A DNA stretch of 64,000 nucleotides, from NCBI GenBank assembly GCA_028718805.1, contig JAQUKY010000001.1, positions 80,384 through 144,383 on the forward strand, written 5' to 3'. A program made the position numbers and the translations under genes. Below the pieces are notes generated by a model. That model did no database searches. It was given only the letters and a program-made list of their open reading frames with translations, and was not told the origin of the DNA. How positions within the stretch are numbered: position 1 is the first letter of the stretch; each line of letters starts with the position of its first letter. Origin of the DNA: Candidatus Nanoarchaeia archaeon (GTDB lineage Archaea; Nanobdellota; Nanobdellia; Pacearchaeales; GW2011-AR1). Below, piece after piece: positions 1 to 64,000 of the stretch.

Positions 1-130
1 TTTAATTTTCCAATTTCAGAATGAATTTTTTCAATTTCCTCTCTTTCTTTGTCAGCATCCATGGCAAAGCTATAGAAAATGTTCTTTTAAGCATTTATGT
101 TTTGAATTAAATGTTTTGTAATCTATTCAT

Positions 131-823
131 TTATCTTGATTTTATCACACCAATTCTGGGGCAATAATCTCTTGTAGGGCATATAGAACATTTTGGTGAT
201 ATGGGCAGGCAGATTGTTTTGCCAAACAAAACAAAAATTCCATTAAACTCCATCCAGTATTTTTTAGGCAGGATTTTCTCAAGTTCTTTTTCTGTTTTCT
301 CAGCTGTTTTTGTTTTTACCCAGCCAAGTCGGTTAGGAATCCTGTGGCAATGAGTATCAACAGGGATAAATTGCTGGTTAAATGCAAAATTCAAGACAAT
401 ATTGGATGTTTTAGGGCCTATTCCTTTAATTGACATTAAGTCTTCTTTATTATTTGGAACTTTTGAATTAAATCTTTTAATCAGTTCTTTAGAAACATGC
501 TTTAATGTCCGAGCTTTTTTATGATAATGGCCTGAAGAAAATATTATCTTTTCAAGTTTTTTTGTATTCATTTTTGCTATTTGTTGCGGGGTATCTGCTA
601 CTAAAAAAAGCTGTTTTGAAATTCTGTTTGTTGTTTCATCTTTTGCCCTTAAGGATAACAAGCAGGAAATTAGGATTTTGAAAGCATTTTTAGGTGATTT
701 TTTTTCTTTTCTCATCCTGTTTAAGGTAGTTCTTTCTGTATAATGAAAATGTTTTTCAAGAATTTGCATAGCGGGTTCTATATTAGAAATGAATTTTTCT
801 TTCATAAAGATAATAATATGCAA
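131..823 (-). CDS. nth: Endonuclease III (HhH-GPD DNA glycosylase/AP lyase)
   Basis: HhH motif LMSIKGIGPKTSNIVL. Asp context IPVDTH. C-terminal 4Fe-4S pattern C-x6-C-x2-C-x5-C (CLPISPKCSICPTRDYC). True start may be the internal MKEKF. Confidence 0.85.
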   Translation of the reverse strand: MHIIIFMKEKFISNIEPAMQILEKHFHYTERTTLNRMRKEKKSPKNAFKILISCLLSLRAKDETTNRISKQLFLVADTPQQIAKMNTKKLEKIIFSSGHYHKKARTLKHVSKELIKRFNSKVPNNKEDLMSIKGIGPKTSNIVLNFAFNQQFIPVDTHCHRIPNRLGWVKTKTAEKTEKELEKILPKKYWMEFNGIFVLFGKTICLPISPKCSICPTRDYCPRIGVIKSR

Positions 824-855
824 ATACTTATAAACTTCTGCTTTAGCAGTAATTT

Positions 856-1191
856 ATGAAGAACCAGAAACAAGAAGCTGTTTCTAAAACAATCTGTAAA
901 TGCCCTTTTTATGGAATTTATTATCTTAATGGTAGTCTTTATGAAGGAGATGAGAATAAATGCTTGATTAATCCTTATACTAATAATTATTGTTCAATGA
1001 AGGAAAGTAAAAAAATTCCTGATTTAATTAGCTGTTCTTCTTTTAATAAAAGAAATGATAAGGATGGTTTAATAAAAAATCTTTCTGGATTTGAGCTTTA
1101 TTTAGAAAAATTAAGGATTATAGGATTGCCTGAACAAAAAAAGGTTACATTTCAAAATTGGTTTGATTATATAATGAAATCTGCTGGTTGA
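856..1191 (+). CDS. Hypothetical Cys-rich protein
   Basis: 111-aa ORF divergent from nth; no recognisable motif. Confidence 0.35.
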   Translation: MKNQKQEAVSKTICKCPFYGIYYLNGSLYEGDENKCLINPYTNNYCSMKESKKIPDLISCSSFNKRNDKDGLIKNLSGFELYLEKLRIIGLPEQKKVTFQNWFDYIMKSAG

Positions 1192-1226
1192 TGTTTTTAT
1201 TATTCAGATTTTTCGTTTTAGAAAAA

Positions 1227-1301
1227 TGGCCCCAAGGGGATTTGAACCCCTGACACCTGCCTTAAGAGGGCAGTGCTCTAACCGGGCTGAGCTATGGAGC
1301 C
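1227..1301 (-). tRNA. tRNA-Lys (anticodon CUU), no encoded CCA
   Basis: The reverse complement folds as a cloverleaf: acceptor GGCTCCA/TGGGGCC, D stem GCTC/GAGC, anticodon stem CTGCC/GGCAG with loop CTCTTAA, T stem AGGGG/CCCCT with loop TTCAAAT, discriminator A. Confidence 0.9.
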
Positions 1302-1322
1302 TTAATTTTAGTAAGGATAATT

Positions 1323-1333
1323 GATTTAAAAAT
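1323..1333 (-). promoter_or_regulatory. TATA-box-like element for tRNA-Lys
   Basis: Minus-strand ATTTTTAAATC is centred about 27 nt upstream of the tRNA 5' end. Confidence 0.45.
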
Positions 1334-1426
1334 ATGTTGATGACATAATAAATAAAACCAAATTAATAATATAAAAAACTAGTCAAGTTAAAATACAGAA
1401 GATTAAGCTGTTTAAGCAGGGGATTC

Positions 1427-1717
1427 TTATTTTGATTTTTCTTCTTGTTCTATCTCTAAAACCATGCCTGGGATTTCATCCATGACCTTTCTTAAAACTT
1501 CTTTTTCAGTTAGTTTTGGGTCTTCTCTTGAAATCTTAAAGGCTTTTGCCGCAGCAGCCACCATGCATCTTTTTACTTTTTCGTCTCTTATATCATCCAT
1601 TTCAGAGATGTAATCTGAAACATCTTGGAATACTTCTTCATCTATTGCAAGAGGATTTTGCTTTCGAAACTTAATCACTCTTGTTGCAGCTGAAATCATT
1701 TTTATTTTTTCTTCCAT
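1427..1717 (-). CDS. Hypothetical protein (96 aa, helical/acidic)
   Basis: Clean ORF preceded by ATATTTAAATA about 35 nt upstream of the ATG; no motif recognised. Confidence 0.45.
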   Translation of the reverse strand: MEEKIKMISAATRVIKFRKQNPLAIDEEVFQDVSDYISEMDDIRDEKVKRCMVAAAAKAFKISREDPKLTEKEVLRKVMDEIPGMVLEIEQEEKSK

Positions 1718-1792
1718 CTTTTTTGCATATATGAAAGCTTATTGAGCATATTTAAATATTATTGTAAATTATTATAAGAATTAATTGTGTTT

Positions 1793-1887
1793 TTTATTTA
1801 TAATCTATTAAACGATTTTAATCTTGAGCAATCATTTTCGCTTTGTGTTAATTGCCATAGCTTATTTAGTTTTATTTATTACTGATT
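1793..1887 (-). repeat. Intergenic cassette copy A
   Basis: Shares TTTATTTATAATCTATTAAACGATTTTAATCTTGAGCAATCAT and TAGTTTTATTTATTACTGATT arms with copies at 3311, 4906 (inverted), 12685, 40405, 42387 and 52589. Confidence 0.8.
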
Positions 1888-1900
1888 AAGGAATTAAGAA

Positions 1901-2209
1901 TTATTTATACACCCTCCAGGTATGCTTGCACTTGGTGCATCTGAAGAATTTGGTTTCTGCTTCGTCGCTTGAGCGTGTTTGCAAAGTCCAAAAACTAGCT
2001 TTATTATTCTTGCATTTTGGGCATTCTGCATCTACTTCTGGCAAAAAATTACTATCTTCTTCATTTATTACTGCTACCTGAGATTTTAATTTAATATTTT
2101 CAGAGGATTCCAGATTAATCTTGTCTTTTGATTTATATTCGCATCTTGGGCATTTAGAACTATCCCCATCCTTAATCATAACACAGCCACAATTTGGACA
2201 AAATTCCAT
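1901..2209 (-). CDS. tfs: Transcription factor S (TFIIS-type transcript cleavage factor), paralog 1
   Basis: N-terminal Zn ribbon CPNCG...CPRC. C-terminal TFIIS ribbon CPKC...QTRSSDEAETKFFRCTKCKHTW with the acidic DE pair. Confidence 0.9.
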   Translation of the reverse strand: MEFCPNCGCVMIKDGDSSKCPRCEYKSKDKINLESSENIKLKSQVAVINEEDSNFLPEVDAECPKCKNNKASFWTLQTRSSDEAETKFFRCTKCKHTWRVYK

Positions 2210-2378
2210 TAGAAATTTTGTTAATTTAGATTTATAAACTCTCCTTTTTTGAAATCTGTTAAATGGTTTAGTATGGTTGTTAGAAGACTAAGGTTTATGT
2301 GAGATTGTTTATTATTAACGAAGAATTATCTATACTCTCTCCAAATTTCATTTACAATATGTGTAAAAATAGAATAGT

Positions 2379-2900
2379 CTAATTAAGATTTTCTAGCTTA
2401 TTAATTTCAGTATCTCTATACTCTGATATTTTATTTATAATCATATCCAAGGTAGGTTTTGATTCTTCTTCTACAAAAAGTAAATATTCTGCAGAACTAA
2501 TTAAACTATTAATAAGTTCGGGTTGTCTAATGCCTCCACCATTCTGTTTTATGGATTCTAAAGATTCTTTAATATATTTAATTTTTTGTAAATATGCTTC
2601 TAAATAGATTCTTATCTCAGGAGTTCCAAAATTAATCTTCTCTCTTGCTTGATAAGTAATCGTTGTTTCTAATTTGTCTATTCTATATTTTTCTGTATCT
2701 TTTATTTCGTTTAGAGTAAGAATTTTATCTTTTAAAAATTGTTCATTAAATCTTAATTCTATTATTAAATTGTTTGCAAGAGCAATATTTTCTTCAATAT
2801 CTTTTTTTGGTGAATCTCCATTTATTGCAATGATAGTTACAATGATTGCAATAAGTGTAATAATGATACTAACAATCGTAATTTTGGCTTCAAGTTTCAT
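2379..2900 (-). CDS. Hypothetical N-terminally membrane-anchored helical protein
   Basis: TM segment ITIVSIIITLIAIIVTIIAI followed by a coiled-coil-like region. Confidence 0.45.
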   Translation of the reverse strand: MKLEAKITIVSIIITLIAIIVTIIAINGDSPKKDIEENIALANNLIIELRFNEQFLKDKILTLNEIKDTEKYRIDKLETTITYQAREKINFGTPEIRIYLEAYLQKIKYIKESLESIKQNGGGIRQPELINSLISSAEYLLFVEEESKPTLDMIINKISEYRDTEINKLENLN

Positions 2901-2959
2901 AATTTCCCTTAGAAAACAACTTATTTAATTTTTTCCTTTTTTATTTTTTACACATATTG

Positions 2960-3268
2960 TTACCTATACTCTCTCCAGGTATGCTTGCACTTAGTGCATC
3001 TGAAGAATTTGGTCTCGGCTTCATCTCCTGCTCGTGTCTGAGAAGTCCAGAAGTAAGCTTCTCCATTATTACACTTAGGACAGTTTGCATTTGTAACAGG
3101 GAAAACGTCTGTATCCTTTTCTTTTATTACCCCTATTTTGGGTTTTACTTGAATTTGTTCAGAAGTCTCAATTTTTACTTTTCCTTTTGCTTTATATCCG
3201 CATCTAGCACAGCCAAAATTTTTTGTCTTTTCTACTAATACGCACCCACATTTTGGACAAAATTGCAT
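2960..3268 (-). CDS. tfs: Transcription factor S, paralog 2
   Basis: Same architecture as paralog 1: CPKCG...CARCG and CPKC...QTRAGDEAETKFFRCTKCKHTW. Confidence 0.9.
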   Translation of the reverse strand: MQFCPKCGCVLVEKTKNFGCARCGYKAKGKVKIETSEQIQVKPKIGVIKEKDTDVFPVTNANCPKCNNGEAYFWTSQTRAGDEAETKFFRCTKCKHTWREYR

Positions 3269-3310
3269 TATGAGTTTTGTATACTACTATTTATAAATGT
3301 TTCCTCCTTT

Positions 3311-3427
3311 TTTATTTATAATCTATTAAACGATTTTAATCTTGAGCAATCATCCATAGCTTGATGTTAATTGCTGCTCACTATCTCGTTTTTTGTATTA
3401 TTGGTTTAGTTTTATTTATTGGTGATT
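3311..3427 (-). repeat. Intergenic cassette copy B
   Basis: The first about 45 nt are near-identical to copy A. The central arms GAGCAAT...ATTGCTGCTC are self-complementary. The right arm is TAGTTTTATTTATTGGTGATT. Confidence 0.8.
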
Positions 3428-3436
3428 TTTAAATTT

Positions 3437-4111
3437 TTATCTAAATGCATTAATGAATTCAGTGAACCATATTTTGGGCCAGCCGAGAAGGGGGATTTTG
3501 ATTATGGCCTTGCCAATAATCTGTTCTTGGGATATATGGGTTTCATCTGTTTTATAAATATTATTATCTTTTGTTAATTGTTTTCCATTATGATCTCCTT
3601 TTGTCTGATAAGTTCCATCCTCGTTTATTTTTACTATCCTGTGAATAATTGGTCTTGGCGCAGTTGAATCTGCATTTGGCCTGAAAATTATTATATCTCC
3701 TATTTTTGGAATGAATCTGCCCCAAACAATAATTACATCTCCTTTATTGAACCCATTTGTTAAAGAAAATTCTGAGAATTGCTCTTTTGATATATTTTTA
3801 TCTTTGTACCAGCCCCCGCATACCCCCCAGTATTTATCAAGATCAATATAACCAATTTCTTTTTTTTCATCACTGGAATAAATATTATCACATAATGTTA
3901 ACCTGTTATAATCATCATAAACAATCCGGTGGTCCATACTTGAACTTTCAACTCCTGCCAAAGGTAGTTCATTTCCAAAGATTAATGAAAGGGCTGGAAA
4001 AAAGATAAATTTAACTGCGACAAATATAATCACAAGAGCGACAATCCAGCTCCAGATTGAATCTGAATGCCAAACCCAGTGCCAGCCTTTTTTTATATCC
4101 TGAAAGTTCAT
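3437..4111 (-). CDS. Signal peptidase I, archaeal/Sec11 type (S26B)
   Basis: N-terminal TM helix. Ser box GVESSSMDH, His box PIIHRIV, and TKGDHN in place of the GDN box. Confidence 0.7.
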   Translation of the reverse strand: MNFQDIKKGWHWVWHSDSIWSWIVALVIIFVAVKFIFFPALSLIFGNELPLAGVESSSMDHRIVYDDYNRLTLCDNIYSSDEKKEIGYIDLDKYWGVCGGWYKDKNISKEQFSEFSLTNGFNKGDVIIVWGRFIPKIGDIIIFRPNADSTAPRPIIHRIVKINEDGTYQTKGDHNGKQLTKDNNIYKTDETHISQEQIIGKAIIKIPLLGWPKIWFTEFINAFR

Positions 4112-4484
4112 TTTATTATTTATAATTTATAACTTATAAATGCTGTGATTATAATGTGGAAGTAATACCCAATAGAAACACAGTTATCTGGGAAGTTAGG
4201 AACTATTAATCCTTATTTAAAATATATACTACAGAATCGAAAACTTTAAATAGTATATCTTTCCTGTATACACTGAAAGTATACACAATCTCCTTTCCAG
4301 CCATACTTTTGTATGGCTGTTCATACGTAACACCTCTTTATCCCCAGAAGAGCAAAGACAGGTATTTGCCTGAAACTGGCTCCTCTAGGGTTTAAATATC
4401 AATAATAAATAAAACGAAACGAACCTATAACATAAAATAGTTTAACATTACCAAAACAGAACATAAAAACAAAATAAAACAAAA

Positions 4485-4895
4485 ATGACAGACATCTTTA
4501 ACAACACAATTTTATGTGGGAAATGCAATATTAAAATGAAGCCCGTTGAGATACATAAAAATGGTTTTGTTTTAAGGGCAGTTATGTGCCCAAAATGCGA
4601 GTCAAAGATTATTCATCCTAAAGATGAGCAGGAATATAATAATTTTACTGATTTAAAAAAGAAAGAGTTTAATGTCAAGATGAGATTTGTTGGAAATTCA
4701 TATGCAGTTTCTATTCCAAAAGAAATTGTTGATTTTATGCAGGAACAGGAAAAAATAATGAATGAAATGGTAAGATTATCATTAGAAGAATTCGGGAGAA
4801 TCAGCTTAAGTTTTGGAAATCAAAATCATAATCATGAAAATGATAGGATAAGAGCAATAAAGGAATTAAAGGAAAAAAATAAGGAGGTTAATTAA
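4485..4895 (+). CDS. Zn-ribbon plus AbrB/SpoVT-like domain protein
   Basis: CGKC...CPKC ribbon followed by RFVGNSYAVSIPKEIVDFM (swapped-hairpin AbrB-like signature). Confidence 0.4.
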   Translation: MTDIFNNTILCGKCNIKMKPVEIHKNGFVLRAVMCPKCESKIIHPKDEQEYNNFTDLKKKEFNVKMRFVGNSYAVSIPKEIVDFMQEQEKIMNEMVRLSLEEFGRISLSFGNQNHNHENDRIRAIKELKEKNKEVN

Positions 4896-4905
4896 ATTTA
4901 TATCT

Positions 4906-4999
4906 ATAATAAATAAAAACGAAATACTCAAGAGCAATTTAACATCAAGCTATGAATGATTGCCCAAGATTAAAATCGTTTAATAGATTATTGATAAAC
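4906..4999 (+). repeat. Intergenic cassette copy C (inverted relative to A/B)
   Basis: Reads AATAAATAAAAACGAAAT...GAGCAATTTAACATCAAGCTATGAATGATTGCCCAAGATTAAAATCGTTTAATAGATTATTGATAAAC and ends 11 nt before the cdc48 ATG. Confidence 0.8.
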
Positions 5000-5009
5000 A
5001 AAAGACAAA

Positions 5010-7457
5010 ATGGCAATAACAGAAGAAAAAAGCCCTAAATTAAGAGTAAGCGAGGCATTGCAGGATGATGCATATAAAGGGATTGCTAGAATTGATTTTG
5101 AGATTATGAGGGAACTTGGGATTAAAAGGGGGGATGTTATTATGATTAAAGGAGGAAAAGAAACTGTTGCTATTGCTGATAAGGCTTATCCTGCAGATGT
5201 TGGAGAAGGAATTATCAGGATTGATGGAATTATAAGGAAGAATGCAAGAACAGGTGTTGGAGAAAATGTTATTGTGAAAAAAGCAGAAATAAAAGAAGCT
5301 AAGAAGGTTGTTATTGCTCCTGCCCAGAGAGGGATAATGATTCAGGGAAATTTAAAGCCAGGATTATTGGGAAGAGCTGTTGTTAAAGGAGATGTTGTTG
5401 TTCTAGGAGGAGTCAGGAGAAGAAGAGACCTTATGAGTGAGGATTTAGAAAATTTATTTGGCGGTTTTGAAGATATTTTTGGAGATGCTTTTGGCGGGAT
5501 GGGATTAGGAGGATTACAGCAGATTAGATTTTTAATAACAAATACAACCCCAAATACTCCATGTATAATAACTGAAAATACAGAAGTTGTATTCAGCAAC
5601 AAGCCAGTTGAGGTTTCTGAAGAAACTAATTTACCTGAAGTTACTTACGAAGATATAGGGGGGTTAAGTGAAGAAGTTAAAAAAGTAAGAGAGATGGTAG
5701 AGCTTCCTCTTAAACATCCAGAGATATTTGACAGACTTGGAATTGAACCCCCAAAAGGAGTTCTATTGCATGGTCCTCCTGGAACAGGAAAAACATTGTT
5801 AGCAAAAGCTGTTGCAAATGAAAGCGAGGCTAATTTTATTTTATTAAATGGACCCGAAGTAATGAGCAAGTTTTATGGAGAATCAGAAAAAAAAGTAAGA
5901 GACATTTTTGATGAAGCTGAAAAAAATGCACCTTCAATAATTTTCATAGATGAAATAGATGCAATTGCCCCTAAAAGAGAAGATGCTGGGGGAGAAGTTG
6001 AAAGAAGAGTTGTTTCTCAATTACTAACTATGATGGATGGTTTGCAGTCAAGAGGAAAGGTAGTTGTTATTGGTGCAACTAACAGGCCAAATTCTATTGA
6101 TGAAGCATTAAGAAGGCCAGGAAGATTTGACAGGGAAGTGGAACTCAGAGCTCCTGATAAAAAAGGCAGATTGCAGATTTTAAAAATTCATACAAGAAAC
6201 ATGCCTTTAACAAAAGATGTTGATTTAAATGCTTTGGCAGAAATAACTCATGGTTTTGTTGGTGCTGATATTTCTTCATTGGCAAAAGAAGCTGCAATGG
6301 TTGTGCTTAGGAGAGTCTTGCCTAAAATTGAATTAAAAGAAGGAGAATCAATCCCAGAAGAAGTTTTAAAAGAATTAAAAGTTTATAAAAAAGATTTTGA
6401 TGATGCCCTGAAAGTTGTCAGGCCTAGTGCAATGAGGGAAGTTTTAGTAGAAACCCCAAATATTAATTGGGAAGACGTTGGAGGATTAGATAATGTTAAA
6501 CAAGAATTAAAAGAAGTTGTTGAATGGCCATTAAAATATCCTGATTCATTTACACGCCTTGGAATACGTCCTCCGAGAGGAATTTTATTATATGGCCCTC
6601 CTGGAACAGGAAAAACATTGTTAGCAAAAGCTGTTGCAAAAGAGAGCGAAGCTAATTTTATTCAGGTTAAAGGCCCAAGCCTGCTTTCAATGTGGGTTGG
6701 GAAATCAGAAGAAGGAGTTAGGAAGATATTTGAAAGAGCTAGACAAGTAAGCCCGTGCATTATATTTTTTGATGAGATTGATGCTTTAGCAGGAAAAAGA
6801 GGAATTGAGCAAGGAACAAAAGTTACTGAAAGAGTTTTAAATCAAATATTAGCTGAAATGGATGGAATTGAAGACTTGTCAAATGTAATTGTTATCGGAG
6901 CAACTAACAGGCCAGATATGCTGGATGCGGCTTTATTAAGACCAGGAAGATTTGACAGAATTTTATTAACTCCTGCTCCTTCAAAAGAAGGAAGAGAAGA
7001 AATATTTAAGATTCATACTAAGAAGATGCCTCTTGCGTTAAGTAAACATGAAGTTGAAGATTTAGATAGAAGATTTAAGAATGCAAAAATAGAAAATATT
7101 ACTTCAAAAATGGCTGCTGATGAACCGATTAAGCAATCTGATTTAATCAATAAGAAAAAGAAGGAAATTGATTTTAAAGAATTATCAGATAGAGACAAAT
7201 TAATGTATTATATCTCCGAAAAAACAGAGGGCTTTGTTGGTGCTGACATGGAAGCGTTGATAAGAGAAGCTGCAATGCTTGCTTTAAGAGAGGATATTGG
7301 CGCTAAAGAAGTTAAAATGAGCAATTTTGAAGATGCTCTGAAAAAAGTAAGAGCAAGTGTCACAAAAGGGGACATTGAAAAATACAAAAGAATAGAAGAA
7401 GATTATTTGAGAAGTGCAAAGGCTGCTTTGGAAACTCCTGTGAGCTATTTGGGATAA
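5010..7457 (+). CDS. cdc48: Cdc48/VCP-type AAA+ ATPase (N domain plus D1 plus D2)
   Basis: Two Walker A motifs ([15 protein letters not shown], twice), two Walker B motifs ([16 protein letters not shown]) and an N-terminal double-psi-barrel-like region. D2 carries an extra segment. Confidence 0.95.
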
Positions 7458-7528
7458 AATTATCTATCATATTAAAGATTATTATATATTTTCATAATAC
7501 TTATAAACTATTTTAATAAATAATTCTC

Positions 7529-8134
7529 ATGGAAGCAACTATTAAAGACACAAAACAAGTATTACTCGTAGGAGAAATTCTTGAAAATGCTTATAAAAAA
7601 TTAGGAGAGAGAAATTCAAACAGAGAGATAATTTTGCCAGAAGAAGTTAGGTCTGAAATTGCAGATGATTCTGATTATCATAAAATCAGAACAGGATATA
7701 TGGGTTATAAAACAGTTACTTTTTTTAATTTTAATAATAAAAGCTGGTTAATTGGTAATGGAAAATCTTGCGGAGCTTATCCTGCAAGACCTTATGACAG
7801 CGATATCTTAGCTTTGGAATTAGACATTGCGGTATTCCCTGAAAGAGTACGCAGCGAATTCCAGGAGAATGTAGGCAGTTATTTTAAGAATTCATTGATG
7901 TATTGTATGACAGATGGCATGTTAGCAATTTCTAAACATGGGAAATTTAATAAGAGTATGATGAATTTGTTAAGGCCAAGAATAGAAGAGTTTATTGCTG
8001 AAGAACCAAAGTACAATGAAGAGATTATCTCTCCGGATACTCATATGCCTGTAAACATAAGCCCTATGAAATATAAGCCAGAATTTGCTGATTTTTTAGC
8101 AGAGTCAATTGAAGCAGTTTTAAAACAGAGTTAA
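7529..8134 (+). CDS. Hypothetical protein (201 aa)
   Basis: Clean ORF; no motif recognised. Confidence 0.45.
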   Translation: MEATIKDTKQVLLVGEILENAYKKLGERNSNREIILPEEVRSEIADDSDYHKIRTGYMGYKTVTFFNFNNKSWLIGNGKSCGAYPARPYDSDILALELDIAVFPERVRSEFQENVGSYFKNSLMYCMTDGMLAISKHGKFNKSMMNLLRPRIEEFIAEEPKYNEEIISPDTHMPVNISPMKYKPEFADFLAESIEAVLKQS

Positions 8135-8205
8135 TTAATTTCTTATTTTAAAATTGTTACTTCTCTTTAGAAATAATTTATAAACCCTAAAATTAATGGT
8201 TTAGC

Positions 8206-8853
8206 ATGAGCATTCAAACTTTTTTAACTTATTTTATTAATGTTGATGAATACCTTGTTTTTCTTATTAGTTTATATGGGGTTTGGATTTATCCTATTTT
8301 GTTTATTGTTATCTTTTGCGAAACAGGACTTGTTGTGTTTCCTTTTTTGCCAGGAGATTCATTGATTTTTGTTGCAGGAACTATAGCAGCGCAACAACTT
8401 CTTAATGTGTGGCTTTTGTACATTCTTTTAGTAGCCGGGGCTATACTGGGAGATTCTTTAAATTATTGGATAGGCAGAAAACTAGGCCCAAAAGTTTTCT
8501 CAAGTGAGACTTCTAAATTTTTCAACAAAAATAATCTTATCAAAGCTAATAATTTTTATGAAAAACATGGTGGGAAAACAATAATTTATGCAAGATTTAT
8601 TCCCGTACTAAGAACCTTTGCCCCATTTGTAGCTGGAATAGGAAAGATGACTTATATTAGATTTTTTGCATATAATATAGTGGGGGGAATTTTATGGGTT
8701 TCACTTGCCCTATTTGGAGGTTATTATTTCGGGCAGATACCTATCATTAAAAATAATTTAACCCTAGTTGTAATTGTAATAATAATAACTTCCCTAATTC
8801 CTGCTATTGTAGAATACATTAAACATAGAATAAGGAAGATTGAAGTTATTTGA
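8206..8853 (+). CDS. DedA-family membrane protein
   Basis: Multi-TM protein with the DedA signatures FPFLPGDSLIFVAG and GDSLNYWIGRKLG. Confidence 0.8.
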   Translation: MSIQTFLTYFINVDEYLVFLISLYGVWIYPILFIVIFCETGLVVFPFLPGDSLIFVAGTIAAQQLLNVWLLYILLVAGAILGDSLNYWIGRKLGPKVFSSETSKFFNKNNLIKANNFYEKHGGKTIIYARFIPVLRTFAPFVAGIGKMTYIRFFAYNIVGGILWVSLALFGGYYFGQIPIIKNNLTLVVIVIIITSLIPAIVEYIKHRIRKIEVI

Positions 8854-8862
8854 TTTCTTGTT

Positions 8863-10164
8863 TTATTTTAATTCATCAGTACTAACTATCCCTTTATCTA
8901 CCATTTCTTTAACAGCATCGTAAATAGAAGGCATTTTTTCTGCTCTATCTCCATTTAAATATCTAATTGCTTTGCCGGCACTTGCATCATCATCCCAGAT
9001 AAACTGCATAGCAGCTATTCTTCCAGGATATTCTTTTTTAGGGTCTTTTTCATAAGTTTTTTTTACAAGCCTTTGCCCTATTCCTCCCCTGAATACATCA
9101 GTGAGTTGTTCTGTTGATATTCCGGTATTTACAAGATAGTGTAATCCTGACAAAATATCTGGTGCGTCTAGAGAACCTATGACTGTTTTCCCCCTGCGTG
9201 CTGAATCTATTGCTGTCTCTGCAATTTCATACCTGCTTATGTCATCTAAATAGACTACATTTGGGTTGAATTGCTCTACTATTTTGGATATATTTTCAGG
9301 ATCTGTGTATTTTAGATTTGTGTCAACATGGTGGATTCCATCAGGTGTTCTCTCTCCACCAAATGCAACGATGAATTTGTCTGGGCGATTTACAATATCC
9401 AGGAGATTATGTGCGGTTGTGGTTTTTCCCTCACCAGGAAGCCCTGCAATAACTACTAACCCTCCTCCTTCTTTAAACAAGTCTTTTTTTATCTTCTCTT
9501 TTTTATCTTCTTCAAAAATAGAATTTTGATATTCTTTGTAGAATATCTTTACCCTATACTGATCTCCAAAAGGGGATTCTATTTTTGAAATTGTTAAAAT
9601 ATTTTTTGTAGTCTGTTTATTTCCTATCTCTCCCTTTACTGTTAATTCCTTCTGGGCTGTTTCTCCATATTTTAATAGCTTTGTTGCTTGAACATTTGTC
9701 TTTTTTCTAAGCCATTTTCCTGTTATAATTTTCTCTTCTTTAAGTTTTCCGAAAATGTTCTCAAGTTCTCCACCTAAAGCTTCGCCTATATGCCTTGGCG
9801 GAGGCACCATTTCATAGATAGTTCCCTGTATCTTATATCTCATTTTCATTTCATACTGAAAATTTTCAAAATAAATGTCACTTGCTCTGTCTCTTATAGC
9901 CTGCAAAAGAACTGAATTAAGTAATTTTTTAATTGGGTCGCCTTCTGCTAATACTTTTAATTCATCAAGGTCTACAGAATCATTTCTAAACATGCTCTCT
10001 ATCTCTCTTCCGGCTTCTGCTAATTCAGCAGCGGTTTCTTCAATATCTTCTATTATTTTTTTATCTTCCTCGTCACTGTCTTCGACTACTTCGAAGTAAG
10101 GAAAATTATATACTTCTTGATTATTTCCTTTTTCTCTTGGTTTACTATCTTCATCCATTTTCAA
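8863..10164 (-). CDS. GspE/PilB/PilT-superfamily secretion-ATPase-like protein with degenerate motifs
   Basis: LLNSVLLQAIRDRASDIYFE...MRYKIQGTIYE resembles the GspE N2 region. Walker A variant GLPGEGKTTT. The Walker B/His-box positions read VYLDDIS and GSLDAP instead of canonical residues. Confidence 0.55.
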   Translation of the reverse strand: MKMDEDSKPREKGNNQEVYNFPYFEVVEDSDEEDKKIIEDIEETAAELAEAGREIESMFRNDSVDLDELKVLAEGDPIKKLLNSVLLQAIRDRASDIYFENFQYEMKMRYKIQGTIYEMVPPPRHIGEALGGELENIFGKLKEEKIITGKWLRKKTNVQATKLLKYGETAQKELTVKGEIGNKQTTKNILTISKIESPFGDQYRVKIFYKEYQNSIFEEDKKEKIKKDLFKEGGGLVVIAGLPGEGKTTTAHNLLDIVNRPDKFIVAFGGERTPDGIHHVDTNLKYTDPENISKIVEQFNPNVVYLDDISRYEIAETAIDSARRGKTVIGSLDAPDILSGLHYLVNTGISTEQLTDVFRGGIGQRLVKKTYEKDPKKEYPGRIAAMQFIWDDDASAGKAIRYLNGDRAEKMPSIYDAVKEMVDKGIVSTDELK

Positions 10165-10223
10165 AATATCACAGAACTCTTTTTTTTAATACAGAATATA
10201 TTAAGAGCTTCATATTTATAAAT

Positions 10224-11114
10224 TTATTGGGTTGTCACAATTACTTTTCCTTTTTCAATTATAATTGTGTGCTCTGCCTGGCTGACAGGCTTATGGGAGG
10301 TTTCAATTAACTGAGGATAATTTTTTATTATCCCCTGCTGTTCTAATTCTCTTAATGCAATTCTTGCTCCTGGGAACTTTTCCTGCACTTCCCTTAGTGA
10401 AAAAGGCAGGGTTTGATATTTCTCAAAAACATATTCTAATATCTTTCGTGCATTCGGGCTTCTTGGTGTTTTTGGATTTTCAATCCTGTATATATTACTT
10501 GAGCCTCCTTCGTAGATTCTTCCTTCTCCTGTTGTTGCAAAAGGCTCAATTGCATAAGCACCTTCTTTTAATTTATTTTTATTACCATTTGCATAATTTG
10601 GGATTGTGATTCCTGCGTGAAGGTTGTATTGACTTAAGCTGTGGCCTGAAAGGTTGATTATAGGAGAAAATTTTTTGTTTTCAATTGTTTCCTTTATTGT
10701 TTTCCCAATTTCATTTAGTGTTGTTTCTGGATTTTGTTTTAATTTCTTCAGAGCATTTTCCAGTGCTTCTTCACTTGCTTTAATTAAGTCTTTATATTTA
10801 TTGTCCGGAGTTAAATCCAGAGAAAAAGCAGTATCTGCAATATATCCGTTGAAATGAACCCCTATATCTACTTTTAATAATCCTTCTGCTTTTGATTCAT
10901 CTTCTTTTATCGGGTGATAGTGAGCAGCAATATCATTTACAGCAAGATTAACAGGAAAAGCAGGAATAGCATTTAAGTCCTCTATTTTTTTATGTATTTT
11001 TTCAGCAATTTCCAATAGAGGCATGCCTGGTTTTATTATTTCCTTAGCATAAGCTACAGCTTTCTTTGCAATTTCCCCTGCTTTAATGTAATTTGCCAGT
11101 TCTTGTTTATCCAT
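10224..11114 (-). CDS. map: Methionine aminopeptidase, type 2 (archaeal)
   Basis: Metal-ligand contexts VDIGVHFNGYIADTAF, GHSLSQYNLHAG, YAIEPFATTG and AEHTIII. Confidence 0.9.
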   Translation of the reverse strand: MDKQELANYIKAGEIAKKAVAYAKEIIKPGMPLLEIAEKIHKKIEDLNAIPAFPVNLAVNDIAAHYHPIKEDESKAEGLLKVDIGVHFNGYIADTAFSLDLTPDNKYKDLIKASEEALENALKKLKQNPETTLNEIGKTIKETIENKKFSPIINLSGHSLSQYNLHAGITIPNYANGNKNKLKEGAYAIEPFATTGEGRIYEGGSSNIYRIENPKTPRSPNARKILEYVFEKYQTLPFSLREVQEKFPGARIALRELEQQGIIKNYPQLIETSHKPVSQAEHTIIIEKGKVIVTTQ

Positions 11115-11174
11115 ATTTTATTGGGTTCTTTCAGGTATATAAATGTTTAAAAAATAACTTATTTTAAGCTTTTT

Positions 11175-12212
11175 ATGGTTGAAGACGTATGTAAACCTTA
11201 TTATAAAGGGGTATGGAAAACTACAAAGAGGGTTTGTGGTGAACTGGTGAGTGCTATTTTTATCTGTCCTGTTAGTTATCTGTTAAGGACTCCTTTAAAT
11301 TATGTTGTTAAACATTCTGATGAATATAAAGAAAAAGTCGGGAAAATTGAAAATTTAGAAAATGAAAAAAGCGGCCTGATAGAAAAAATCCATGAAGAGA
11401 CCAGATTAAGAGAGGAAGCCTGCTTTGACTCAACAAAAAAACAGGGAGAAATAGATAAACTTAAGAGAGAGCTGTCATATGAGCAGGAGAGAGCAAGCAA
11501 TCTGGAGATAGATCTAATAAAGACGATTCCGGATGCCAGAAAATTGTTATTAGAGGCACAGCAAATTTGCAGGGAGATTAAAACTCCAGCAGAAGTTATA
11601 GAGACAAGGGCAGAGTTGAACAAGAGCAGACATGATGATTATGCCAAATGGAGAGAATCTGAACTTGCGCCATACAAAAAAAGAACAGAACTGGCTGAAA
11701 AAGAAGCAGTTGCTCTGAGAAGTTTTTCAAATAAAGCTAAGAATATCCCTCTTTTTGAAAAACTGAACAATGACAGAGTGCCTTTTGCTTATTATAATTT
11801 TGGAAGCAAGAATCTGTATTATACAAAAGCTACTCTTAAATTTTTTGATTTTGACCAGGATTACTATGAGAATTTCAGCTTAAGCAAACTGCTGAGGTGC
11901 ATAAGAAAAGAGGATTTAGAAGATACTGAAGAAAGAAGAGGGATTTTGTATTCATTAAGAAAAGGAGTTAGATTGAATCATTATAAAGCAAAAACTTCTG
12001 GAAAAAATCCTAAAGAGTTGATATTGACAACCTATCCATTTGTTTACGATAACAGGCCTGTTGGGATTGCAATGTTTTTGCATGACACTAAGCTCAGTTT
12101 AAGCGCAATCAAATTTAGGATTTACTGCAAAAGTTTCGAGAAAAATTTTGAAGAGTTAAGCAAAGAATTTAAGGAGATAAAGATGAATCTTAGAAAAGAT
12201 ACCAGGACTTAA
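11175..12212 (+). CDS. Hypothetical coiled-coil protein (345 aa)
   Basis: Long ORF with a heptad-rich central region; no enzymatic motif. Confidence 0.45.
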   Translation: MVEDVCKPYYKGVWKTTKRVCGELVSAIFICPVSYLLRTPLNYVVKHSDEYKEKVGKIENLENEKSGLIEKIHEETRLREEACFDSTKKQGEIDKLKRELSYEQERASNLEIDLIKTIPDARKLLLEAQQICREIKTPAEVIETRAELNKSRHDDYAKWRESELAPYKKRTELAEKEAVALRSFSNKAKNIPLFEKLNNDRVPFAYYNFGSKNLYYTKATLKFFDFDQDYYENFSLSKLLRCIRKEDLEDTEERRGILYSLRKGVRLNHYKAKTSGKNPKELILTTYPFVYDNRPVGIAMFLHDTKLSLSAIKFRIYCKSFEKNFEELSKEFKEIKMNLRKDTRT

Positions 12213-12224
12213 TCCTTTAATCTC

Positions 12225-12668
12225 CTATTTTACTCTTCGCTCCCTTGGAACGAAGTTAGCGATTCTTTCGCCTGTAGATTTTCCACATCCAAGGAATTCG
12301 TTATTGTTTTTTAGTATTAGAAATCCTCTTTTTGTCTGGATATCCAGGTCATTCCCTCTTAACCAATCTTCTGCCTGATTATCATCAATTTCTATAATAT
12401 TTTTTGTAATCTGCTGCTTAAGAATCTGAATTCCATCCAAAGTTAATCTTATCCCATCTTTTTCTTCTTTTGCAAAGTATAATCCTATGTTTTCAATGTT
12501 TAATTTGGAGGCAAGAGTATTGAGCTCTTCATTTGACAGGCTTCCTGAATAAATTCTTATTTTATCTTCCCCAAATTTAATAAGAAGGTATGGAAGTTTG
12601 GATATTCCATACTGCTCATTGAGTTTTTCGATTATTTTCTTTTTTTCAGATGAATAAATGATTTTCAT
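12225..12668 (-). CDS. Putative PUA/NIP7-like RNA-binding protein
   Basis: Size (147 aa) and C-terminal GFLILKNNNEFLGCGKSTGERIANFVPRERR resemble pre-PUA/PUA proteins. Tentative. Confidence 0.35.
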   Translation of the reverse strand: MKIIYSSEKKKIIEKLNEQYGISKLPYLLIKFGEDKIRIYSGSLSNEELNTLASKLNIENIGLYFAKEEKDGIRLTLDGIQILKQQITKNIIEIDDNQAEDWLRGNDLDIQTKRGFLILKNNNEFLGCGKSTGERIANFVPRERRVK

Positions 12669-12684
12669 ATTTTTGTTTGTTTTT

Positions 12685-12774
12685 AGTAATTTATTAAACG
12701 ATTTTAATATGGATTCTGTTCATTAAGCTTATTATGATTGCTCCTTATTTTCTTAGTTTTATTTATTATTGGTT
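12685..12774 (-). repeat. Intergenic cassette copy D
   Basis: AGTAATTTATTAAACGATTTTAAT...GATTGCTCC...TAGTTTTATTTATTATTGG. Its right arm abuts the stop codon of the upstream gene. Confidence 0.7.
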
Positions 12775-13449
12775 TCATTTTAATTTTTCAAACTCCTTTT
12801 CCATGAACTCGTTAAATGTCATCTGGTAATATTTTCCATATTCTTTTGATACTCTTGTTCTTGGCCTGTACATGTCAAGAAAATCTACAACATCCGCCTT
12901 AAAATCATTATGTTTAATCCCCTGCATTGCTTTTAAAAATACTTCTGGGTGAATAACTGCAGAACCCATATTAATATAATGAAAAGGTTTCTGGAATCTT
13001 TCTTTAAGAAGTTTAAAATCCTTATTAGACCTGTTTGCTATCAGCCCCCAATCATCAGAAAGCAATTGCCAGTAATCGCAGGGCAGGGCTGTGAACAAAA
13101 GAACAGGGATATTTTTGTCTTCACAAAGCCTGGCAAGGGAACCTTCCGGAGCTGGTTTTTCTCCCCTTAACCAATCCCATAAATATAATCCTGAGTATTC
13201 TATTTTTTTAAGTGATTTATTTAATTCTGTTATTGGTACAGAGGTATATCCTTCTAAAGCCAGCTGAAAATCATGGAATAATGCTCCCCCATTATAGATA
13301 ATCATTTCTATATCATCAATGTTTTCTTTTAAGTGTTCATGTGCTCCTGTTTTTACAACTGCCCCGCCTATACCAATTATTTTTTTCATTTTTGCATTTT
13401 CCATGTTAATTAAACCATTTAGAATATTCAAATCTTTCTCTCCCTTCAT
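12775..13449 (-). CDS. Hypothetical protein (possible Rossmann-like fold)
   Basis: KKIIGIGGAVVKTG is a glycine-rich start. Distant resemblance to deoxyhypusine-synthase-like proteins is not convincing. Confidence 0.4.
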   Translation of the reverse strand: MKGEKDLNILNGLINMENAKMKKIIGIGGAVVKTGAHEHLKENIDDIEMIIYNGGALFHDFQLALEGYTSVPITELNKSLKKIEYSGLYLWDWLRGEKPAPEGSLARLCEDKNIPVLLFTALPCDYWQLLSDDWGLIANRSNKDFKLLKERFQKPFHYINMGSAVIHPEVFLKAMQGIKHNDFKADVVDFLDMYRPRTRVSKEYGKYYQMTFNEFMEKEFEKLK

Positions 13450-13981
13450 GAATAGTGATTATTGGAAGGCCTGCGTTTATGCATTGTATGTTCATCAGGA
13501 TTCTTCCAACCCTCCCATTGCCGTCTGTAAAAGGATGAAGTTTTTCAAAAACTATATGTTGTTTTTTAATATCATCATAACCTGCCACTTTTTTATAAGA
13601 GGTAATCCAGTTGTCAAGCTTTTTTATTAATTCTGTTTCAGAGTGTTTGGGTATCCTGTCATATTCTATATAAATTGCACCATAAAGCTGGTCATTACCG
13701 GCCGGGAAAATTGTTTTCAGGGCCCCGATATTAGCAGCGCAATCCCTTAATTTTCCTGCAATTTTTGGGTTAATCCTTTGCATCAGTATCTTATGAATGT
13801 TCAGGATGTAATCAACTGTGATAGCATCTTTATGCTTAACAGCATAAATCCATGACTTTTTAGAGTCTTCCAGAGCTTCTTCTGAATACTCCTCTTCAAT
13901 ATAATTTGAATTTCTTAGGAATTCTACAATTTCCCAGGCTATTTTTTCTTCAAGCTTTTTTCCTTGTTTTTGCTTTATCAT
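13406..13981 (-). CDS. Fic-domain protein (AMPylase family)
   Basis: Canonical Fic motif HPFTDGNGRVGR (HPFxxGNGRxxR). N-terminal SNYIEEE resembles the inhibitory (S/T)xxxE(G/N) helix. Confidence 0.85.
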   Translation of the reverse strand: MIKQKQGKKLEEKIAWEIVEFLRNSNYIEEEYSEEALEDSKKSWIYAVKHKDAITVDYILNIHKILMQRINPKIAGKLRDCAANIGALKTIFPAGNDQLYGAIYIEYDRIPKHSETELIKKLDNWITSYKKVAGYDDIKKQHIVFEKLHPFTDGNGRVGRILMNIQCINAGLPIITIHEGRERFEYSKWFN

Positions 13982-14946
13982 TTTAATTTTTTTATCTTGC
14001 AGACAAAAAATCCCTCCATGTCATTGTCATGATGATAAATCCTGCATGCTTTTTGGATTTCTTCGCTGAATTTTTTATTTTTCCATTTTGTTATTCCTGG
14101 CCTGCTTTTTATTGGCAGTTTAATTGTTTCGATTTTTATCTTATCTTTATAAGTGTTCAATAGGTGCTGTATAACTTCTTCATTTTCTTCAGGAGCATAA
14201 GAGCAGGTACTATAAACCATCTCTCCATTTTCTTCTAAAAGCTGAAATGCAGCTTCTGCTATTCTTTTTTGTTTGCCTGATAATTTGTTTAAAAGTCCTT
14301 CACTCCAGTTAAGATAAGTGCTTGGGCTTAGTCTTATGTTTCCTTCTCCTGAACATGGAGCATCAACTAAAATTTTATTAAACTTCATGTTTAGCTCTTT
14401 TAATTTTTTAGACAATTGCAGGAAGTCATGCCTTGTTATTATTGTGTTGGTTATTCCCTGCCTTTCTAGATTTGCAGAAAGAATTGAAATCCTCCCTATT
14501 GACAGGTCATTTGCAATGATTATACCTTTATTTTCCATTAAAGCAGCTGCCTGGGTTGTCTTGCTTCCCGGAGCTGCGCAACAATCCAGAAAAATATCAT
14601 TTTTGTCAAGGTTTAATGCGATTACCGGCATCATAGAAGTAATTTCCTGGATATAATAATAACCTAAAAGATGCTCTTTTGTTTTTCCCGATTCTCCTGG
14701 CTGTAAACTACTTTCTATAATCATAATTTCTTTTTGACCTGGAAGAGGTTGAGAGATTTTCCAGCCTTTTTCTTCAAGCCTTTTTATCAATTCTTCTGGC
14801 GAAATTTTTATTGTATTGCATCTAAAAGCCTTTTTTGGCTGTGTCTTAGCTGATTCAAAAAAAACTTTTATGTCTTCTTTATTATCATTCAGCAACTTGC
14901 TTATTCTTTCTACAAATGCAGGTTTTGGTTCATAATTTGTTTTCAT
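13978..14946 (-). CDS. NOL1/NOP2/Sun-family RNA (cytosine-C5) methyltransferase
   Basis: SAM motif DCCAAPGSKT, catalytic Cys motifs VDAPCSGEG and YSTCS. Confidence 0.9.
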   Translation of the reverse strand: MKTNYEPKPAFVERISKLLNDNKEDIKVFFESAKTQPKKAFRCNTIKISPEELIKRLEEKGWKISQPLPGQKEIMIIESSLQPGESGKTKEHLLGYYYIQEITSMMPVIALNLDKNDIFLDCCAAPGSKTTQAAALMENKGIIIANDLSIGRISILSANLERQGITNTIITRHDFLQLSKKLKELNMKFNKILVDAPCSGEGNIRLSPSTYLNWSEGLLNKLSGKQKRIAEAAFQLLEENGEMVYSTCSYAPEENEEVIQHLLNTYKDKIKIETIKLPIKSRPGITKWKNKKFSEEIQKACRIYHHDNDMEGFFVCKIKKLK

Positions 14947-15160
14947 TTTATATTGAAAACAAATATCTTCTTAAATTAATCGATTTGAATTTTGATAATT
15001 TTTAGTAATTCTTAAAGACGATTTAAGGCAGGATTTAGCAGAACAAGCTTGGTGTGAGATTTTTTTATTATATGGGCCTTTTGTAATTTAATATTAAATA
15101 AAGTTAAAGATTATAATCTTTCTCATAAATCCTTTTAAATCTAGGATAAATCTTAAAAAT

Positions 15161-15523
15161 ATGACGAATGCAGATACTACTAAAAACTCAAATGATGTTT
15201 TGTATAGCCTGAGTGCCACACTACTTAGGATTGAAGAACCATATGTTATAGCTTCAATAAATGAAAGAGGAAAGGAGGAAGAAATATATATTAAGGATAT
15301 ACCTTCTTTTGAAAAATCAAATGTTTTAGATGTTGGGAGCCCGTTTTTTTATCAGATTTGCAGAAATAAAAGAAATAATATTTATTGCAGGGTTGTTCTA
15401 GATTCTTTAAAAGAAGACGAGCAGCCAAAAATAGACAAGGATCTCGCTTTAATTTTAGATGAATTAGAATTAAGAGATAGAAAGCTTCTAGAAAAAATTA
15501 TTAAGCATAATCCTGGTGGTTAA
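15161..15523 (+). CDS. Hypothetical protein (120 aa)
   Basis: ORF only. Confidence 0.4.
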   Translation: MTNADTTKNSNDVLYSLSATLLRIEEPYVIASINERGKEEEIYIKDIPSFEKSNVLDVGSPFFYQICRNKRNNIYCRVVLDSLKEDEQPKIDKDLALILDELELRDRKLLEKIIKHNPGG

Positions 15524-15543
15524 TGGGTATTATATGTTAAACA

Positions 15544-16818
15544 ATGGTAAAAATCGGCATAATTGGGGGAAGCGGGTTGGATGACCCTAAATTATTGCAG
15601 GATTATTCTGAAAAAGAAATAGACACTAAATACGGAAAACCAAGTTCCAAGATAACCCATGGAAAACTTTCCGGAGCAGAGGTATATATTATTGCAAGAC
15701 ATGGGAAAACCCATAATATCCCCCCTGCTGCTGTAAATTACAGGGCTAATATTGCTGCATTGAAGTTATTAGGATGCGATTATATTATTACAACAAGTGC
15801 AGTAGGCTCATTAAAAGAAGACATTGAACCAGGAGATCTGGTTTTTCCTGATCAGTTTATTGATTTTACCAAGAAAAGGATAAATAGTTTTTATGAAGAA
15901 ATTGGAGAAGTAAATCATACCGGGATGGCAGAACCTTTTTCTGAGTTTTTGAGAGAAAGATTAATAGAAGCAACAGAAGAATTTGGTTTTAATTACCATA
16001 AAAAAGCAACAATTGTTGTGGTTGAGGGTCCGAGATTTTCTACAGAAGCAGAAAGCCATATGTTTAGGCAGTTTGGAGCAGATATTATTGGAATGACCAG
16101 TGTTCCTGAATGCACTTTGGCTAAAGAGGCAGGAATTCCTTATCAGACAATTGCTATGACTACCGATTATGATTGCTGGAGAGAAAACACTAAGTCTGTT
16201 ACATTTGAAATGGTTTTAACCAGAATGAAAGAAAATGCAGAAAAAGTAAAAAAGGTTTTGATGAGGGCAATTGAAAAAATAGCTGATTCAGACATAGATT
16301 TTATTAAAAGCAAGATAAGGACAGTCCCTGATTTTCCTAAGCCTGGAATAATGTTTAGGGATATTACAACTTTAGTAAGAGATCCAGAAGGATTTAGTAG
16401 AACAATGAAAGTTTTTGAAAATAGGTATAAAAATAAGGAAATTGATTTAATTGCGGGTATTGAATCAAGAGGATTTGTATTTGCTTCTGCTCTGGCAGCA
16501 AAATTAAATAAAGGAGTTGTTCTTTTAAGAAAACCTGGAAAGCTGCCATATAAAACAGTAGCACAGGAATATGACACAGAATACAGCAGAGACAGGATTG
16601 AAGTGCATGAAGATGCGATTGCAAAAGGGATGAATGTTTTGTTAATTGATGATTTGATTGCCACTGGTGGAAGTGCCTGGGCTGCCTGCAACTTAATTGA
16701 GAAGCTTGGGGGGAAGATTGTTGAATGCAGTTTTGTTGTTGAATTACCTGAATTAAAAGGCAGAGATAAACTGAAAAAATGGAATGTTTATTCTATTGTA
16801 AATTTTGAGGGAGGTTAA
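15544..16818 (+). CDS. Fusion: 5'-methylthioadenosine/purine nucleoside phosphorylase (N) plus adenine phosphoribosyltransferase (C)
   Basis: N half: IGIIGGSGL, ARHGKTHNIPP, VVEGPRFST, GMTSVPE. C half: PDFPKPGIMFRDIT and PRPP loop VLLIDDLIATGGS. Confidence 0.9.
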   Translation: MVKIGIIGGSGLDDPKLLQDYSEKEIDTKYGKPSSKITHGKLSGAEVYIIARHGKTHNIPPAAVNYRANIAALKLLGCDYIITTSAVGSLKEDIEPGDLVFPDQFIDFTKKRINSFYEEIGEVNHTGMAEPFSEFLRERLIEATEEFGFNYHKKATIVVVEGPRFSTEAESHMFRQFGADIIGMTSVPECTLAKEAGIPYQTIAMTTDYDCWRENTKSVTFEMVLTRMKENAEKVKKVLMRAIEKIADSDIDFIKSKIRTVPDFPKPGIMFRDITTLVRDPEGFSRTMKVFENRYKNKEIDLIAGIESRGFVFASALAAKLNKGVVLLRKPGKLPYKTVAQEYDTEYSRDRIEVHEDAIAKGMNVLLIDDLIATGGSAWAACNLIEKLGGKIVECSFVVELPELKGRDKLKKWNVYSIVNFEGG

Positions 16819-16827
16819 AATAATAAA

Positions 16828-17085
16828 ATGACAGGTAAAATAGAAGATATTTTGGGAAAAGAACCGAAAAGCATAGTTAATTATAAGGATTCACAAGAGA
16901 TGATAAATTTTATGGAAGAATTTACCGGGCTTTTACCAGAGTCAAAGATTCCAGATGCCTATAGAAGAATGGCAAAACATTATGAGAATATTGCTGGTGA
17001 TGGCACAAGAGCTGATTTTCTTAAATTAGCAGGCTATTTTCATAAAAAGGCAGAAGAGTATCAGGGAAAAGTTGATAGCGAGTAA
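16828..17085 (+). CDS. Hypothetical protein (85 aa)
   Basis: ORF 9 nt downstream of the MTAP-APRT stop. Confidence 0.4.
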   Translation: MTGKIEDILGKEPKSIVNYKDSQEMINFMEEFTGLLPESKIPDAYRRMAKHYENIAGDGTRADFLKLAGYFHKKAEEYQGKVDSE

Positions 17086-17088
17086 GAA

Positions 17089-17769
17089 TTAGATTATATC
17101 GATTATTTTTCCTATTTTAATCTTGCTTTTTAATGAATATAACTGCGGAGGCCTGTAAGAAACCTCTTTTTCTTTTTCCTCTGTTGGTTCGAGTAATTCT
17201 AAAGAAAGTATTTTTTTTCTGAAATTTCTTTTGTCAAAATTTTTTTCAAATATTATTTCATATATTTTCTGCAGTTGCGTTAGTGTAAACCTTTTTGGGA
17301 GAAAAGAGAAAGCGATTGTTGTGTATTCAAATTTCCATTTCAATCTTTTTATTGCGTATTTTAAAATTTCACTATGATCAAATGCAAGAGGAGGGAGATT
17401 TGATATTTCAAACCATTCTGCTTCTATAACATCTGTTGATGCATTTAATTTCTCTTTAGCTTTTTCAGAGTTTATTAAAGCAAAGTAAGTTACAGTAATT
17501 ACTCTTCCTCTTGGGTCTCTGCTGACATCCCCAAAAGTATAAAGTTGTTCTAAATACACTTCTTTAACTCCTGTTTCTTCTTCTAGCTCTCTTTTTGCTG
17601 CTTGTTCTAAATTTTCATGTATTTTTACAAATCCACCTGGAAAAGCCCATTTGTTTTTGAATGGTTCAACTCCTCTTTTTACAAGCAAAACTTTTAGATT
17701 ATTGTCTTTGATTGTAAAAATAACTATGTCAACTGTTACAGAAGGTCTTGGATAATCTGATAATTTCAT
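17089..17769 (-). CDS. nrtR: NrtR-like regulator: Nudix domain plus C-terminal winged-helix
   Basis: Intact Nudix box GGFVKIHENLEQAAKRELEEETGV. C-terminal FTLTQLQKIYEIIFEKNFDKRNFRKKI matches the NrtR wHTH signature as I recall it. Last gene of the NAD cluster. Confidence 0.75.
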   Translation of the reverse strand: MKLSDYPRPSVTVDIVIFTIKDNNLKVLLVKRGVEPFKNKWAFPGGFVKIHENLEQAAKRELEEETGVKEVYLEQLYTFGDVSRDPRGRVITVTYFALINSEKAKEKLNASTDVIEAEWFEISNLPPLAFDHSEILKYAIKRLKWKFEYTTIAFSFLPKRFTLTQLQKIYEIIFEKNFDKRNFRKKILSLELLEPTEEKEKEVSYRPPQLYSLKSKIKIGKIIDII

Positions 17770-18341
17770 TTGTATAGCCCCTTTTTTTGGATATATTCTT
17801 CAACTTTAAAGGGAACCATATCTTTTAAAGATTTTCCTTGCCTTATTCTTTCTCTTATTTCTGTTGAAGACTCATTATGTGTTTTAATATCTAATGCTGC
17901 CTTTATCCTCATATCTGGAATTTGCTTAATTGAATAGCCCTTTCTACTGAAAATAATAAATTCTGTTTCTTTTAATAGTTCATTTAACCCGTACCAGCTG
18001 TTATTTTCCATTTCATACAAAACGTCTGCTCCTATTACCCAATAAAACTCATGAGGATGTTTTTTCTTTAATTTTTTGATTGTTCTTATTGTATAGTTTG
18101 TTTCATTAGATTCAATTTCGGTTCTGTTTATTTTGACTTTTGGGTTATCAAATGCAAGCTGTATCATATTTATCCTGTCTTTAGCAGGAGCAAGATTCTT
18201 ATTGTACGGATGATTTTTAGAAGGGATAATCCACACTTCCTCTGCCACATGTTCTTCTAATACTGTATTTGCCATTTTTACATGATGATTATGAATAGGA
18301 TTGAAACTTCCCCCGAATAAGGCTATTTTTTTATCTGTCAT
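17766..18341 (-). CDS. nadD: Nicotinate/nicotinamide mononucleotide adenylyltransferase (NadD type)
   Basis: GGSFNPIHNHH ((H/T)xxH motif) and SSTEIRERI (ISSTxxR motif). Confidence 0.85.
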   Translation of the reverse strand: MTDKKIALFGGSFNPIHNHHVKMANTVLEEHVAEEVWIIPSKNHPYNKNLAPAKDRINMIQLAFDNPKVKINRTEIESNETNYTIRTIKKLKKKHPHEFYWVIGADVLYEMENNSWYGLNELLKETEFIIFSRKGYSIKQIPDMRIKAALDIKTHNESSTEIRERIRQGKSLKDMVPFKVEEYIQKKGLYK

Positions 18342-19119
18342 TTTCTGTTTGTATAACCCTTAATGGATATTCGCTTAATCTTATTTCAAGTATGGAATCT
18401 CTTGGAAAGTCATATTCTATTGTATCAAGTGCAAACTTTCCTTCATGCCCTTTAGATTCTATTCTAAAATATTCTCCTTCTCCACTTTTAATCGGACGAG
18501 CTGTTGTGAACTTAAATATTTTCGAGTTTCTTGGATAAGGAGTAAAATCAGAATGCCAGCCTGTTGAACCAGTTCCAGTAACTATGACTAACCCAGAATT
18601 TTCATGATATTCTATTTTTTCGTCGTACATTATATTATAGCGGGCCATTTTTGTGAATTTCATGCCTTCTCCCCCAACAGCTGTTTCGTTTAATGCTCTG
18701 CCAATAAATTTTCCATCGTGATAAACATCTTGCCTTGTCCATTCTTCAATTTTATAATTGCTATTAAGAAAATTTTTAAGAGCGTTTTCTGTATCTTTCT
18801 GGCAAAGAGCCCCAACGCTTTTTGAATCTGTTTTGAGATTTAACTGGGGGATATTTTTATTGAAGGCGGCGGTCGCAATAACCGTACCATCTCCTCCAGC
18901 CGAGATAACTGCATCATATTCGTTAACGAGTTCTTCTGATAATTCTCTTCGTGTAATTGTCCTATACTCACCTCCTGCTTTTTTGATTAATTCTTCTGTT
19001 TTCTCTACGCTTTGATTGTGATTTTCATGGCTTTCTATAATTTGCCTGCTTTTATGATTGCCATTATAATAGAATTCTAATGCTGACATTTTTCTTACTA
19101 TTAGTATTTTAGGTTTCAT
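18331..19119 (-). CDS. nadK: NAD kinase
   Basis: GGDGT motif (ISAGGDGTVIA), LNETAV, and glycine-rich VTGTGSTGW. Confidence 0.8.
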   Translation of the reverse strand: MKPKILIVRKMSALEFYYNGNHKSRQIIESHENHNQSVEKTEELIKKAGGEYRTITRRELSEELVNEYDAVISAGGDGTVIATAAFNKNIPQLNLKTDSKSVGALCQKDTENALKNFLNSNYKIEEWTRQDVYHDGKFIGRALNETAVGGEGMKFTKMARYNIMYDEKIEYHENSGLVIVTGTGSTGWHSDFTPYPRNSKIFKFTTARPIKSGEGEYFRIESKGHEGKFALDTIEYDFPRDSILEIRLSEYPLRVIQTENDR

Positions 19120-19145
19120 TTTTTCATTTGGATATCCTCTTAACT

Positions 19146-19164
19146 TAGTGTATATTTTACACTA
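19146..19164 (-). promoter_or_regulatory. Predicted NrtR-type operator fused to the TATA box (nadK-nadD-nrtR promoter)
   Basis: Minus strand reads ATTTAAATAGTGTAAAATATACACTAAG. It has perfect 7-bp arms TAGTGTA/TACACTA with a 5-nt spacer, immediately 3' of TTTAAATA. Confidence 0.6.
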
Positions 19165-19219
19165 TTTAAATCTTTGTATACTGCAGTACATACTTTTAAT
19201 TTTTTATCTGCAATAATTT

Positions 19220-20239
19220 TTACCTTCTGAGATTGTACATTTTTCTTCCAAGGGCTTTAATTTTTTCAGAATTTTTTAGCTCATTTACCCATTTATCTGG
19301 GAATATCATGCCGTTCTTTGCCCCGGCTAATGCTCCATACATTGCTCCTGTTGTGTCGCAATCTCCCCCAAAATTTACTGTTTCAATTAAACCTTCTATT
19401 GGTTTATCCCAGTATTTTTGGAACATGAAGATTGTGAAAGGATAAGCTTCAAAAACCAGGGAAGAGCATCCAAGAATCGCATATGCTTTTATATCTGGAG
19501 CATCTTGATTTTCTTTGACCCATTTCAATTTTGAGGAAAGATTGCCTCTTTCAGGTAAAGCGTCATACTCCTGCTGCCTTTCATTTTTTGTGCAGGTATT
19601 TACTATTGAATCTAAAAATTCTTGCTTTGCTGGCTCGTTTAATAATTGAGATATAGCATGGGCTTGCACAACTCCAGATGCAATTGACCTTTCATCTAAA
19701 TGAGTTGCTCTTGAAATTAATCTTGACATCTTAATTCCTTCTTCGTATTTCCCTGTTGCATGCATATATAATCCTACAGGCGCCATTTTCATGCAGGGGC
19801 CAGTTCCAGGGCCAGGAGAAATTCCCAATTTTATTTTTTCAAATGCCTCTCTTGTTGATTTCCCAAATCCCCCTCTGATCTTTCCATCTGGTTTCCTGAG
19901 AGAATCATAAACTTCCACTTGTTTTTTACAGATATCTGTTAAATCTAATATTTTTTTATCTGCAATTGACTCTGCTATTGCTAAAGTTAGTATAGTGTCA
20001 TCAGTATAATCCCCTTTTGATAGGTCTCTTCCCCAATATTTTAGCCTGCCAAATTCATCTTCTTTTAGTAAATTTCCATTTTTATCTTTGACAAGAACGG
20101 GGTCAATAAGGTCTGTTATTCTTCCAACATATTTCTTAATTTGTCCCTTTTTCCATGCTTCTATAGGCATTCCAAGAGCATCTCCGATACCACAGCCGAT
20201 TAAAGTTGCGATATATTTTTCTTCAATATTTGTTTTCAT
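19220..20239 (-). CDS. ADP-ribosylglycohydrolase (ARH/DraG family)
   Basis: GCGIGDALGMPIE, GDYTDDT and GGDCDTTGAMYGALAGA (binuclear-metal ligand contexts). Confidence 0.85.
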   Translation of the reverse strand: MKTNIEEKYIATLIGCGIGDALGMPIEAWKKGQIKKYVGRITDLIDPVLVKDKNGNLLKEDEFGRLKYWGRDLSKGDYTDDTILTLAIAESIADKKILDLTDICKKQVEVYDSLRKPDGKIRGGFGKSTREAFEKIKLGISPGPGTGPCMKMAPVGLYMHATGKYEEGIKMSRLISRATHLDERSIASGVVQAHAISQLLNEPAKQEFLDSIVNTCTKNERQQEYDALPERGNLSSKLKWVKENQDAPDIKAYAILGCSSLVFEAYPFTIFMFQKYWDKPIEGLIETVNFGGDCDTTGAMYGALAGAKNGMIFPDKWVNELKNSEKIKALGRKMYNLRR

Positions 20240-22764
20240 TTTCGTTGTTTTACAATCTCTGGCTTACTGCCTTTTTTTACTATCGTTAATCCTAAAAACT
20301 TTTTATCTTCTTCTGGGAAATCTTCTCTGAAATGACAGGCTCTGCTTTCCTCTCTTTTTAATGCACTTTCTAAAATTATACTTGCAACGTCTGCGATATT
20401 TCTAACTTCTAAAAAATCTTTTGCTAAGAAATAATCCCAATAAAACACATCGATTCCTTTTTGAAGTGCATTTAATTTTTGTATTGCAATCTCTAGTCTT
20501 TTCTTGTCTCTTGAAATTCCGCAAAGGTCAGTCATTACTCTTCTTATTGATTCCCAGTATTCTTCTATTAACTCCTGATGTTTTATCTTGGTTGCTTTTC
20601 CAACGTCCCATAATGGTATTTCTATATCTTTATTATCATGCTTCTTTGATAAAAAATGTTTTGCAGCAAGTCTCCCAAATAATATGCATTCTGGACCAGA
20701 ATTGCTTGCAAGACGTGTTGCCCCATGTAGTCCAGTGTATGATGTTTCCCCGAGTACATAACAGTTTTTTATGCTGGTTTCTGAATTTGAATCAACTAAC
20801 ACTCCTCCGTTTGAGTAATGAACTGCATAAACAATTGGGATAGGATCTTTTTTCATATCAAATCCCTTTTTAAGGCAGAAATCATAGGAATTCTTAAAAT
20901 CTTTTGTGAGCCTGCTTTCAGGGATTTTAGTGCAGTCTAACCATAAATGAGTTAAATTATTTTTTTTCATTTCCAGGTCTTCTGCCCGGCTTACAACATC
21001 ACGTGTTGCCTTTGAGCCAAGAGGATGGTACTTTAAAATGCAATCTTCTTTAGAATCTTTATAAGTCTTGATTATTGCTCCTGCTCCGCGCAGAGCTTCT
21101 GTTAATAAGAATCTTCTTTCGTTTTCATGTCTTGCCTTTAGGTCATAGAAAACACTTGGGTGAAATTGTATAAATTCCATATTTGCCAGAGGCAACCCTG
21201 CTCTGTAACACATTGCAAACCCGTCTCCTGTGGCAATATCTTTGTTGCTTGTGTATGAGAAAACTTTTCCAAGTCCTCCTGTGGCAACAAATGTTGCTTT
21301 GCAAGAAACAGTCTTGACATAATTCTTTTTTATATCATAGACATAAAATCCCAGGCATATATTTTTACCTTTTCTTCTTAATTTTTTGCTGGTTATTAAA
21401 TCAATAACAATGTGGTCTTCATGCAAAGTTATGTTTGGGTGAGTTCTTACTTTTTCACTGAGAATTTTCATTATAGTAATTCCTGTTGTGTCTTTTGCAT
21501 GAAATACTCTATTTCTGCTGTGCCCTCCTTCTATATGCAGATCATAAACATATCCTTTTTTTGATTTATCAAAATCAACTCCCTTTTGAACTAACCATTC
21601 TATAACATCTGGAAAAAAATGCTTTGAACAATATTCTACAATTTTCTTGTCATTTAGATATTTTCCTGCCATGAGCGTGTCTTTTACATGTTTTTCAAAT
21701 GAGTCTCCTTTTAACGGCTTGTTGTTAATTATTGGAACTGCAGTTAATCCCCCTGCTGCCAGATAACTATTGCAGTCTTTGAATAAGCTTTTCTTTACAA
21801 ATAAGTCTACTTTTTTACCTGCATCAGCTAATTCTAGTGCTACTGTGCATCCTGCAAATCCTCCCCCAATTACTCCACATTCAGTTCTTATCATATTTCT
21901 GTCCATGCCTAGGTCAACTGATCTTGCAGAGTGGGTTATTTCGCCTATTGAGATTCTTTCAACTCCTGTTTTAGCAATACTTCTAACATTCTCAAGGTTT
22001 ATGCCTCCTGATGCCTCTAGCAATGGCTTTTTATTTTTATTATTCTCATTTCTCATTAAAACTGCTTTTTTTAACTGTTGAGGGCTCATGTTATCCAAAA
22101 GGATTATATCTATCCCAGGAATTTTTAAAATATTTTTAAATTGATTTAAATTATCTACTTCTATTTCTATAAATTTTATTTTTTTCATTTTTTTTGCCTT
22201 GGTTACTATTTTATTTAATTGGTCGTATGTGTTTTTTCTAAGTTGTGCTAGATGATTGTCCTTGATAAGAACTGCATCATAAAGCCCTATTCTGTGATTG
22301 TTTCCCCCTCCACATTTAACAGCATATTTTTCCAATTGTCTCCAACCCGGAGTTGTTTTTCTTGTGTCGTATATTTTTGCGCTAGTCTCTTTTACTGCAT
22401 CTACATATTTACTAGTTAATGTTGCAATTCCGCTTAGTTTTTGCATAAAATTAAGAAGAACCCTTTCAGAATTTAGAATAGAATTTAAACGTCCTTCTAT
22501 TGTTGCTATCTTTTCTCCTTTATCAACTCTTTCTCCATCTTCTGCATATATCTTGACTTTTAGGCTTGGGTCATATTCTCTTAAAATTTCTGCAATGAGA
22601 TTTGTTCCGCATACGATTATTTCCTCCCGGGAAACAATGTTTGCACTTATAACTTCGTTATTTTCATGGAAGAGACTTGTTGTTACATCTCCGTTTCCGA
22701 AATCTTCTTTAACTGCCATCTTGATTAAATGAGGCAATCCCTTGAATTTTGTTTTGTTTTTCAT
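20236..22764 (-). CDS. nadC-nadB: Fusion: quinolinate phosphoribosyltransferase (NadC, N) plus L-aspartate oxidase (NadB, C)
   Basis: N about 290 aa: DTRKTTPGWRQLEKYAVKCGGGNNHRIGLYDAVLIKDNH. C about 550 aa: FAD fold GVIGGGFAGCTVALELA, FIQFHPS, GLHGATRLASNS. Confidence 0.9.
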   Translation of the reverse strand: MKNKTKFKGLPHLIKMAVKEDFGNGDVTTSLFHENNEVISANIVSREEIIVCGTNLIAEILREYDPSLKVKIYAEDGERVDKGEKIATIEGRLNSILNSERVLLNFMQKLSGIATLTSKYVDAVKETSAKIYDTRKTTPGWRQLEKYAVKCGGGNNHRIGLYDAVLIKDNHLAQLRKNTYDQLNKIVTKAKKMKKIKFIEIEVDNLNQFKNILKIPGIDIILLDNMSPQQLKKAVLMRNENNKNKKPLLEASGGINLENVRSIAKTGVERISIGEITHSARSVDLGMDRNMIRTECGVIGGGFAGCTVALELADAGKKVDLFVKKSLFKDCNSYLAAGGLTAVPIINNKPLKGDSFEKHVKDTLMAGKYLNDKKIVEYCSKHFFPDVIEWLVQKGVDFDKSKKGYVYDLHIEGGHSRNRVFHAKDTTGITIMKILSEKVRTHPNITLHEDHIVIDLITSKKLRRKGKNICLGFYVYDIKKNYVKTVSCKATFVATGGLGKVFSYTSNKDIATGDGFAMCYRAGLPLANMEFIQFHPSVFYDLKARHENERRFLLTEALRGAGAIIKTYKDSKEDCILKYHPLGSKATRDVVSRAEDLEMKKNNLTHLWLDCTKIPESRLTKDFKNSYDFCLKKGFDMKKDPIPIVYAVHYSNGGVLVDSNSETSIKNCYVLGETSYTGLHGATRLASNSGPECILFGRLAAKHFLSKKHDNKDIEIPLWDVGKATKIKHQELIEEYWESIRRVMTDLCGISRDKKRLEIAIQKLNALQKGIDVFYWDYFLAKDFLEVRNIADVASIILESALKREESRACHFREDFPEEDKKFLGLTIVKKGSKPEIVKQRK

Positions 22765-22766
22765 TT

Positions 22767-23675
22767 TTAACCTACACTTATCATCTTATTTAATGCTTTG
22801 CTGGCTTTAATCCTTATGTTTTCTGGAACATTTATCTCATACTGGTTTTTTTCAAGTGCTTCATAAACCTTTTTTAGAGTAGTTTTTTTCATGTTAGGGC
22901 ATGTTCCTCCAATTGAATAATACTTGTTCTCTGGGTTTTCTTTGATTAATCTATTAATCATATCTATTTCTGTTGCTAAAATTATTTGTTTGTTTTTATT
23001 TTCCTTTGCAAATTTAACCATTTTTTCTGTTGAGCAGATTTCATCTGCGTATTTTAAGACTTCTGCAGGACATTCAGGGTGCATTATAAGCTTTGCTTTT
23101 GGGTTTTGTTCTTTTGCAAGCTTTGCTTTTTCAGGAGAAATATTCTGATGGACATGACAGTAGCCCTGCCAGGGGATTATTTTCTTGTTTGTTTTTGTCT
23201 GAACATATGCACCAAGATTTTTATCAGGAATAAACAAAATTTCATTTTCCTTCATACTGTTTACAAGTTCAACTGCATTTCCAGAAGTACAACATGCATC
23301 TGATTCTGCTTTTATATTTGCATTTGTGTTTACATATGCAACGACTGCTGCTCCTGGATGCTGTTTTTTGAATTCTTTTAACTGTTTTACTGTTATCATT
23401 TCTGCCATAGGGCATCCTGCGTCAATTGCAGGGAGCAAGACTATTTTTTTTGGATTAAGTATTTTTGCAGTTTCTGCCATGAATTTGACTCCGCAGAAAA
23501 CTATTATGTCCTTGTCTGTTTCTGCAGCTTTTTTGCTTAATCCAAGAGAGTCTCCTATATAATCTGCAACTTCATATATTTCTGGTCTTTGATAGTTATG
23601 AACCAGTATGACTGCGTTTTTCTTTTTCTTTAATTCTTCAATTTTCCTGATTAGATTTTTTTCTTTATTTTCCAT
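22767..23675 (-). CDS. nadA: Quinolinate synthase
   Basis: About 300 aa with LVHNYQ, FCGVKFMAETAKIL and MHPECP contexts typical of NadA. Confidence 0.9.
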   Translation of the reverse strand: MENKEKNLIRKIEELKKKKNAVILVHNYQRPEIYEVADYIGDSLGLSKKAAETDKDIIVFCGVKFMAETAKILNPKKIVLLPAIDAGCPMAEMITVKQLKEFKKQHPGAAVVAYVNTNANIKAESDACCTSGNAVELVNSMKENEILFIPDKNLGAYVQTKTNKKIIPWQGYCHVHQNISPEKAKLAKEQNPKAKLIMHPECPAEVLKYADEICSTEKMVKFAKENKNKQIILATEIDMINRLIKENPENKYYSIGGTCPNMKKTTLKKVYEALEKNQYEINVPENIRIKASKALNKMISVG

Positions 23676-24111
23676 TTTTCTGCCTCCATATCTTATACTT
23701 TTCGATAATTTTTTTATGACTGAAAGCCATGTCAGGCAAGTTATCTAAGGGGAATTTTTTAACATCTGCTGCATCATCCCCTGGCTTTGTAACTCCGGTA
23801 TATTTTGTTGTAACATAGATTAAAGAGACTATATGCCCTCTTTCATTTTTGAGGGGATTATCTTTATGAGGATTTGATGTTTCGTGAAACAGCTCTAAAT
23901 CCTCTGTTTCTACATCTAAGCCTGTTTCTTCCTTAGCTTCTCTCCTGGCAGTTTGCCTCACGTTCTCTTCATCAACATTCAGAAACCCTCCCGGGAGTGC
24001 CCACAGACCTTTGTAAGGATTAAATTTTCTCTGAATCAAATATATCTCCCCATTATCTTCTATTATCAGGTCTGCAGTTACACTTGGTTTCTTAAAATTT
24101 TCTTGTTGCAT
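23665..24111 (-). CDS. Nudix hydrolase
   Basis: Nudix box GGFLNVDEENVRQTARREAKEETGL. Confidence 0.85.
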   Translation of the reverse strand: MQQENFKKPSVTADLIIEDNGEIYLIQRKFNPYKGLWALPGGFLNVDEENVRQTARREAKEETGLDVETEDLELFHETSNPHKDNPLKNERGHIVSLIYVTTKYTGVTKPGDDAADVKKFPLDNLPDMAFSHKKIIEKYKIWRQKNGK

Positions 24112-24112
24112 T

Positions 24113-24874
24113 TTAACTCTTAATAGCCTCCATAATTTTATTCTTAAATTTTATATCTACATCATAGGATATAAATCTATTTTCTGCTGTTTTATTAAAC
24201 TTTACGAAATCTTCTCCTAAAGCAGCAGATACTGCCAGAGCATCGTACATTGGAAATTCAGTTCTTCCTGTATAATCTGCCCATCTTTTTGTGGATTCAT
24301 ATAAAAAGTTTCCTAATTCAGTTTTTTTAAGAGCTTCTAGTTCATTTAGTGTGAAACAAACTTTTTTTGAGACTTCATTAGTTATCTGGAAAATTTTCCA
24401 GGGCTGAGAGAATACTTTTTGTGCAGCTTCGTTATCTGTTATCATATTGTGAGTGCCTTCAGAACCCATTATATAAACTTCTTTAACATTTTTTATACTT
24501 GGATTGTTTTCAAGCTGAAAAGCAATGTTTGTTAAAAGACCTATGCAAATAAGCTTTGTATCTTTATCATATTCTGGAAACTTATTATTTTCTAAATTTT
24601 CATTAAGCTCCTGCTGAGTTAAAGCTAATGGCTCTATTCCTGTCCAGTATTTTTTTATCATATCTTTGCTTCCAGATTTGCCCGCGGTTATTGGAATGTT
24701 AATTCCCAAAATCCTCTCGAGCTTTCTTGCTATCTTCGCCCTTATTATTGTGTCTCCCTGAGTAATTGTTATTGCCTTTATGTCTGCATTATTTTTTATA
24801 GCATAAGCCAGTGCAAACGCATCATCGGGGTCTGTTCCGATGTCTGTATCAATTACGAAATTTGTTTTTGTCAT
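24113..24874 (-). CDS. Nucleoside hydrolase (IU-NH family, short form)
   Basis: N-terminal aspartate cluster IDTDIGTDPDDAFALAYA. It is 253 aa, shorter than the roughly 310 aa of typical Rih enzymes. Confidence 0.7.
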   Translation of the reverse strand: MTKTNFVIDTDIGTDPDDAFALAYAIKNNADIKAITITQGDTIIRAKIARKLERILGINIPITAGKSGSKDMIKKYWTGIEPLALTQQELNENLENNKFPEYDKDTKLICIGLLTNIAFQLENNPSIKNVKEVYIMGSEGTHNMITDNEAAQKVFSQPWKIFQITNEVSKKVCFTLNELEALKKTELGNFLYESTKRWADYTGRTEFPMYDALAVSAALGEDFVKFNKTAENRFISYDVDIKFKNKIMEAIKS

Positions 24875-25902
24875 TTTTTATTTTCAAATAATTTATCTAC
24901 GAGTTTCTTTGCTCTATTGAATCTTTCATCATAATTCCCGTTTATCTCAATAAATGAAACTTTTCTATCCCTGAACATTTTTTTTAATTTATCATTGTTG
25001 ATTTTTCTTGTTTCCTGCTCTCCTGCAAATCTTAGGCCATCTTCAACCCATTTTACATCAGGTTCCAGATATAAGACCAGGTCATAATCCTGTAATTTTA
25101 CTATTTCCTCTATTAATTTAGATTTTTCTTTTGGGCAGTACATGTCCAAATAGTACTGGGTTGTTATTGCTTCGCTGTCAATAAACAAAACTTTATTGCT
25201 CTGCTCTGCCCTTTTCTGCTGCAATAAAAAATGTTCCATTGCTATATGATTAAACATTTCCTTGGTTAACTGATTGGAATATTTCTTACTGTAATCTCTC
25301 CCCACTTCTTCCACATAATTTGTGTTGTAAAACTTTGCCAGTTTCTTTGTAAGGATTGTTTTTCCGCAGCTTTCTGTTCCAACTACTGCAACTTTTTTTG
25401 TGAAATAAGATCTTACACAGTTTGGAAGCTTATCCCAGTTTTCATAAAGATTTTTTCTCATTTCAGTAGCTGAAATTCTTACAGTGTTTCTTTTGTCATC
25501 TATTACAATGTGTTTTGAATCTGGGTAAAATTTTTTAAAAAGTTTACTATACTCATGTTCTGAACTAAACACATAATCAATAGGTTTGCCAATTGCTTTC
25601 TTTATTAAATTTGCCCCAGTTTCCCAGTCGTAATTATTTTCCCACCGATCATCTTCGATATGTATCAGTTTTATGTTCTCAAGATTATTTAATGATTCTC
25701 CAATCCAGGATAATCTGACTTCTGCAGGAATATACTTTATTCCATCTCTCTCGCAGATTTCTCTGTCTCTGTTTTTAGATGAAGTAACAACTACATAAAG
25801 TTCATCTACTTGGTTTGAAGCAGCAATTATTGCATACACATGCCCTAAATGAAAGGGCAGGAATTTCCCTCCTATGAAACCAACTGTCTTTTTATTTTCC
25901 AT
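24871..25902 (-). CDS. nadR: NadR-like bifunctional NMN adenylyltransferase / ribosylnicotinamide kinase (no HTH)
   Basis: GGKFLPFHLGHVYAI (HxGH) in the N half; P-loop VVGTESCGKTILTKKLA in the C half. Confidence 0.85.
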   Translation of the reverse strand: MENKKTVGFIGGKFLPFHLGHVYAIIAASNQVDELYVVVTSSKNRDREICERDGIKYIPAEVRLSWIGESLNNLENIKLIHIEDDRWENNYDWETGANLIKKAIGKPIDYVFSSEHEYSKLFKKFYPDSKHIVIDDKRNTVRISATEMRKNLYENWDKLPNCVRSYFTKKVAVVGTESCGKTILTKKLAKFYNTNYVEEVGRDYSKKYSNQLTKEMFNHIAMEHFLLQQKRAEQSNKVLFIDSEAITTQYYLDMYCPKEKSKLIEEIVKLQDYDLVLYLEPDVKWVEDGLRFAGEQETRKINNDKLKKMFRDRKVSFIEINGNYDERFNRAKKLVDKLFENKK

Positions 25903-26476
25903 TTTGAGTTTTATATGATCTATACCATTTAATTAATCCGGATGTTGCCAGGACCAGGAACACAGCATAAAGTCCTGTTGTCATGTACAATCCTTTGTAA
26001 GAGTATATGAATAGCGCCATTACATCTACTGAAATCCATAAAACCCAATTTTCAAGGATTTTTCTTCCCATTAACCATTGAGCAGTAAGGCTCATTACAG
26101 TTGTTAATGAATCCCAATAAGGAAGTGAAGCCCCGGTATAATTAGCCATAACATATCCAAGCAGCATTGTTACAACTATAATCTCAAGTGACCAGAATAT
26201 TATTCCCATTATTTTTAATCTTTTAACAGGAACACTATCTTTCTTTTTTTTATTACCATAAACCCAATAATACCATCCATAAATCTGCATGAAAATGTAT
26301 ATAAAATTTTCAAGAGTATCTGAATATAGCTTAACATTTAAGAATATGATTACGTAGAGAATTGTCATTGCAATTCCTGTTGGCCAGCACCATATATTCT
26401 GCTTTGTTGTGAAATAAACACTTAATACCCCAAGTATGACTGCTGCAAGCTCCAAAATAGTCATTAATTCTAGCAT
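25892..26476 (-). CDS. pnuC: Nicotinamide riboside transporter PnuC
   Basis: Multi-TM protein with the signature KQNIWCWPTGI and Trp-rich helices. Confidence 0.85.
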   Translation of the reverse strand: MLELMTILELAAVILGVLSVYFTTKQNIWCWPTGIAMTILYVIIFLNVKLYSDTLENFIYIFMQIYGWYYWVYGNKKKKDSVPVKRLKIMGIIFWSLEIIVVTMLLGYVMANYTGASLPYWDSLTTVMSLTAQWLMGRKILENWVLWISVDVMALFIYSYKGLYMTTGLYAVFLVLATSGLIKWYRSYKTQNGK

Positions 26477-27333
26477 CTTTTATTCCTCCAAGATTTATAT
26501 CTCTCCATTACCAAGTTATGGTCAAAGGCAAGTCTTGGGGTTTCTTCAAGAGTAGCCCAGTATAGTTCAGAAGCATCATCTCCTGCTTTTGGGATTCCTT
26601 TATAATTTTTTACAATAAAAATGTGGTCAATTACATGAGTTCTTGGATCTCTATCCGGAGATGAGTTAACCATCAGTAATTCTAAATCTTCTGGGTTAGT
26701 TTTGAGGTTTGTTTCTTCATCTAATTCTCTTACTGCAGTCTTTTCCAATGATTCTTTCATGTAATCAAGGAATCCTCCCGGTAGAGCTAACATTCCTTTG
26801 TAGGGTTCATGCTTCCTTTTAACATAGCAGATTTTCCCGTTTCTTTCAACAATCATTGATGCTGTTGAAGCTGGATTTTTAAATTCCATTTTACTCCATT
26901 GTTTTACTTGTTTAGCTAAATCGTTTATAGAATAGACAATTTTTATCTCAGGTCTGATTAATGCTGTTTGTATTTCAACATCTATTTTTCTTTTGTATTC
27001 TGGATGAACCCCTATGAAAACGGGTTTATCAGAGTTACTTTGTTTTCCAAGTTCATAGAGAGTTATTGGGCAAAGAGTTTCTTTTGGGAACCAGAATGAA
27101 ACTGCATCTGCCTTCCTGAGATGATTGTATTCCCATATTATCTGTTCTTTGTCTATGCCAGGCTTATCTGGAAATATTTTTCTTCTTGGATTTAATATCA
27201 CAATTTTTTCATCTTCTAGTAACTTTACTAATTCTGACTGCCAGTTTTGGCATCCTGTTATGCCTCCGGCTATGAACAAGGATTTTTCATCTTGTTTTCT
27301 TTCATATTCTTCAGGCGCTTCTGTGTATTTCAT
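26470..27333 (-). CDS. Fusion: nucleoside 2-deoxyribosyltransferase-like domain (N) plus Nudix hydrolase (C)
   Basis: N half: LFIAGGITGCQNW...ADAVSFWF...ITLYELG (NDT/SLOG-like, Glu in YELG). C half: Nudix box LPGGFLDYMKESLEKTAVRELDEETNL. Confidence 0.65.
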   Translation of the reverse strand: MKYTEAPEEYERKQDEKSLFIAGGITGCQNWQSELVKLLEDEKIVILNPRRKIFPDKPGIDKEQIIWEYNHLRKADAVSFWFPKETLCPITLYELGKQSNSDKPVFIGVHPEYKRKIDVEIQTALIRPEIKIVYSINDLAKQVKQWSKMEFKNPASTASMIVERNGKICYVKRKHEPYKGMLALPGGFLDYMKESLEKTAVRELDEETNLKTNPEDLELLMVNSSPDRDPRTHVIDHIFIVKNYKGIPKAGDDASELYWATLEETPRLAFDHNLVMERYKSWRNKRC

Positions 27334-27334
27334 T

Positions 27335-28252
27335 TTATCTGTACTCCAAATTTATTTTAGCTATTGGGGGATGTAAAATTTCAGATTTCTTCTGAGCAAT
27401 TTTATTTCTCCTTAAAATGTCATATACAATTTTTTCAGTTGTGTTGAATTTTCTATTTCCATAAATTTTTTCATACTTTTGCATATCTTTTTCAGTATAT
27501 TCTTTAACTTGAGTATTTTCTATAAGGTTTTCAAGAGAGAATCCTTGTGTAAGACCCTCTGTTACTAATTCTACGGTTTCATACTCATAACCCAAGTCTT
27601 TGAAATCTGTTTGATTTGGTTCTATTCCTGCTGTTGGTGTTTTTTTTGCTATTTCGGGAAATCCGAGATATTCTGCCATCTGTTTCACTAATCTTTTTGA
27701 GAGATTTCCAATAGGAGAAAGATGAACAGCACCATCTCCGAATAAAGTATAATATCCTACACCAAAGTCTTCATCTTTATTTCCGGTTCCTAGCACTAAT
27801 TTTTGTTCTATGGCTGCTTTTGTTGATAAAATATTAGCCCTTATTCTTGCTATCAAGTTACCTTTGTCATATTCTTTGCCTACCTCAAAAATTCTTGGGT
27901 CAACAGTATAAAATCCTTCAATCGCTTTGTTTATGTCTATGACTTCATAGTCTATTGCAAGTTTTTTTGCAACATATGTCCCATCTATTGTATCTTTTTG
28001 CTCATTTAGTTTTGTTGGAAGCATATACCCAATTAATCCTAGTTTTCTGTCTTTCCTTCTATTGTTTTCATTATAATTATCAAATGCTTTTTTTGCTAAT
28101 GCTGCTGTTACTGTTGAATCTACTCCTCCGGATAATCCTATTACTCCCCCGGTATAGCCTATGCTGGTTATTTCATCTAAAATGAAATCTCCGATTTCAT
28201 CTGCTGCCTTTTCTGGATTCATGTATGGAAGTTTTATTTTTTCGTTTTTCAT
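27335..28252 (-). CDS. nadE: NH3-dependent NAD+ synthetase
   Basis: PP-loop GLSGGVDSTV, GNLIARIRANIL, GTGNKDEDFGVGYYTLFGDG. The start is set at MKNEKI, whose ATG overlaps the upstream TGA (ATGA). Confidence 0.85.
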   Translation of the reverse strand: MKNEKIKLPYMNPEKAADEIGDFILDEITSIGYTGGVIGLSGGVDSTVTAALAKKAFDNYNENNRRKDRKLGLIGYMLPTKLNEQKDTIDGTYVAKKLAIDYEVIDINKAIEGFYTVDPRIFEVGKEYDKGNLIARIRANILSTKAAIEQKLVLGTGNKDEDFGVGYYTLFGDGAVHLSPIGNLSKRLVKQMAEYLGFPEIAKKTPTAGIEPNQTDFKDLGYEYETVELVTEGLTQGFSLENLIENTQVKEYTEKDMQKYEKIYGNRKFNTTEKIVYDILRRNKIAQKKSEILHPPIAKINLEYR

Positions 28253-29184
28253 ATTTTTTCCTCCTCTAAAAAATAAGGTGTCAGGCAAAGCCTGCAGAAC
28301 TTATCCCTCATGAATTGTTCTATGTGTTTATCTGTGTTTGCAAGCAAAATAACATCGCTTGCTTTCAGATTTAGATTATGTTTTTTATTCAATTCTTTGA
28401 TTATTTTATCCTGGAGCGGCTTATATTTATTGTAAAGCTGTTGTGGTCTTATTTCATCCAAAATTCTGTCTGCTACAACCAGAGAGAATATATTCTTAAA
28501 CCATATATTCGCTTCAAGTGTTTCTATTGGCTCTCTGCTAAAAGTGAAACCTATCCTATAATAATACAAACCAAAAGGTTTGCTCATTGAAGTTACCACT
28601 GCGATTATGTTCTGATTGCTTAAATCGAATTTGTTATCTCTTGTTAAACCAGCATAACTAGTATCATAAACAACTTTGTGATATTTGCAGATCTCATTTA
28701 TAAATTCATTTTTGATTATGTTTCCATTTCTTGAAGAAGGGTTTGAGATGAAGAAGATTCCTGGATTTAATTTTGAAAACTCTTCATTTTCGTTAACTTC
28801 AATTATCTTTATTCCCATTTCCTTGGCATACTCTTTGTATCCTTCATATTCTCCCTTTAAAGTATAAATGGGTGCTTCAGGATTTTTTGTTTTTAGCTTA
28901 ACAAGCAAATGAAAAATACCTTCACTTGCTCCTGCTGTAAAATATCTATACTTAAAATCTTTTAAAGAGGGTAATTGTTTTTCATTATATCTTATAAACT
29001 TTCCAATTACTGGAAAGTGAAAGTCATCTAAGCCAGGAGTTATTGAACTAAGGAAGACTTTATGAGGATAGTTTTTAACAACTTCGTCTATAACTTTTCT
29101 TATTTCTGGGAAATAATAGCAATAGACTGTTCTTGTAGCTTTTAGCTTTTCTATTTCAATATTTTTTTGTTTTTGAATTTCCAT
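28249..29184 (-). CDS. PLP-dependent aminotransferase-fold protein (class I/II-like), function unknown
   Basis: TSMSKPFGL (Schiff-base Lys context), DTSYAGL and FISNPSSRNGN (degenerate NPxNPTG) in the expected order. Short (311 aa). Confidence 0.5.
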   Translation of the reverse strand: MEIQKQKNIEIEKLKATRTVYCYYFPEIRKVIDEVVKNYPHKVFLSSITPGLDDFHFPVIGKFIRYNEKQLPSLKDFKYRYFTAGASEGIFHLLVKLKTKNPEAPIYTLKGEYEGYKEYAKEMGIKIIEVNENEEFSKLNPGIFFISNPSSRNGNIIKNEFINEICKYHKVVYDTSYAGLTRDNKFDLSNQNIIAVVTSMSKPFGLYYYRIGFTFSREPIETLEANIWFKNIFSLVVADRILDEIRPQQLYNKYKPLQDKIIKELNKKHNLNLKASDVILLANTDKHIEQFMRDKFCRLCLTPYFLEEEKI

Positions 29185-29185
29185 T

Positions 29186-30046
29186 TTAAATTAAAATTGC
29201 CCCCTTATACTGCCAGTCATATCTTAGATGACCATCTGGAAAAAATATTATCTGCCTTAGGTTATCTGAATCTGGCTCTATTGTTAATGCATCTGTAATG
29301 CATATATTCTGCCCGTGAACATCGTAGACTTTTGCTCCATCATGAAAAGTCATAAGTTTGTTTCCATTTCTAATTACAAAGTTTCTTATTTTTGTCATTT
29401 CTGATTCTTTGATGAGATTTTCTGCAGTCCATGCAGCAATTTCATTATCTTCAGAATGTTTTGGCATTGCGAGTTTTCTTATGCTTAGATGCTCTAATTT
29501 CCATTCTTTAGCTTTTTCAATAAGATTCTTTACTTCTTCTGGATTGTCAATAAATCCTTTTAGCATAGTGCAGCTTATTCTTACTGAAAATCCAATAATA
29601 TGCAGTTTTTTAATTAAATTTTCAAGTTCAGGATATTCCTCTGAGAATATTTCCTTGTTTCTTTCTTGTTTATAATGAACTGCAGACAGAGCTATCATTG
29701 TTAATCCTAGAGTATACCATCTTTTCAGATGTTTGTTATAGCTTTCTTGGGTAAGTAAAATCCCATTTGTCTGTAATTCAATTAGTGGAAAATTGAATCT
29801 TTTTAAATTTTCCAGGAATTTTGTTATTTGCTTTGGATAAAGAGTTGGCTCTCCTTTTCCTGTTATCAAAACAGTCGTAATTCCTTTTATTTCTGCTAAC
29901 CTGCATGCTTTTTCAAAATTCCTCCAGTTAACTCTTGGTTCTTCTAAGCTAATCCCTTGTTTAGGAGTCATTTTTGATATGCAATAAGGGCAGTGCGCAT
30001 TGCATGCTGTTGTTCCTGCGACTATGCTAAATGTTTGTATTTTCAT
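29186..30046 (-). CDS. Radical SAM enzyme, function unknown
   Basis: CNAHCPYC (CxxxCxxC) at residues about 15-22, GKGEPTLYP (GGE-like) and ELQTNGILL. Confidence 0.8.
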   Translation of the reverse strand: MKIQTFSIVAGTTACNAHCPYCISKMTPKQGISLEEPRVNWRNFEKACRLAEIKGITTVLITGKGEPTLYPKQITKFLENLKRFNFPLIELQTNGILLTQESYNKHLKRWYTLGLTMIALSAVHYKQERNKEIFSEEYPELENLIKKLHIIGFSVRISCTMLKGFIDNPEEVKNLIEKAKEWKLEHLSIRKLAMPKHSEDNEIAAWTAENLIKESEMTKIRNFVIRNGNKLMTFHDGAKVYDVHGQNICITDALTIEPDSDNLRQIIFFPDGHLRYDWQYKGAILI

Positions 30047-30513
30047 ATTTTGCCTCCTGGTTTATAACCGCTTATCATCAAGAAACCGTTTCCGGCTAAT
30101 TTTAGTGTTTCCTGCTCTTTTAATCCCAGAGTTTTTCCGCTCATTATCTCCCAAAGTCCAAGAGCCTTTCCTAAAGCCATTGTTCTTAATGCTTCTTCTT
30201 GTTCTACTTCTAAATTAGGGGCTAGTTCAATATAACTTGGCCCCCCAGCAAGCCTGTCTTTTTGGGGGTAATCTTCTAATAGAGTTTCTAATTCTTTTTT
30301 TCTTGCCTTTGCTTTTTCTTTGTCAACTAAGACATCTACAAAGATCATATCTATTTTTTCATATTTTTCATTATTCGGAGCTTCTGAAGTATGAGGATAG
30401 CCAAATATCTCCACAACATGTAGATTCCCAGTATTTCTTTCCTCAATTACCCCTCCTTTTCTGTAAACTCTCGTAGTTTCCTGCAGTATGTCATAAAGTT
30501 TCTCAGTGTTCAT
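30043..30513 (-). CDS. Hypothetical protein (156 aa)
   Basis: Overlaps both neighbours by 4 and 11 nt; no motif recognised. Confidence 0.5.
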   Translation of the reverse strand: MNTEKLYDILQETTRVYRKGGVIEERNTGNLHVVEIFGYPHTSEAPNNEKYEKIDMIFVDVLVDKEKAKARKKELETLLEDYPQKDRLAGGPSYIELAPNLEVEQEEALRTMALGKALGLWEIMSGKTLGLKEQETLKLAGNGFLMISGYKPGGKI

Positions 30514-30781
30514 TTTTTTTACCTCCGTAGCTAAAAATAAGCCTGTTACATCGGTCTGTTTGGGATCCTGTGAAGTGATAAACTTTCCAGTGAGGGCTGT
30601 ATATCTGAATTAGTTTGTCAATAGCTTCTCTTGAAGTATTGTCTAGAAGATCAAATGCAACTTCTCGTGTTCCATTAAAAGTTGCTTCAAGAAACTTATC
30701 AATTTCTATTTCTAGGCTTTTGACAGTTTCATTGTCATTTCTTATTTTTCTTTCAATTAATGGTTCTGGTATGATTACCAT
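30503..30781 (-). CDS. Hypothetical small protein (92 aa), paralog of 31133..31390
   Basis: Shares MVI(I/T)P start, LExxIDxxLE, IYxxxWxV and QxxxxxxLxF with the 85-aa ORF. Confidence 0.45.
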   Translation of the reverse strand: MVIIPEPLIERKIRNDNETVKSLEIEIDKFLEATFNGTREVAFDLLDNTSREAIDKLIQIYSPHWKVYHFTGSQTDRCNRLIFSYGGKKNEH

Positions 30782-31131
30782 CTTCCGGCTCCTTCCCCAA
30801 AATCTGGGATTTTTGTTATACTATCTTTAGCTCGAGTTGTGATTTGTTCAAGCCCGCATCTAGTGCAGGTTCTTTTCCATCTTGGTTCTGTTTTTGCTGA
30901 AACATAAGTTGGTCCTCTCCAGTCAACACCCATTGTTCCTGGTTTATCTCCAGGAATAGTATATGCTGATGTGTAAATTGGGTCATAAATTGTCTTGCTA
31001 TATTCATGCTGACATCTTCTTTCGTAATCTCTAAGTTCGTTTCTAGCTCTGTCAGATTTTTCATTAGCTTTATTAACTTCTTCATTGGTTCTTTTTACTA
31101 TTTCACGTAATTCTCTTGCTCTGTTTTCCAT
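30775..31131 (-). CDS. Hypothetical protein (118 aa; N-terminal coiled coil, Cys/His cluster)
   Basis: RRCQHE ... CTRCG. Translationally coupled to both neighbours. Confidence 0.45.
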   Translation of the reverse strand: MENRARELREIVKRTNEEVNKANEKSDRARNELRDYERRCQHEYSKTIYDPIYTSAYTIPGDKPGTMGVDWRGPTYVSAKTEPRWKRTCTRCGLEQITTRAKDSITKIPDFGEGAGRW

Positions 31132-31132
31132 T

Positions 31133-31390
31133 TTATTCTCTGCCTCCGGTTTTCATTTCTTTAAAACTTAGATAGTTTCCTTCTCTTTGGTCTGATTCAT
31201 AACTGACCTCCCAGCCAGCTTTTTCATATATATGAGTTATTTCTTGAACTACTTTTTCTCCAGGATATTCATTTATATCGAAAGTATTTTCCCCTTCCAA
31301 TAATGCCTGGTCAATTCTCTTCTCCAGACCTTTAAGCAGGGCTTTATCTGCTTTTGTCAGAGCTTTTGCTTCTTGAGGTGTGATTACCAT
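31133..31390 (-). CDS. Hypothetical small protein (85 aa), paralog of 30503..30781
   Basis: The start is trimmed to MVITPQ (ATG 1 nt after the pncA TAA). The longer track ORF would overlap pncA by 83 nt. Confidence 0.45.
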   Translation of the reverse strand: MVITPQEAKALTKADKALLKGLEKRIDQALLEGENTFDINEYPGEKVVQEITHIYEKAGWEVSYESDQREGNYLSFKEMKTGGRE

Positions 31391-31391
31391 T

Positions 31392-32129
31392 TTACAATTT
31401 TCCCTCCAAAACCTGTTTAGTTGTAATGAGTTTGGCACCAGCTTTTGACATTTCTTCAAGTGCTTTATTTCCAAATTCAGGATCTACTTTTCCTTCAAAA
31501 TTTATATTAACAGCTTCTATTGCATCAGTTACCACATAAATCTCCAATGGTTTTTGATATTTGTCTCTAATTTCCGCCATTTTCAGAACTGCTGCTTTAT
31601 CACAATAGTCTGTTGCAAAACCATTTACAATGACTCTTTGTAGGCCTTTGTCAAGCAATTTTTTAAATGCTGGCTCAAAATTAGGATTTGTCCCAACATT
31701 ATAGTTCTGCTTTTCAAAAATTAAGTGCATCTTATTTTTTTCTGCAGCTTCTGTATACTTCTCTAGTTCATTGTTAGTATAAATCTTAATTCCCAGTTCA
31801 GGCCCATCCTTTGCTCTTATATAAATGTCTTTTTGAGGTTCTAGTTCTTTTAGCCTTAACTGACCCCAGGTTCCATTCATGCAATGATCATCAAATACCC
31901 CTCCCTGGTTTCTTATTAATTCTGCATCTTCGTAAAAATGCCTGTCTACTGACCCGAGAAACAGATAGTTGTTATCAATTGCATTTTTATGTATTGCAAA
32001 TATATTCGGGAGTCTTTCTTCTGCACCATAAGGCAATGCTGTTTTTGGCTTGTTAGCTCTTACAAACAATGCTCCTTCTCTTACACTAAAGTCGTACTGA
32101 ACATCTGTTTCATAAATTGCAGTTTTCAT
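31392..32129 (-). CDS. pncA: Isochorismatase-family nicotinamidase
   Basis: N-terminal Asp (ETDVQYDF), metal-site context SVDRHF...DDHC, and nucleophile Cys in GFATDYCDKAAV. Confidence 0.7.
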   Translation of the reverse strand: MKTAIYETDVQYDFSVREGALFVRANKPKTALPYGAEERLPNIFAIHKNAIDNNYLFLGSVDRHFYEDAELIRNQGGVFDDHCMNGTWGQLRLKELEPQKDIYIRAKDGPELGIKIYTNNELEKYTEAAEKNKMHLIFEKQNYNVGTNPNFEPAFKKLLDKGLQRVIVNGFATDYCDKAAVLKMAEIRDKYQKPLEIYVVTDAIEAVNINFEGKVDPEFGNKALEEMSKAGAKLITTKQVLEGKL

Positions 32130-32130
32130 T

Positions 32131-33324
32131 TTATTTTATACCTCCTAATCTTAGTTTTAGTTTTGGATTTGGATTGTATTGTCTTCCGACTTTTGCAATC
32201 GGAACAAAATGTTCTGGATCTTCTCCAACAGCAACTATGTCCATTTTTGATGCCCTTGATTCGAAAATCTGGCCTACACCAAGACCTTCAAATAGTTTTG
32301 TTCCTAACAATTTCTCTGCTCTTACAAATGCCTCGACCTTTTTTGGTTCTGCAAAACCACTTGATAACCAGATTTGCAAATTTTTGTAATTATTTTCATC
32401 AAGAGCTTTTCTCATGGCATAAGTCCCTGTTACAGTCACTCCTCTGTCAAACCAGTATTTCTCATCTTCTTTAGGAATGATTACTTTTTTTCCAACTAAT
32501 CTCTCAAGTTTCTTTTCATCTTTAAATTCTAAAGCTCCTTCTCCGGCATTTTCACCACATGTATCTATTCTTGGGCCATGAAGCCTGTTTTTCAGAGCTT
32601 TGGCTGTATCTAAAGTGTCTGTAATTTCTTTATTTCTGTAATCACATAAAATTATTCTTGGAACTTCTGGTTCAATGTGTTTATCAAAAGCAATCATTGT
32701 TTCTGAAACAGCTCTTTCGTAGCCATATTTTGCAGCCATTATATTTTCTAGAACGTGAGGAGTTGTTCCCATTCCTTTTTTCCCTGCTGTTGCTGCACCA
32801 ATATCTGTTGAAGCGCTTGTTGCACCTGCTTCAAAAGCTGCTTTTGTAATTGCTGCATCTTCATCATATCTCCAGTGCCTTGCACCAAAATAAGAAATAA
32901 ACCTTCCTTCTGCAGCTTTCACAACGTACCTCATATTTTTTCTTACTAAGTCTAAATCTATTCCGTGCTTATCGTTCGCTTTTGTAGTTTCTGCTGCTAA
33001 AACTCCTAGATACATTGTTTCTAAATCCACAATGTCTTGGATTGGAGCCTCAATAAGCATAAGTGTTTCTTTCGGCTGATAAGATTCTCCTTCATTTAGT
33101 GCATAAACTCTTCCTTTATGAGCAACTAAATTGCTGTATTTATCAAGAATTGCAAGAGCTTCATTTATTCCATAAACTTTTCCAGGCCCTTTTCTTATAA
33201 ATATCTGTGCTCTTACCCAAGGATTGATACCTTCTGCTTCAAGTATTTTCTTTGCTCTTAGAAAATATTTGTCAATATAAGAAGCATATTCATCAGGCAG
33301 ATTAAATTTTTTTGTTTGTGCCAT
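32131..33324 (-). CDS. pncB: Nicotinate phosphoribosyltransferase (archaeal/type II PRTase-like)
   Basis: GTTPHVL, ILCDYR, PRIDTCGE, IWLSSGF and LGVGQIF align in order with conserved blocks of archaeal NAPRTases as I recall them. Confidence 0.75.
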   Translation of the reverse strand: MAQTKKFNLPDEYASYIDKYFLRAKKILEAEGINPWVRAQIFIRKGPGKVYGINEALAILDKYSNLVAHKGRVYALNEGESYQPKETLMLIEAPIQDIVDLETMYLGVLAAETTKANDKHGIDLDLVRKNMRYVVKAAEGRFISYFGARHWRYDEDAAITKAAFEAGATSASTDIGAATAGKKGMGTTPHVLENIMAAKYGYERAVSETMIAFDKHIEPEVPRIILCDYRNKEITDTLDTAKALKNRLHGPRIDTCGENAGEGALEFKDEKKLERLVGKKVIIPKEDEKYWFDRGVTVTGTYAMRKALDENNYKNLQIWLSSGFAEPKKVEAFVRAEKLLGTKLFEGLGVGQIFESRASKMDIVAVGEDPEHFVPIAKVGRQYNPNPKLKLRLGGIK

Positions 33325-33332
33325 TTTTATTT

Positions 33333-33746
33333 TTATTTTTTACCTCCTTCATTTACAAACATCATCTGCATTTTTCCTACTATATCCGGCGTCTCAACTT
33401 TATTTAGAAAACATCCTGTCTGATAAAATTCAATTATTTCTCCTTGAGGGTCATAAACATCGCCTTGTAAAAGCCTTCTTGCAGTTACATGCCATCCGTC
33501 AGGGTAGATATCATAAGGTCCGTGTCCTGTACCTCCTCCGCCATAATAAGTTTTTTCAACAACATACCTTGCTTTTTCTCTTTCTTGGTCTATATGCCCC
33601 CTAAATTTCATAGGGCCTGCTACATTAAAGCGTCCTTTTTGAAATAGATTAGGATTTTCTATAATTCCTTCTATTCCGACTTGTGGGATTTTTATTACAT
33701 CCCCTATCTGGACTAGTTTTTGTTTTGTTAGTGTATTATTTAACAT
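33333..33746 (-). CDS. Hypothetical protein (137 aa), first gene of the NAD operon
   Basis: Gly-rich loop YYGGGGTGHGPYDIYPDGWH; no family recognised. Confidence 0.5.
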   Translation of the reverse strand: MLNNTLTKQKLVQIGDVIKIPQVGIEGIIENPNLFQKGRFNVAGPMKFRGHIDQEREKARYVVEKTYYGGGGTGHGPYDIYPDGWHVTARRLLQGDVYDPQGEIIEFYQTGCFLNKVETPDIVGKMQMMFVNEGGKK

Positions 33747-33750
33747 AAGT

Positions 33751-33769
33751 TAGTGTAGTAAATACACTA
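33751..33769 (-). promoter_or_regulatory. Predicted NrtR-type operator fused to the TATA box (main NAD operon promoter)
   Basis: Minus strand reads GTTTAAATAGTGTATTTACTACACTAACTTATG. It has the same arms and 5-nt spacing as the site at 19146. The palindrome lies between the TATA box and the ATG, which implies a leaderless mRNA. Confidence 0.6.
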
Positions 33770-33871
33770 TTTAAACCTATGTGTACTAGAGAATACATAT
33801 TGTTAGAGTTAAACTAAGATTGAAAATTACCGAGAATATGCCTTAAAATTACATACACTAAGGAGGATAAA

Positions 33872-34804
33872 TTATTGGTTTTTTGCCTCTAAATGCGAGT
33901 TTTTTGAACCACATACCCTCGAGGCAATGAAACTTCCCATTCTTCCGCATTCCTGTAAATTAAATCCTTTTATATAGGAAAATAAAAATCCTGCTGCATA
34001 AGAATCCCCTGCCCCGCATGTGTTTATTACCTTTGTTTTATAAATAGGTATTTTTATTTCTTCTCCTTTGCTTCTTACAATTGAGCCTCTTTTCCCTAAT
34101 TTTAATGAGACAATAGGGCATATCTTGCTTAGTTCTCTTAATGATTTTAGAGGATTGTAGCCAGTAAGAGCCATTGCTTCTTCTTCTGTTGCAAACAAAA
34201 TCTGTGTTTCATTAAGAAGGTTTTCCAAGCCAAGGTTATTATTCCTGACCATCTTTTCATCTGCCAGGTCAAGGCTTATCCGGATGCCTATTTCTCTTGC
34301 ATATTCTATTGTTTCAAAAAAGGTGTCTGGATTTGAGTTTAGCTCATATAAAGAAGTGTGAAGCATACTACTTTTGTTTAGTGATTTTAAGTCAAAATTA
34401 AACTTAGATGAAGCATTTAGTCCTGCCATCTGAGTTCTTTCTCCTTCAGGGGTTATGAAAATATAACAGATCCCGCTTTCTTCATCATTCATGCCAAAGC
34501 ATGGCTTTATCTTATATTTTTTTAATTCTTTAAGATAATTATTTGCTATCTCATCATTTCCAAGGCTTCCAAGCAAAGATGTTTTTAAACCAAGGCAGGC
34601 TGCATTAAATATCGCATTTGCAGGAGAGCCTGCAGCACAATACTCCAATTTCTTATCTTTTAATACAGACTTCAATTTTTCTTTGTCAAATCCTCTCAGC
34701 CCGTAAACAGAGCCTTTTTTAAGATTTAAAAAATCTAATTCAGAATCACTTATATTTACTATTGTGTCAGTTAATGCGTTTGTCAATCCTGTCAGTTCTA
34801 TCAT
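33872..34804 (-). CDS. PfkB-family sugar/nucleoside kinase (ribokinase-like)
   Basis: NTCGAGDSYAAGFL (anion-hole/ATP motif) and N-terminal AAGSPANA. Confidence 0.85.
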   Translation of the reverse strand: MIELTGLTNALTDTIVNISDSELDFLNLKKGSVYGLRGFDKEKLKSVLKDKKLEYCAAGSPANAIFNAACLGLKTSLLGSLGNDEIANNYLKELKKYKIKPCFGMNDEESGICYIFITPEGERTQMAGLNASSKFNFDLKSLNKSSMLHTSLYELNSNPDTFFETIEYAREIGIRISLDLADEKMVRNNNLGLENLLNETQILFATEEEAMALTGYNPLKSLRELSKICPIVSLKLGKRGSIVRSKGEEIKIPIYKTKVINTCGAGDSYAAGFLFSYIKGFNLQECGRMGSFIASRVCGSKNSHLEAKNQ

Positions 34805-34992
34805 TTTTAATAAGCTTTTTGACCTATTTTTTAAGAAATCACCTGATTTCCCTTATTATGGGTGATTTATAAACTTAATCTTTGTTTGAGCGTTTTTGAG
34901 GGTCCAAAATCTGTTGATATAATGACTAAATTACCGAACTATTTTTACAAAACTATAGAAAGCTTTAAATTTATATTTAGTCTGTGTATGTT

Positions 34993-35643
34993 ATGAAAGA
35001 GGTTTATTATGCTAAGTCATTGGAGGAGGATTTTGTTACAAAAACTCTAAAAGGGAAGAAGAAAGTAGCTTTTCAATCTGTTGAAAATATCGTAAAGAGG
35101 AAAGTAATACTGCCTAACACAAAAAGTTTTGGCAGGCAAATGAGGCTGTCTTGCACAGCAATTGATAAAAACTATCTAAAAACCTACAGGCCTCAGGGAA
35201 TAATCTTTAAAACAGGACAAAAACCAGAATACATACTTCCTTTTGATCTTGTGCTTCTAAGCGCGACAAACAATATAATTGTACATTATTACAGGATAAA
35301 AAATAATCTCCATGTTTATTACAATCATACTCTTATACCGGGATTTCAAAAATTTATATTTAAAGATTTTAATAAACTTAAGAAAAAATTCCCTACTTTA
35401 AAGAGTATCTGGAAAGAAGTAAATAAGTTCAGGAAGTCAGCAGGCTATCAAAGTCTGCCAATGCAGAAACACCGGCTTGTGGAATATAATGAAGCGGTAT
35501 TTTATGAGTCGGTAAAAATAACCCCTGTTGCCATTTTTGGTTACAGAAAAGAGGCAAGGAAAATAGCTAGGCAGTTGGGTTTGCCCTATTTTGTATCTGC
35601 AAAACAGTTTTACAAAGATTTAACTAACAGAAAAATAAAATGA
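34993..35643 (+). CDS. Hypothetical protein (216 aa) coupled to nadM
   Basis: ATG at 34993 (the track ORF starts at GTG 34984). The stop overlaps the nadM start (ATGA). Confidence 0.45.
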   Translation: MKEVYYAKSLEEDFVTKTLKGKKKVAFQSVENIVKRKVILPNTKSFGRQMRLSCTAIDKNYLKTYRPQGIIFKTGQKPEYILPFDLVLLSATNNIIVHYYRIKNNLHVYYNHTLIPGFQKFIFKDFNKLKKKFPTLKSIWKEVNKFRKSAGYQSLPMQKHRLVEYNEAVFYESVKITPVAIFGYRKEARKIARQLGLPYFVSAKQFYKDLTNRKIK

Positions 35644-36194
35644 AAAAGTCAGTCCTGATTATTGGCAGATTTCAGCCGTTTCATACCGGGCATTTGGAAT
35701 TAATTAAGAAATATTGCAGACTTGGATATTTTATTAAAATCGGCATAGGTTCTGTAAACAAGCCATGTGACTTAAAAAATCCTCTTACTTTTAAAGAAAG
35801 GGCAAATATTATCAGGGGAGTTCTAAAAGATAACAAAATAAAAGATTATGAATTATACAGCATTCCGGATATACCAAGAGACAGCTTATATGCAGGACAT
35901 GTTTCCAAGATAGTTGGAAAATATGATTTGGTTATTACTGGAAATATGCTGATAAAAAATATTTTCCTGAAATATTGCTCTTCTTCAGCTACATGCAGGG
36001 TTGATTATTTCAATGAAAAAGTTAATAGAATAAAAGAGATAAAAGCAAAGAATATAAGAAAGAGATGGCTGTTCAGCAAACCTAATAAAAAAGAAATTTC
36101 AAAATCCACTTTTGGTTATTTAAAAAAGGCAAAGTTCTCTGACAGGCTGAAAGAAATTTACAATTTTAAAAGGATAAAAGTCAGGGAGATATAA
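35640..36194 (+). CDS. nadM: NMN adenylyltransferase, archaeal NadM type
   Basis: IGRFQPFHTGH ((H/T)xGH of the archaeal NMNAT family); about 180 aa. Confidence 0.8.
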   Translation: MKKSVLIIGRFQPFHTGHLELIKKYCRLGYFIKIGIGSVNKPCDLKNPLTFKERANIIRGVLKDNKIKDYELYSIPDIPRDSLYAGHVSKIVGKYDLVITGNMLIKNIFLKYCSSSATCRVDYFNEKVNRIKEIKAKNIRKRWLFSKPNKKEISKSTFGYLKKAKFSDRLKEIYNFKRIKVREI

Positions 36195-36198
36195 ATAG

Positions 36199-36609
36199 CT
36201 ACTGAGGCTCTTTGGGTTTTTTATCTACTGAAGAAGCCTTTTCTGATTTAATCGCCCTATATAAGGCAGGTATAATGGCTCCTAGAAGATTGGTATATAT
36301 CGGGAACCAATTAGCAGATTCTGATGGGTTTTGAATAATGTCTTTTCCGAATTCATAAATAATTGTGCAATATGCTGCCTGCCCTGCTAAATGCAGCATA
36401 TAATTACTAACCCCTCCAGGAATACCATCCCTTAAGTTGACTACCTCTTTAATTGCAGAAAATGGATCAAATAAACTTTTAAAAGCTCCCACGCATGCTC
36501 CTGCTACTGCAGCAACAGGTATACCTGCTAAATCATCAACTAAATCAGACAACTCATTTTTTTGTTTCAATATTTTTTGTTCATTTTGCTGTTCTGTTTG
36601 TGTTTCCAT
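36199..36609 (-). CDS. Hypothetical membrane protein (136 aa)
   Basis: Hydrophobic segments. Shares the METQT start with the upstream gene. Confidence 0.4.
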   Translation of the reverse strand: METQTEQQNEQKILKQKNELSDLVDDLAGIPVAAVAGACVGAFKSLFDPFSAIKEVVNLRDGIPGGVSNYMLHLAGQAAYCTIIYEFGKDIIQNPSESANWFPIYTNLLGAIIPALYRAIKSEKASSVDKKPKEPQ

Positions 36610-36653
36610 TTTTATTTTACTTCCTGTTTGAATTTATCTATCGGATTTATTTT

Positions 36654-37121
36654 TTAATCTGGTCTGAAATTTACAGAGGATACAAATCCACTTCCATAAC
36701 CCCATTCCTCCCAATTACGATAATTGGCTTGTACCTCATAATTTATCTCTTTGCAAGGCCTTCCATCCCCCCCTCTTTCACCAAAAGTAGCGATAGAAGT
36801 ATCTCTTTTTATTAATTTAGAGGAATATTCTAAATCTTCTATCGATTTAGTCCGTTCAGAAGCAGCTTTGTCTAAACCTGCATTAGAAAAATAGCATTGC
36901 AGGGAGGGGATTCTAAACTTCCTGCCTCCGATTGATGCTTCAACTTCCCAATTAGGCTCATTTTTACTTTCGTAATAACCAATATTTCTAGTCAGACTTA
37001 TCTCGATATTATCATTTCTATGTTTAGATTTTTCATTAAAATCTCCAAGGAAGAATCCAATACTCATTAAAGCACCTGCACTTCCCGCCACTAAAATACT
37101 TTTTAATGTTTGTGTTTCCAT
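36654..37121 (-). CDS. Hypothetical N-terminally anchored protein (155 aa)
   Basis: TM/signal-like ILVAGSAGALMSIGFFLG. Confidence 0.4.
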   Translation of the reverse strand: METQTLKSILVAGSAGALMSIGFFLGDFNEKSKHRNDNIEISLTRNIGYYESKNEPNWEVEASIGGRKFRIPSLQCYFSNAGLDKAASERTKSIEDLEYSSKLIKRDTSIATFGERGGDGRPCKEINYEVQANYRNWEEWGYGSGFVSSVNFRPD

Positions 37122-37205
37122 TTTATGTTTATTTGTTTTATTTTGTTACTATTATTTGGTAATAGCTAATATTTAAATAATGCCTCCCACCTTGTGGTAA
37201 GTAAG

Positions 37206-37943
37206 ATGTATGAGAAATTGCTTGAAGAATGCGGGCTGACACAAAATGAAACCCTTGTATACCTCGCATTGCTTAAAATGGGCAAGGCTAAGAGTGGGGA
37301 GATAATCAGGGAAGCAAAAATCTCCGGGGGAAAAATCTATGAAACACTTTACAAACTTGTTGACAAAGGTCTTGTGAAAGAGGTATCTGAGAACAGGGTA
37401 AAGCGATTTATTGCAAATGATCCAAAAACATTGATATCTTATATCAGGGAGAAAGGAAAGAGCCTCAAGGAAAAAGAAAATGAGCTAAATAAAGCGGTTC
37501 CGTTGCTATTCAGCCTTAAGAAACAAGAGTCTGAATCAGATAGCGTTTCTCTTGTTAAAGGAACTAAGGGGATTTCTCCTGTTGTCTATTCAGTTTTGGA
37601 GCAATCAAAAGAGATTAGGATTATGGGTGTCAGGTCTTCTAAAAAAGAAGAATATAATAATTTTTGGAGGGGCTGGCACAGAAAGAGAGTTGAATTAAAA
37701 AGAGAGGCTAAAATGTTATTTTCAGACAGGAATACAGATTACTGGAGATTTTTCAGGAAGCTTAAATACACCAAGGTAAAAGAGCTTCTTCATCTAAGCC
37801 CATCTGCAATTATGACTATAGATAATAATGCCTTTTTATTTTCTTATGAAGAAGAATTTACCTGCATCCATATAACCTCAGATTCCATATCTTCTTCTTT
37901 ATCAAACTTTTTTGATGATTTATGGAGAATAGCCAAGAAATAA
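37206..37943 (+). CDS. TrmB-family transcriptional regulator
   Basis: N-terminal wHTH LTQNETLVYLALLKMGKAKSGEIIREAKISGGKIYETLYKLVDKGLV. ATATTTAAATA lies about 30 nt upstream of ATG 37206. Confidence 0.75.
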   Translation: MYEKLLEECGLTQNETLVYLALLKMGKAKSGEIIREAKISGGKIYETLYKLVDKGLVKEVSENRVKRFIANDPKTLISYIREKGKSLKEKENELNKAVPLLFSLKKQESESDSVSLVKGTKGISPVVYSVLEQSKEIRIMGVRSSKKEEYNNFWRGWHRKRVELKREAKMLFSDRNTDYWRFFRKLKYTKVKELLHLSPSAIMTIDNNAFLFSYEEEFTCIHITSDSISSSLSNFFDDLWRIAKK

Positions 37944-37946
37944 GGA

Positions 37947-40397
37947 CTAAAACTCTCCCAGCTTTTTTTGTTTGCTTCCATCTGCAATTTCTTTTATGTT
38001 TATATTGAAAACCTCAAATATGTTTTCAACTGCTGGCAGAATCTGATTGTTCAGATAATAATTTATGTTATACTCTCCTTTTTCATCAGGGAGCTTTACT
38101 TTTTCCCTGACAAGCTTTTTTTCTTTTTCGCTCCTTACCTCGGCTATAAAATATTCAACCAGCATGCCGATGTCTATCGGTTTCCCTGCTTCTTTTATTT
38201 TTCTTGCAGCTATCACGTGGGGGGTTATTGCCTTATATTCATCAATTGATTTTTTTAACTGGGTTCTTATAAGGACTTCTTTAATCTCAATCTCCCTATT
38301 TTTAATTTTCCTTATCACATTCTTAACATATTCCAGTGCTTTTTGCTCGTTTCCATCATTTAAAATTAAATGTAAAACTTTATTCTGGGTCTCTCTTGCA
38401 AGATTGCACCAGTCTCTTCTTACTGTTTCAAAACCTCTTATTTTTATTTTATTCTCCTCGTTTATTAATGCATATTTCTTTTTTGCCCCAAACTCTCCTG
38501 TTCTTTTTGTGACCCAAATACCTCTTTTATAAAAATCTTCCAAATCCAGTTCCATTATTCCCGGAAGATTTTTATTGATTTCTTTTAATAATTCAAGAGT
38601 CTGAGGTTTTGTGTGAGCATTTAACTTAAAAGCAACGCTGTCTGTGTCAGAATATACGACCTGATACTCTTCTTTGTTTATTTTGTCAATCACCTGCTTT
38701 ATATTCTGCCTTGCAAAATAAGCAGTTGATGCAGCAGCCTCCAGGCAATAATATCTTGCCCCGAAAAATCCCTGATAGCCATATGCTGCATTTGCAATTA
38801 ATTTATAGGCATTGCTCCTTACTTTTGTTATGGGGTTTGGATTTTTCTTGTACTCTTCCTTATACTGTTTCCTTTTTTCTATTATCTCACCTAACAATAT
38901 GGGAAAAAAACCTGGCTTTTTTAAAAAATAAACTTTTTTATTCCCTAATTCTCCTTGATATACATTTTTTTTGTCTTTTGTTAAAGTTGATAAAGAGAGG
39001 TTGTATGATACAATCACACTTGCGTACATGCTTGTAAAATCAAAAAAAGAAATATTTTCATATAATCCTGGAACAGGCTGGAAAACAAAAGCTCCTTCAT
39101 ATTTTTCTCTTTGCATCCTTTTTCCTATTTCATCGCGCATAGGCCTTTTTTCAGGGATTTCATTAAATCTTTCTAAATTATGAATTACTAAATCTTCAAA
39201 ATCTCCTGCCATTGTGCTCCTTGAAACGTTGAACAAGGGCTCTCCAACAATTTTTGTAATCTCCATAAGGTCAGGGAATAATTTTTCAGTAAGCTTGTAG
39301 GTTAATGCAGAATCCTGGAGATTATAGTCAAAATAGTCCTCCCATTCATGTTTTTTTACTTTTGCAGAATGTTTATGTTCCCATTCATGTTTTTTCTCCC
39401 CTAAAAGCTCATTTGAAACTTCGTTTAAAGAGAGAGTTTCTGACTGGAGGTACTGGGAATAGGCATTCTGGATAAACCTCAGCAAGTCAATATGAACAAT
39501 CCCTTTTATTTTTCCTGTTAATAACCTGCCTCTTGAAAAACTTGGCTGGGAGTTATCTATTCCAAGATTTAATTTCATACTCTTTTTTTCAGCTCTTGCC
39601 CTTAAATAAGGCAGGTCAAATCCGTCTGAAAAATAACCAACTAAAATGTCAGGAGAGTATTGCTTTACATATTTTACAAAAGCTTCTAACATGTCTGCTT
39701 CATCTTTAAAGCATTCAACAAAGTTCTGGTCTGAACAGTGTTTCCAGGTCAGAACTTTCCTGAAATTTTCCCCAACAAGGGAAATCATTACAATTTCCCC
39801 CTTTCCTATTTCAAATTCATCTGCTTCAATATCATAAGCAAGTATCTTTGGTTTGAATTCCTGTTTTTCTGTTTCAGTAATCTTATTAACTTTTAAACAT
39901 AGATCAACATCAAGCGAGTTAATTATATTCCCAAAATCATTGTCTGTTAAAACCTCTCCTTCAATTTTATACCAATTAAGAGGTTTAAGCTTTTTTTCTA
40001 TGATATACTGGGTTATATACCCCAAATCGTAACCTCTTCTTTTATTTACTTCTTTCATTCCTATTTCATCTGCAATTGAATGAGCATCTTTGTAATTTGT
40101 GATAAATATTTTAATTGCATTTACATCCTGCCCTAAAAATTTCTTGTCATGAAGCTCTGTCCTTATAACCCTTGATTTTCTTAGTTTATCATTTACTTCT
40201 ATTTTCTCTATTTTTTCTCTTATTTGCTTAATTTTTAAATCACATGTTTTTGGCTTTAAAACTGCCCAAAAATAAGGTTCAAAACTGTCAATTATACAGA
40301 TTCTTTTTCCCTTGTCATCTCTGCCGATTATTTTTGCATAATTTTTTTCCTGCCAGTCAAAATAATCATAGTCTATTGGGATGAATTGTATTTGCAT
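37947..40397 (-). CDS. polB: DNA polymerase, family B
   Basis: Exo I AYDIEAD, Exo III YNLQDSALTY, motif A FDFTSMYASVIV, motif B KLIANAAYGY, motif C VYSDTDS. No intein. Confidence 0.95.
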   Translation of the reverse strand: MQIQFIPIDYDYFDWQEKNYAKIIGRDDKGKRICIIDSFEPYFWAVLKPKTCDLKIKQIREKIEKIEVNDKLRKSRVIRTELHDKKFLGQDVNAIKIFITNYKDAHSIADEIGMKEVNKRRGYDLGYITQYIIEKKLKPLNWYKIEGEVLTDNDFGNIINSLDVDLCLKVNKITETEKQEFKPKILAYDIEADEFEIGKGEIVMISLVGENFRKVLTWKHCSDQNFVECFKDEADMLEAFVKYVKQYSPDILVGYFSDGFDLPYLRARAEKKSMKLNLGIDNSQPSFSRGRLLTGKIKGIVHIDLLRFIQNAYSQYLQSETLSLNEVSNELLGEKKHEWEHKHSAKVKKHEWEDYFDYNLQDSALTYKLTEKLFPDLMEITKIVGEPLFNVSRSTMAGDFEDLVIHNLERFNEIPEKRPMRDEIGKRMQREKYEGAFVFQPVPGLYENISFFDFTSMYASVIVSYNLSLSTLTKDKKNVYQGELGNKKVYFLKKPGFFPILLGEIIEKRKQYKEEYKKNPNPITKVRSNAYKLIANAAYGYQGFFGARYYCLEAAASTAYFARQNIKQVIDKINKEEYQVVYSDTDSVAFKLNAHTKPQTLELLKEINKNLPGIMELDLEDFYKRGIWVTKRTGEFGAKKKYALINEENKIKIRGFETVRRDWCNLARETQNKVLHLILNDGNEQKALEYVKNVIRKIKNREIEIKEVLIRTQLKKSIDEYKAITPHVIAARKIKEAGKPIDIGMLVEYFIAEVRSEKEKKLVREKVKLPDEKGEYNINYYLNNQILPAVENIFEVFNINIKEIADGSKQKKLGEF

Positions 40398-40404
40398 TTT
40401 GGTT

Positions 40405-40500
40405 TTTATCAGTAATATTTAATACGATTTTAAGATGGGGCAATTAGGCATGGCTTAATCTCAATTGCTCCTTATTATTTTCGTTTTACACATTATCAAT
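40405..40500 (-). repeat. Intergenic cassette copy E
   Basis: TATCAGTAATATTTAATACGATTTTAAG...GGGGCAATT...AATTGCTCC...TTTTCGTTTTACA, directly upstream of polB. Confidence 0.65.
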
Positions 40501-40557
40501 TATTTAAAGTTATTAAAGAAAGATAAAGTGTTATTTAAAATTTGGGGTATGATAAGA

Positions 40558-40839
40558 TTAAGCTACAAACTTTTTGTGTTCTCCATTATTAAAGAAAGCA
40601 AGAACAGCACTCCTCATAACTGGAAAAAGCTTAAAATGTCTATCCTCATCAGTTTCTAATGTTTTTTCAAGAGTGCCTTGGGCATAAGAATCTGCAAAAA
40701 TTTTAGCTTTATCAGCATATATTGGAGGAAAAGAATTAAAAGTTACTCTCATTTTCTCTCTCCAGTCCTTGGGCTGATACTGTTTCATAAAACTTTCTAT
40801 ACTTACTCCTAAAAGTTCATAATTTTGATTATTGTCCAT
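40558..40839 (-). CDS. Hypothetical protein (93 aa)
   Basis: ORF only. Confidence 0.4.
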   Translation of the reverse strand: MDNNQNYELLGVSIESFMKQYQPKDWREKMRVTFNSFPPIYADKAKIFADSYAQGTLEKTLETDEDRHFKLFPVMRSAVLAFFNNGEHKKFVA

Positions 40840-40936
40840 ATTTTCCTTATAGATATTCTATTTATAGATGTTACTCTTTAGTGATAACAATAGAAAGGTT
40901 TAAATATATGTTTTGCTTATATAAACTAAGGAAAAA

Positions 40937-41302
40937 ATGGCAAAGAGATTAGAAACTTTGAATTTTGATAACCCGACTGCAGAAGAAACAGAAAGGCATC
41001 AAAGAATGGCCGAGAATATTGAATTTGAGCAAAAATGCGAAGATTATCTTAATGGAGAACGGATAAGAAAATACACTGATTTTTTAAAGGCAGTAAAGCA
41101 ATCAGGAATTAATGTAGAAAATATTCTTTCTGATATCCCTGCTAAAATGAGGCATTTGAGGGACATTATGGGTTATGAAGTTTTAATTGGTAAAAATAAT
41201 AAACCTGTTCCTCTTGATGATGCCAAGTCATCAAGAATAGGAAAAGCTTATCTGCACACTTACAATCAGGCAAGAAGATATTTAGATAACTCAAACAATT
41301 AA
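40937..41302 (+). CDS. Hypothetical protein (121 aa)
   Basis: ORF only. Confidence 0.4.
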   Translation: MAKRLETLNFDNPTAEETERHQRMAENIEFEQKCEDYLNGERIRKYTDFLKAVKQSGINVENILSDIPAKMRHLRDIMGYEVLIGKNNKPVPLDDAKSSRIGKAYLHTYNQARRYLDNSNN

Positions 41303-41332
41303 TTTTATTAATCCTTTTTCTCTTTGTTATTT

Positions 41333-42367
41333 ATGGGACTGCAAATAGGGGAAATTATTCCGAAGAAGCAAATTGAATTTAAAGACTTAAAGAATAAGAT
41401 AATTGCTGTTGATGCTTTTAATGCGATTTACCAGTTTCTTACCACAATCAGGCAGCCAGATGGTACCCCCTTAAAAGATAGCAAAGGAAATGTTACAAGT
41501 CATCTATCGGGATTGTTCTACAGAAATATGAATCTGATTCTGGAGGGGGTTAAACTTATTTATGTTTTTGATGGAGAGGCCCCTGATTTAAAAGAAAAAA
41601 CCTGGAAAAAAAGAAAAGAGGCAAGGAGAGAAATGAAAGAAAAATATGAAAAGGCAAAATCAGAAGAGGATATAGAAGCAATGGGGAAATATGCCCGATT
41701 TGAAACTAAGCTGGATGAGGAAAAAATAAAAGAGAGCAAGGAATTATTAGAAGCTATGGGGATTGCTGTTGTGCAGGCTCCTGGGGAAGGAGAAGCACAG
41801 GCAAGCGTTATGGTTAAGGAAGATAGTGACATTTATGCTGTTGCTTCTCAGGATTATGACTGCTTGGTGTTCCAGTCTCCGAGGTTAATACAAAATCTGG
41901 GAATGGCAAGAAAAAGAAAAACTATTTCTGGTTATGTGGAAATTTTTCCGCAATTAATTGAATTAAAAAATGTTTTAAAGGAACTTGATATTAACCAGGA
42001 ACAACTTATTTGCCTTGGTGTTTTGTGCGGGACAGATTATAATCCTGGGGGGGTTAAAGGGCTTGGCCCTAAAAAATCCCTTGCAATTGTTAAAGAGTTT
42101 AAGACAAAAGAAAAAATATTTGATGCAATTGGAAAAGATAAATTAGAGAAATATGAAATTAATTTTGAATGGAAAGAAATTTATGATGAGATTGAAAAAC
42201 CTAAAGTAAAAAAGATGAAAAAGCAGGATATTGAATTCCCAAAAATAGATAAGGATAAAATTAAGAAAATATTATTAAGGCATGATTTTTCAGAAGAAAG
42301 AATAAATAATCAGCTTTTAAAGCTTGATGAAGTAAAAAAAGCTAAGGCACAAAAGACGCTGTTTTGA
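41333..42367 (+). CDS. fen: Flap endonuclease 1
   Basis: AVDAFNAIYQFL, VFDG, GEGEAQAS, SQDYDCLVF, H3TH GTDYNPGGVKGLGPKK, and C-terminal PIP-like QKTLF. The start is set at MGLQIGE. Confidence 0.9.
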   Translation: MGLQIGEIIPKKQIEFKDLKNKIIAVDAFNAIYQFLTTIRQPDGTPLKDSKGNVTSHLSGLFYRNMNLILEGVKLIYVFDGEAPDLKEKTWKKRKEARREMKEKYEKAKSEEDIEAMGKYARFETKLDEEKIKESKELLEAMGIAVVQAPGEGEAQASVMVKEDSDIYAVASQDYDCLVFQSPRLIQNLGMARKRKTISGYVEIFPQLIELKNVLKELDINQEQLICLGVLCGTDYNPGGVKGLGPKKSLAIVKEFKTKEKIFDAIGKDKLEKYEINFEWKEIYDEIEKPKVKKMKKQDIEFPKIDKDKIKKILLRHDFSEERINNQLLKLDEVKKAKAQKTLF

Positions 42368-42386
42368 TGATTTTAATCTATTTTTT

Positions 42387-42467
42387 GGTAATTTATTAAA
42401 CGATTTTAAGTTTTGTTTGAGTGGCTTAATTGTTTATGAGTTTTTAGTTTAGTTATTTATTACTGAT
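42387..42467 (-). repeat. Intergenic cassette copy F (in a convergent intergenic region)
   Basis: GGTAATTTATTAAACGATTTTAAG...TTAGTTTAGTTATTTATTACTGATT, located between two 3' ends. Confidence 0.7.
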
Positions 42468-42508
42468 TTTTAGAATAGTAGTCCTGATTATATTCTAGAA
42501 TTTGTTTT

Positions 42509-42721
42509 TTAATATCTCTGTGCTTTGTATCTTGATCTGAGACTTATTACTAATAGTATACCAATCACTATTAGAATTATCTGATAAATTATTTCTCCAG
42601 GAACAAGGTATGAAAGAATACCTGATGAAAAATAATTTTTTATGCTTTCAATTTTTGAGAGCATTGGAAGTATTGCTACTAATATTAATATTACCCCCAA
42701 AAATTTTTCTTTAATTGGCAT
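42509..42721 (-). CDS. Small membrane protein (70 aa)
   Basis: Two hydrophobic helices. One nt separates it from the upstream gene. Confidence 0.4.
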   Translation of the reverse strand: MPIKEKFLGVILILVAILPMLSKIESIKNYFSSGILSYLVPGEIIYQIILIVIGILLVISLRSRYKAQRY

Positions 42722-42722
42722 T

Positions 42723-43349
42723 TTATCTTAACCTCCTATTCCCTATTCTGGATATAGACTCCAATAATGTTTCTGGACCCTGGCCTCCAAATGCAAAAGC
42801 TATGACAATAAGAATTATTAATCCAATCCAGCTAGTTAAAACTTCCCAAAACCAGACAAAAGCGGGTATGTCTGCTAATAACCCTGGCAAAATTTGTTCT
42901 GGATAAAAATTATACAAAACTAACCATGTGAGAAAAACAACAGCCACTGCCCCAATTTTACCAAAGCTTTCAGAAGAAAATCTTATTAAAAATGCAATTC
43001 CTATTGCTGCGGCAAGGAATAAGGCCCAGGAGCTGATTTCTCCTCCGCCGTAGGCGGTTATTAACCCTCTTTGGGCTATTGCCATACTTATTAATGCTGA
43101 TAATCCTAAGGCAATAATTACTGAAACTGCACTATTCTTAAATGCTTTATTAAGAGTGTAAAATATAAGCGCAAAGAAGATTAAAAAAAGAACAGCAGAT
43201 AATACCCATTCATTTTCTAAATAATCTAGTGGGGAACCATAAAACCCAAAGTTTCCAAAGGGGCTATAGCTATAGGCGGAGATAATTGGAAGAATGAGTA
43301 ATAGTGTTGTTAATGCTAATCCTAAAGTTCTTGATATTTTTGTCTGCAT
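42723..43349 (-). CDS. Polytopic membrane protein (208 aa), paralog of 43369..44067
   Basis: Signal-like N-terminus, then SPLDYLENEWVLSAVLFLIFF (compare SPVELFNSEWSKFTIIVVLLF) and AQRGLI (compare MQRGLI). Confidence 0.5.
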   Translation of the reverse strand: MQTKISRTLGLALTTLLLILPIISAYSYSPFGNFGFYGSPLDYLENEWVLSAVLFLIFFALIFYTLNKAFKNSAVSVIIALGLSALISMAIAQRGLITAYGGGEISSWALFLAAAIGIAFLIRFSSESFGKIGAVAVVFLTWLVLYNFYPEQILPGLLADIPAFVWFWEVLTSWIGLIILIVIAFAFGGQGPETLLESISRIGNRRLR

Positions 43350-43368
43350 TTTAAATTCTTAATCTATT

Positions 43369-44067
43369 TTAATTAAGCCCAGGATCATAACCGGTGTTTG
43401 TATTTTTTCTTCCAAACCAACCGCCCCCACCCCCACCGAAACTTCTTCTTTGTGCTCTATAACGCCAGCCATAACCCATTTTTTCTCTTTTCCATCCCCA
43501 CCATACTATAATTATAAATATAATAATAGCGATTGTGATTGTCCAACCGCCTAAACTTTTAATCCAGTCAATAGAATCTCCTACGGGGCCATATATTACT
43601 GTTTCTGGGAGTAAATCACCTGCTATATAAGCAAGAATTATTAATAAAAATAAGAATACAATCAATCTTAACAAGGAAAATCTTTTTACTCCGTACTCAT
43701 TTGTACTCATTCCAAATTTGTAGAATAAAAAGAAGAATGCAATTAATACAGCAGCGATTACAATCCAATCAACTCCCCCTGGACCAAAGAAAGGATCTAA
43801 GAAAGGGTCTATCAATCCTCTTTGCATTATGGGCAGAGTTATGAGAATAGACACACAAAGTGAGATTATTGTTGAGACAGCAGGATTTTGCATTCGTCTG
43901 TTTAAAAAAGAGTATATTGAAACAAATAATAACACAACAATAATTGTAAATTTTGACCATTCTGAATTAAACAACTCTACAGGGGAGTTGAGATAACTAA
44001 GGGCTGAGGTTAATGGTATAACCAACAATGCTAAAACAAATACAAATACTAATGCTTGCTTTCTCAT
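43369..44067 (-). CDS. Polytopic membrane protein (232 aa) with Gly-rich tail
   Basis: Same topology as its neighbour. C-terminal RRSFGGGGGGWFGRK. Confidence 0.5.
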   Translation of the reverse strand: MRKQALVFVFVLALLVIPLTSALSYLNSPVELFNSEWSKFTIIVVLLFVSIYSFLNRRMQNPAVSTIISLCVSILITLPIMQRGLIDPFLDPFFGPGGVDWIVIAAVLIAFFFLFYKFGMSTNEYGVKRFSLLRLIVFLFLLIILAYIAGDLLPETVIYGPVGDSIDWIKSLGGWTITIAIIIFIIIVWWGWKREKMGYGWRYRAQRRSFGGGGGGWFGRKNTNTGYDPGLN

Positions 44068-44346
44068 TTTCGCCCCTTTCTTATTATCCTTAATTTAGCA
44101 TTATTTATAAATATTGTTGATTTCATAAAAACAATATTTATACTGGTATAACTGGTAATTTGATAAACGAAAACTATAATGTATAAAATTAACGATTTTG
44201 GTAATGTCAAAGACGAAGTAAGGTGTAATTGATAAGAGCAAAAGATGTGATAGAGAAGCTTAATCTCATTTATATCACCTTGAAATAGTTTATTAGATCA
44301 CCAATAAACAAATTAAATAACCAAAAAATAAACAACAAAATCAAAT

Positions 44347-45126
44347 ATGGCAGACTATGATATTCTTGGGAATATAGCAGTAATTAAAGGAGAGGCTAAT
44401 TTAAAGAGAAAGACAAGAAATGAGAAGTTAGAAGAAGCCAGGAAATTATTGAAAAATCCGAGCATTAGAACTATTGTTGAAAAAATCGGGAATGTTAAGG
44501 GAAGATTAAGGACAATCAGTGTTAAGCATGTTTTGGGTGAAAAAAATCTTATTGCAAAGCATAAGGAAAATGGGTGTGTGTTTAAATTTGATGTTTCTAC
44601 CTGTTACTTTTCTCCAAGGATATCTGAGGAAAGAAAAGAAATTGCAGGCATGATTAAAAAAAACGATTCTGTTTTGGTTATGTTTGCAGGGGTTGGAGTT
44701 TATCCTATTGTTATTTATAAAATAAAAAAACCAGCTAAAATTGTAGGTATTGAATTGGGAAAAGAGTGCTGCAGGTATTTTAAGGAAAATTTAAAATTAA
44801 ACAAGATGCTGAATAAAATTGGAATTATTCAGGGGGATGTCAAGAAAAAAATAAATTCCAAACTTGGAAAGTTTGATGTTGTTATTATGGCAAGGCCTAA
44901 TCTAAAAGAGAGTTTTTTGAAAGAAGGCTTAACGGCAAGTAAGAAAGGAACAAGAATATTTTATTATGGTTTTTGCAACGTTGATGAAAAAGATGAAATG
45001 GTTAGAGGTTTGATTGATGAGGCTGGAAAATTAAAAAGAAAAATTAAAATAATTAATGTTCAGAAAGCCGGAGAGATTGCTCCCTATAAGTTTAGGTATA
45101 GGGTTGAGATGAGAGTATCGAATTAG
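44347..45126 (+). CDS. trm5: Trm5/Met-10+-like SAM-dependent tRNA methyltransferase
   Basis: CYFSPRISEER (Met-10 signature context), SAM loop VLVMFAGVGVYPIV, and VIMARPN in place of NLP. Confidence 0.65.
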   Translation: MADYDILGNIAVIKGEANLKRKTRNEKLEEARKLLKNPSIRTIVEKIGNVKGRLRTISVKHVLGEKNLIAKHKENGCVFKFDVSTCYFSPRISEERKEIAGMIKKNDSVLVMFAGVGVYPIVIYKIKKPAKIVGIELGKECCRYFKENLKLNKMLNKIGIIQGDVKKKINSKLGKFDVVIMARPNLKESFLKEGLTASKKGTRIFYYGFCNVDEKDEMVRGLIDEAGKLKRKIKIINVQKAGEIAPYKFRYRVEMRVSN

Positions 45127-45304
45127 AATCGTGTTTGGGTTTTAAGTGAGAGTAGAAATAGGAATTATAATCAAAACAGGTTTGGTCTAATCTGGCCATA
45201 TCTTCTATTATTTCCGAATTATCCTCTGTAGTTTTTCCATTAAATAAAATATCATCAATATCATCATATTCACAAAGTAAATCTATGCCCTCTTTGTCCA
45301 TCAT
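45092..45304 (-). CDS. Hypothetical acidic small protein
   Basis: 70-aa ORF overlapping the trm5 3' end by 35 nt. Weak. Confidence 0.25.
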   Translation of the reverse strand: MMDKEGIDLLCEYDDIDDILFNGKTTEDNSEIIEDMARLDQTCFDYNSYFYSHLKPKHDSNSILSSQPYT

Positions 45305-45390
45305 TTTTGGATAATTATTTGTCTTATAAACTTTGTTATAATCTATAATTTTAATAATACCATATAAATGTTTAAAAGCATTTAGTTTAT

Positions 45391-45672
45391 ATGTTTCTTA
45401 TGAGAGGTCAATATTGTTTATCAGAAAATCCTAATTGTGCCTTCTATTTAAAGCATAAAGAAGATAATTCTAAAATTTGGGTTAATGGAGGAGAAATTTA
45501 TTGCTGTAATAAGCAGTGTGTTAGTTTTGACTCTAAAGGAACTCCTATACAATTTGATGAATTTGACAATTCATTGTGCGGGTGTGTTGAGGGAGCAGTT
45601 ATTGGTAATGGGATCCCTGTTGATGTATTGGGAAGAAAGATTGATTTAGAAAAGGTTGTTGGCTTAAAATAA
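45391..45672 (+). CDS. Hypothetical Cys-rich protein (93 aa)
   Basis: Nine Cys residues; no motif recognised. Confidence 0.35.
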   Translation: MFLMRGQYCLSENPNCAFYLKHKEDNSKIWVNGGEIYCCNKQCVSFDSKGTPIQFDEFDNSLCGCVEGAVIGNGIPVDVLGRKIDLEKVVGLK

Positions 45673-45693
45673 TTTTTTAGAGATGATTGAGTT

Positions 45694-46035
45694 TTATTCG
45701 TAAGTTATTTTTGGTTCATCAATTTTGCCGAATTTTCTCTGAAACATTTTGAAAAAAAGTTTAATTTTTAATCCATCGTACGAAAGATGGAATTTTAGTG
45801 GGTTATCGCTATCTTCTTTATTTGGAGTATATTTTATTCTAGCGCTAGCGATTAATCCGGAAAAACCATGATAATTATCTGTGTCTACAAAGGATTTACC
45901 AAAAAGTGATAAAACATAGGCACATCGTTTTGCCAAATTTTCCAAAGTCCTGGCTTCTTTTGCATTAAGAGAACCATAAATATCAAGATCAGTGAGATAG
46001 TTCTCGTCTTCTAATGTAACTTTATCAATTTTCAT
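45694..46035 (-). CDS. Hypothetical protein (113 aa), last gene of the KS operon
   Basis: Overlaps the upstream gene by 11 nt. Confidence 0.45.
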   Translation of the reverse strand: MKIDKVTLEDENYLTDLDIYGSLNAKEARTLENLAKRCAYVLSLFGKSFVDTDNYHGFSGLIASARIKYTPNKEDSDNPLKFHLSYDGLKIKLFFKMFQRKFGKIDEPKITYE

Positions 46036-46768
46036 TCTTATTATAAATCTTGTTTCTTACAGCAAAATAATGATCTCTGCTTGCTTTTTTCATCTTGTTT
46101 ATATCTCCTCTTCCTATTATTATCTTCCAACCAAGGGTATCTGCTAATGCTTCATAGTATTCATCCATTGAATCAGACATTTGCTCACAATATTCTGTGT
46201 ATTCTGTTTCTGTCAAAGTATTTCTTACCAAATTTTCGTAAGTTTCTGAGACATCTTTGTTTTCATATTGACTATTCATTTTAGAAAGTATTTTTTTATG
46301 ACACTCTGCTGCTATTTTAACAGTCTTAGCTCTTGCCTTGATTACTTCTTTGTCAAGAGGATTAGTGTGCCCTTTATAAAAATTTAAATCATCCTGCCCT
46401 ATTTGTTTTGAAACAGCCAGATATTCTTTTTCGGGGATTTCATTTGGTTCTTGACAATATTTTTCAGCTAAACTAATTGAATAGGATTTCATTTTAGCTA
46501 AATGTTCATAGGTCTTTTTTAGTCCATATTTTTCTATTTGTTGTTTAAATGGCGTATTGTCTTTACATTCATTTACAAAAATAATGCTGTCTTCTAATGT
46601 TGCAGCTCTAATTAATTCAGGAGCAGATAGTTTTTCTTGTTTAATGGTTTGCTGGGTCTGTACTGCCTGATTTATCTTTTGTTCAAGCCCTCTTGCCTCA
46701 GAGATATTTGTCGTTAATGCTAATACTGCTGTAACAAATCCAATTTCCAGATATTTTTTAAAATTCAT
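46025..46768 (-). CDS. Hypothetical secreted/anchored helical protein (247 aa)
   Basis: Signal/TM IGFVTAVLALTTNISEA. One nt after the KS stop. Confidence 0.45.
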   Translation of the reverse strand: MNFKKYLEIGFVTAVLALTTNISEARGLEQKINQAVQTQQTIKQEKLSAPELIRAATLEDSIIFVNECKDNTPFKQQIEKYGLKKTYEHLAKMKSYSISLAEKYCQEPNEIPEKEYLAVSKQIGQDDLNFYKGHTNPLDKEVIKARAKTVKIAAECHKKILSKMNSQYENKDVSETYENLVRNTLTETEYTEYCEQMSDSMDEYYEALADTLGWKIIIGRGDINKMKKASRDHYFAVRNKIYNKNEN

Positions 46769-46769
46769 T

Positions 46770-48173
46770 CTATGTTACATCTCCTAAAACTAAAGCAGAA
46801 TTATATCCCCCAAAACCCATAGAGATTACAAGGGAATTTCTTATATTCCTTTCTACTGCTTTATTGGGGGTGTAGTTTAAATCACATTCAGGGTCTGGAT
46901 TGTCTAAATTAATTGTTGGGGGAACAAGATTATTTTGTACTGCAAGAGCACTTATTATCGCTTCTATTCCTCCTACTGCTCCTATTGAATGTCCTGTCAT
47001 TGATTTTGTTGAGCTTATATTTAACTTGTTAGTATGTTCTTCAAACACCTCTTTAATAACTTTAGTTTCAACAAGATCACAGGTTTTGGTTGCAGTTCCG
47101 TGGGTATTGATATAATCAATTTCATTTATGTTTAAACCAGACATATTGATTGTTTTTTTTATCGCTTTTTTTAAGTACTCTCCTTCTGGATGAAGCATAA
47201 CCATTTGTGGGTTTGCATCACTGGATTGACTATACCCTTTTATTTTAGCATAAATTTTAGCATTTCTTTTTAATGCACATTCTTTTTCTTCTAAAACAAT
47301 TATCCCTGCTCCTTCTGAAATAGCAAATCCATCTCTGTCAATGCAGTATGGTTTGGGTTTTGTTCTCGAGATTACTCCTAAATTAGATAGGCAGGATATT
47401 GCCTGCAGAGTAATTGGTGCTTCAGAACCTCCTGCAATTGCAGTATTAGAACGACCTTCCTTAATTGTGTAATAGGCTTGTCCTATTGCGTCAAGTCCTG
47501 AAGAACAAGCGGTATTTATACATATCGAAGACCCATGAAAGTTAAAAAAACTAGAAATTTTTGCAGGAATTGCATAACTTTTAAAATCTATGGTATTTGG
47601 TGGAGTAAATTGGTAAAGATTTCCAAATCTTTTATTAAGAAAGGTTATAAATTCTTCGAGCTTGTCTTCTTGCAATAGGCATTTGTACTTTACAAATTCT
47701 CTTTTTGTTTTAAAAAAATGAAATGGTCTAACCAATTTATTAAATTCTTCAAAGGTTTTTTTCATAACTGTCTGGATAACTACTTTTACAACCTGCTCAT
47801 TTGATTGAATCGGTTCTTCTGCATTTCCCATAAAAACGTCAATATCATTGTTTTCTTTGTTATATTCCAAAACTGCATTTTCTAATGCTAATCTTGTTCC
47901 AAGAACAGCAAATTGTATGGATTTGTCATCTGTTTTGACTTTCCCATAATTTTTTTTATTAAATTTCCCTTGATTTACATCTTGTAAAAAATAATTATCT
48001 AGATTAAAATCTTTGATTTCACTTCCCTTAATTTCCCCATAACCTCTATCTCTTACTATTGGAAGAGTCTCAAAAAAAGATTTTCCATTAACTATGTTCT
48101 CCCAAAAATCTCTTATTCCAATTCCATTGGGTGTTACTATTCCTAGCCCTGTTATTACAACTTCTCGGTTCAT
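46770..48173 (-). CDS. Beta-ketoacyl synthase, FabF/KAS-II type (Cys-His-His)
   Basis: VVITGLGIVTPNG, active-site NTACSSGLDAIG, THGTATKTCD, GHSIGAVGG, GFGGYNSALVL. About 60 extra residues precede the active-site Cys. Confidence 0.85.
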   Translation of the reverse strand: MNREVVITGLGIVTPNGIGIRDFWENIVNGKSFFETLPIVRDRGYGEIKGSEIKDFNLDNYFLQDVNQGKFNKKNYGKVKTDDKSIQFAVLGTRLALENAVLEYNKENNDIDVFMGNAEEPIQSNEQVVKVVIQTVMKKTFEEFNKLVRPFHFFKTKREFVKYKCLLQEDKLEEFITFLNKRFGNLYQFTPPNTIDFKSYAIPAKISSFFNFHGSSICINTACSSGLDAIGQAYYTIKEGRSNTAIAGGSEAPITLQAISCLSNLGVISRTKPKPYCIDRDGFAISEGAGIIVLEEKECALKRNAKIYAKIKGYSQSSDANPQMVMLHPEGEYLKKAIKKTINMSGLNINEIDYINTHGTATKTCDLVETKVIKEVFEEHTNKLNISSTKSMTGHSIGAVGGIEAIISALAVQNNLVPPTINLDNPDPECDLNYTPNKAVERNIRNSLVISMGFGGYNSALVLGDVT

Positions 48174-49408
48174 TTTTTAAACATGCTCCCCCTTTCCAAA
48201 TCTTCAAGGGAATTTATGGCTTTTTTAAGACAATTTTCTCTTGCTTTATCTCCTCCGACAAATTTTAGATGTTTTTCAGCAATATCTTTGCAATAACTGC
48301 ATGAATTTGCATTTTTTTTCTCATTTTTCAACTCTGAGATATCACAAATGTGCTCGCTGCAATCTTTACCTTTGATAAAAGGTTCTATAAATCCATCTAG
48401 ATCTTTGTTGTTTAAATAAACTTGTGCTGGAAAAATTGCTTCTTGCATATTTCTCATTTTTTGTGCCCTTGCTTTTCCTAAAATAGCTCCTTTAATAAAA
48501 GGGGTTCTATTTACTTGTGTGAATTCATTGTTTCTGTAATTTAGAATATCAAAAAGATTTCCATCATAAGATTTTTCTGCATAAGCTTTAACAACTCTTA
48601 CTAGCCAATCAGTAGGTCTTGAACGTTCTGTTAATTTTAAAGTTAAATTTGTCTTTCCAATTTTATCGCATAGCTCTTCATAATAATGAACATCTTCTGG
48701 TCTTATCCAGTCTGCTGCAATAAATTTTCCAGAGCTTTCAAATTTTTCTTTTCCGCAGTTCAAAGAATAAAAATCCAAGAAAAATCCTCCTGATTCATGA
48801 TTTGATTGAGAAGAGTGAGCAAGAGCATTTGCATGATTTGTTCTGTAAATACAATCGTGCAAACAAGTGTTATTGGCAATCAATCTTAAATTTAAATCAG
48901 TTGATTTTAATGCCTGTTCTAACTTTTTAAAATTTCTGTTAAATCCGTAATGTAATGTTAATTCGTCTGCTCCTAATTCTTCCCAGGCCCTTATTCTTTC
49001 CAGACTGTCTATATCGTTATATACTGAAACAGAGATTTCTAAATCTGGCGCAGTATTTTTTGCAAGTTTTAGCATGAATGGGCTTCCGACAGTTACAATG
49101 TCTGCTCCTGTGTCTTGGATATGTTTTATAAAATCCCTTATTTGTAAATTTGTTTTTCCAGAGAATTCTCTGTTATCTGAGCATAAAGCATTAAAAAGAT
49201 AATTAAACTTAATTCCATGTTCATGTGCAGTTTTAATATGCCCCTTTAGTTGTTTCTGTGAGATATTGGGTATTGTAAAGCTTGGTCTTCCTCCGCCAAT
49301 GATATGTTCGCTCAGCATGCCATACAAACACTTGACAATTCCAAAAGGCGCAACTTTTTCTATTAATTTATTATCAAAATTTGTAGCTAAATCATACCTC
49401 ATTTCCAT
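48170..49408 (-). CDS. Peptidase-U32-family-like TIM-barrel / Fe-S protein
   Basis: The block order HEHGIKFNYLFNA, DTGADIVTVGSPFML, ISVSVYNDIDS and ELGADELTL matches U32 proteins. NNTCLHDCIYRTNH sits at the signature position, with further C-terminal Cys residues (CSEHIC, CSYC). Confidence 0.55.
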   Translation of the reverse strand: MEMRYDLATNFDNKLIEKVAPFGIVKCLYGMLSEHIIGGGRPSFTIPNISQKQLKGHIKTAHEHGIKFNYLFNALCSDNREFSGKTNLQIRDFIKHIQDTGADIVTVGSPFMLKLAKNTAPDLEISVSVYNDIDSLERIRAWEELGADELTLHYGFNRNFKKLEQALKSTDLNLRLIANNTCLHDCIYRTNHANALAHSSQSNHESGGFFLDFYSLNCGKEKFESSGKFIAADWIRPEDVHYYEELCDKIGKTNLTLKLTERSRPTDWLVRVVKAYAEKSYDGNLFDILNYRNNEFTQVNRTPFIKGAILGKARAQKMRNMQEAIFPAQVYLNNKDLDGFIEPFIKGKDCSEHICDISELKNEKKNANSCSYCKDIAEKHLKFVGGDKARENCLKKAINSLEDLERGSMFKK

Positions 49409-49523
49409 ACCCGTTATTCTTCTTAAGTGATTATAAAGATTATTATTATCTATAGAATATATTGTTTAATTTATGTTGTTCAAGAACAAGCTTGTTTTTA
49501 AATAAAAGAATTTTGAAATAAAC

Positions 49524-49883
49524 ATGAAAGGGTTGAGAAATGCAATAGCGGGTCTTGGGTTGGCAGGCTTGCTTGCTGTTTCTGGGTGCGGCATAACTAT
49601 CCCCCTTAAGCCGGCCCCGTATATTCCTCGCGATTTAAGGGGGACAGCACAAGCGCTTATACTTGAAAAGAGAGCAGATGAGCTTGCTGGAAGCAGTTCT
49701 TTAGATGATTTGGGGGATGCTGTTAAAATTTATGGAAGTGTGGGCAAGCTGGAAAAGATGGATAAAGTGCTAGATGAGATTGCGGGTATGAGAGGCGAGG
49801 ATGAAGATGAAGTAATCAATTATATTGATATTGGAAGAAGATGTAATGAAATGTATGAAAGAATTGATAAAAAGAAAAAATAA
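49524..49883 (+). CDS. Putative lipoprotein (119 aa)
   Basis: Lipobox-like LLAVSGCG after a signal peptide. Confidence 0.45.
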   Translation: MKGLRNAIAGLGLAGLLAVSGCGITIPLKPAPYIPRDLRGTAQALILEKRADELAGSSSLDDLGDAVKIYGSVGKLEKMDKVLDEIAGMRGEDEDEVINYIDIGRRCNEMYERIDKKKK

Positions 49884-49916
49884 AAAGGATTAAAAAAGTA
49901 AATTTTAATATGACAG

Positions 49917-50510
49917 ATGTTACTGGAGAAAATTTCAAAAGGAGTGATTTGTGCGGGATTTGGATTAGCTGTCTTATGCTCTTCTTGTGATAGTATTGAC
50001 GGGCAACCTATTGGGAGAATGGGTTCTTATGCAAGCGCAACAATGGCAACAAGTTTTCAAGGTCTGAAAGATTTAGGGCAGCATAGTTCTTCATCAGAAG
50101 GCAATGGGCAGGTGTATTGCTGTAGATGCGGGCATATTGATATTGCTCATTTAAGAAAATCTGCTGATTGGACCAGATATCTTGGAGAAAAATCCTATAG
50201 TCATTTAATGAATAATGATGCTAAATTTTCATTTTCATTTAAAGAACCTTCTCAATATTTTGTTAGTATTGATTATCCAAAGAACTGGGGAAGTTTGAAA
50301 TCAGAAGATAAAGAAAAAATTTCAAAAGAGGTTTCTGTTGGGCTTGGACAGTATTTTTCTTATACAGGGGTTACCTGGCACGAGATGCTTACCTGGTTTG
50401 GGTACAAATCAACAGGATTTTATACAGAATTCCCATCAGCTTTTTCGTGGGAAGATGGATTTCCAAAAAATTATGGGATACATAAGAAAAGAGGCTGTAG
50501 AAAAATATGA
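49917..50510 (+). CDS. Putative lipoprotein (DUF4056-like?), C-terminus possibly frameshifted
   Basis: LAVLCSSCD signal/lipobox. GQVYCCRCGHIDIAHLRKSADWTRYL and SAFSWED blocks. The overlapping +1 ORF continues to 50532. Confidence 0.45.
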   Translation: MLLEKISKGVICAGFGLAVLCSSCDSIDGQPIGRMGSYASATMATSFQGLKDLGQHSSSSEGNGQVYCCRCGHIDIAHLRKSADWTRYLGEKSYSHLMNNDAKFSFSFKEPSQYFVSIDYPKNWGSLKSEDKEKISKEVSVGLGQYFSYTGVTWHEMLTWFGYKSTGFYTEFPSAFSWEDGFPKNYGIHKKRGCRKI

Positions 50511-50634
50511 TTGTGATGTAGACCCAGACTGACTTCTTTTGATAATAACCAGTAATACAAGATAACGAAATATTAATGGGTTGCTGATATCAAACCAGTC
50601 AGCTATTTTGAGAAAGTTTTAGGTTAGTTCTTAC

Positions 50635-50667
50635 AAGCTAGGGCTCTGCGGAGCCCTAGCTTTTTTA
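50635..50667 (+). terminator. Perfect GC-rich hairpin plus T-run (intrinsic-terminator-like)
   Basis: AAGCTAGGGCTC tgcg GAGCCCTAGCTT followed by TTTTT: a 12-bp perfect stem with a 4-nt loop. Confidence 0.5.
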
Positions 50668-50751
50668 CCCACAAGAGAAAAACTTATAAATCAATAATCA
50701 TGACTATTTTAGAGGTGTTCGCATCTCAGAGAGTTTTCTGAGTAGATTAAG

Positions 50752-51135
50752 ATGGCATATGAATTTAATAAGTGTGAAGAAGGAAGATTATATAAAATTG
50801 TAGATGGATTGATGAACCTAAGAAAGTCAATTGTTGGTCCTAAAAGAGAATATGAAGAATCTCTTGAGAATCTTGCTCTATCCTCCTGTGAGAAAATTGG
50901 AAACTTAGTTCTTAAGATTGGAAATTCTTATATTGGAAAAGTAATAAGAAAAAGAGCTATTCCTATTTATTTAACATGCTGTTTTGGAGGAGCCCTCGCT
51001 AATACTTTAGCTAACTATAATAACACAGGCAATTTAGGAGAATCTGTAATGTTAGGAACTGTAATCGTGGCCTCTATTGCCCCAGCACCATTTATTGCAA
51101 AAGCAATAGTTAAAGGAGAAGAAAATAATAAATAA
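50752..51135 (+). CDS. Hypothetical membrane protein (127 aa)
   Basis: Two C-terminal hydrophobic helices. Confidence 0.4.
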   Translation: MAYEFNKCEEGRLYKIVDGLMNLRKSIVGPKREYEESLENLALSSCEKIGNLVLKIGNSYIGKVIRKRAIPIYLTCCFGGALANTLANYNNTGNLGESVMLGTVIVASIAPAPFIAKAIVKGEENNK

Positions 51136-51141
51136 AAATTT

Positions 51142-52440
51142 TTATATCTTTTCCCTGATATTCACAGAAGTTGGTGCCTCGCCGCCATGCCAGGTGAATC
51201 TTGGGCGGATTCTGACAGGATATAATCTTTCTGAATTATCATCTAAGATAATTGCACTTCCTTTTAAATCCGGGAGATTGTTCATTGATTTTGTTATTCC
51301 TTCTAATAAATAAGTCTGCATCATTTCATTTAGTGCTTCTAAATCTTTTTTATTGGTTAATCTATGGCTTATTATAATATCTGACTGAGTCATTACATCC
51401 CTGTGAATTACTCCTGGCTGCTGAGTTGCCAATACCATTGATATTCCTGGCTGCCTGCCTTCACGCAAAAGCTGAATTAGTGCGTTTGATGCAGGAGTTT
51501 TTTCATTCATTGGAAGGAATTCATGAGCCTCATCAATAAACAGCCAGACAAGAGGCATTTCTTTTTCATATTCCTTGCTTCCAATTCCGTGCTCGATTGC
51601 ATCAATTTCTTCTTTTTTTCTTGCCAGCATTCTTTGATTAAATAACTTTTTTGAGACCAAGCCAATAATTAATGCACGAACATTAAATGAAGATGTTGAA
51701 GAGTACATTGACAAATCCAAAACAGAAGTTTTCCCGGCTTTTATCAGATCTGAAATTTTTGTTGGCTTTTCGTTTTTAGATGCAAACACTTTCCACGACT
51801 TAGCTGCTTCAAACAAGGAAATAGCTGCTTTTTTTGTCTTGTCATCTGCTTCAGTATTTTTTGCAATCAAATCAGTTATATTTTCCAGATCAAAATCTTC
51901 CTGCAGGTTTGATAAAATTCTTTGAATTAAAACAGAAACAGAGTCTGTCATTTCCAGATTGAAGATAGATAACCAGTCTTCAATATCCAATTCAGAAACA
52001 GCTAATGCAAATTTTTTAGTTACAGGAATGCCTCTTTTTTCATATTCATCAAAATAGCCTGCAGGAACCCAGATGTTCACCGGAAGATTTTTTGTTTTTA
52101 ACTGCCATTCTTCAAGCAATGCTGTTTCTTTTTCATTTTTGAATTTCATTGTCCAGAAAATTCCCATTGTATCAAATATCAGGGAGGCAATATTATCCTT
52201 TACTTCTGCAGGCAGATCAGATAGTTCTTCTGCTAAAACACCGATTGTATATGATTTTCCAGAACCTCTTTTTCCTGCAATTAAAATTACATGGCTTCTC
52301 GCTACATCAAACCAGATTAGATTGCTTAAAGAAGTATAATTACCCATGCTGACATAACCCTTTCCAATATAGATTAGTCCTTTATCCTCTAACTTTTCCT
52401 TATCTGCTTTGTCCCTTCCTATTATAATATCGTATGGCAT
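51142..52440 (-). CDS. HerA/FtsK-like P-loop ATPase (DUF87-type)
   Basis: Walker A LIAGKRGSGKSYT, Walker B VWLFIDEAHEF, and an N-terminal barrel-like segment IIIGRDK...LIYIGKG. Confidence 0.65.
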   Translation of the reverse strand: MPYDIIIGRDKADKEKLEDKGLIYIGKGYVSMGNYTSLSNLIWFDVARSHVILIAGKRGSGKSYTIGVLAEELSDLPAEVKDNIASLIFDTMGIFWTMKFKNEKETALLEEWQLKTKNLPVNIWVPAGYFDEYEKRGIPVTKKFALAVSELDIEDWLSIFNLEMTDSVSVLIQRILSNLQEDFDLENITDLIAKNTEADDKTKKAAISLFEAAKSWKVFASKNEKPTKISDLIKAGKTSVLDLSMYSSTSSFNVRALIIGLVSKKLFNQRMLARKKEEIDAIEHGIGSKEYEKEMPLVWLFIDEAHEFLPMNEKTPASNALIQLLREGRQPGISMVLATQQPGVIHRDVMTQSDIIISHRLTNKKDLEALNEMMQTYLLEGITKSMNNLPDLKGSAIILDDNSERLYPVRIRPRFTWHGGEAPTSVNIREKI

Positions 52441-52588
52441 TTTTTGTTTTCTTTCTTTTTTATTTATGCTTTATCAATAATCTATAACTCTGTTCGCTTT
52501 GTAGATGAGGAGATTAGCTTTATTCTCAGTAGCTTGTTCTTCTCATATATACTCTGTTTAGTATTTATCTATTACTAATTTAATCATT

Positions 52589-52683
52589 TAGTAATGTATT
52601 AGACGATTTTCATATGAAGCAATCATTTTAAAACTTCTTGCTCAATTGCCTATTATTATTTCGTTCTTATTTATTACTAATTT
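52589..52683 (-). repeat. Intergenic cassette copy G
   Basis: TTAGTAATGTATTAGACGATTTTCAT...GAAGCAATCAT...CTTGCTCAATTGCC...CTTATTTATTACTAATT. Confidence 0.65.
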
Positions 52684-52817
52684 TATGTTTGTGATATTTT
52701 ACCTTTTTTATTAAGAATATTTTAATCTATTTAAGGTTTTATGTCTGAGAGATTGAATAAAAACATTATGGATTTCACAATCATAATGTTTTTAAACCCT
52801 TAATTGTTAAAAACTAA

Positions 52818-53882
52818 ATGGATGAAAGAAAGCACTGGGAAAACAGACCAGAAAGGAGTATTGTGAGCAGACCAGAAAAGACGGTTATGAAAATTGACAA
52901 TGACCCAGACAACAGGATTTCTAAAGTAACTGAAAGAGTTAAGGGTAATCCCTGGATTATGGTCAGTATTGTTTTAGGAATTGCAGTTATAATTTTATTA
53001 TTTATGGTTTTTAAGGGGGGAATTACTGGAAATGTTATTAAGGCAGATGATGCTGGAACAAAAATAGTTGAATATTTAAATGGTATGACCGGCGGGGGAG
53101 TTGAATTTGTAAGCAGCGAGGATCTAGGAAGTTTATACCAGATAACTGTTTCTTATCAGGGACAGGAAATACCTGTTTTTACTACAAAAGACGGAGAATA
53201 CTTTCTTCAGGGAGCGGTTCCTATAAATGCACAAACTGCTGATAATTCTGCTGCTAATACTCAAACACCTGCTGAAGTTCCAAAATCAGACAAGCCAAAA
53301 GTTGAGGCATTTATATTCTCATATTGCCCTTATGGATTACAATTTGAAAAAGCATTATTCCCGGTTTATGATTTATTAAAAGGCAAGGCAGATATTAATA
53401 TAGTTGCAATCGGAGCAATGCATGGTGAATTTGAAAAAACAGAATCATTAAGACAAATAAGCATTGAACAATTATATGGAAGAGATAAATTATTTGCATA
53501 TCTGAAAGAATTTGATTCAAGCACTAATATTGGTGCTTGCAGTGGAGATGACACATGCCTGAATAAGTATCTTCCAGCGATATATACCAAGTTAGGAATT
53601 GACAAGACCAAAGTTGATAATTACATGAAATCAAGTGCTGTAACTGTTTATGATGCACAAGGAGCAGAAGCAAACTCATTAGGTCAAACAGGTTCACCAG
53701 GTTTTATGATAAATGGAGTGGAAGTACAGGTTTCAAGAACTCCTGAAGCAATTAAAACAGCAATCTGTTCTGCATTTAATACTGCACCAGCTGAATGTTC
53801 ACAAACATTATCAACAGCATCACCTGGTGCTGGATTTGGTGCTGCTGCAGGCAGTAGTGCCAGCAGTGCAGCTCAATGTTAA
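52818..53882 (+). CDS. Membrane-anchored extracytoplasmic protein, possible thioredoxin/DsbA-like fold
   Basis: Single TM (IMVSIVLGIAVIILLFMVF). FIFSYCPYG sits at the position of a CxxC but has only one Cys. Ala/Ser-rich tail ending in QC. Confidence 0.4.
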   Translation: MDERKHWENRPERSIVSRPEKTVMKIDNDPDNRISKVTERVKGNPWIMVSIVLGIAVIILLFMVFKGGITGNVIKADDAGTKIVEYLNGMTGGGVEFVSSEDLGSLYQITVSYQGQEIPVFTTKDGEYFLQGAVPINAQTADNSAANTQTPAEVPKSDKPKVEAFIFSYCPYGLQFEKALFPVYDLLKGKADINIVAIGAMHGEFEKTESLRQISIEQLYGRDKLFAYLKEFDSSTNIGACSGDDTCLNKYLPAIYTKLGIDKTKVDNYMKSSAVTVYDAQGAEANSLGQTGSPGFMINGVEVQVSRTPEAIKTAICSAFNTAPAECSQTLSTASPGAGFGAAAGSSASSAAQC

Positions 53883-53976
53883 AATAGAGGATTAATAAAG
53901 ACTAATTAATAATATAAAAACAGGATAACTAATAACTAGATTTGTAATAAAAAAACTCGGATAAACTATTGGAACA

Positions 53977-54020
53977 GATTGCCCAAGCGATATAAAGTTG
54001 ATTATTACCGATAAATAAAG
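53977..54020 (+). repeat. Partial cassette copy H (promoter-proximal arm only)
   Basis: GATTGCCCAAGCGATATAAAGTTGATTATTACCGATAAATAAAG. Compare copy C: GATTGCCCAAGATTAAAATCGTTTAATAGATTATTGATAAACAAAAG. Confidence 0.55.
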
Positions 54021-54026
54021 AATAAA

Positions 54027-54461
54027 ATGACAAAAATAAAAGAACTAACACCAAGACAGGGAAATGTTAATGTAGAAGGAGTTATAACTGAGGTTGGAGA
54101 AGCAAGGACATTTAACAAATTTGGCAGGCCATTGGTTGTTGCAAATGCAATATTAAAGGATGATTCTGGAAGTGTTAAACTGACTTTGTGGAATGATGAT
54201 GCAGGCAGATATAAAGCTGGAGATAAAATTAAGGTTACAAATGGTTATGTCGGGGAATTCCAGGGAGAAAAACAATTAACATCAGGGAAGTTTGGGAAAA
54301 TCGAGAAAGTTGGAGAAGGTGAGATAGAAGAGAATGTTGATGAGAAAGCAGAAGTTTCTGCAGATGATGAAGAATTGGAAGATGCTCCTGTTGCAGAAGT
54401 TATTGAAGAAGAAGCAGAAGAGCCTGAAGGCGTAGAAAAGATTGAGGAAGAAGAGTTTTAG
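54027..54461 (+). CDS. ssb: Single OB-fold ssDNA-binding protein with acidic tail
   Basis: OB core VNVEGVITEVGEARTFNKFGRPLVVANAILKDDSGSVKLTLWND plus a Glu/Asp-rich C-terminal tail, similar to crenarchaeal-type SSB. Confidence 0.75.
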   Translation: MTKIKELTPRQGNVNVEGVITEVGEARTFNKFGRPLVVANAILKDDSGSVKLTLWNDDAGRYKAGDKIKVTNGYVGEFQGEKQLTSGKFGKIEKVGEGEIEENVDEKAEVSADDEELEDAPVAEVIEEEAEEPEGVEKIEEEEF

Positions 54462-54536
54462 ATTTATTTTTGAGTGATTTTTATTTATAATAGATATTTA
54501 TCTTTTAATTTTGTTAGAAAGAAATTATAATTACTA

Positions 54537-55190
54537 TCAATTATTGAAATAGCTTTTAATTTTTTGTTCAGTTTTTTCTACTATTGGTTTTACTAATTTC
54601 ATATCTTTATCTGCTTGTTCAAATACCCTTTTATTCGTTTGATAGTCCTTTTTTCTAACAAGAAATCTTACTTTTTCGTCATTTATAATGTAAATCCAAT
54701 CAACTTCACCATCTAGGTTTCCATGATTTCCTCCGTCAATATAACCAAAACCATTTATCTTACTTTCTGAATTAATGATTGCTTTTCTAATACATGTTTC
54801 ATATGGCTGATTGTATTCTATTACTATCCTTTCAATAGGCTCTTTTCCTTGAGTTAAAAAAGGAGAAAGGTTTTCTTTTATCTTTTTAAGAAGAGTTTCA
54901 GATTTATAATCATAGTTGTTAGGATCTCCATCGGCGTATTCAAATTCTATGCTTGAAAGAATATGCCTTGCATTATTTTCAATTTGGTTTTCCCATAATA
55001 TATTTCTATCATAATAAATTATGCTATCTATTTCTTTATTATCCTTTTTGGTAGCAGAATATCCTAAATGTATATTTCTCCTAGGATAAGACTTTATAGA
55101 GTTAACATCACTATTACTTGAGTTTGAGAGTGCTGAGATAGATGAGACAGAAAGAACCACTCCGATTGCAATTCTTTTTAATAAATTCAT
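54537..55190 (-). CDS. Hypothetical secreted protein (217 aa)
   Basis: N-terminal signal-like IAIGVVLSVSSISALS. Confidence 0.45.
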   Translation of the reverse strand: MNLLKRIAIGVVLSVSSISALSNSSNSDVNSIKSYPRRNIHLGYSATKKDNKEIDSIIYYDRNILWENQIENNARHILSSIEFEYADGDPNNYDYKSETLLKKIKENLSPFLTQGKEPIERIVIEYNQPYETCIRKAIINSESKINGFGYIDGGNHGNLDGEVDWIYIINDEKVRFLVRKKDYQTNKRVFEQADKDMKLVKPIVEKTEQKIKSYFNN

Positions 55191-55374
55191 AGGTTTTATT
55201 TGTGAGCTATGTTTATAAGCTTTTTTTATTAAAAGTTTTACTGTATAGTGGGTAATCTAAATAGCCTTGCCCACAAAGTAATGACAACAAAAATTATTGC
55301 CCGAAAGTTTTTTAAATACAAAAATCTCAGTATTTCTACCTAAAAGGGAAGGAGAGTTCTGTGATAATATTAAG

Positions 55375-56094
55375 ATGGAAAATAAAATTGAAGCAAGAAA
55401 AAAGTTTATTTACGAACAAGTTGGAGAAGAAGCAATAAAATTGTTAAAAGAATCAGGATTAAATATTGATAATGCTGTAACCAATATATTAAGAGAACAA
55501 GAAGAACAAAGAGAAAAATTAGAGGCTCAAGCAGAATTTGGAACTGTGGAAGATATAATGACTTCTGAACTTGTTTATAAGTCTAAGTCTACAGAAGATG
55601 TTTTTGGTAAAGAATATTCAAGGAGATTATATTTAATTGGATTAGATGATAATCAAATCAAAGGCTTACATCAAGTTGAATCTCTTATTCTTTCAACAGG
55701 AAGTATGTCTGAAGAAAGAAAACAACCGTGGGTTAGAAGATATTTTATAATGCCAGATTCAACTCCAGAAAAAATGCCTAAAGTAGGTGAAATGACTTTA
55801 TCTGAATTAATTTTAATTACCGATGATGCAAATTCTGCTTTTTGGAGAGACCATCATGTTTTATCAGGAGAAGCATGGCAAGCACTTTGCATTGCAGCAT
55901 GTTGTGCTCAATATACAGAAGCAAGATATGCTTATGGTTTCAATGCAAGAACTGAAAAGCTGGGATGGTCAAAAGCTCAAAGCGGAGCATACACAAAAAA
56001 TGAATGTCTTCTAACCGAAAGACTAAAGTGGGGTCACCATGAAAATCCTGCTTGGACTCCCGAAACTACCAATCTCGAACAGTTTAAAAGATAA
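55375..56094 (+). CDS. Hypothetical protein (239 aa)
   Basis: The start is set at the first ATG (MENKIE); the track ORF begins at a TTG. No motif recognised. Confidence 0.4.
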   Translation: MENKIEARKKFIYEQVGEEAIKLLKESGLNIDNAVTNILREQEEQREKLEAQAEFGTVEDIMTSELVYKSKSTEDVFGKEYSRRLYLIGLDDNQIKGLHQVESLILSTGSMSEERKQPWVRRYFIMPDSTPEKMPKVGEMTLSELILITDDANSAFWRDHHVLSGEAWQALCIAACCAQYTEARYAYGFNARTEKLGWSKAQSGAYTKNECLLTERLKWGHHENPAWTPETTNLEQFKR

Positions 56095-56214
56095 TTTTCG
56101 TGACACGACCCTCCTTTTTGTTACAACTTTCTTAAAATCTTATACTGAAAACTTACTTTATGGGCGGAAAACAGCTAATAATCGGCTAATCAAGGGTTTA
56201 TAGGCAGGGCTAAT

Positions 56215-56941
56215 CTAAATCAGCTTTTCTCTCAAATCATTTACAATATCCATCAAGCTTCTTACTCTCTTTCTGTCAACTTGCTGGTAGGTGTTTCCAT
56301 CGGGTTTAAAATAGCTTCCGATGATTGCTGCATCTGCAATTCTTAGCTGTTCATTAATATTTTCTAGATTAACTCCTGCACCAACAACCAAAGGAAAATC
56401 TTCTAATAATCTTTTATATTCTTTTAGTTTTTCTATTGGTGTTTCTATTCCTGTTCCGGCTCCAGTTGTGACAATTGCGTCGCATCTTGGCATTGCCTCA
56501 TGTAAATCCTGTTCAAGAGGATTTCCTGTTTTTTGGATATATTTAAAGCCAACTCCTCCAAGAACAAGAATATCAGAATATTCATTTTTTACTTGCTCAT
56601 ATCTTCTTACATTTAAATCCCTTGTCTGGATACTATCAAACTGCACAAATTTTGCTTTAAAATTCTCTGCTAATCCGAACGCAGAATAAGGATCTATTAA
56701 AACATTTACACCAAGAATAATATTCAGATTTAATTTAGAAGTTTTTTTCTAGTGTATCACAAATATCAGTATAAGTTCCGTGATAGTCTTCTATTATTGC
56801 TCCGTTTACTCCTTCTTCCTGATAAATCATTAATTCTTCGAGAGCTCTTTCTACTTTTTCTTCTTTTTTTCCTGCCAGATGAATCATTCCTATTATTGGT
56901 TTTCTGACAGAAAATAATTTTTCAAATTTATTTAAGTTCAT
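56215..56941 (-). pseudogene. BtpA/SgcQ-family TIM-barrel gene interrupted by a frameshift in an A7 run
   Basis: The N fragment (KPIIGMIHLAG...GVNGAIIEDY) and C fragment (VTTGAGTGIETP...VVGAGVNLEN) match BtpA blocks. The missing middle (LNIILGVNVLIDPYSAFGLAENFKAKFVQ) is readable by shifting frame at 56742-56748. Confidence 0.7.
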
Positions 56942-56943
56942 TT

Positions 56944-58167
56944 TTAAGCAAACCTATTCAGATTATTGCTCATAATCATGTCATGTTTTCTTTCTTTTAA
57001 CCATTCAGTTTCTTTTTCATCTAAATCAAGGCGTTTATTTGCTTCCCGGTCTATAATCAACGGGAAAAGAAAAGCTTCTTTATTTGCTTTTCTCTTGGAA
57101 ATATGGCATCTTTGAGAATATTTTGCTATTATGGATTTCTTTTTTGCATTTTTTTGATTAGAAAGCCAGATTTTTAATATTCTTGAAGGTTTTCTGTATT
57201 TTGTGAACTTTTTGTATTTTAGTTTTGTTGCTGTAGAAATTCCTGCAGATAAAAAAAAGTTTTGGTATAACAAAAATCTCCAGTATTGCTGCCTGTAGAT
57301 TCTTCCTCTGAACACATCTGCCTTGCTTAAACTATCATAAGCTTTTGCCAAGGCTTCTCCTTTATATTCTGAAGGAATATTTTCTTCAACCCATAATAAT
57401 ATTTCATCTAATTCCAGTTTAGTATTGTCATAAACTCTTATTGTTTTTTCTTCTGTTTTGTTTTGGAAAACATTTTTTAATGCATTAAATATGCTTTCTT
57501 CTTTTTCTCTTTCGCTTAGTTCTTCTAAGAATGCCTGTTCCCCTAGACTTATAGCTGTCTGAAGGTCATTTAATGCAGCTCTTACATCTCCCTTTGCCAG
57601 TACTGAAATCATGATTATTGTTTCCGGCCTTAGAGATTTATTTTCTTTTTTTAAAATATCCTTTATTATATTAAGAATTACCTTGTCAGTTAATTCATTT
57701 ACACTTACTAAATGGCATCTTTTTCTTAATAAATTAAATTTCCTGTCCCAGATATCATTTGCAGTTATAATTATAGGATGAGAAGTTTTGTCAATTAAAG
57801 CTATAAGTTCCGGCAACCCCCCCCTGTCTGTTCCGGTTATCCCGTCTGCTTCATCCATTAAAATTAATTTTCCTTTTCTGAATAAAGAATGCTGTTCTAT
57901 AGAAGGCCTTAATACTTCCTCTAATTTTAATCTGTTTCTTAAATCGCTTGCATTTAGTTCAAATAATTCCAAGTTAAACTCATTTGCAAGAGCAATTACC
58001 AAGCTTGTTTTTCCTGTTCCAACAGGGCCGTTTAATATCAGAGCTTTTTTCATTGGAAATCTCTTATAAAAGTTTATAACTTCCTGGATGGCAATGTCCT
58101 GCCCCCTTATATCTGAGAACTTCTTTACTCTGTATTTTTCAATTAAAGGCAAGGTTTTAGGCAGCAT
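56944..58167 (-). CDS. rfcL: Replication factor C, large subunit
   Basis: Walker A LNGPVGTGKTS, Walker B LILMDEADG, and a basic C-terminal region. Confidence 0.9.
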   Translation of the reverse strand: MLPKTLPLIEKYRVKKFSDIRGQDIAIQEVINFYKRFPMKKALILNGPVGTGKTSLVIALANEFNLELFELNASDLRNRLKLEEVLRPSIEQHSLFRKGKLILMDEADGITGTDRGGLPELIALIDKTSHPIIITANDIWDRKFNLLRKRCHLVSVNELTDKVILNIIKDILKKENKSLRPETIIMISVLAKGDVRAALNDLQTAISLGEQAFLEELSEREKEESIFNALKNVFQNKTEEKTIRVYDNTKLELDEILLWVEENIPSEYKGEALAKAYDSLSKADVFRGRIYRQQYWRFLLYQNFFLSAGISTATKLKYKKFTKYRKPSRILKIWLSNQKNAKKKSIIAKYSQRCHISKRKANKEAFLFPLIIDREANKRLDLDEKETEWLKERKHDMIMSNNLNRFA

Positions 58168-58168
58168 T

Positions 58169-58510
58169 TTAAATTATTTTATTTATTCCTTCGAAGTGAA
58201 TTGTTTTATCATCTATATCATAGACTTCATTTACTTTATAAATCCCTTTTGTATACATCTTTCCATTTTTTAAAAGATGGATTGCTCTTTGTATGGTTAT
58301 ACTAGCTAATGGGCGGGATAGTTCCCCGTTTCCTTTTGTTTCTACTAAAGGAATTTCGCCAAAAAACCAGTAATTTCTTTGCCCTTCTTTTAGGAAATCA
58401 TAAAATTTTCCTGCTTCAATATTCTTTGGCAAACATTCATCTTCTAATCTTCCTTTTGTTCCAAATTTTCTTAATGCTAAATCTGGATTAAATTCTATTT
58501 GAATTCCCAT
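58169..58510 (-). CDS. Hypothetical protein (113 aa) inside the rfc operon
   Basis: One nt from the rfcL start; no motif recognised. Confidence 0.45.
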   Translation of the reverse strand: MGIQIEFNPDLALRKFGTKGRLEDECLPKNIEAGKFYDFLKEGQRNYWFFGEIPLVETKGNGELSRPLASITIQRAIHLLKNGKMYTKGIYKVNEVYDIDDKTIHFEGINKII

Positions 58511-58516
58511 TTTAAA

Positions 58517-58744
58517 TTATATACTCACTCCATATATTTTCTTCATTAAATGTCCTACTCTTCTTCGTTGTAATGGCAAATCCATTTCTATTATATTGTA
58601 GTATCCTTCAACCTGGACGTTTAAATGAACATATTTATTTTTAATGTAGTCTATAGCTCTTTGTAAGATGGGATGTTCACATTCACTATAAGCATTTTTT
58701 TCAGAATTCCATAGTTGTCCTAATAATTTTAATAAGTTTTTCAT
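58517..58744 (-). CDS. Hypothetical protein (75 aa) inside the rfc operon
   Basis: ORF only. Confidence 0.4.
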   Translation of the reverse strand: MKNLLKLLGQLWNSEKNAYSECEHPILQRAIDYIKNKYVHLNVQVEGYYNIIEMDLPLQRRRVGHLMKKIYGVSI

Positions 58745-58752
58745 ATTTTAGT

Positions 58753-59145
58753 TTACTCCTCTTTCTTTATGAATAATTTATTACTTCCGTTATAGCGTAT
58801 ACCATGCGGCCATCCTTTTTGGAAGTGTTCAAAACCTTTTTCTGATAGGTTTATGTACCAACTTGAATTTTCTGATTCTGGAATTAATATTTTTCCAAGA
58901 CCTTCCATGTCACTTGCGTTTTTAAAAAACCCTCCTGGATCTTTGCCATAACCAAGAAAAAAATATGTTCTTAGTTCCATGCATGTTCCTCTTAATAATA
59001 TGTATCCTTTTCCGTCTTTGTCCAGATTTTTTGAACTATTATGAATATCTGCAAAATGCTTTGTAGGACCTTTTTCTAATGCATTTGATTCTTCTGCTGT
59101 CAGAAATAAAGTTATATCCTGGTCGTTATCATATTTAACTTGCAT
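58753..59145 (-). CDS. Hypothetical protein (130 aa) inside the rfc operon
   Basis: One nt after the rfcS stop; no motif recognised. Confidence 0.45.
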   Translation of the reverse strand: MQVKYDNDQDITLFLTAEESNALEKGPTKHFADIHNSSKNLDKDGKGYILLRGTCMELRTYFFLGYGKDPGGFFKNASDMEGLGKILIPESENSSWYINLSEKGFEHFQKGWPHGIRYNGSNKLFIKKEE

Positions 59146-59146
59146 T

Positions 59147-60154
59147 TTATTTTACAATTCCTTTTCCAGCAAGCACAAAGCTTGCTAAAAGGGCCTCTAA
59201 TTGGATAAACTCATCGCTTCCCTCAACTAATCTGAATTCAATTTCCCCTGTTTTCTCTGTCAACTTTACTTTTAACTCATCATCAATCTGCAGGTTCCAG
59301 ACTTCTTTCTGTATTGATTTTATTATGTCTGTTCCTGAAACAGATTCTTTTAGCATTACATCCAATAATTTTTCTTTTGCTCTTTCAAAGTCCCCTGAAA
59401 GGGCATATTCCAGGACAATTTTTATGTCTGCTGGCTTTGCGCTTGAGATTAAAGTGCTCACAAGTTCAGAGGTTATTGCAGGAGAAATAGAAGCTGAAGC
59501 CTGAAGAAGATTTATTACCCTTCTGCAATCTCCTTCACTTCCCTCATATAGAGTTTCTATTGTCTTATCACTTATTTGCAGATTTTCGCTTTCTGCTATT
59601 TTTTTGATAATCCTCTCTATATCTTTCCTTTCTAAGAGCTTGAATCTGAAAATTGCTGTTCTTGACTGAATTGGGTCTATTATTTTTGAGGAATAGTTGC
59701 AGGAAAGAATAAACCTGCAGGTTCCTGTGAAATTTTCCATTGTTCTTCTTAATGCCTGCTGGGCTTCCCTTGTTAATGCGTCTGCTTCATCCAAGAAAAT
59801 AACTTTAAATGGAACATCTCCTAACGCTTTTGTCCTTGCAAAATCTTTTACTTTTTGCCTTACAACATCAATTCCTCTTTCATCACTTGCGTTCAATTCC
59901 AGGTAATTCTCTTTCCAAGTTGGACCAAATAACTCTTTTACTACAATTAAAGCCAATGTAGATTTTCCTGTTCCTGCAGGTCCTGCAAACATCATGTGGG
60001 GGATGTTTAATGATTTAGTCAGATTTTGTACTTTTTTTATAATGTCATCCTGCCCAACAACACCTTCAAATTTTTTTGGTCTGTATTTCTCTGTCCAGAT
60101 TGTCAATTCATTAGCTTTTTTTAATTGCCTCTCTTTTAGTTCTTTAAGTTCCAT
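59147..60154 (-). CDS. rfcS: Replication factor C, small subunit
   Basis: Walker A FAGPAGTGKST, Walker B IFLDEADAL, and SRC-position motif PIQSRTAIFRF. Confidence 0.95.
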   Translation of the reverse strand: MELKELKERQLKKANELTIWTEKYRPKKFEGVVGQDDIIKKVQNLTKSLNIPHMMFAGPAGTGKSTLALIVVKELFGPTWKENYLELNASDERGIDVVRQKVKDFARTKALGDVPFKVIFLDEADALTREAQQALRRTMENFTGTCRFILSCNYSSKIIDPIQSRTAIFRFKLLERKDIERIIKKIAESENLQISDKTIETLYEGSEGDCRRVINLLQASASISPAITSELVSTLISSAKPADIKIVLEYALSGDFERAKEKLLDVMLKESVSGTDIIKSIQKEVWNLQIDDELKVKLTEKTGEIEFRLVEGSDEFIQLEALLASFVLAGKGIVK

Positions 60155-60491
60155 ATTAGAATAGGAAGAAAGGGTGAATTTGTTTTATAAAGATTATTAT
60201 GGTGATATGTAATCTTTATTAGGGATTAGAAATGTGTCTGTTGTTTTTCCCTCTATTTTTTAGTTTATATTCCTAATTTATAATCTTATCCGCTTTGGCT
60301 TATGTTCTCATAGCGTTAAAGAGTTTTTTTATTAAGGATTTAGTTTTTTAGCAGCTTAAGCTTGATGTTATTTTTGAGATGAATCTTTCTTCAGAGTGTT
60401 TAACTACATAGTGCATATCATTGTCTTTGGCAAGTTTCATGAGTTCACAGAATGTATCAGCTATAATCCCTATTTTTTCTGCACTTTTTTT

Positions 60492-60884
60492 CTAAAGGAT
60501 TATCCCCCGCATCATAAAAGCTGATATCAACAGCATATCCTCCTCATTTCCAAACTTATTCTTGTTTTTATCTATAGATACTCCTATTAGACCTTTTTTA
60601 TTCTTGAAATGTGTTTGGTTAGCAATCACAGATAACATGTCTCTTGTATACGTTACCCCTTTTTCTACTGGATAATCTTCTTCATCTTTTTCAGTAGCAG
60701 GAGCGCTATCGCGTCTTTCTGTCCAATATTGATTGTTGTCTGTCCAATCATTAGAGCTTTTAAAATAATCTACAAATCTTTGCTTAATTTCATCTTGATT
60801 ACCTTCTCCAATAAGTATTTCCATATTAGAAGTGGTTATATCCAGTATTTTTTCTAAATCAGAGTCAGGGGTTTGCTTAACCAA
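60492..60884 (-). CDS. Hypothetical protein; boundaries doubtful
   Basis: The ORF has only a TTG start, and the nearest upstream ATG is out of frame. Its TAG is followed in frame by 48 more sense codons. Confidence 0.3.
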   Translation of the reverse strand: MVKQTPDSDLEKILDITTSNMEILIGEGNQDEIKQRFVDYFKSSNDWTDNNQYWTERRDSAPATEKDEEDYPVEKGVTYTRDMLSVIANQTHFKNKKGLIGVSIDKNKNKFGNEEDMLLISAFMMRGIIL

Positions 60885-61004
60885 TTCAATAAATTGTTCT
60901 GGTGAATATCTGTCTTTCTCTGGGTAACCATTTTATCTGGATTATTTTTTATGACTTTTGGACCCTTTGGGGTGTATTTAAATGCCTTTTAATCAGAATT
61001 CTTT

Positions 61005-61121
61005 TTAACTTATTCTTGCTTTTCTTTGCTTTCTTTTTCTCTTTACTCTTCTAATTCTTTTTCTCTGCCATTTCCATCTCATTTGGCCTTTCTTTTTCCA
61101 TCTTCTACTTGAGCGTTTCAT
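61005..61121 (-). CDS. rpl41e: Ribosomal protein eL41 (L41e)
   Basis: Not in the ORF track. Translates to MKRSSRRWKKKGQMRWKWQRKRIRRVKRKRKQRKARIS, matching the archaeal eL41 pattern KRSSRRWKKKGxMRWKW as I recall it. Confidence 0.8.
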   Translation of the reverse strand: MKRSSRRWKKKGQMRWKWQRKRIRRVKRKRKQRKARIS

Positions 61122-61152
61122 GAAATAGAATGGAAAATAGTGTTTAAAAAGC

Positions 61153-62163
61153 TTATCTCTTGCTCTTTGATAGCCCTTCAAGGCTTTGTTGATATAATCT
61201 CTCTTTTTCCTGTTTTGTATTTGTAATATTATCTTCTATTTCTTTTAACTCTGCTTTTTTTGTGTTTATGTTAGAATCTATCTTATATATTTCCTCATTT
61301 TTTTCTTTTATAGTCTTTTCTAGACCCTCAAAATTTGCCCTTTGATAAGCTGCTTTTCTCGTTAAATCCCCTAATTCATAATTTTTTGTTTCTATATTTT
61401 TTTCTAGTACAGAAACCTCCCCTATCTTATTTTTATATGCTTCTGTTGCCCTATGTAAATTTTGTTCTGTTGTGTAAACTTCTGTTTGCAGATTTCCTAA
61501 GGTATTCTGCTTGTTTTTAATATCTTTTTCAAGAACAGGTATTTGCGTCTTTAGCGAATTGTAATGGCTAAAATTAAGATCATATTTCTTGAGGCTATTT
61601 TTGTAAGTGTTTCCTGCAAATGCAATTACTAATGCAAGTGCTATTGTTGCAAAGATTTTTGCAGGGCGATTTTTTTTCATTTTTTCTCCCCTGTCTTTTA
61701 TCTTCTGCAGCTCTTCTCTTTCTAAGTATAAGAGGTTTGGATTTGCTTTTTTTAATGCTTTCCTAAAACAGGTGTCTGTTTTTTCTGAGTCTGACCTTAT
61801 AAGAACAAGCCCATCTTTTGTTCTTTTATCGTCTGCTATATAAAGGGCTGCTCTGTCTATTATTTCCGCTAATGGCCTGCCGGAATTCAGCATGTTCTTT
61901 ATATCGTTTCTGCTATTTGCCTGGGTGATCATTTCAAGAAATCCATCTGCGATTATCACGCTCTTTATTCCTCTTTGTCCCTCTTCTATCAGCCTTTTTT
62001 TAGCTTCTTCATCAGATACCTGTTCTTTGAGAAGTGCGGTTAGGGCTTCATAAATAGGGTGTATTATTCCTTCTTCTGTTGAGAAATTAGAAGATTTTTT
62101 GGAATATAATCCTGCTATTTTTTCTGTTAAATTATTTTTCTCCATTTTTCTCACATCCAGCAA
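61153..62163 (-). CDS. Hypothetical bitopic protein: N-terminal globular domain, one TM, long coiled coil
   Basis: TM IFATIALALVIAFAG at about residue 170, followed by about 150 aa of heptad-rich sequence. Its start overlaps the E1-like gene's end. Confidence 0.5.
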   Translation of the reverse strand: MLDVRKMEKNNLTEKIAGLYSKKSSNFSTEEGIIHPIYEALTALLKEQVSDEEAKKRLIEEGQRGIKSVIIADGFLEMITQANSRNDIKNMLNSGRPLAEIIDRAALYIADDKRTKDGLVLIRSDSEKTDTCFRKALKKANPNLLYLEREELQKIKDRGEKMKKNRPAKIFATIALALVIAFAGNTYKNSLKKYDLNFSHYNSLKTQIPVLEKDIKNKQNTLGNLQTEVYTTEQNLHRATEAYKNKIGEVSVLEKNIETKNYELGDLTRKAAYQRANFEGLEKTIKEKNEEIYKIDSNINTKKAELKEIEDNITNTKQEKERLYQQSLEGLSKSKR

Positions 62164-63337
62164 GGCAGTTTCTTAATGTCAGAACTTTTTCAATCCCTCT
62201 GTTAGAATTGTATTTGATAGTAGCTGTGTCTTCATGCATTTTGTTTATCTGGTTTACTAGAAGAGCCCCGGTTATCTGGTTTGAGATTATTGTTGTAGGC
62301 TCATAACAACTGCCAACTTCTTCTTTATCTTTTGTCTGGCTTAGCATTCCAAAACCCTGGCAGTCAAGGCAGGCTGTTTTTCCTGGAATATAAGGCATTA
62401 CACTTCCTTGTATGAAAGATGTCCCAGAATTTAAGAGAGGGGTTTTTGTTTTATAGGAAAGCCAGTCCAGATAATATCTTGCTTTTGCGTTATCAACACA
62501 GCTTAAAATAATCTCATAATATTTTTCTAATTTGTAGTTCTCATCAACCTTCCTAACTATGCCTTTAAAATTTCCTAATTTTGATAACTTTTCTGCCATT
62601 ACTTCTGCTTTATATTTTCCAACTGAATTGTAAAAAAGAATCTGCCTGTTTAGATTAGATTCCTCAACGTTGTCAAAATCAATTACATCAACATCTGCCC
62701 CTGCCATTGCCAGCCCTATGCCTGCAAATGTGCCTATTGCACCTGCCCCAACCAATAAAACTTTCTTGTTTATTTTATCCTCTAAATTACTCGCTGAGAG
62801 CCTGGAAAGGGTTTTATCATCTGGGAGAGGCATTATTCTTTTTCTTATTTCATCTGCTGTTATCCCTGAGGCAATTATTGCATTTATAATCCCATTGTTT
62901 TTTTCATTTTTATGAAAATTGATAATCTCGTCTAAACTTTCATTTTTTTTAATAACTTTAATCTTATAGGATTCTTTAGAGCAGGATGCAGAGATAGCTT
63001 GAATGCTGTTTTTTATTGCATATCCAATACAAATTTGCTTTTCTCTGCCTTCAGAAGCGTCTACAAAAAAATCTGGTTTTCCTATATAATCCTTTGCAAG
63101 TTCTTCATTTAAAACTTCTCCTTGTATTTCTTCAAATTCAGTATCCGGGTTCATATTATAGAAATCTAAAAATTGCAGGCTGTTTTCTCCTATCCTTGTT
63201 ATTTTTCCGAAACCCATTGCTGTTAAGTCTGCAAGAATAAAAGAAGCAAGATTATTTGAGCCAGTTACAACTATGTGTGAATTTTGCAGATTTTCCTGCT
63301 TCCATCCTTTTGCCAGTTCCTGCTTTGCATATCTCAT
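62132..63337 (-). CDS. E1-like protein with tandem ThiF/MoeB-type domains (degenerate N, active-looking C)
   Basis: C half: VLLVGAGAIGTFAGIGLAMAGADVDVIDFDNVEESNLNRQ, SCVDNAKAR, CLDC...CLAGC. N half: RYAKQE...NSHIVVTGSNNLASFILADLTAMGFGKITRI, with ThiF-like layout but no Gly loop or NRQ. Confidence 0.8.
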   Translation of the reverse strand: MRYAKQELAKGWKQENLQNSHIVVTGSNNLASFILADLTAMGFGKITRIGENSLQFLDFYNMNPDTEFEEIQGEVLNEELAKDYIGKPDFFVDASEGREKQICIGYAIKNSIQAISASCSKESYKIKVIKKNESLDEIINFHKNEKNNGIINAIIASGITADEIRKRIMPLPDDKTLSRLSASNLEDKINKKVLLVGAGAIGTFAGIGLAMAGADVDVIDFDNVEESNLNRQILFYNSVGKYKAEVMAEKLSKLGNFKGIVRKVDENYKLEKYYEIILSCVDNAKARYYLDWLSYKTKTPLLNSGTSFIQGSVMPYIPGKTACLDCQGFGMLSQTKDKEEVGSCYEPTTIISNQITGALLVNQINKMHEDTATIKYNSNRGIEKVLTLRNCLAGCEKNGEK

Positions 63338-63343
63338 TTGAAA

Positions 63344-64000
63344 TCATCTGGAGAAAATCCCGAGCAAGCCAGGTTTTTTTACTTTTTGTCTTATCTCTTC
63401 TCTTATCCCTTCTTCTGAAAATTTAATATCATCTTCTGTTTCTATTATCTCCAGCTTGATTGGTTTTTTTGTTATGTGGCTTTTTTCGCAGACAGTGCAT
63501 ATCTCTTTTAATGCAACTTCTGCATAAAATTTTCCTTCGCTTGCCACAAGTGAGTATGCATACCCCAAGGATTTTAGTTTTTGGGGCTCAGTTTCTTTAA
63601 ATGTCAGTGTATGCTCTCCGAGAGGCATGAAAATTGTTTTCCCTCCTATGTTAAAATAGAATTTGTTGTCTTTAGTATGCATATAATTTATTTTTGGATT
63701 AATGATTTTTCTTTCTACAGTATACGTGTTAAAGGGCTTTGTTGATTTTATTTCAAGTTCAACTCCTCCTTCTCTAATGAGGAATCTGTTTCTTTCAAAT
63801 TCGTTTTTTACGGGATCGTTTCCTATTAGGATTATTTCCCTGTTTCCTGCTATTGAATGAACAAGTTTTTCTAAATTTCTGTCATCTGTTCCAGAATGCC
63901 AGGCGCCCATGCCATGATGGCTGTGCCAACAGCCTATTGCATCATATCCAAGATTTTCAATTTCTGCCTTGGATTTGAATGCACCTTCCGGGCCAATTGA
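63344..64000 (-). CDS. JAB/MPN+ (JAMM) metalloprotease with C-terminal extension; 5' end outside the window
   Basis: The frame stays open to position 64000. JAMM motif WHSHHGMGAWHSGTD (HxH-x7-S-xx-D), followed by about 185 aa of unassigned sequence. Confidence 0.8.
   Translation of the reverse strand, partial: SIGPEGAFKSKAEIENLGYDAIGCWHSHHGMGAWHSGTDDRNLEKLVHSIAGNREIILIGNDPVKNEFERNRFLIREGGVELEIKSTKPFNTYTVERKIINPKINYMHTKDNKFYFNIGGKTIFMPLGEHTLTFKETEPQKLKSLGYAYSLVASEGKFYAEVALKEICTVCEKSHITKKPIKLEIIETEDDIKFSEEGIREEIRQKVKKPGLLGIFSR

Follow-up and report, generated by a model that had tools for sequence, protein, structure and literature searches.

Imperfect palindromes of 95-120 bp, each centred on an AGCT box, are dispersed between the genes of an AT-rich nanoarchaeal genome (32% G+C) in the window, the whole stretch of 64 kb that was analysed here. 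There is, in our judgement, an even chance that this cassette is a lineage-specific repeat that serves mainly as a portable core promoter, spread by recombination and then inherited vertically. It is best described as a dispersed, recombining promoter cassette, and it resembles the ERIC and Correia repeats of bacteria.

Detection and anatomy of the family

A preliminary description of the window, made from the letters alone, had listed seven full copies, and all of them are significant: against a profile built from them they score nhmmer E values of 1.2e-9 to 2e-23, whereas the best match in any of 20 locally shuffled windows reached E 0.006 and most stayed above 0.3. Both arms were described there as conserved, and their consensus strings are over-represented in the window: the left-arm consensus TATTAAACGATTTTAA has 14 matches (5 of them exact) against 4.95 expected, and the right-arm consensus has 5 against 0.07 expected. 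In total, the window holds seven strong copies, two clearly significant diverged copies and one borderline copy, plus several fragments (Table 1). The copies lie 1.5-28 kb apart in both orientations, with a density of about one per 6-9 kb, which agrees with the earlier statement that they form neither a CRISPR array nor a tandem repeat; head-to-tail doubling is limited to the right-arm unit of about 21 nt or, occasionally, to the whole cassette. Among the stretches previously listed as partial copies, 44155-44320 is a diverged inverted copy (E 7e-5) and 15003-15060 belongs to a copy at 14998-15082 (E 8.5e-4), but 53977-54020 and about 60270-60390 are mere fragments that share few words with the family (E >1). 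Three further features had been missed: the borderline tandem copy at 52472-52581, the mini copy at 4391-4460(-) and the right-arm fragment at 1359-1411(-).

In metagenomes, the cassette is found on about 44 contigs of relatives, with up to five copies per contig. These contigs have 27-33% G+C and derive from Pacearchaeota-like DPANN archaea, and the PolB homologues of the carrier lineage are named Candidatus Pacearchaeota or Nanoarchaeota. The profile search gave 74 matches in 45 sequences, window included, and 58 non-redundant copies formed the set used for the analyses of position, T runs and boundaries; 23 of 67 metagenome loci were set aside as unrelated. A scan of GTDB representative genomes with a 21-mer yielded 28 single chance matches in unrelated bacteria and no carrier, and three matches in viral contigs were all unrelated coincidences of the left arm, with no cassette copy among them. 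A literature search found no paper on promoters or intergenic repeats of Pacearchaeota.

It might be argued that the similarity is generic AT-rich promoter composition and no more, as the G+C content is low and TATA-like words are common to all promoters. This reading is refuted by the profile statistics, with matches down to 1e-23 far above the shuffled controls, and its probability is practically nil. Moreover, the cassette occurs at about 10 of roughly 79 gene upstream regions in the window while the other promoters use TTTATAAA without common flanks, and the same architecture of about 100 nt recurs in the independent metagenome contigs.

The most conserved block of the cassette is the left arm, TAATnTATTAAACGATTTTAAG, with 90-100% conservation per column, and its conservation runs about 10 nt further on the CGATTTTAAG side, that is, on the BRE side for a leftward promoter. 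On the opposite strand, this arm reads AAAATCG-TTTAATAR-ATTAC (also as CTTAAAATCG-TTTAATAR-ATTAC), a BRE-like heptamer followed by a TATA-like octamer. Over about 15-20 bp, the two arms repeat each other imperfectly in inverted orientation, (AT)YWR-TAAT-WWAT-WAAACGA versus TCGTTT-WAT-WW-ATTA-YWR(AT), and a resemblance to the left arm is also seen when the right-arm consensus is read as its reverse complement, AATCARTAATAAATAAAA. As terminal inverted repeats the arms are weak and AT-rich; the distal one mirrors the promoter arm, is rich in T and is sometimes tandemly repeated. Arm-to-arm folding is seen in copies 3, 5, and 7. Because the TATA-like box is itself nearly symmetric (TTTATTAAA versus TTTAATAAA), the direction of firing cannot be proved from the sequence alone.

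Between the arms, the core contains AGCT-centred boxes (CATAGCTTGATG, ATTAAGCTT), one to three per copy, at a spacing of mostly 20-22 bp and with inverted repeats of the GCAAT/ATTGC or TGAG/CTCA type at their flanks. Enrichment in the cores is 20-50 fold for hexamers such as CATAGC, TAGCTT, and TTAAGC. In subtype B, about 44 nt of the core are identical across different loci; this subtype has a conserved 5′ half and a variable 3′ half. A relation of the boxes to a restriction site was considered and rejected: AGCT and AAGCTT occur in the window at the expected frequency, which means that the boxes do not stand out as refuges of a site avoided elsewhere.

Table 1. Cassette copies and related features in the window. 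Strands of genes are given in brackets after their coordinates.
Feature	Positions	Strand	nhmmer E	Structure and setting
Copy 1	1791-1889	+	7e-20 (initial profile), 2e-16 (iterated)	Subtype A core; left arm TAATCTATTAAACGATTTTAA, upstream of gene 1427-1717(-) with 87 nt to its ATG, this gene also having a closer TATA of its own; 13 nt between the end of the right arm and the stop of the TFS paralog 1901-2209(-)
Copy 2	3309-3427 (iterated profile 3309-3409)	+	6.8e-23	Subtype A core; right arm of two tandem units, ~3385-3406 and 3407-3427; left arm 54 nt upstream of TFS gene 2960-3268(-), which has its own TTTATAAA box
Copy 3	4901-4999	-	2e-23	Inverted in the window; fills the spacer from the stop of gene 4485-4895(+) to CDC48 5010-7457(+); full-length imperfect palindrome, folding z = -2.3
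Proposed CDC48 core promoter	4972-4986	+		Inside copy 3; AAAATCG (BRE-like) + TTTAATAG (TATA-like); 23 nt from TATA-like octamer to ATG at 5010
Copy 4	12678-12774	+	3.4e-15	Right arm abuts stop codon 12775-12777 of gene 12775-13449(-); left arm AAAATCG-TTTAATAA (12691-12705, minus strand) 22 nt before the ATG of PUA-domain gene 12225-12668(-) (Pfam PF13636)
Copy 5	40402-40501	+	1.7e-21	Left arm AAAATCG-TATTAAAT (40417-40431, minus strand), with 19 nt to the ATG of family-B DNA polymerase 37947-40397(-); quasi-symmetric, the profile also matching its reverse strand (E 1.6e-6)
Copy 6	42379-42468	+	1.2e-9	Subtype B-like core; weakest full copy; between convergent FEN1 41333-42367(+) and 42509-42721(-)
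Copy 7	52588-52682	+	3.5e-18	Divergent spacer 51142-52440(-) / 52818-53882(+); directly downstream of the diverged tandem copy
Diverged tandem copy	52472-52581	+	0.01 (borderline; 1 of 20 shuffles reached 0.006)	Subtype B core (TTGTAGATGAGGAGATTAGCTT); ACGATTTTAAG part of left arm lost
Diverged copy	44199-44310	-	7e-5	Divergent spacer 43369-44067(-) / TYW2/Trm5-like 44347-45126(+); promoter arm faces TYW2
Diverged copy	14998-15082	+	0.017, 8.5e-4 (iterated)	Upstream of NOL1/NOP2/Sun-like 13978-14946(-); second left-arm-like box nearby at 14974-14989 (3 mismatches)
Core-less mini copy	4391-4460	-		Upstream of gene 4485-4895(+); right-arm unit 4397-4417, ~10 nt gap, left-arm-like box 4432-4447
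Fragment	1359-1411	-	0.37	Core box (CAGCTTAATC) + two right-arm units; in sense between gene 1427-1717(-) and the downstream tRNA-Lys 1227-1301(-)
Solo right-arm-like unit	54459-54479	+		3 mismatches; sense; starts at the stop codon of 54027-54461(+)

The promoter arm and the genes it faces

In 32 of the 58 copies (55%), the opposite strand has an ATG 18-47 nt from the anchor that begins an ORF of 45 aa or more; at random positions this is so for 8.2% (p = 3.7e-20). The distance from the TATA-like octamer to this ATG has its main mode at 20-23 nt (see Table 1 for copies 3, 4, and 5), the same spacing as in the ordinary promoters of the window, which carry TTTATAAA 21-23 nt before the ATG. Like the canonical promoter of archaeal leaderless genes, the arm consists of an A-rich element followed by an AT-rich octamer, the promoter box there standing about 22-26 nt before the start (PMC6028130). 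Unlike it, the cassette arm is a block of about 23 nt that is almost invariant across unrelated genes and lies inside a repeated palindrome of about 100 bp, and its octamer is TTTAATAR, not the TTTATAAA of ordinary window promoters. On the gene-distal side AAAATCG is invariant, where those promoters have RAAAnn; the other side has ATAAT-type sequence, which could play this part as well.

The housekeeping genes served are of many kinds, such as those for CDC48, PolB, PCNA, RPA, Spt4, L13, L29, and S9, and further S24e (in three contigs), a class I aaRS, GatA, Dus, and RuBisCO. This diversity is in keeping with a general and probably strong type of promoter, and less so with a narrow regulon. 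In co-directional gene pairs, the cassette had been said to fill the whole spacer from the stop codon of one gene to the promoter of the next. Copies 3 and 4 do so, and copies 2 and 5 approximately; copy 6 lies between convergent genes, and copy 7 and the copy at 44.2 kb lie between divergent ones. As the left arm itself appears to be the promoter, the wording "to the promoter" can be refined.

If the cassette is mainly a portable core promoter, TBP and TFB would assemble on the gene-proximal arm, at the BRE-like element and then the TATA-like octamer, and RNA polymerase would start about 20-25 nt downstream of the octamer. In half of the copies this start would be the ATG or a few bases before it, giving a leaderless mRNA. 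The rest of the palindrome would then occupy about -40 to -120, upstream of the promoter. Most simply, the AGCT boxes with their flanking inverted repeats would be protein-binding sites or the pairing core of a fold-back, and the distal arm may act as an insulator, its T5-6 runs stopping wrong-direction transcription that leaves the symmetric TATA box. Copies would have been spread and homogenised by duplication and by recombination between copies, followed by vertical inheritance. The sequences show that the family exists, how it is built and oriented, where it stands relative to start codons and which kinds of genes it serves, and they also show the orthologous copies, the mosaic identity, the strand of the T runs and the lack of RNA covariation described below; we infer that TBP and TFB bind, where transcription starts, what the boxes do and that the distal arm insulates.

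There are also observations that run against a promoter role. Only about half of the copies stand at leaderless distance, and copies 1 and 2 sit 54-87 nt upstream of genes with their own nearer TATA box. The promoter arm of copy 6 points antisense into the 3′ end of the convergent FEN1 gene, and it has no gene to drive. The long conserved core exceeds what a core promoter needs, and the mirror-image distal arm is without evident use in co-directional spacers. The PolB loci of relatives described below, where other promoters are used and the cassette is absent, also count against this role.

RNA structure, T runs, and mobility

The core is self-complementary, as had been noted: 74% of the GCAAT/ATTGC and CATC/GATG pairing is formed, versus 27-48% when the partner is slid. 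The accompanying claim that these pairings change compensatorily between copies fails, because the covariation of 0.123 lies below the mean of the shuffles (0.169) and is equalled or exceeded in 497 of 500 of them; the stem is a conserved inverted repeat without covariation. RNAalifold finds no consensus structure in the aligned copies (-0.85 kcal/mol, 0 compensatory pairs). Duplex tests of each copy with itself versus permuted partners on the element strand are likewise null (p = 0.51-0.72); an outer helix TAAGnT/AnCTTA, attractive by eye, and a hairpin around the central box both failed this permutation (p = 0.72 and p = 0.51, respectively). Cells compatible with G.U number 19 and those with A.C 20, without strand asymmetry in wobble pairs, and the folding z-scores of the core are weak (MFE, mean -0.5). 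A search of Rfam 15 at gathering thresholds gave tRNA alone in the window, and that of 1700-5100 at E<=5 gave no match. C/D box sRNAs are marked by a C box (RUGAUGA) close to the 5′ end, a D box (CUGA) close to the 3′ end, C′/D′ boxes in between and guides of about 12 nt. On inspection, the cassette offers variable TGAG/GATGAG words, and CTGA in about half of the right arms, at the wrong spacing; hammerhead and K-turn readings of the GATGAG/CTGA words were also rejected by inspection, as boxes and spacings are inconsistent.

With no Rfam match, no covariation, no wobble asymmetry, and weak folding, the suggestion of a small RNA gene family is without positive support from these analyses. Such genes would produce RNAs of about 40-70 nt from the T-rich strand, by divergent transcription from the shared symmetric TATA box to the oligo-T right arm, and each RNA would owe its specificity to the variable core. 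This arrangement is compatible with the near symmetry of the box, with the ATAAT-type sequence that precedes it on the element strand as in some ordinary window promoters, with a CA dinucleotide at the expected start distance (about +21), with the conserved 5′ and variable 3′ halves in subtype B, and with copy 6 and the tandem copies, which lack a gene to drive. Furthermore, T runs of at least five lie 60-100 nt downstream on the element strand in 44 of the 58 copies. Besides the null results for structure and for C/D spacing, however, orthologous copies such as those at S24e retain the promoter arm but have rapidly diverging cores, and we regard small RNA genes as unlikely. The same T runs bear on the proposal of a modular terminator-promoter unit, in which transcription of the upstream gene ends at the hairpin and right arm and that of the next begins at the left arm. 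In archaea, termination depends on oligo-T in the non-template strand. The runs in the 44 copies are antisense to the flanking genes, and on the gene-sense strand the cassette is A-rich, with a T run of at least five in 3 of 58 copies; hence the cassette does not terminate the upstream gene. Nor are stand-alone right-arm units a general sense terminator, since 3 of 17 are sense-oriented after a stop codon. A terminator-promoter unit in this sense is very unlikely, even though 0-60 nt separate the right arm from the stop codon of the upstream co-directional gene in six of the seven window copies, the core can form a hairpin, and two solo right-arm units, at 1361-1381 and 54459-54479, are in sense just after stops. 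Only the promoter half of that proposal stands, and it is well supported by the BRE/TATA-like block at leaderless distance (55% versus 8%).

The remaining suggestion of the preliminary description, a MITE-like element, is possible but on the less likely side. It would be a non-autonomous element whose inverted ends contain, or were co-opted as, an outward TATA/BRE promoter, as in the Correia elements of Neisseria, and its copies near start codons would persist by supplying promoters. The short inverted arms, the length of about 100 bp, the intergenic position and the density all fit this, as do the subfamilies, solo arms, tandem copies, and near-identical local copies. So do copy 6, where a promoter is useless, and the family-B polymerase locus: upstream of PolB, the cassette is present in the window alone among the compared loci, where gene order differs. 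Three relatives (PolB 83%, 72%, and 64% identical) have other promoters there and no cassette, and the closest relative, L102 (PolB 85%), has 137 nt of upstream sequence with a core-like remnant and no cassette. Indeed, an automated census of a Woesearchaeal DPANN genome counted a very high density of MITEs, 105 per Mb (PMC11602168). On the other hand, inspection of the boundaries of the 58 aligned copies, a check that had been proposed earlier, found no matching direct repeat as a target-site duplication, and no transposase, IS, or longer element bounded by the same arms was found in the window or in the related loci examined, about 0.5 Mb. The copies are for the most part 65-75% alike, without sign of a recent burst. 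Their mosaic identity is better explained by recombination than by the insertion of whole units: copies 1 and 2 are 100% identical over 46 nt (1790-1835 = 3308-3353) and then diverge, and copies 2 and 3 have 92% identity over 63 nt. The tandem copies and solo arms are likewise signs of recombination, as is the loop inverted between the core arms in L102. Copies are also kept at orthologous sites across about 27% protein divergence: the TYW2 spacer has a cassette in the window and in the relative L097 (3553-3653, E 4.6e-14; proteins about 73% identical), and S24e has one upstream in each of its three contigs. Finally, random insertion would not predict exact leaderless spacing in 55% of copies, and the viral contigs are without any copy.

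Comparison with known repeats and significance

Correia elements (CREE/NEMIS) of Neisseria are intergenic repeats of about 100-150 bp with inverted-repeat arms and many dispersed copies. Both they and the cassette have outward-facing promoter sequences in the arms of a dispersed repeat and can form a long hairpin. Correia elements, however, are bacterial and have sigma-70 promoters, a TA target duplication, well-conserved inverted repeats of 26 bp, and an IHF site, whereas the cassette has an archaeal BRE/TATA-like arm at leaderless distance, no duplication, weaker arms, and no sequence similarity to them. ERIC and the pneumococcal BOX and RUP elements are intergenic imperfect palindromes of about 100-130 bp present in tens to hundreds of copies; BOX is modular, consisting of A, B, and C modules with variable B repeats. 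Like the cassette, these elements are partly kept at orthologous sites, modular or mosaic, and without clear ongoing mobility. They differ in being bacterial and usually discussed as transcribed elements acting at the RNA level, they have no sequence similarity to the cassette, and we know of no case in which they are the core promoter of housekeeping genes. Archaeal MITEs (Sulfolobus SM1-SM4 and those catalogued automatically in DPANN genomes) are also short non-coding intergenic repeats, dispersed and with inverted ends, but known archaeal MITEs are tied to a parent IS and to target duplications, neither of which was found for the cassette.

To our knowledge, almost nothing is known of the transcription signals of Pacearchaeota and other uncultured DPANN archaea. 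The family gives a concrete candidate promoter class, with an invariant block of 23 nt of BRE/TATA-like sequence, leaderless distance, and core housekeeping genes, and indicates that a promoter can ride on a dispersed recombining palindrome, in parallel to the bacterial Correia and ERIC elements. Its profile is useful as a lineage marker for contigs, for the correction of start codons, and for the choice of templates in in vitro or reporter work. Should a factor bind the AGCT boxes, these would mark out a global regulon in a minimal genome. A bolder idea, speculative and rather improbable, is that a formerly mobile or recombining palindrome was domesticated as the standard plug-in promoter of at least a tenth of the transcription units of a reduced DPANN genome, including those for ribosomal proteins, PolB, PCNA, and CDC48, with the phased AGCT boxes as an array for a lineage-specific global regulator, and/or with a divergent short RNA from the T strand that carries a locus-specific variable segment. 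If this were true, it would in either case be new to archaea, as genome-wide promoter standardisation or as a small-RNA family.

A palindromic cassette and its spread

The seven full copies of an intergenic cassette named in the preliminary description align across about 100 columns, with the invariant blocks TAAT-n-TATTAAACGATTTTAA, GCTT, AATTG, and TTATTA, and they are real: a profile built from them recovers exactly these seven (E 1e-9 to 2e-23), and its iteration adds three diverged copies (Table). Among 20 locally shuffled windows, the best E was 0.006 and most values exceeded 0.3. The consensus strings proposed for the two arms also hold, both being strongly over-represented in the window, and an artefact of composition can practically be dismissed. 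Furthermore, the cassette extends across a lineage. The 21-mer TAATNTATTAAACGATTTTAA gives chance singletons only in GTDB representative genomes and viral contigs and 67 loci in metagenome contigs, about 44 of which are contigs of 27–33% G+C bearing the whole cassette, several with 2–5 copies. The analysis set comprises 58 non-redundant copies. The window itself (30–35% G+C) encodes archaeal information-processing proteins, namely two TFS paralogs, CDC48, family-B DNA polymerase (PolB), FEN1, and the RFC small subunit; the closest PolB homologues (64–85% identity) are metagenomic, the named ones being from Candidatus Pacearchaeota or Nanoarchaeota, which marks the source as a Pacearchaeota-type DPANN archaeon.

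The cassette consists of four parts (Table), of which the right arm is doubled in copy 2 and many relatives. Cores of two subtypes, A (GAAGCAATCAT..CATAGCTTGATGTTAATTGCC..ATAGCTTA) and B (AAGCTTTG(ATT/CAGA)TGAGCAGATTAAGCTTCTC), recur across genomes; AGCT-centred words (CATAGC, TAGCTT, TTAAGC) are 20–50 times enriched in them, and the AGCT boxes are mostly 20–22 bp apart. The whole cassette is an imperfect palindrome about the middle AGCT box, since the right-arm consensus, reverse-complemented to AATCARTAATAAATAAAA(CGA), is similar to the left arm, the profile matches copy 5 on its other strand as well (E 1.6e-6), and the arms fold onto each other in copies 3, 5, and 7. Related contigs, but not the window, contain another repeated hairpin element, AAAGCATTT..N..AAATGCTTT(T), which in some cases replaces the promoter arm and is joined directly to the core of the cassette.

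Table. Cassette parts, cassette copies in the window, octamer-to-ATG distances, and loci of the second hairpin element (element +, orientation used in the preliminary description)
Feature	Location	Strand	Detail
Cassette part 1		element +	T-rich flank
Cassette part 2		element +	left arm (AT)YWR-TAAT-n-TATTAAACGATTTTAAG
Cassette part 3		element +	variable core
Cassette part 4		element +	right arm CTTAT-YTCGTTTTTATTTATTAYTGATT
Copy 1	1791-1889	+	
Copy 2	3309-3409	+	to 3427 with doubled right arm
Copy 3	4901-4999	-	
Copy 4	12678-12774	+	
Copy 5	40402-40501	+	
Copy 6	42379-42468	+	
Copy 7	52588-52682	+	
Diverged copy	44199-44310	-	E 7e-5
Diverged copy	14998-15082	+	E 8.5e-4
Diverged copy	52472-52581	+	E 0.01, borderline
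Octamer-ATG, CDC48	copy 3		23 nt
Octamer-ATG, PUA-domain gene 12225-12668	copy 4		22 nt
Octamer-ATG, PolB	copy 5		19 nt
Second hairpin element	contig L031, 7586-7625		
Second hairpin element	contig L037, 12301-12337		
Second hairpin element	contig L062, 3725-3763		
Second hairpin element	contig L102, 2-41		

The left arm and the ordinary promoters of the window

At the first genes of transcription units in the window, a TTTATAAA-like box lies 21–23 nt 5′ of the ATG and no Shine-Dalgarno sequence is found, and GGAGG is present at internal operon genes. This arrangement is the archaeal leaderless pattern, in which the promoter box lies 22–26 nt ahead of the start (PMC6028130). The most conserved block of the cassette, read on the strand opposite to element +, is CTTAAAATCG-TTTAATAR-ATTAC, and on that strand 32 of the 58 copies have, 18–47 nt from the anchor, the ATG of an ORF of 45 aa or more, vs. 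8.2% for random positions in the same sequences (p = 3.7e-20). The distance from octamer to ATG has its main mode at 20–23 nt, the spacing of the ordinary TATA boxes of the window and of leaderless promoters across archaea; the cassette has the positions by which an archaeal BRE/TATA promoter is defined. Towards CGATTTTAAG the conservation continues for some 10 nt, which would be the BRE position of a gene-directed promoter; an oppositely firing promoter would have an unusually conserved stretch between TATA box and start site. Thus, the promoter idea of the preliminary description is upheld, and the left arm is probably the BRE/TATA core promoter of the gene beside it, with factor binding and start site as predicted features. 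Because it serves housekeeping genes of diverse kinds, including those for ribosomal proteins L13, L29, S9, and, in three contigs, S24e, as well as Spt4, RPA, PCNA, PolB, CDC48, class I aaRS, GatA, Dus, RuBisCO, MinD, and others, it is a general promoter type rather than the mark of a narrow regulon.

Several other features of the window were observed. Two TFS/RpoM-type zinc-ribbon paralogs, 1901-2209(-) and 2960-3268(-), 1 kb apart with 72% DNA identity, have similar TTTATAAA promoter regions of their own and are both adjoined by cassette copies. An archaeal-type tRNA-Lys(CTT) gene at 1227-1301(-), with 60% G+C in a genome of 32%, is preceded by a sense-oriented cassette fragment with two right-arm units. 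Operon promoters at 19141-19182 and 33746-33787 have in common TTTAAATAGTGTA-N7/8-TACACTAA, a palindrome AGTGTA..TACACT directly 3′ of the TATA box and a candidate operator shared by the two operons. Another candidate operator is the inverted repeat ATATTGTT..AACAATAT adjoining TTTATAAATAAT in the promoter region of gene 43369-44067 (about 44075-44135), a region near-identical to 3655-3715 of the related contig L097, whose protein is 34–53% identical. GATC is strongly depleted in the window: trinucleotide frequencies predict about 179 occurrences and 49 are present, although 4-bp palindromes other than GATC are near expectation. A restriction-modification system specific for GATC may have exerted this pressure.

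Terminator, RNA, and mobile-element readings

It was proposed that the cassette may be a terminator-promoter unit or a small RNA gene family. As to the former, T runs of at least 5 do occur in 44 of the 58 copies, but on the element strand, antisense to the flanking genes, vs. only 3 of 58 on the sense strand, and a mere 3 of 17 stand-alone right-arm units lie in sense orientation after a stop codon; the terminator half of the proposal therefore falls, termination of the upstream gene is rejected, and a classical unit of this kind is very improbable. As to the latter, the core is indeed self-complementary, the proposed stem (GRGCAAT/ATTGCYC plus CATC/GATG) being 74% paired vs. 27–48% with slid partners. 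The compensatory changes claimed for it are not borne out: its covariation score (0.123) is below the shuffled mean (0.169), the RNAalifold consensus has -0.85 kcal/mol and lacks any compensatory pair, and 5′ halves fold equally well with the 3′ halves of other copies (p = 0.51 and 0.72). Neither strand is favoured, because G.U-compatible and A.C cells are equally frequent (19 vs. 20). Hence the stem is an inverted repeat conserved in the DNA rather than a helix that covaries. No Rfam family matches the cassette even at E<=5, C/D-box and hammerhead readings fail on inspection of the copies, as does a CRISPR reading, in agreement with the preliminary description, and the defining features tested for a structured sRNA, C/D sRNA, CRISPR array, and sense terminator are all lacking. 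A structured RNA is unsupported, and a divergent small-RNA gene family is unlikely.

Several observations speak for mobility or recombination. Copies 1, 2, and 3 all lie within 3.2 kb, 1 and 2 sharing 46 nt at 100% identity before diverging and 2 and 3 sharing 63 nt at 92%; cassettes stand in tandem at 52472-52682 and in the related contig L084; a core-less mini copy (4391-4460) and solo arms occur; and copy 6, between convergent genes, holds a promoter with no gene to drive. The PolB cassette is absent in relatives whose PolB is 83%, 72%, and 64% identical. In contig L102, whose PolB is 85% identical and contains an intein, a core-like remnant lies upstream of PolB at 48-90. Between its GAAGCAAT and AATTGCC arms the central loop is inverted, ACATCAAGCTAG replacing the canonical CATAGCTTGATGT, the hallmark of a small inversion mediated by a palindrome. 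Other findings speak for long residence and function. In the divergent spacer adjacent to TYW2, the window and L097 (proteins about 73% identical) have copies of like orientation, with the right arm and its flank conserved, and a subtype-A copy precedes S24e in three contigs. Most copies are only 65–75% similar, and their mosaic identity points to recombination or gene conversion, vs. the uniform identity from insertion of whole units. No target-site duplication is visible at cassette boundaries in the 58 aligned copies, and no parent IS was seen in the window or in about 0.5 Mb of related loci; of the MITE criteria, the cassette shows only inverted repeats. According to an automated census, MITEs are very dense in one Woesearchaeal genome (PMC11602168). 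The MITE-like idea of the preliminary description may still hold, and a MITE whose inverted repeats bear the promoter is rather doubtful, the least so of these readings.

Two further observations concern relatives. Upstream of the 64% identical PolB in contig L098, where no cassette was detected, four CTTAA/GCTTA words spaced 10–11 bp (9915-9960) precede the TATA box and may represent the cassette box in a related array. Inteins occur in PolB, CDC48, and a DUF87 ATPase of L097 and L102, the orthologues in the window having none.

A proposed dispersed promoter unit

The reading that we favour, with about even confidence, is that the cassette is a promoter unit, imperfectly palindromic, dispersed, and recombining. 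Leaderless transcription is predicted to start once TBP and TFB have bound the arm next to the gene, and the AGCT boxes of the core, which lie at -40 to -120 in a phase of two helical turns, are candidate sites for proteins. The distal arm, rich in T, mirrors the promoter arm, and its oligo-T runs would halt wrong-way transcription leaving the symmetric TATA box; these roles of boxes and distal arm are inferred. The promoter model leaves unexplained the existence of copies with no gene to drive, and the strong conservation of the subtype-B 5′ half, of which about 44 nt are identical at different loci.

Functionally closest are the Correia elements of Neisseria, whose inverted-repeat arms bear promoters, and the repeats ERIC and BOX, modular intergenic palindromes of about 100–130 bp partly conserved at orthologous sites. 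These are bacterial and each defined by its own consensus sequence, Correia also by a TA duplication, so the cassette works like them and is not a member. It belongs to an archaeal group that has been little studied, and its interest would grow if the boxes prove to be the array of a global regulator or if an RNA from the T-rich strand exists.

Follow-up and report, generated by a model that had tools for sequence, protein, structure and literature searches.

Gene content of the locus

The window, i.e. the whole 64,000-nt stretch of DNA that was analysed, comes from a Nanoarchaeia (DPANN) MAG, with archaeal housekeeping genes on both flanks of the cluster described here. Its ORF listing contains 21 consecutive minus-strand ORFs running from 33746 down to 17089, in agreement with the back-to-back arrangement described in an earlier note on this DNA. 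With corrected starts for orf85 (31133-31390) and nadE (27335-28252), all junctions fall between -11 and +8 nt except for a single gap of 100 nt, located between 19220 and 19119, which the note had likewise seen ahead of nadK; the tight spacing that it reported (overlaps, or no more than 10 nt) also holds, save that the largest overlaps reach 11 nt and lie marginally above that figure. The gap separates unit 1 (18 genes, 33746 to 19220) from unit 2 (nadK, nadD and nrtR). In transcription order, with scores given against their cut-offs, the genes are:

33333..33746 (-), gene 1, 137 aa, sole match phrog_7702
32131..33324 (-), PncB-like nicotinate phosphoribosyltransferase, archaeal type-II PRTase, 397 aa, QRPTase_N
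31392..32129 (-), PncA-like nicotinamidase, isochorismatase fold, 245 aa, weak profile match
31133..31390 (-), orf85, small protein with homologues in related loci L003 and L073
30775..31131 (-), orf118, coiled-coil N-terminus and C-x48-CxxC, seen again in 6 related NAD loci
30503..30781 (-), orf92
30043..30513 (-), orf156, conserved uncharacterised family, 355 representative clusters
29186..30046 (-), single-domain radical SAM (rSAM) enzyme, CNAHCPYC
28249..29184 (-), short fold-type-I PLP enzyme, aminotransferase class I/II fold
27335..28252 (-), NadE, ammonia-type NAD synthetase, TIGR00552 155.9 > 63.65
26470..27333 (-), NDT-Nudix fusion (Nuc_deoxyri_tr2 + NUDIX)
25892..26476 (-), PnuC nicotinamide riboside transporter, TIGR01528 99 > 42
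24871..25902 (-), NadR, bifunctional NMN adenylyltransferase / ribosylnicotinamide kinase without HTH, PRK08099 236 > 201
24113..24874 (-), short inosine-uridine-type nucleoside hydrolase (IU_nuc_hydro)
23665..24111 (-), stand-alone Nudix hydrolase, most similar to the ADP-ribose pyrophosphatase domain of NadM-Nudix
22767..23675 (-), NadA quinolinate synthase, 424 bits > 294
20236..22764 (-), NadC-NadB fusion, 842 aa
19220..20239 (-), ADP-ribosylglycohydrolase (DraG/ARH family), end of unit 1
18331..19119 (-), divergent NAD kinase (NadK-like), family found in 29 related loci
17766..18341 (-), NadD nicotinate-mononucleotide adenylyltransferase, TIGR00482 172 > 112
17089..17769 (-), NrtR, Nudix + winged-helix domain (NUDIX + NrtR_WHD, E 2e-25)

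The neighbouring genes are:

33872..34804 (-), PfkB-family ribokinase / ribose-1-phosphate-kinase-like, own promoter, directly upstream
34984..36194 (+), divergent two-gene unit, orf219 and a NadM-like archaeal NMNAT (GRFQPFHTGH)
15544..16818 (+), MTAP (MTA/5′-deoxyadenosine-type phosphorylase)-APRT fusion, convergent with nrtR, TIGR01694 311 > 275 (adenine phosphoribosyltransferase half: APRT 229 > 170)

Pfam and NCBIfam profile searches upheld nearly all of the previously proposed gene identities, with PncA, PncB, NadK and the NadM-like protein scoring below equivalog cut-offs, so that their names denote presumed enzymatic specificities. The PncB-like protein reaches 138 bits on NAPRTase models, under the equivalog cut-off, and has PDB entry 2i14 as a relative (E 2.5e-16), while the PncA-like translation shows the motifs DVQYDF, FEKQ and TDYC. 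In the NadC-NadB fusion, quinolinate PRTase occupies residues 14-288 and L-aspartate oxidase residues 292-839; an identical 842-aa ORF is present in L001, and L007 has nadC and nadB as two genes. The NDT-Nudix fusion is predicted to combine a nucleotide N-glycosidase with a pyrophosphatase for NAD/ADPR turnover, its two halves being separate genes in L002 and L003, and (nicotinamide) ribosides are the predicted substrates of the nucleoside hydrolase. The window has three detectable Nudix domains, one fewer than had been counted before. The count of three NMNAT families stands (NadD, NadR and NadM-like), given the NadM-like gene at 35640-36194(+), whose partner orf219 has homologues divergent from nadA in L036 and L037.

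Four genes of unit 1 had been regarded as orphans, which fits orf92, for which no relative was found in the fetched loci. The other three recur in related NAD loci: orf85 homologues are the first genes behind operators in L003 and L073, and orf156 lies immediately 5′ of the rSAM gene here and in L007, L008 and L050. No counterpart of gene 1 was found in related NAD loci. Neither gene 1 nor orf92 has a recognisable NAD link.

Promoters, operators and the NrtR regulator

The regulatory features of the locus are as follows:

33798..33816 (strandless), distal and weaker operator-like site TATTGTTAGAGTTAAACTA that deviates from the relaxed motif at 1 position, 47 bp from O1
33768..33775 (-), promoter P1 TATA box TTTAAATA, starting 29 nt before the gene 1 ATG
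33751..33769 (strandless), NrtR operator O1, perfect palindrome TAGTGTA-N5-TACACTA between the P1 TATA box and the unit 1 start codon
33729..33747 (strandless), weak operator-like site, possible tandem, with 3 mismatches, located 22 bp away from O1 and overlapping the gene 1 start codon
19163..19170 (-), promoter P2 TATA box TTTAAATA inside the 100-nt gap
19146..19164 (strandless), NrtR operator O2, perfect palindrome TAGTGTATATTTTACACTA, adjoining the P2 TATA box

The perfect palindrome occurs exactly twice in 64 kb, once in either of the only two gaps between genes of this locus, and both copies are fused to TTTAAATA. When up to 3 mismatches are allowed, 6 motif matches are obtained compared to 1.84 expected, a number reached in none of 100 shuffles; a search of the PfkB-family flank gene found no operator. 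Altogether 8 genes of the window, gene 1 among them, have a TTTAWA box that starts at -29 relative to the ATG, which supports a leaderless promoter for gene 1 whose operator spans roughly -23 to -5. The nrtR gene is thus the last gene of the cluster, as the earlier note had it, but it was presented there as simply that, whereas the operator in both intergenic gaps makes it the organising element.

The regulator itself scores 195 bits on the NCBIfam model of the ADPR-responsive repressor. ADP-ribose is the ligand of characterised NrtRs. Among solved structures, however, the best relatives are BtAraR and SoNrtR, and since the closest of them, AraR, responds to arabinose and is no ADP-ribose-responsive NrtR, the effector is uncertain. 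Because nrtR is encoded in unit 2 and therefore lies under O2, NrtR is predicted to be an autoregulated repressor of both units.

Conservation and origin of the locus

Across 87 related loci (857 kb), 50 perfect operators were found compared to 0.62 in shuffles, nearly all of them 18-70 bp 5′ of the first NAD operon gene, nrtR or the rSAM gene. Dozens of DPANN loci carry this operator ahead of NAD operons and of nrtR, and paired sites are common, with 22-23 bp as the commonest tandem spacing. More than 100 Nanoarchaeota/Pacearchaeota clusters contain NrtR homologues with 67% identity or more, and the core genes keep 50-80% identity and stable synteny over hundreds of lineages in DPANN and CPR. 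Smaller or reshuffled loci of the type pncB-pncA-rSAM-PLP-nadE-nadD-Nudix-pnuC-nadR-nadK-nrtR are common across DPANN, which makes the cluster less exceptional than first assumed.

NrtR, NadD, NadR, PnuC and NadB belong to families that are typical of bacteria, and the identical operator and rSAM-PLP pair are also found on Collierbacteria/Microgenomates contigs, where the operator overlaps the sigma-70 -10 region behind TTGACA -35 boxes. This supports the bacterial link that had been raised as a question, and could even be taken to mean that the block is no native regulon at all, i.e. a laterally acquired CPR-like cluster, a contamination or a chimera in an archaeal bin. We regard this as very improbable: archaeal genes (CDC48, PolB, FEN1, RFC, TrmB and TYW2) are contiguous with the cluster at both ends, and composition is homogeneous, with a GC of 0.336 in the cluster vs 0.328 in the window and both GC and GC3 of every gene matching the window. 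The promoters here carry an archaeal TATA box at -29, a geometry shared with 7 other genes of the window, in contrast to the bacterial -35/-10 type of the CPR loci. An assembly chimera finds no support either, as the independent NCBI contig L001 has a 100% identical gene order and two Logan run assemblies repeat the PfkB-unk137-pncB junction. Related Woesearchaeota-type MAGs share the synteny as well. The locus is an old resident DPANN feature rather than a recent insertion; an ancient inter-domain transfer in either direction is likely and is compatible with a native NrtR regulon.

The radical SAM and PLP enzyme pair

The rSAM enzyme has a MoaA/viperin-like fold and the PLP enzyme a CobD/HisC-like fold with the invariant residues SMSK202, D174, Y177, N148 and R210. 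In about half of the well-flanked loci the PLP gene lies directly 3′ of the rSAM gene. An unlikely explanation of their presence is that the pair and the small conserved ORFs are unrelated to NAD and entered the operon by chance, for instance as a cofactor enzyme of the MoaA type and an aminotransferase like HisC in a compacted genome. Unrelated genes do get merged into operons in small genomes, the best sequence and fold matches of the two proteins are indeed MoaA and HisC/CobD, and the association has gaps, as the NAD operons of L003 and L004 lack the pair and the rSAM gene of L002 is interrupted by an in-frame stop. Yet the scores lie far under the MoaA, HisC and CobD cut-offs, and the C-terminal cluster region of MoaA is unmatched in the rSAM enzyme. 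Moreover, a NAD gene is located no more than 3 kb from the rSAM gene in 17 of 21 distinct loci flanked by 3 kb or more on either side, and in three of the remaining four (L056, L064 and L065) a perfect NrtR operator sits 20 bp 5′ of the rSAM-PLP pair. L042 has a self-contained nrtR-rSAM-PLP unit between opposite-strand genes, and in CPR the two genes make up an operon by themselves, behind an operator of their own, so that the linkage is kept in two domains of life although the neighbouring genes have been extensively reshuffled. The rSAM enzyme is a core member of the predicted NrtR regulon in DPANN and CPR, and its gene falls within this regulon wherever it is present. Our best guess for the pair is a radical reaction at the ribose moiety of either a pyridine or an adenine nucleotide, after which a PLP-dependent step would follow.

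Is the locus a conflict module?

The locus could alternatively be read as a host system for sensing or countering NAD depletion caused by phage or defence NADases, or as a virus-derived NAD-reconstitution island like NARP1-3 that settled in the chromosome, with the viperin-like rSAM enzyme as an antiviral effector. ARH, Nudix and NDT-like domains, all present here, are frequent in NAD/ADPR conflict systems (PMC9503650), and ADP-ribose, the usual NrtR effector, is also made by defence NADases. PnuC and NadR exactly match the phage NARP3 pair (PMC13464706). In addition, viperins are among the structural neighbours of the rSAM enzyme, which gives weak pVip matches (43 bits in PADLOC, 38.8 bits on NF038283), and gene 1 matches a PHROG lacking functional annotation. 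However, 38.8 bits lies far under the viperin cut-off of 180, and the enzyme resembles MoaA equally. PADLOC returned nothing else for the 10 proteins tested, a Pfam scan of ~70 window proteins revealed no Sir2, TIR or other recognised NADase partner, and no relatives of gene 1 turned up on viral contigs. The flanks consist of replication and translation housekeeping genes, the window holds no other visible NAD pathway, and the high identity and stable synteny of the core genes over so many lineages is the pattern of housekeeping, not of defence. A role in conflict, which the earlier note had named as worth considering, is therefore unsupported and in our view improbable.

A predicted NAD regulon

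We think it likely that a DPANN (Nanoarchaeia/Woesearchaeales-like) archaeon has its NAD regulon here, organised in two adjacent chromosomal units that are both controlled by NrtR. This reading builds on observed gene content, operon geometry, operator position and operator conservation across genomes and domains; NrtR binding, the effector and the single-transcript structure are its predicted parts. Unit 1, which we assume from its gene spacing to be a single 18-gene, 14.5-kb transcript, although internal promoters may be present, would be transcribed from a leaderless start behind its TATA box. It would supply PncA, PncB and NadE for Preiss-Handler salvage (with NadD from unit 2), PnuC and NadR for uptake and conversion of nicotinamide riboside, and NadA and the NadC-NadB fusion for de novo synthesis. 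Two Nudix enzymes, the NDT-like glycosidase, the nucleoside hydrolase and ARH would recycle ADP-ribose and pyridine nucleotides, and orf85, orf118, orf156, the rSAM enzyme and the PLP enzyme would be conserved extras. At each promoter, an NrtR dimer would bind the 19-bp palindrome between TATA box and transcription start and block recruitment or initiation of the archaeal RNA polymerase until a NAD-derived ligand releases it.

The DPANN MAG and its archaeal flanks bear out the earlier notion of a heavy, coordinated NAD investment in a small archaeal genome. A salvage-oriented or symbiosis-related NAD economy is plausible, as PnuC/NadR, the recycling enzymes and the nucleoside hydrolase are consistent with scavenging. 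Nearly all NAD-making, -salvaging and -recycling genes of this tiny symbiotic-type archaeon lie in two adjacent operons that one bacterial-style repressor appears to switch.

Compared to known systems, the regulator has an intact Nudix signature, unlike classical NrtRs (PMC4666351), meaning that the protein could be mainly an enzyme. Its putative operator is of a familiar type, as TAGTGTA-N5-TACACTA carries the GT-N7-AC core of the characterised family, which is present in most NrtR groups (Rodionov et al. 2008, PMC2330246).

Gene content of the NAD locus

The NAD locus comprises 21 consecutive minus-strand ORFs between 17089 and 33746, just as the earlier note had read it from the raw sequence. 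Neighbouring genes are joined by junctions of -11 to +8 nt, the sole exception being a 100-nt gap (19220/19119); these figures use two trimmed starts (orf85 to 31390 and nadE to 28252), both of which had been over-extended in the mechanical ORF list. The parts of the locus that recur below are:

33746-19220, minus strand: predicted transcription unit 1, 18 genes, with promoter P1
3′ of the 100-nt gap, minus strand: predicted unit 2, nadK-nadD-nrtR, with promoter P2
33333-33746, minus strand: gene 1, a 137-aa ORF
29186-30046, minus strand: radical-SAM gene (rSAM)
28249-29184, minus strand: gene of a fold-type-I PLP enzyme (PLP)

An HMM check of the functions proposed in the earlier note gave agreement with Pfam and NCBIfam almost one for one. 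NadA (424 bits against a cut-off of 294), PnuC (99 against 42), NadC (287 against 198), NadD (172 against 112), NadR (236 against 201) and NadE (156 against 64) all exceed the curated NCBIfam/TIGRFAM thresholds, and NadB falls narrowly below (444.5 against 452.75). Lower scores were obtained for the PncA-like protein (35 against an equivalog cut-off of 174; Pfam isochorismatase 40 against 27), the PncB-like type-II PRTase (138 against 243; PDB relative 2i14), the NadK-like protein (50 against 326) and a NadM-like gene that lies beyond the block, at 35640-36194 (88 against 181). For PncA, PncB, NadK, NadB and NadM, homology is clear at the level of the family and the operon context fits, while their enzymatic specificities are predicted from sequence. 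A radical-SAM protein, an aminotransferase-fold protein, an NDT-like/Nudix fusion, a nucleoside hydrolase, a free Nudix protein, an ADP-ribosylglycohydrolase (ARH) and an NrtR-type protein are present as labelled. The count of four Nudix domains has to be lowered to three, the number recovered in the window with a profile made from Nudix and NrtR proteins of these loci. NadC and NadB are fused, nearly without a linker, into a protein of 842 aa (20236-22764), and are encoded by separate genes in the related loci L007 and L013.

Of the four small ORFs previously regarded as orphans, only orf92 keeps that status. It was not found in the other fetched loci, and neither was gene 1. The remaining three recur in related loci: orf118 in six of them, orf85 as the first gene 3′ of the operators in L003 and L073, and orf156 next to rSAM in L007, L008 and L050. 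The orf156 family comprises 355 representative clusters and gave no match in Pfam (39 family members searched) or in a PDB profile search; a PHROG scan of gene 1 and orf85 returned families of unknown function only.

This content also bears on the suggestion, made in the earlier note, that the locus might serve conflict through NAD depletion. PADLOC, run on the unknown proteins, returned a weak pVip score for rSAM and nothing more, gene 1 had no match in a scan of viral contigs, and the conservation pattern of the genes likewise argues against a conflict or defence island, which is therefore not supported.

Operators, promoters and authenticity of the locus

Both intergenic gaps carry TTTAAATA followed, with a two-base overlap, by a 19-bp perfect palindrome, TAGTGTA-N5-TACACTA. 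These palindromes are predicted NrtR operators and the sole perfect copies in 64 kb:

33751-33769, palindrome: operator O1, at P1
19146-19164, palindrome: operator O2, at P2

When up to three mismatches are allowed (≤3), the window holds 6 matches against 1.84 expected, a count reached by no shuffle; two of the weaker matches also lie in the P1 region (33798-33816 and 33729-33747). A spacing of 7-N7-7, tried as an alternative to the actual 7-N5-7, gave chance matches only and was rejected. Rewritten as TAkTGT-N7-ACAmTA, the motif contains the GT-N7-AC core that is the common denominator of NrtR operators (Rodionov et al., PMC2330246). NrtR regulons are marked by a palindrome of ~19-21 bp with this core 5′ of the NAD genes and of nrtR itself, a description that fits O1, O2 and the operators of the related loci.

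The promoters themselves appear archaeal. A TTTAWA box begins exactly 29 nt 5′ of the ATG in eight window genes:

1901-2209
2960-3268
3437-4111
8206-8853
10224-11114
11175-12212
48170-49408
33333-33746 (gene 1)

This pattern points to leaderless transcripts as a common feature of the source genome and, because P1 shares its TTTAWA at -29 with other window genes, P1 can be read as a standard leaderless archaeal promoter. At P1, the operator occupies the space from the TATA box to the start. At P2, the TATA box lies at -51 and the leader contains GAGG. A three-codon mini-ORF (ATG AAA AAA TGA; 19116-19127, minus strand) follows the GAGG and overlaps the nadK start with its stop codon (ATGA); either chance or a role as a leader in translational coupling could explain it.

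Could such an accumulation of NAD genes be an assembly artefact or a recent acquisition? An identical copy of 15.3 kb of the locus (100%) is present on JAQTOG010000028.1 of GCA_028713455.1, and the PfkB-gene 1-pncB junction was seen again in two Logan run assemblies. The proteins are listed at NCBI under 'Candidatus Nanoarchaeia archaeon', a name that belongs to the phylum Nanobdellota within the DPANN. The flanking genes encode CDC48, a family-B DNA polymerase, FEN1, RFC, TYW2/Trm5, TrmB and HerA-like proteins. Composition runs through the window (GC 32.8%) without a break, and GC and GC3 of every block gene match the rest of it. Given the second contig, the Logan junctions, the archaeal flanks and the uniform GC and GC3, a chimera or contaminant is very unlikely; a recent bacterial insertion is contradicted by the same flanks, composition and independent assemblies and, in addition, by the promoter type. 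The locus is best classed as a genuine feature, namely an NrtR regulon set in an archaeal promoter architecture and enlarged to 21 genes.

Several neighbours continue the NAD theme without operators: a PfkB ribose/ribose-1-phosphate kinase-like gene, an orf219-NadM-like pair and an MTAP-APRT fusion. A search of the intergenic region between PfkB and orf219-nadM for an NrtR operator found none. The region, which serves divergent promoters, holds a different inverted repeat, TTAAGAAATCACC / GGTGATTTATAAA (34831-34873; 13-nt arms, 17 nt apart). This repeat is unrelated to the operator of NrtR, and another regulator may bind there. The MTAP-APRT fusion (15544-16818, plus strand) is convergent with nrtR, has both domains above NCBIfam cut-offs and could convert MTA, or the rSAM by-product 5′-deoxyadenosine, to AMP. 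Elsewhere in the window (46770-49408, minus strand), a peptidase-U32-like gene and the gene for a beta-ketoacyl synthase of bacterial type (467 aa) overlap. The gene for a Fic/DOC-domain protein (13406-13981) shares 44 nt with a 224-aa ORF that matched no family; the two, which span 12775-13981 on the minus strand, may be a toxin-antitoxin-like pair.

The NrtR-type regulator

The last gene of the locus encodes a protein with the NrtR architecture, i.e. an N-terminal Nudix-like domain (PF00293, E 1.6e-23) and a C-terminal NrtR-type winged helix (PF21906 NrtR_WHD, E 2.3e-25). With NF050029 it reaches 195 bits, short of the 400 required of an equivalog, and the nearest solved structures are BtAraR and SoNrtR (PDB relatives 5bs6 and 3gz5). 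The Nudix signature GX5EX7REUXEEXGU is intact in this protein and in 109 of its 120 closest homologues, and is degenerate in the NrtR proteins of L039 and L042, two loci with bacterial promoters. An impaired signature, which the window protein does not have, was reported for NAD-type NrtRs and AraR as a typical rather than a defining trait (PMC4666351). As the signature is intact, the NrtR of DPANN archaea may double as repressor and enzyme in one protein.

The best 120 clusters of the NrtR protein search all share at least 67% identity and are annotated merely as Nudix hydrolases; the few named homologues among them are assigned to Nanoarchaeota, Pacearchaeota, Nanoarchaeia or simply an archaeon. 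A literature search for NrtR together with DPANN lineages returned no relevant paper. Some DPANN homologues (P0298, P0300, P0311) are longer, at ~380 aa, because an additional Nudix domain, degenerate in sequence, is fused to their N-terminus; as a fusion this is not informative.

One operator on two types of promoter

For comparison, we used 87 loci (857 kb), eighty of them metagenomic and fetched via the radical-SAM protein. Perfect operators number 50 in this set, compared with 0.62 when the sequences are shuffled with their composition preserved. In related loci, nearly all operators lie 18-70 bp 5′ of the first NAD-operon gene, of nrtR or of rSAM, and tandem pairs, spaced 22-23 bp or 50-55 bp apart, are frequent across the 87 loci. 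A separate search with NadR (75% identity) retrieved three relatives with smaller, reshuffled NAD clusters—an unclassified MAG, a 'Candidatus Woesearchaeota archaeon' and another MAG—in which the motif stands 3′ of a TATA box, both before the NAD operon and before nrtR.

The DPANN loci have TTTAAA or TTTATA abutting the operator. A second arrangement is seen in loci such as L039, L042, L056, L061, L064, L065 and L068, where TTGACA is followed, after 17 nt, by a TAGTAT or TAATAT hexamer that forms the operator centre; by sequence, this is a predicted sigma-70 promoter whose -10 region is covered by the operator. L065 and L066 encode a PLP protein with 100% identity to one that NCBI places in Candidatus Collierbacteria, a member of the CPR. 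The regulator-operator pair is therefore common to two domains of life. In L003, a tRNA-like sequence split by extra sequence (~1440-1640; GGTTCGAATCC arm visible) lies just 5′ of the NAD-operon operators.

To our knowledge, NrtR-type control of NAD metabolism has so far been characterised in bacteria alone. The loci compared here point to one regulatory module that serves two transcription machineries, with archaeal leaderless TATA promoters across much of the DPANN and bacterial promoters in the CPR.

A radical-SAM enzyme and its PLP partner

The rSAM family is very uniform (285-293 aa, more than 1,500 matches) and keeps close to NAD genes. Twenty-one distinct loci extend 3 kb or more to both sides of rSAM; in 17 of them an NAD gene lies no more than 3 kb away, and three of the remaining four have a perfect operator 20 bp 5′ of rSAM. 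The PLP gene lies directly 3′ of rSAM in about half of the loci, and rSAM often occurs without an adjacent PLP gene. In the CPR, rSAM-PLP forms a stand-alone operon behind the operator (L065), and L042 is a self-contained nrtR-rSAM-PLP unit. That the pair should be a mere passenger of the NAD locus is contradicted by this linkage to the operator in both domains.

The structural model of rSAM (pLDDT 87.5) is closest to the folds of MoaA, viperins and BlsE, all of which have nucleotides or nucleosides as substrates. The protein is assigned to neither of the first two families: it scores 38.8 bits against 180 with the viperin model NF038283, 43 bits with PADLOC pVip and 59 against 284 bits with TIGR02666 for MoaA (GTP 3′,8-cyclase), and it superimposes on viperin folds with a TM of 0.65-0.71 at 11-16% identity. 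Its PDB profile match spans residues 11-190 only. Conserved cysteines beyond CxxxCxxC are dispersed (C48, C159, C249), with no C-terminal triad of the MoaA type.

PLP belongs to the fold-type I (class I/II) aminotransferase superfamily (PF00155, 40 bits against a cut-off of 19.7). Across 25 sequences, K202 (in SxSK), D174, Y177, N148 and R210 do not vary. By analogy with aspartate aminotransferase, we take K202 to be the PLP lysine, D174 and Y177 to contact the pyridine ring, and N148 and R210 to be further cofactor contacts. The nearest folds to its model (pLDDT 92.6) are CobD and HisC, both of which use phosphorylated amino compounds; the equivalog scores lie far from either (hisC 39.9 against 276.6, CobD 34.2 against 290.6).

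As for a possible substitution of rSAM for NadA, the loci differ: L007, L013, L030 and L031 have nadC, nadB and rSAM with no nadA in the operon, and nadA and rSAM occur together in the window, L011, L026, L036 and L062. A literature search for 'radical SAM' together with NrtR gave no paper. We tentatively propose, as a possibility somewhat short of probable, that rSAM catalyses an undescribed, oxygen-independent reaction of pyridine-nucleotide metabolism, often together with PLP and in some loci with orf156 or orf118. The reaction would be common to DPANN and CPR, the two large radiations of ultra-small symbionts, and controlled by one NrtR operator placed on either a TATA box or a sigma-70 -10 element. 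In one candidate reaction, radical chemistry at a ribose of NAD, NaAD, NMN or ADP-ribose would precede a step that depends on PLP; an alternative candidate is a route that feeds or partly replaces the NadB/NadA branch.

A role of the pair as ammonia supplier for the short, glutaminase-less NadE had been prompted by L002 and L003, which lack the pair and have a long NadE. It was rejected, since the pair and a long NadE coexist in L009, L016, L021, L023, L047, L057 and L085. In L002, where the PLP gene is absent, the rSAM homologue has one in-frame stop (~2062-2067) at a position that is Ser in the window protein (KGF*IRLNC against IGFSVRISC), which could reflect a pseudogene, a sequencing error or recoding.

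Proposed mechanism and implications

From the observed geometry, gene content and operator conservation, we infer the following mechanism. NrtR dimers would sit on O1 and O2, and possibly also on the auxiliary P1 sites, where they would block initiation at the two TATA-box promoters. An NAD-derived ligand would free the promoters; by analogy with other NrtRs this may be ADP-ribose, which would also be the product of the operon's ARH and a substrate of its Nudix enzymes. Derepressed unit 1 would then provide transport by PnuC and conversion of NR by NadR, the path from Nam via Na to NaMN through PncA and PncB, de novo synthesis of NaMN by NadB, NadA and NadC, amidation by NadE, and recycling by the Nudix, NDT-like, nucleoside hydrolase and ARH proteins. 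Unit 2 would supply NadD, NadK and the repressor NrtR itself.

Their place in the regulon makes the conserved rSAM/PLP pair, along with several small proteins, candidates for a missing part of NAD-related biochemistry. DPANN archaea have been described as nearly devoid of cofactor biosynthesis, with Woesearchaeota as minimal (PMC8421398). The lineage studied here instead has all of its NAD routes together in a single regulated locus, which bears on models of symbiont uptake from hosts.

Comparison with known systems

The closest parallel is provided by the bacterial NrtR regulons of, e.g., Shewanella, Synechocystis and Mycobacterium (PMC2330246). Shared features are a repressor made of a Nudix domain and a winged helix, a palindromic GT-N7-AC operator, tandem operators, targets including nadABC, pncAB, nadDE, pnuC-nadR and draG-like genes, and an nrtR gene that lies beside its targets and is predicted to be autoregulated. 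Unlike these regulons, the present one resides in an archaeal host, joins its operator to the TATA box of a leaderless promoter rather than placing it over -35/-10, and gathers all NAD routes in a single 21-gene locus. It also includes the rSAM-PLP pair and small ORFs, of which the NrtR literature consulted makes no mention, and the Nudix signature of its regulator is intact, unlike that of classical NrtRs.

Among solved structures, BtAraR of Bacteroides (PDB 5bs6; PMC4666351), an arabinose repressor of the NrtR family, is nearest in sequence (E 6e-46) and has the same two-domain, dimeric repressor design. However, AraR binds L-arabinose and controls arabinose genes, whereas every operator-linked gene here is NAD-related, and its Nudix signature is degenerate where that of the window NrtR is not.

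The adjacent, overlapping pnuC and nadR genes recall the PnuC-NadR salvage systems of enterobacteria, Haemophilus, Lactococcus and the phage NARP3 (PMC13464706). As there, the window NadR combines an NMNAT with an RNK domain, and its score exceeds the NCBIfam cut-off; unlike the two-gene phage module, it is part of a much larger operon on an archaeal chromosome. It has no N-terminal HTH and is therefore not a regulator.

Radical-SAM enzymes paired with aminotransferases act on sugar nucleosides or nucleotides in BlsE/BlsH, DesII/DesI and BtrN with its transaminase. The window pair resembles these in its single-domain CxxxCxxC enzyme, the translationally coupled gene of a fold-type-I PLP neighbour and the setting in nucleotide metabolism. 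It differs in that rSAM is only 11-18% identical to any of these enzymes or to the nucleotide-acting MoaA and viperin, and that the partner is of the HisC/CobD rather than the DegT/DnrJ sugar-aminotransferase type.

Finally, archaeal repressors of the MDR1, Phr and TrmB type bind just 3′ of the TATA box and block recruitment of RNA polymerase. The predicted NrtR operator likewise lies between TATA box and transcription start; what sets the present system apart is that its regulator is an NrtR-family protein and that a matching operator is also found on sigma-70-type promoters in the CPR.

Follow-up and report, generated by a model that had tools for sequence, protein, structure and literature searches.

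The open reading frame at positions 17089–17769 of a 64,000-nt stretch of DNA (hereafter the window, meaning the whole stretch) from a Candidatus Nanoarchaeia archaeon raises the question of whether an archaeal NAD gene cluster is controlled by a regulator of the NrtR family and, if so, through which DNA sites and in response to which signal. To our knowledge, the regulation of NAD metabolism in archaea is essentially uncharted. An initial annotation, made from the letters of the window alone, had read the protein as a Nudix domain joined to an NrtR-type winged helix, and had described the family as one defined in bacteria. The literature that we found likewise treats NrtR as bacterial; a study of Sulfolobus Nudix proteins states this outright and found no such fusion in Sulfolobus. 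Full-text searches for work linking NrtR with DPANN, Nanoarchaeota, Woesearchaeota, Pacearchaeota or Asgard archaea returned none.

An NrtR-family protein closes a NAD gene cluster in a DPANN archaeon

The assembly that contains the window comprises 1.175 Mb in 18 contigs, with 31.8% G+C and 86.7% completeness. Its SSU and LSU rRNAs score best with archaeal Rfam models, genes for CDC48 and a family-B DNA polymerase lie in the window, and those close homologs that carry a name belong to Nanoarchaeota or Pacearchaeota MAGs. On these sequence features the host genome is that of an archaeon of the DPANN/Nanoarchaeota type, and the archaeal context claimed at the outset holds. A search for transcript data led only to three sequencing runs that contain this sequence, all of landfill metagenome DNA.

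The nrtR gene (226 aa, minus strand, ATG start) is the last gene of a 21-gene, 17-kb minus-strand NAD cluster that runs from 33746 to 17089, as the initial annotation had placed it. According to Pfam and NCBIfam annotation, the cluster consists of two units. The main unit (18 genes, 19220–33746, minus strand), a predicted NrtR target, begins with a gene for a 137-aa protein without assigned function, followed by NAPRT-like and PncA-like genes, small open reading frames, a radical SAM gene and a gene for a PLP-fold protein; it continues with nadE, an NDT-Nudix fusion, pnuC, a nadR-like gene, a nucleoside hydrolase gene and a Nudix gene, and ends with nadA, a nadC-nadB fusion and a gene for an ADP-ribosylglycohydrolase (ARH). 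The nadC (quinolinate phosphoribosyltransferase) and nadB (L-aspartate oxidase) parts are fused in one 842-aa open reading frame at 20236–22764. After a 100-bp gap, the second unit (19119–17089, minus strand) comprises a nadK-like gene (18331–19119) with weak NAD kinase matches, nadD (17766–18341; TIGR00482, 172 bits) and nrtR. Stop and start codons overlap between all three genes, the ATG of nrtR overlapping the stop codon of nadD in the ATGA at 17766–17769, and we take the three to be co-transcribed. The other strand next to the cluster carries, at 15544–16818, an open reading frame of 424 aa in which methylthioadenosine phosphorylase and adenine phosphoribosyltransferase are fused.

Searches with domain models divide the protein into two parts. 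Residues 15–137 (17359–17727, minus strand) match the Nudix domain model PF00293 with 83.6 bits and presumably form the effector-binding and catalytic domain; secondary matches of this domain are to Nudix domains of the NadM-type NMNAT/ADPR pyrophosphatases (PDB 2qjt and 2qjo). Residues 153–213 (17131–17313, minus strand) match the NrtR winged-helix model PF21906 (NrtR_WHD) with 88.9 bits against a cut-off of 27, over 61 of 61 model positions. The segment FTLTQLQKIYEIIFEKNFDKRNFRKKI, proposed earlier as matching the NrtR winged helix, with a search against the NrtR C-terminal family as the check, lies inside this match. The AraR_C model scores lower on the same protein (45.6 bits). The narrow NCBIfam equivalog model NF050029 (ADPR-responsive repressor NtrR) aligns to residues 4–213 with 194.9 bits, which misses its curated cut-off of 400, and by this measure the archaeal protein is a relative within the family, not an equivalog of the proteins behind that model.

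Sequence and structure comparisons agree on the nearest known proteins. In a sequence search of the PDB, full-length matches included AraR of Bacteroides thetaiotaomicron (BtAraR; E = 5.6e-46, 160 bits) and NrtR of Shewanella oneidensis (SoNrtR; E = 1.7e-36). We modelled the protein with AlphaFold2 from an alignment of 30 homologs (mean pLDDT 86.7, pTM 0.82); the model has helices at residues 163–174 and 180–189, followed by a beta-hairpin wing at 193–213. Among PDB structures compared with this model by Foldseek, the best match was BtAraR (5bs6, TM 0.81 over 216 columns), followed by SoNrtR in its free (3gz5) and DNA-bound (3gz6) forms (TM 0.77–0.78) and then by an Enterococcus faecalis family member (2fml), a ranking that the PDB sequence search shares. 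The superposition on BtAraR and SoNrtR extends along the whole model. We conclude that the open reading frame encodes a genuine member of the NrtR family in a DPANN archaeon.

Two perfect palindromes overlap TATA-like boxes in front of the NAD units

The two operators predicted in the initial annotation proved to be perfect copies of the palindrome TAGTGTA-N5-TACACTA. The first, O1 (19146–19164, minus strand), precedes the nadK-like/nadD/nrtR unit, and the second, O2 (33751–33769, minus strand), precedes the 18-gene main unit; together they occupy the only two sizeable intergenic gaps of the NAD cluster. They are also the only two perfect copies in the 1.175-Mb genome, against 0.016 expected from base composition, and the four looser matches elsewhere in the genome (two or fewer mismatches) all lie within genes.

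Read in the direction of transcription, TTTAAA stands directly before both palindromes, and a TATA-like box, TTTAAATA, overlaps each of them by 2 bases (19163–19170 at O1 and 33768–33775 at O2, both on the minus strand); this junction of box and palindrome recurs in related loci. O1 precedes the start codon of the second unit by 24 nt and O2 that of the main unit by 4 nt. Because O2 leaves only 4 nt before the start codon, the main-unit transcript is probably leaderless. The position of O1 in front of nrtR's own unit predicts autoregulation.

Further elements surround the two operators. A weaker tandem site (TATGTTA-N5-TACACTA on the coding strand, with 3 mismatches; 33729–33747, minus strand) lies 3 bp downstream of O2, and the same tandem layout is present in three related loci (L032, L035 and L037). 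Upstream of the TATA-like boxes of O1 and O2 are imperfect TGTA-N8-TACA elements (19175–19192 and 33780–33799, respectively), whose spacer exceeds that of the main operator by 3 bp. NrtR may bind them as sites of a second class, or they may serve another factor. A similar element occurs in the orthologous promoter of L037. We set aside as a site the sequence TATTGTA-N5-TACAATA within the 5´ coding region of nrtR (L036:5616–5634 and L041:781–799; ~17709–17729 in the window), because it coincides with the codons of a conserved IVIFTI peptide; inside nrtR of congeners it is probably a by-product of coding.

The DNA-reading residues are those of a crystallised relative

In the crystal structure of BtAraR bound to DNA, residues K179, R180, N181 and K184, together with R205 of the wing, define the sequence GTGT, and the half-sites are arranged as GTGT-N7-ACAC (PMC4666351). 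The recognition helix of the archaeal protein, D179–K186 (DKRNFRKK; 17212–17235, minus strand), is identical in the alignment to D178–K184 of BtAraR. The residues equivalent to the DNA readers (K180, R181, N182, K185 and R206) are all present, and are invariant in the 30 archaeal homologs; the BtAraR wing residue K204 is replaced by Tyr. The archaeal operator, written as TA-GTGT-A-N5-T-ACAC-TA, has the same geometry as the BtAraR half-sites. It also contains the GT-N7-AC core that most NrtR motifs share, within palindromic operators of ~21 bp (Rodionov et al., 2008; PMC2330246).

The regulator, its operator and NAD genes occur together in other genomes

We gathered related loci by whole-genome HMM searches, a peptide-pattern scan of genome contigs having given few archaeal loci. 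Most of the ~30 nrtR loci examined in further genomes of the phylum have the gene beside nadE, pncA-like, nadK-like, NDT-Nudix, NAPRT-like, ARH, nadA or radical-SAM genes. In 20 other nrtR neighbourhoods of the phylum, palindrome sites with two or fewer mismatches reach a density of 90.8 per Mb, compared with 3.5 per Mb in the window's own genome outside the cluster and 2.35 sites per replicate (~6 per Mb) in shuffled controls; the motif is thus ~26-fold enriched around nrtR in these 20 genomes. At least one such site is present in 14 of the 20 loci, and the other six have none at this threshold. About half of the sites have a TATA-like hexamer in their flank, and the flanks suggest an extended consensus, cTTAGTGTA-W5-TACACTAAg. 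The motif tracks nrtR even in genomes whose Nudix box is degenerate.

Three contigs of Jordarchaeia type (Asgard) carry a NAPRT-like/nrtR pair behind an identical palindrome (L003:2707–4600, L004:2325–4188 and L005:2310–4173). Their sites match O1 of the window over 23–26 nt, and their NrtR proteins are only ~49% identical to the one described here. In one related genome of this set, the domain lies on a contig of more than 3 Mb.

Of 400 high-quality genomes from the window's phylum, 68 (17%) encode the winged-helix domain PF21906, which is represented in 58 of 280 genera. The archaeal copy is no oddity. Within the genus, the domain is confined to four of 36 congeners (G001–G036) and nadE to few of them; most members appear to lack this NAD module altogether. 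Of 301 Asgard genomes, 6 contain the domain; the control genomes include four model archaea, and it was absent from each of these. In a set of 61 relatives, seven of the 10 with nrtR have a strong nadE match, as do two of the 51 lacking it (p = 9e-6), indicating that regulator and pathway travel together as an accessory module. In a small maximum-likelihood tree with few bacteria, in which SoNrtR forms a long branch, Bacteroidota proteins of the AraR type nest among DPANN proteins (support 92/88) and those of Jordarchaeia form a separate long branch.

NrtR homologs at 40–50% identity also occur on 12 IMG/VR contigs (L064–L075) of 10–512 kb, whose GC fractions range between 0.25 and 0.67. Intact Nudix boxes occur in several of the homologs and two lie beside nadD, with otherwise little NAD context. 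The TAGTGTA motif is present on none of the 12. We rejected viral carriage as relevant to this locus, the contigs looking bacterial or phage-like and being without the motif.

An intact Nudix box and conserved ligand residues point to ADP-ribose

The Nudix signature reported earlier for GGFVKIHENLEQAAKRELEEETGV is complete: the segment contains a perfect GX5EX7REUXEEXGU box from G46 to V68. The box itself, read directly from the sequence as GFVKIHENLEQAAKRELEEETGV (17566–17634, minus strand), fits the pattern throughout, as G46-x5-E52-x7-R60-E61-L62-x-E64-E65-x-G67-V68. Residues G46, E52, R60, E61, L62, E64, E65 and T66 are invariant across the 30 archaeal homologs, which argues for selection on catalysis, and because the box is both canonical and invariant among close homologs, NrtR is probably also an ADP-ribose hydrolase. 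An intact box is not special to this copy, since Rodionov et al. (2008; PMC2330246) already marked NrtR proteins with intact boxes and proposed for them a dual role as enzyme and regulator. Other sequences from the same archaeal radiation have degenerate boxes and keep the DNA-reading helix (L051, L054, L056, L063 and those of Jordarchaeia); the radiation thus holds a mixture of intact and degenerate boxes, as is seen in bacteria. We set aside the rule that places a proline at +16 in ADP-ribose-specific Nudix enzymes: the proline here is at +18, and the rule is loose.

Marinifilum and other Bacteroidota (L008–L016) encode stand-alone Nudix hydrolases of ~145 aa that are 45–52% identical to the archaeal NrtR Nudix domain, and these may belong to the line of enzymes that gave rise to this branch of regulators. 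Longer DPANN homologs of 375–386 aa (P0058, P0060, P0071 and L051:9129–10256) have an N-terminal extension before the Nudix domain and winged helix. In three of the four, the Pfam NUDIX match is split into two stretches, suggesting a duplicated Nudix domain.

SoNrtR binds ADP-ribose through R41, N43, K76 and R98; R95 and a His residue lie at the ribose. In the alignment, R41 corresponds to R32 of the archaeal protein, R98 to R87, R95 to R84 and the ribose-contacting His to H132. The contacts of N43 and K76 are not conserved, the equivalent residues being V34 and E65, the latter a catalytic Glu of the intact box. Given the conserved ligand residues and the precedent of the family, the effector is probably ADP-ribose. 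An efficient hydrolase would destroy its own effector, which implies that catalysis is slow or else that the actual ligand is another one.

The second of these possibilities, in which NrtR represses the NAD cluster in response to an effector other than ADP-ribose, is the main competitor, and we consider it unlikely though worth weighing. Candidates are NAD, NaAD, 2´-phospho- or O-acetyl-ADP-ribose, and a pentose or pentose phosphate, as in AraR. The closest solved relative and best PDB match, BtAraR, senses arabinose, and elsewhere the NrtR family has been retargeted to pentose pathways (PMC2330246). The two SoNrtR contacts that are not conserved lean the same way, as do the Jordarchaeia proteins, which have a degenerate Nudix box and lack R32, R84 and H132, so that their ligand may differ; with the operator kept in these relatives, it appears that the ligand can change while the DNA code stays. 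The archaeal protein nevertheless has R87 at the position of SoNrtR R98, which contacts the phosphate and ribose of ADP-ribose and is Gly in the arabinose-binding AraR, and its complete Nudix box would be able to hold Mg-pyrophosphate. Sugar catabolic genes are absent nearby, and the cluster does encode ARH along with three further Nudix domains, each of them linked to ADP-ribose.

A model for NrtR action at the NAD cluster

We propose, with considerable confidence, that the archaeal NrtR is an autoregulated, probably ADP-ribose-responsive repressor of the NAD cluster that acts between the TATA box and the transcription start, and that it is probably an ADP-ribose hydrolase as well; for this protein we infer DNA binding, repression, effector and catalysis from its sequence and from its relatives. 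By homology, a NrtR dimer would bind the 19-bp palindrome with each winged helix reading one GTGT half-site. From the position of the operators, the bound dimer is expected to lie between the TATA box and the transcription start and to block recruitment of RNA polymerase, and repression would cover both the 18-gene unit for NAD synthesis and salvage and the regulator's own nadK-like/nadD/nrtR unit. ADP-ribose could arise from NAD consumption and from de-ADP-ribosylation by the cluster's own ARH enzyme. As the ligand residues and family precedent suggest, its binding to the Nudix domain would turn the winged helices and release the DNA. When the signal ceases, repression would return as NrtR and the cluster's further Nudix proteins hydrolyse the ADP-ribose.

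Archaeal promoters can be activated from upstream sites, whereas archaeal repressors classically bind just downstream of the TATA box. The idea that NrtR, bound to the palindromes, activates the NAD promoters or has a dual effect on them could draw on the extra TGTA-N8-TACA elements upstream of both TATA boxes, but is very improbable, since the strong sites directly follow the TATA box and span the region in which transcription is expected to start, and all characterised NrtR and AraR proteins are repressors. Equally far-fetched is a protein that serves mainly as an ADP-ribose pyrophosphatase of NAD recycling, with a vestigial winged helix and with palindromes that belong to another factor or are the promoters themselves: the intact, invariant Nudix box and the ~49% identity of the ~145-aa stand-alone Bacteroidota hydrolases to its Nudix domain would suit such an enzyme, but the DNA-reading residues are invariant in archaeal homologs and identical to the GTGT readers of BtAraR, the operator has exactly the GTGT half-site at the right spacing, and the motif tracks nrtR across genomes, those with degenerate boxes included.

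Discussion

The archaeal repressor that we propose combines features of several known systems. BtAraR (BT0354; PDB 5bs6, 5dd4 and 5deq) is its best match in both sequence and structure, shares the recognition helix DKRNFRK, the wing Arg and the GTGT-N7-ACAC geometry, and has tandem operators at some of its promoters, as is the case here. BtAraR is a dimeric repressor that is released by a ligand in its Nudix domain, a behaviour predicted for the archaeal protein too. The two differ at the ligand: L-arabinose is what AraR senses, and the AraR Nudix box is degenerate, whereas the archaeal box is intact. The nucleotide cleft of AraR is filled by Gly89, Phe36, Leu67 and Tyr5, and at the first three of these positions the archaeal protein has Arg87, Val34 and Glu65. 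In the alignment, the archaeal protein thus has the DNA-reading residues of the AraR subgroup and not its arabinose pocket. They differ in setting as well, AraR controlling arabinose genes from bacterial sigma-type promoters, and the archaeal copy lying in a NAD cluster with its operator fused to a TATA box.

SoNrtR (SO_1979; PDB 3gz5, 3gz6 and 3gz8) resembles the archaeal protein in its two-domain fold and in four conserved ligand contacts (R41, R95, R98 and the His); like Synechocystis NrtR, it controls genes of NAD synthesis and salvage, is autoregulated, and uses an operator with a GT-N7-AC core. Unlike the archaeal protein, SoNrtR has a degenerate box (RKLAEK) and is without hydrolase activity, its recognition helix reads QGKSFRRR, and its host is bacterial. 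A precedent for a dual role is NuhA of Synechococcus sp. PCC 7002, an NrtR-family protein with a canonical Nudix signature that is reported to be a highly active ADP-ribose pyrophosphatase (PMC2330246). We liken the archaeal protein to NuhA by description, as an intact-box member of the family, and not by sequence; NuhA is cyanobacterial, and the literature that we found reports for it neither an operator nor an archaeal promoter context.

The archaeal repressors MDR1 and Phr bind between the TATA box and the transcription start. We liken the NrtR operators to theirs in lying directly downstream of, or overlapping, the TATA box, where a bound protein would hinder recruitment of RNA polymerase; MDR1 and Phr are of unrelated families and have unrelated ligands. 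The protein is clearly a member of a family already known, here in a domain of life new to that family and with promoters arranged in the archaeal way; it is not a new kind of system.

A more far-reaching reading, which we regard as conceivable but hold quite tentatively, is that NrtR is a bifunctional ADP-ribose sensor and enzyme that ends its own signal, and that regulator, operator and NAD genes form a mobile module that has passed among DPANN archaea, Jordarchaeia and Bacteroidota and in which one DNA code has been kept. If so, destruction of the signal by the protein's own Nudix site would set the length of each burst of NAD-gene expression, and the reading of GTGT-N7-ACAC by DKRNFRK would have been kept through the moves of the module.

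For the biology of these archaea, the locus provides a predicted NAD regulon that is complete and open to testing, with its regulator, a pair of exact operators whose reading code is known from a structure, defined target units and a metabolite that could plausibly be the signal. It also illustrates the wiring of a bacterial-type repressor to an archaeal TATA promoter. As the regulator and NAD genes travel together, and do so in a minority of DPANN genomes only, they mark those reduced symbionts that are able to make NAD, or recycle it, by themselves.
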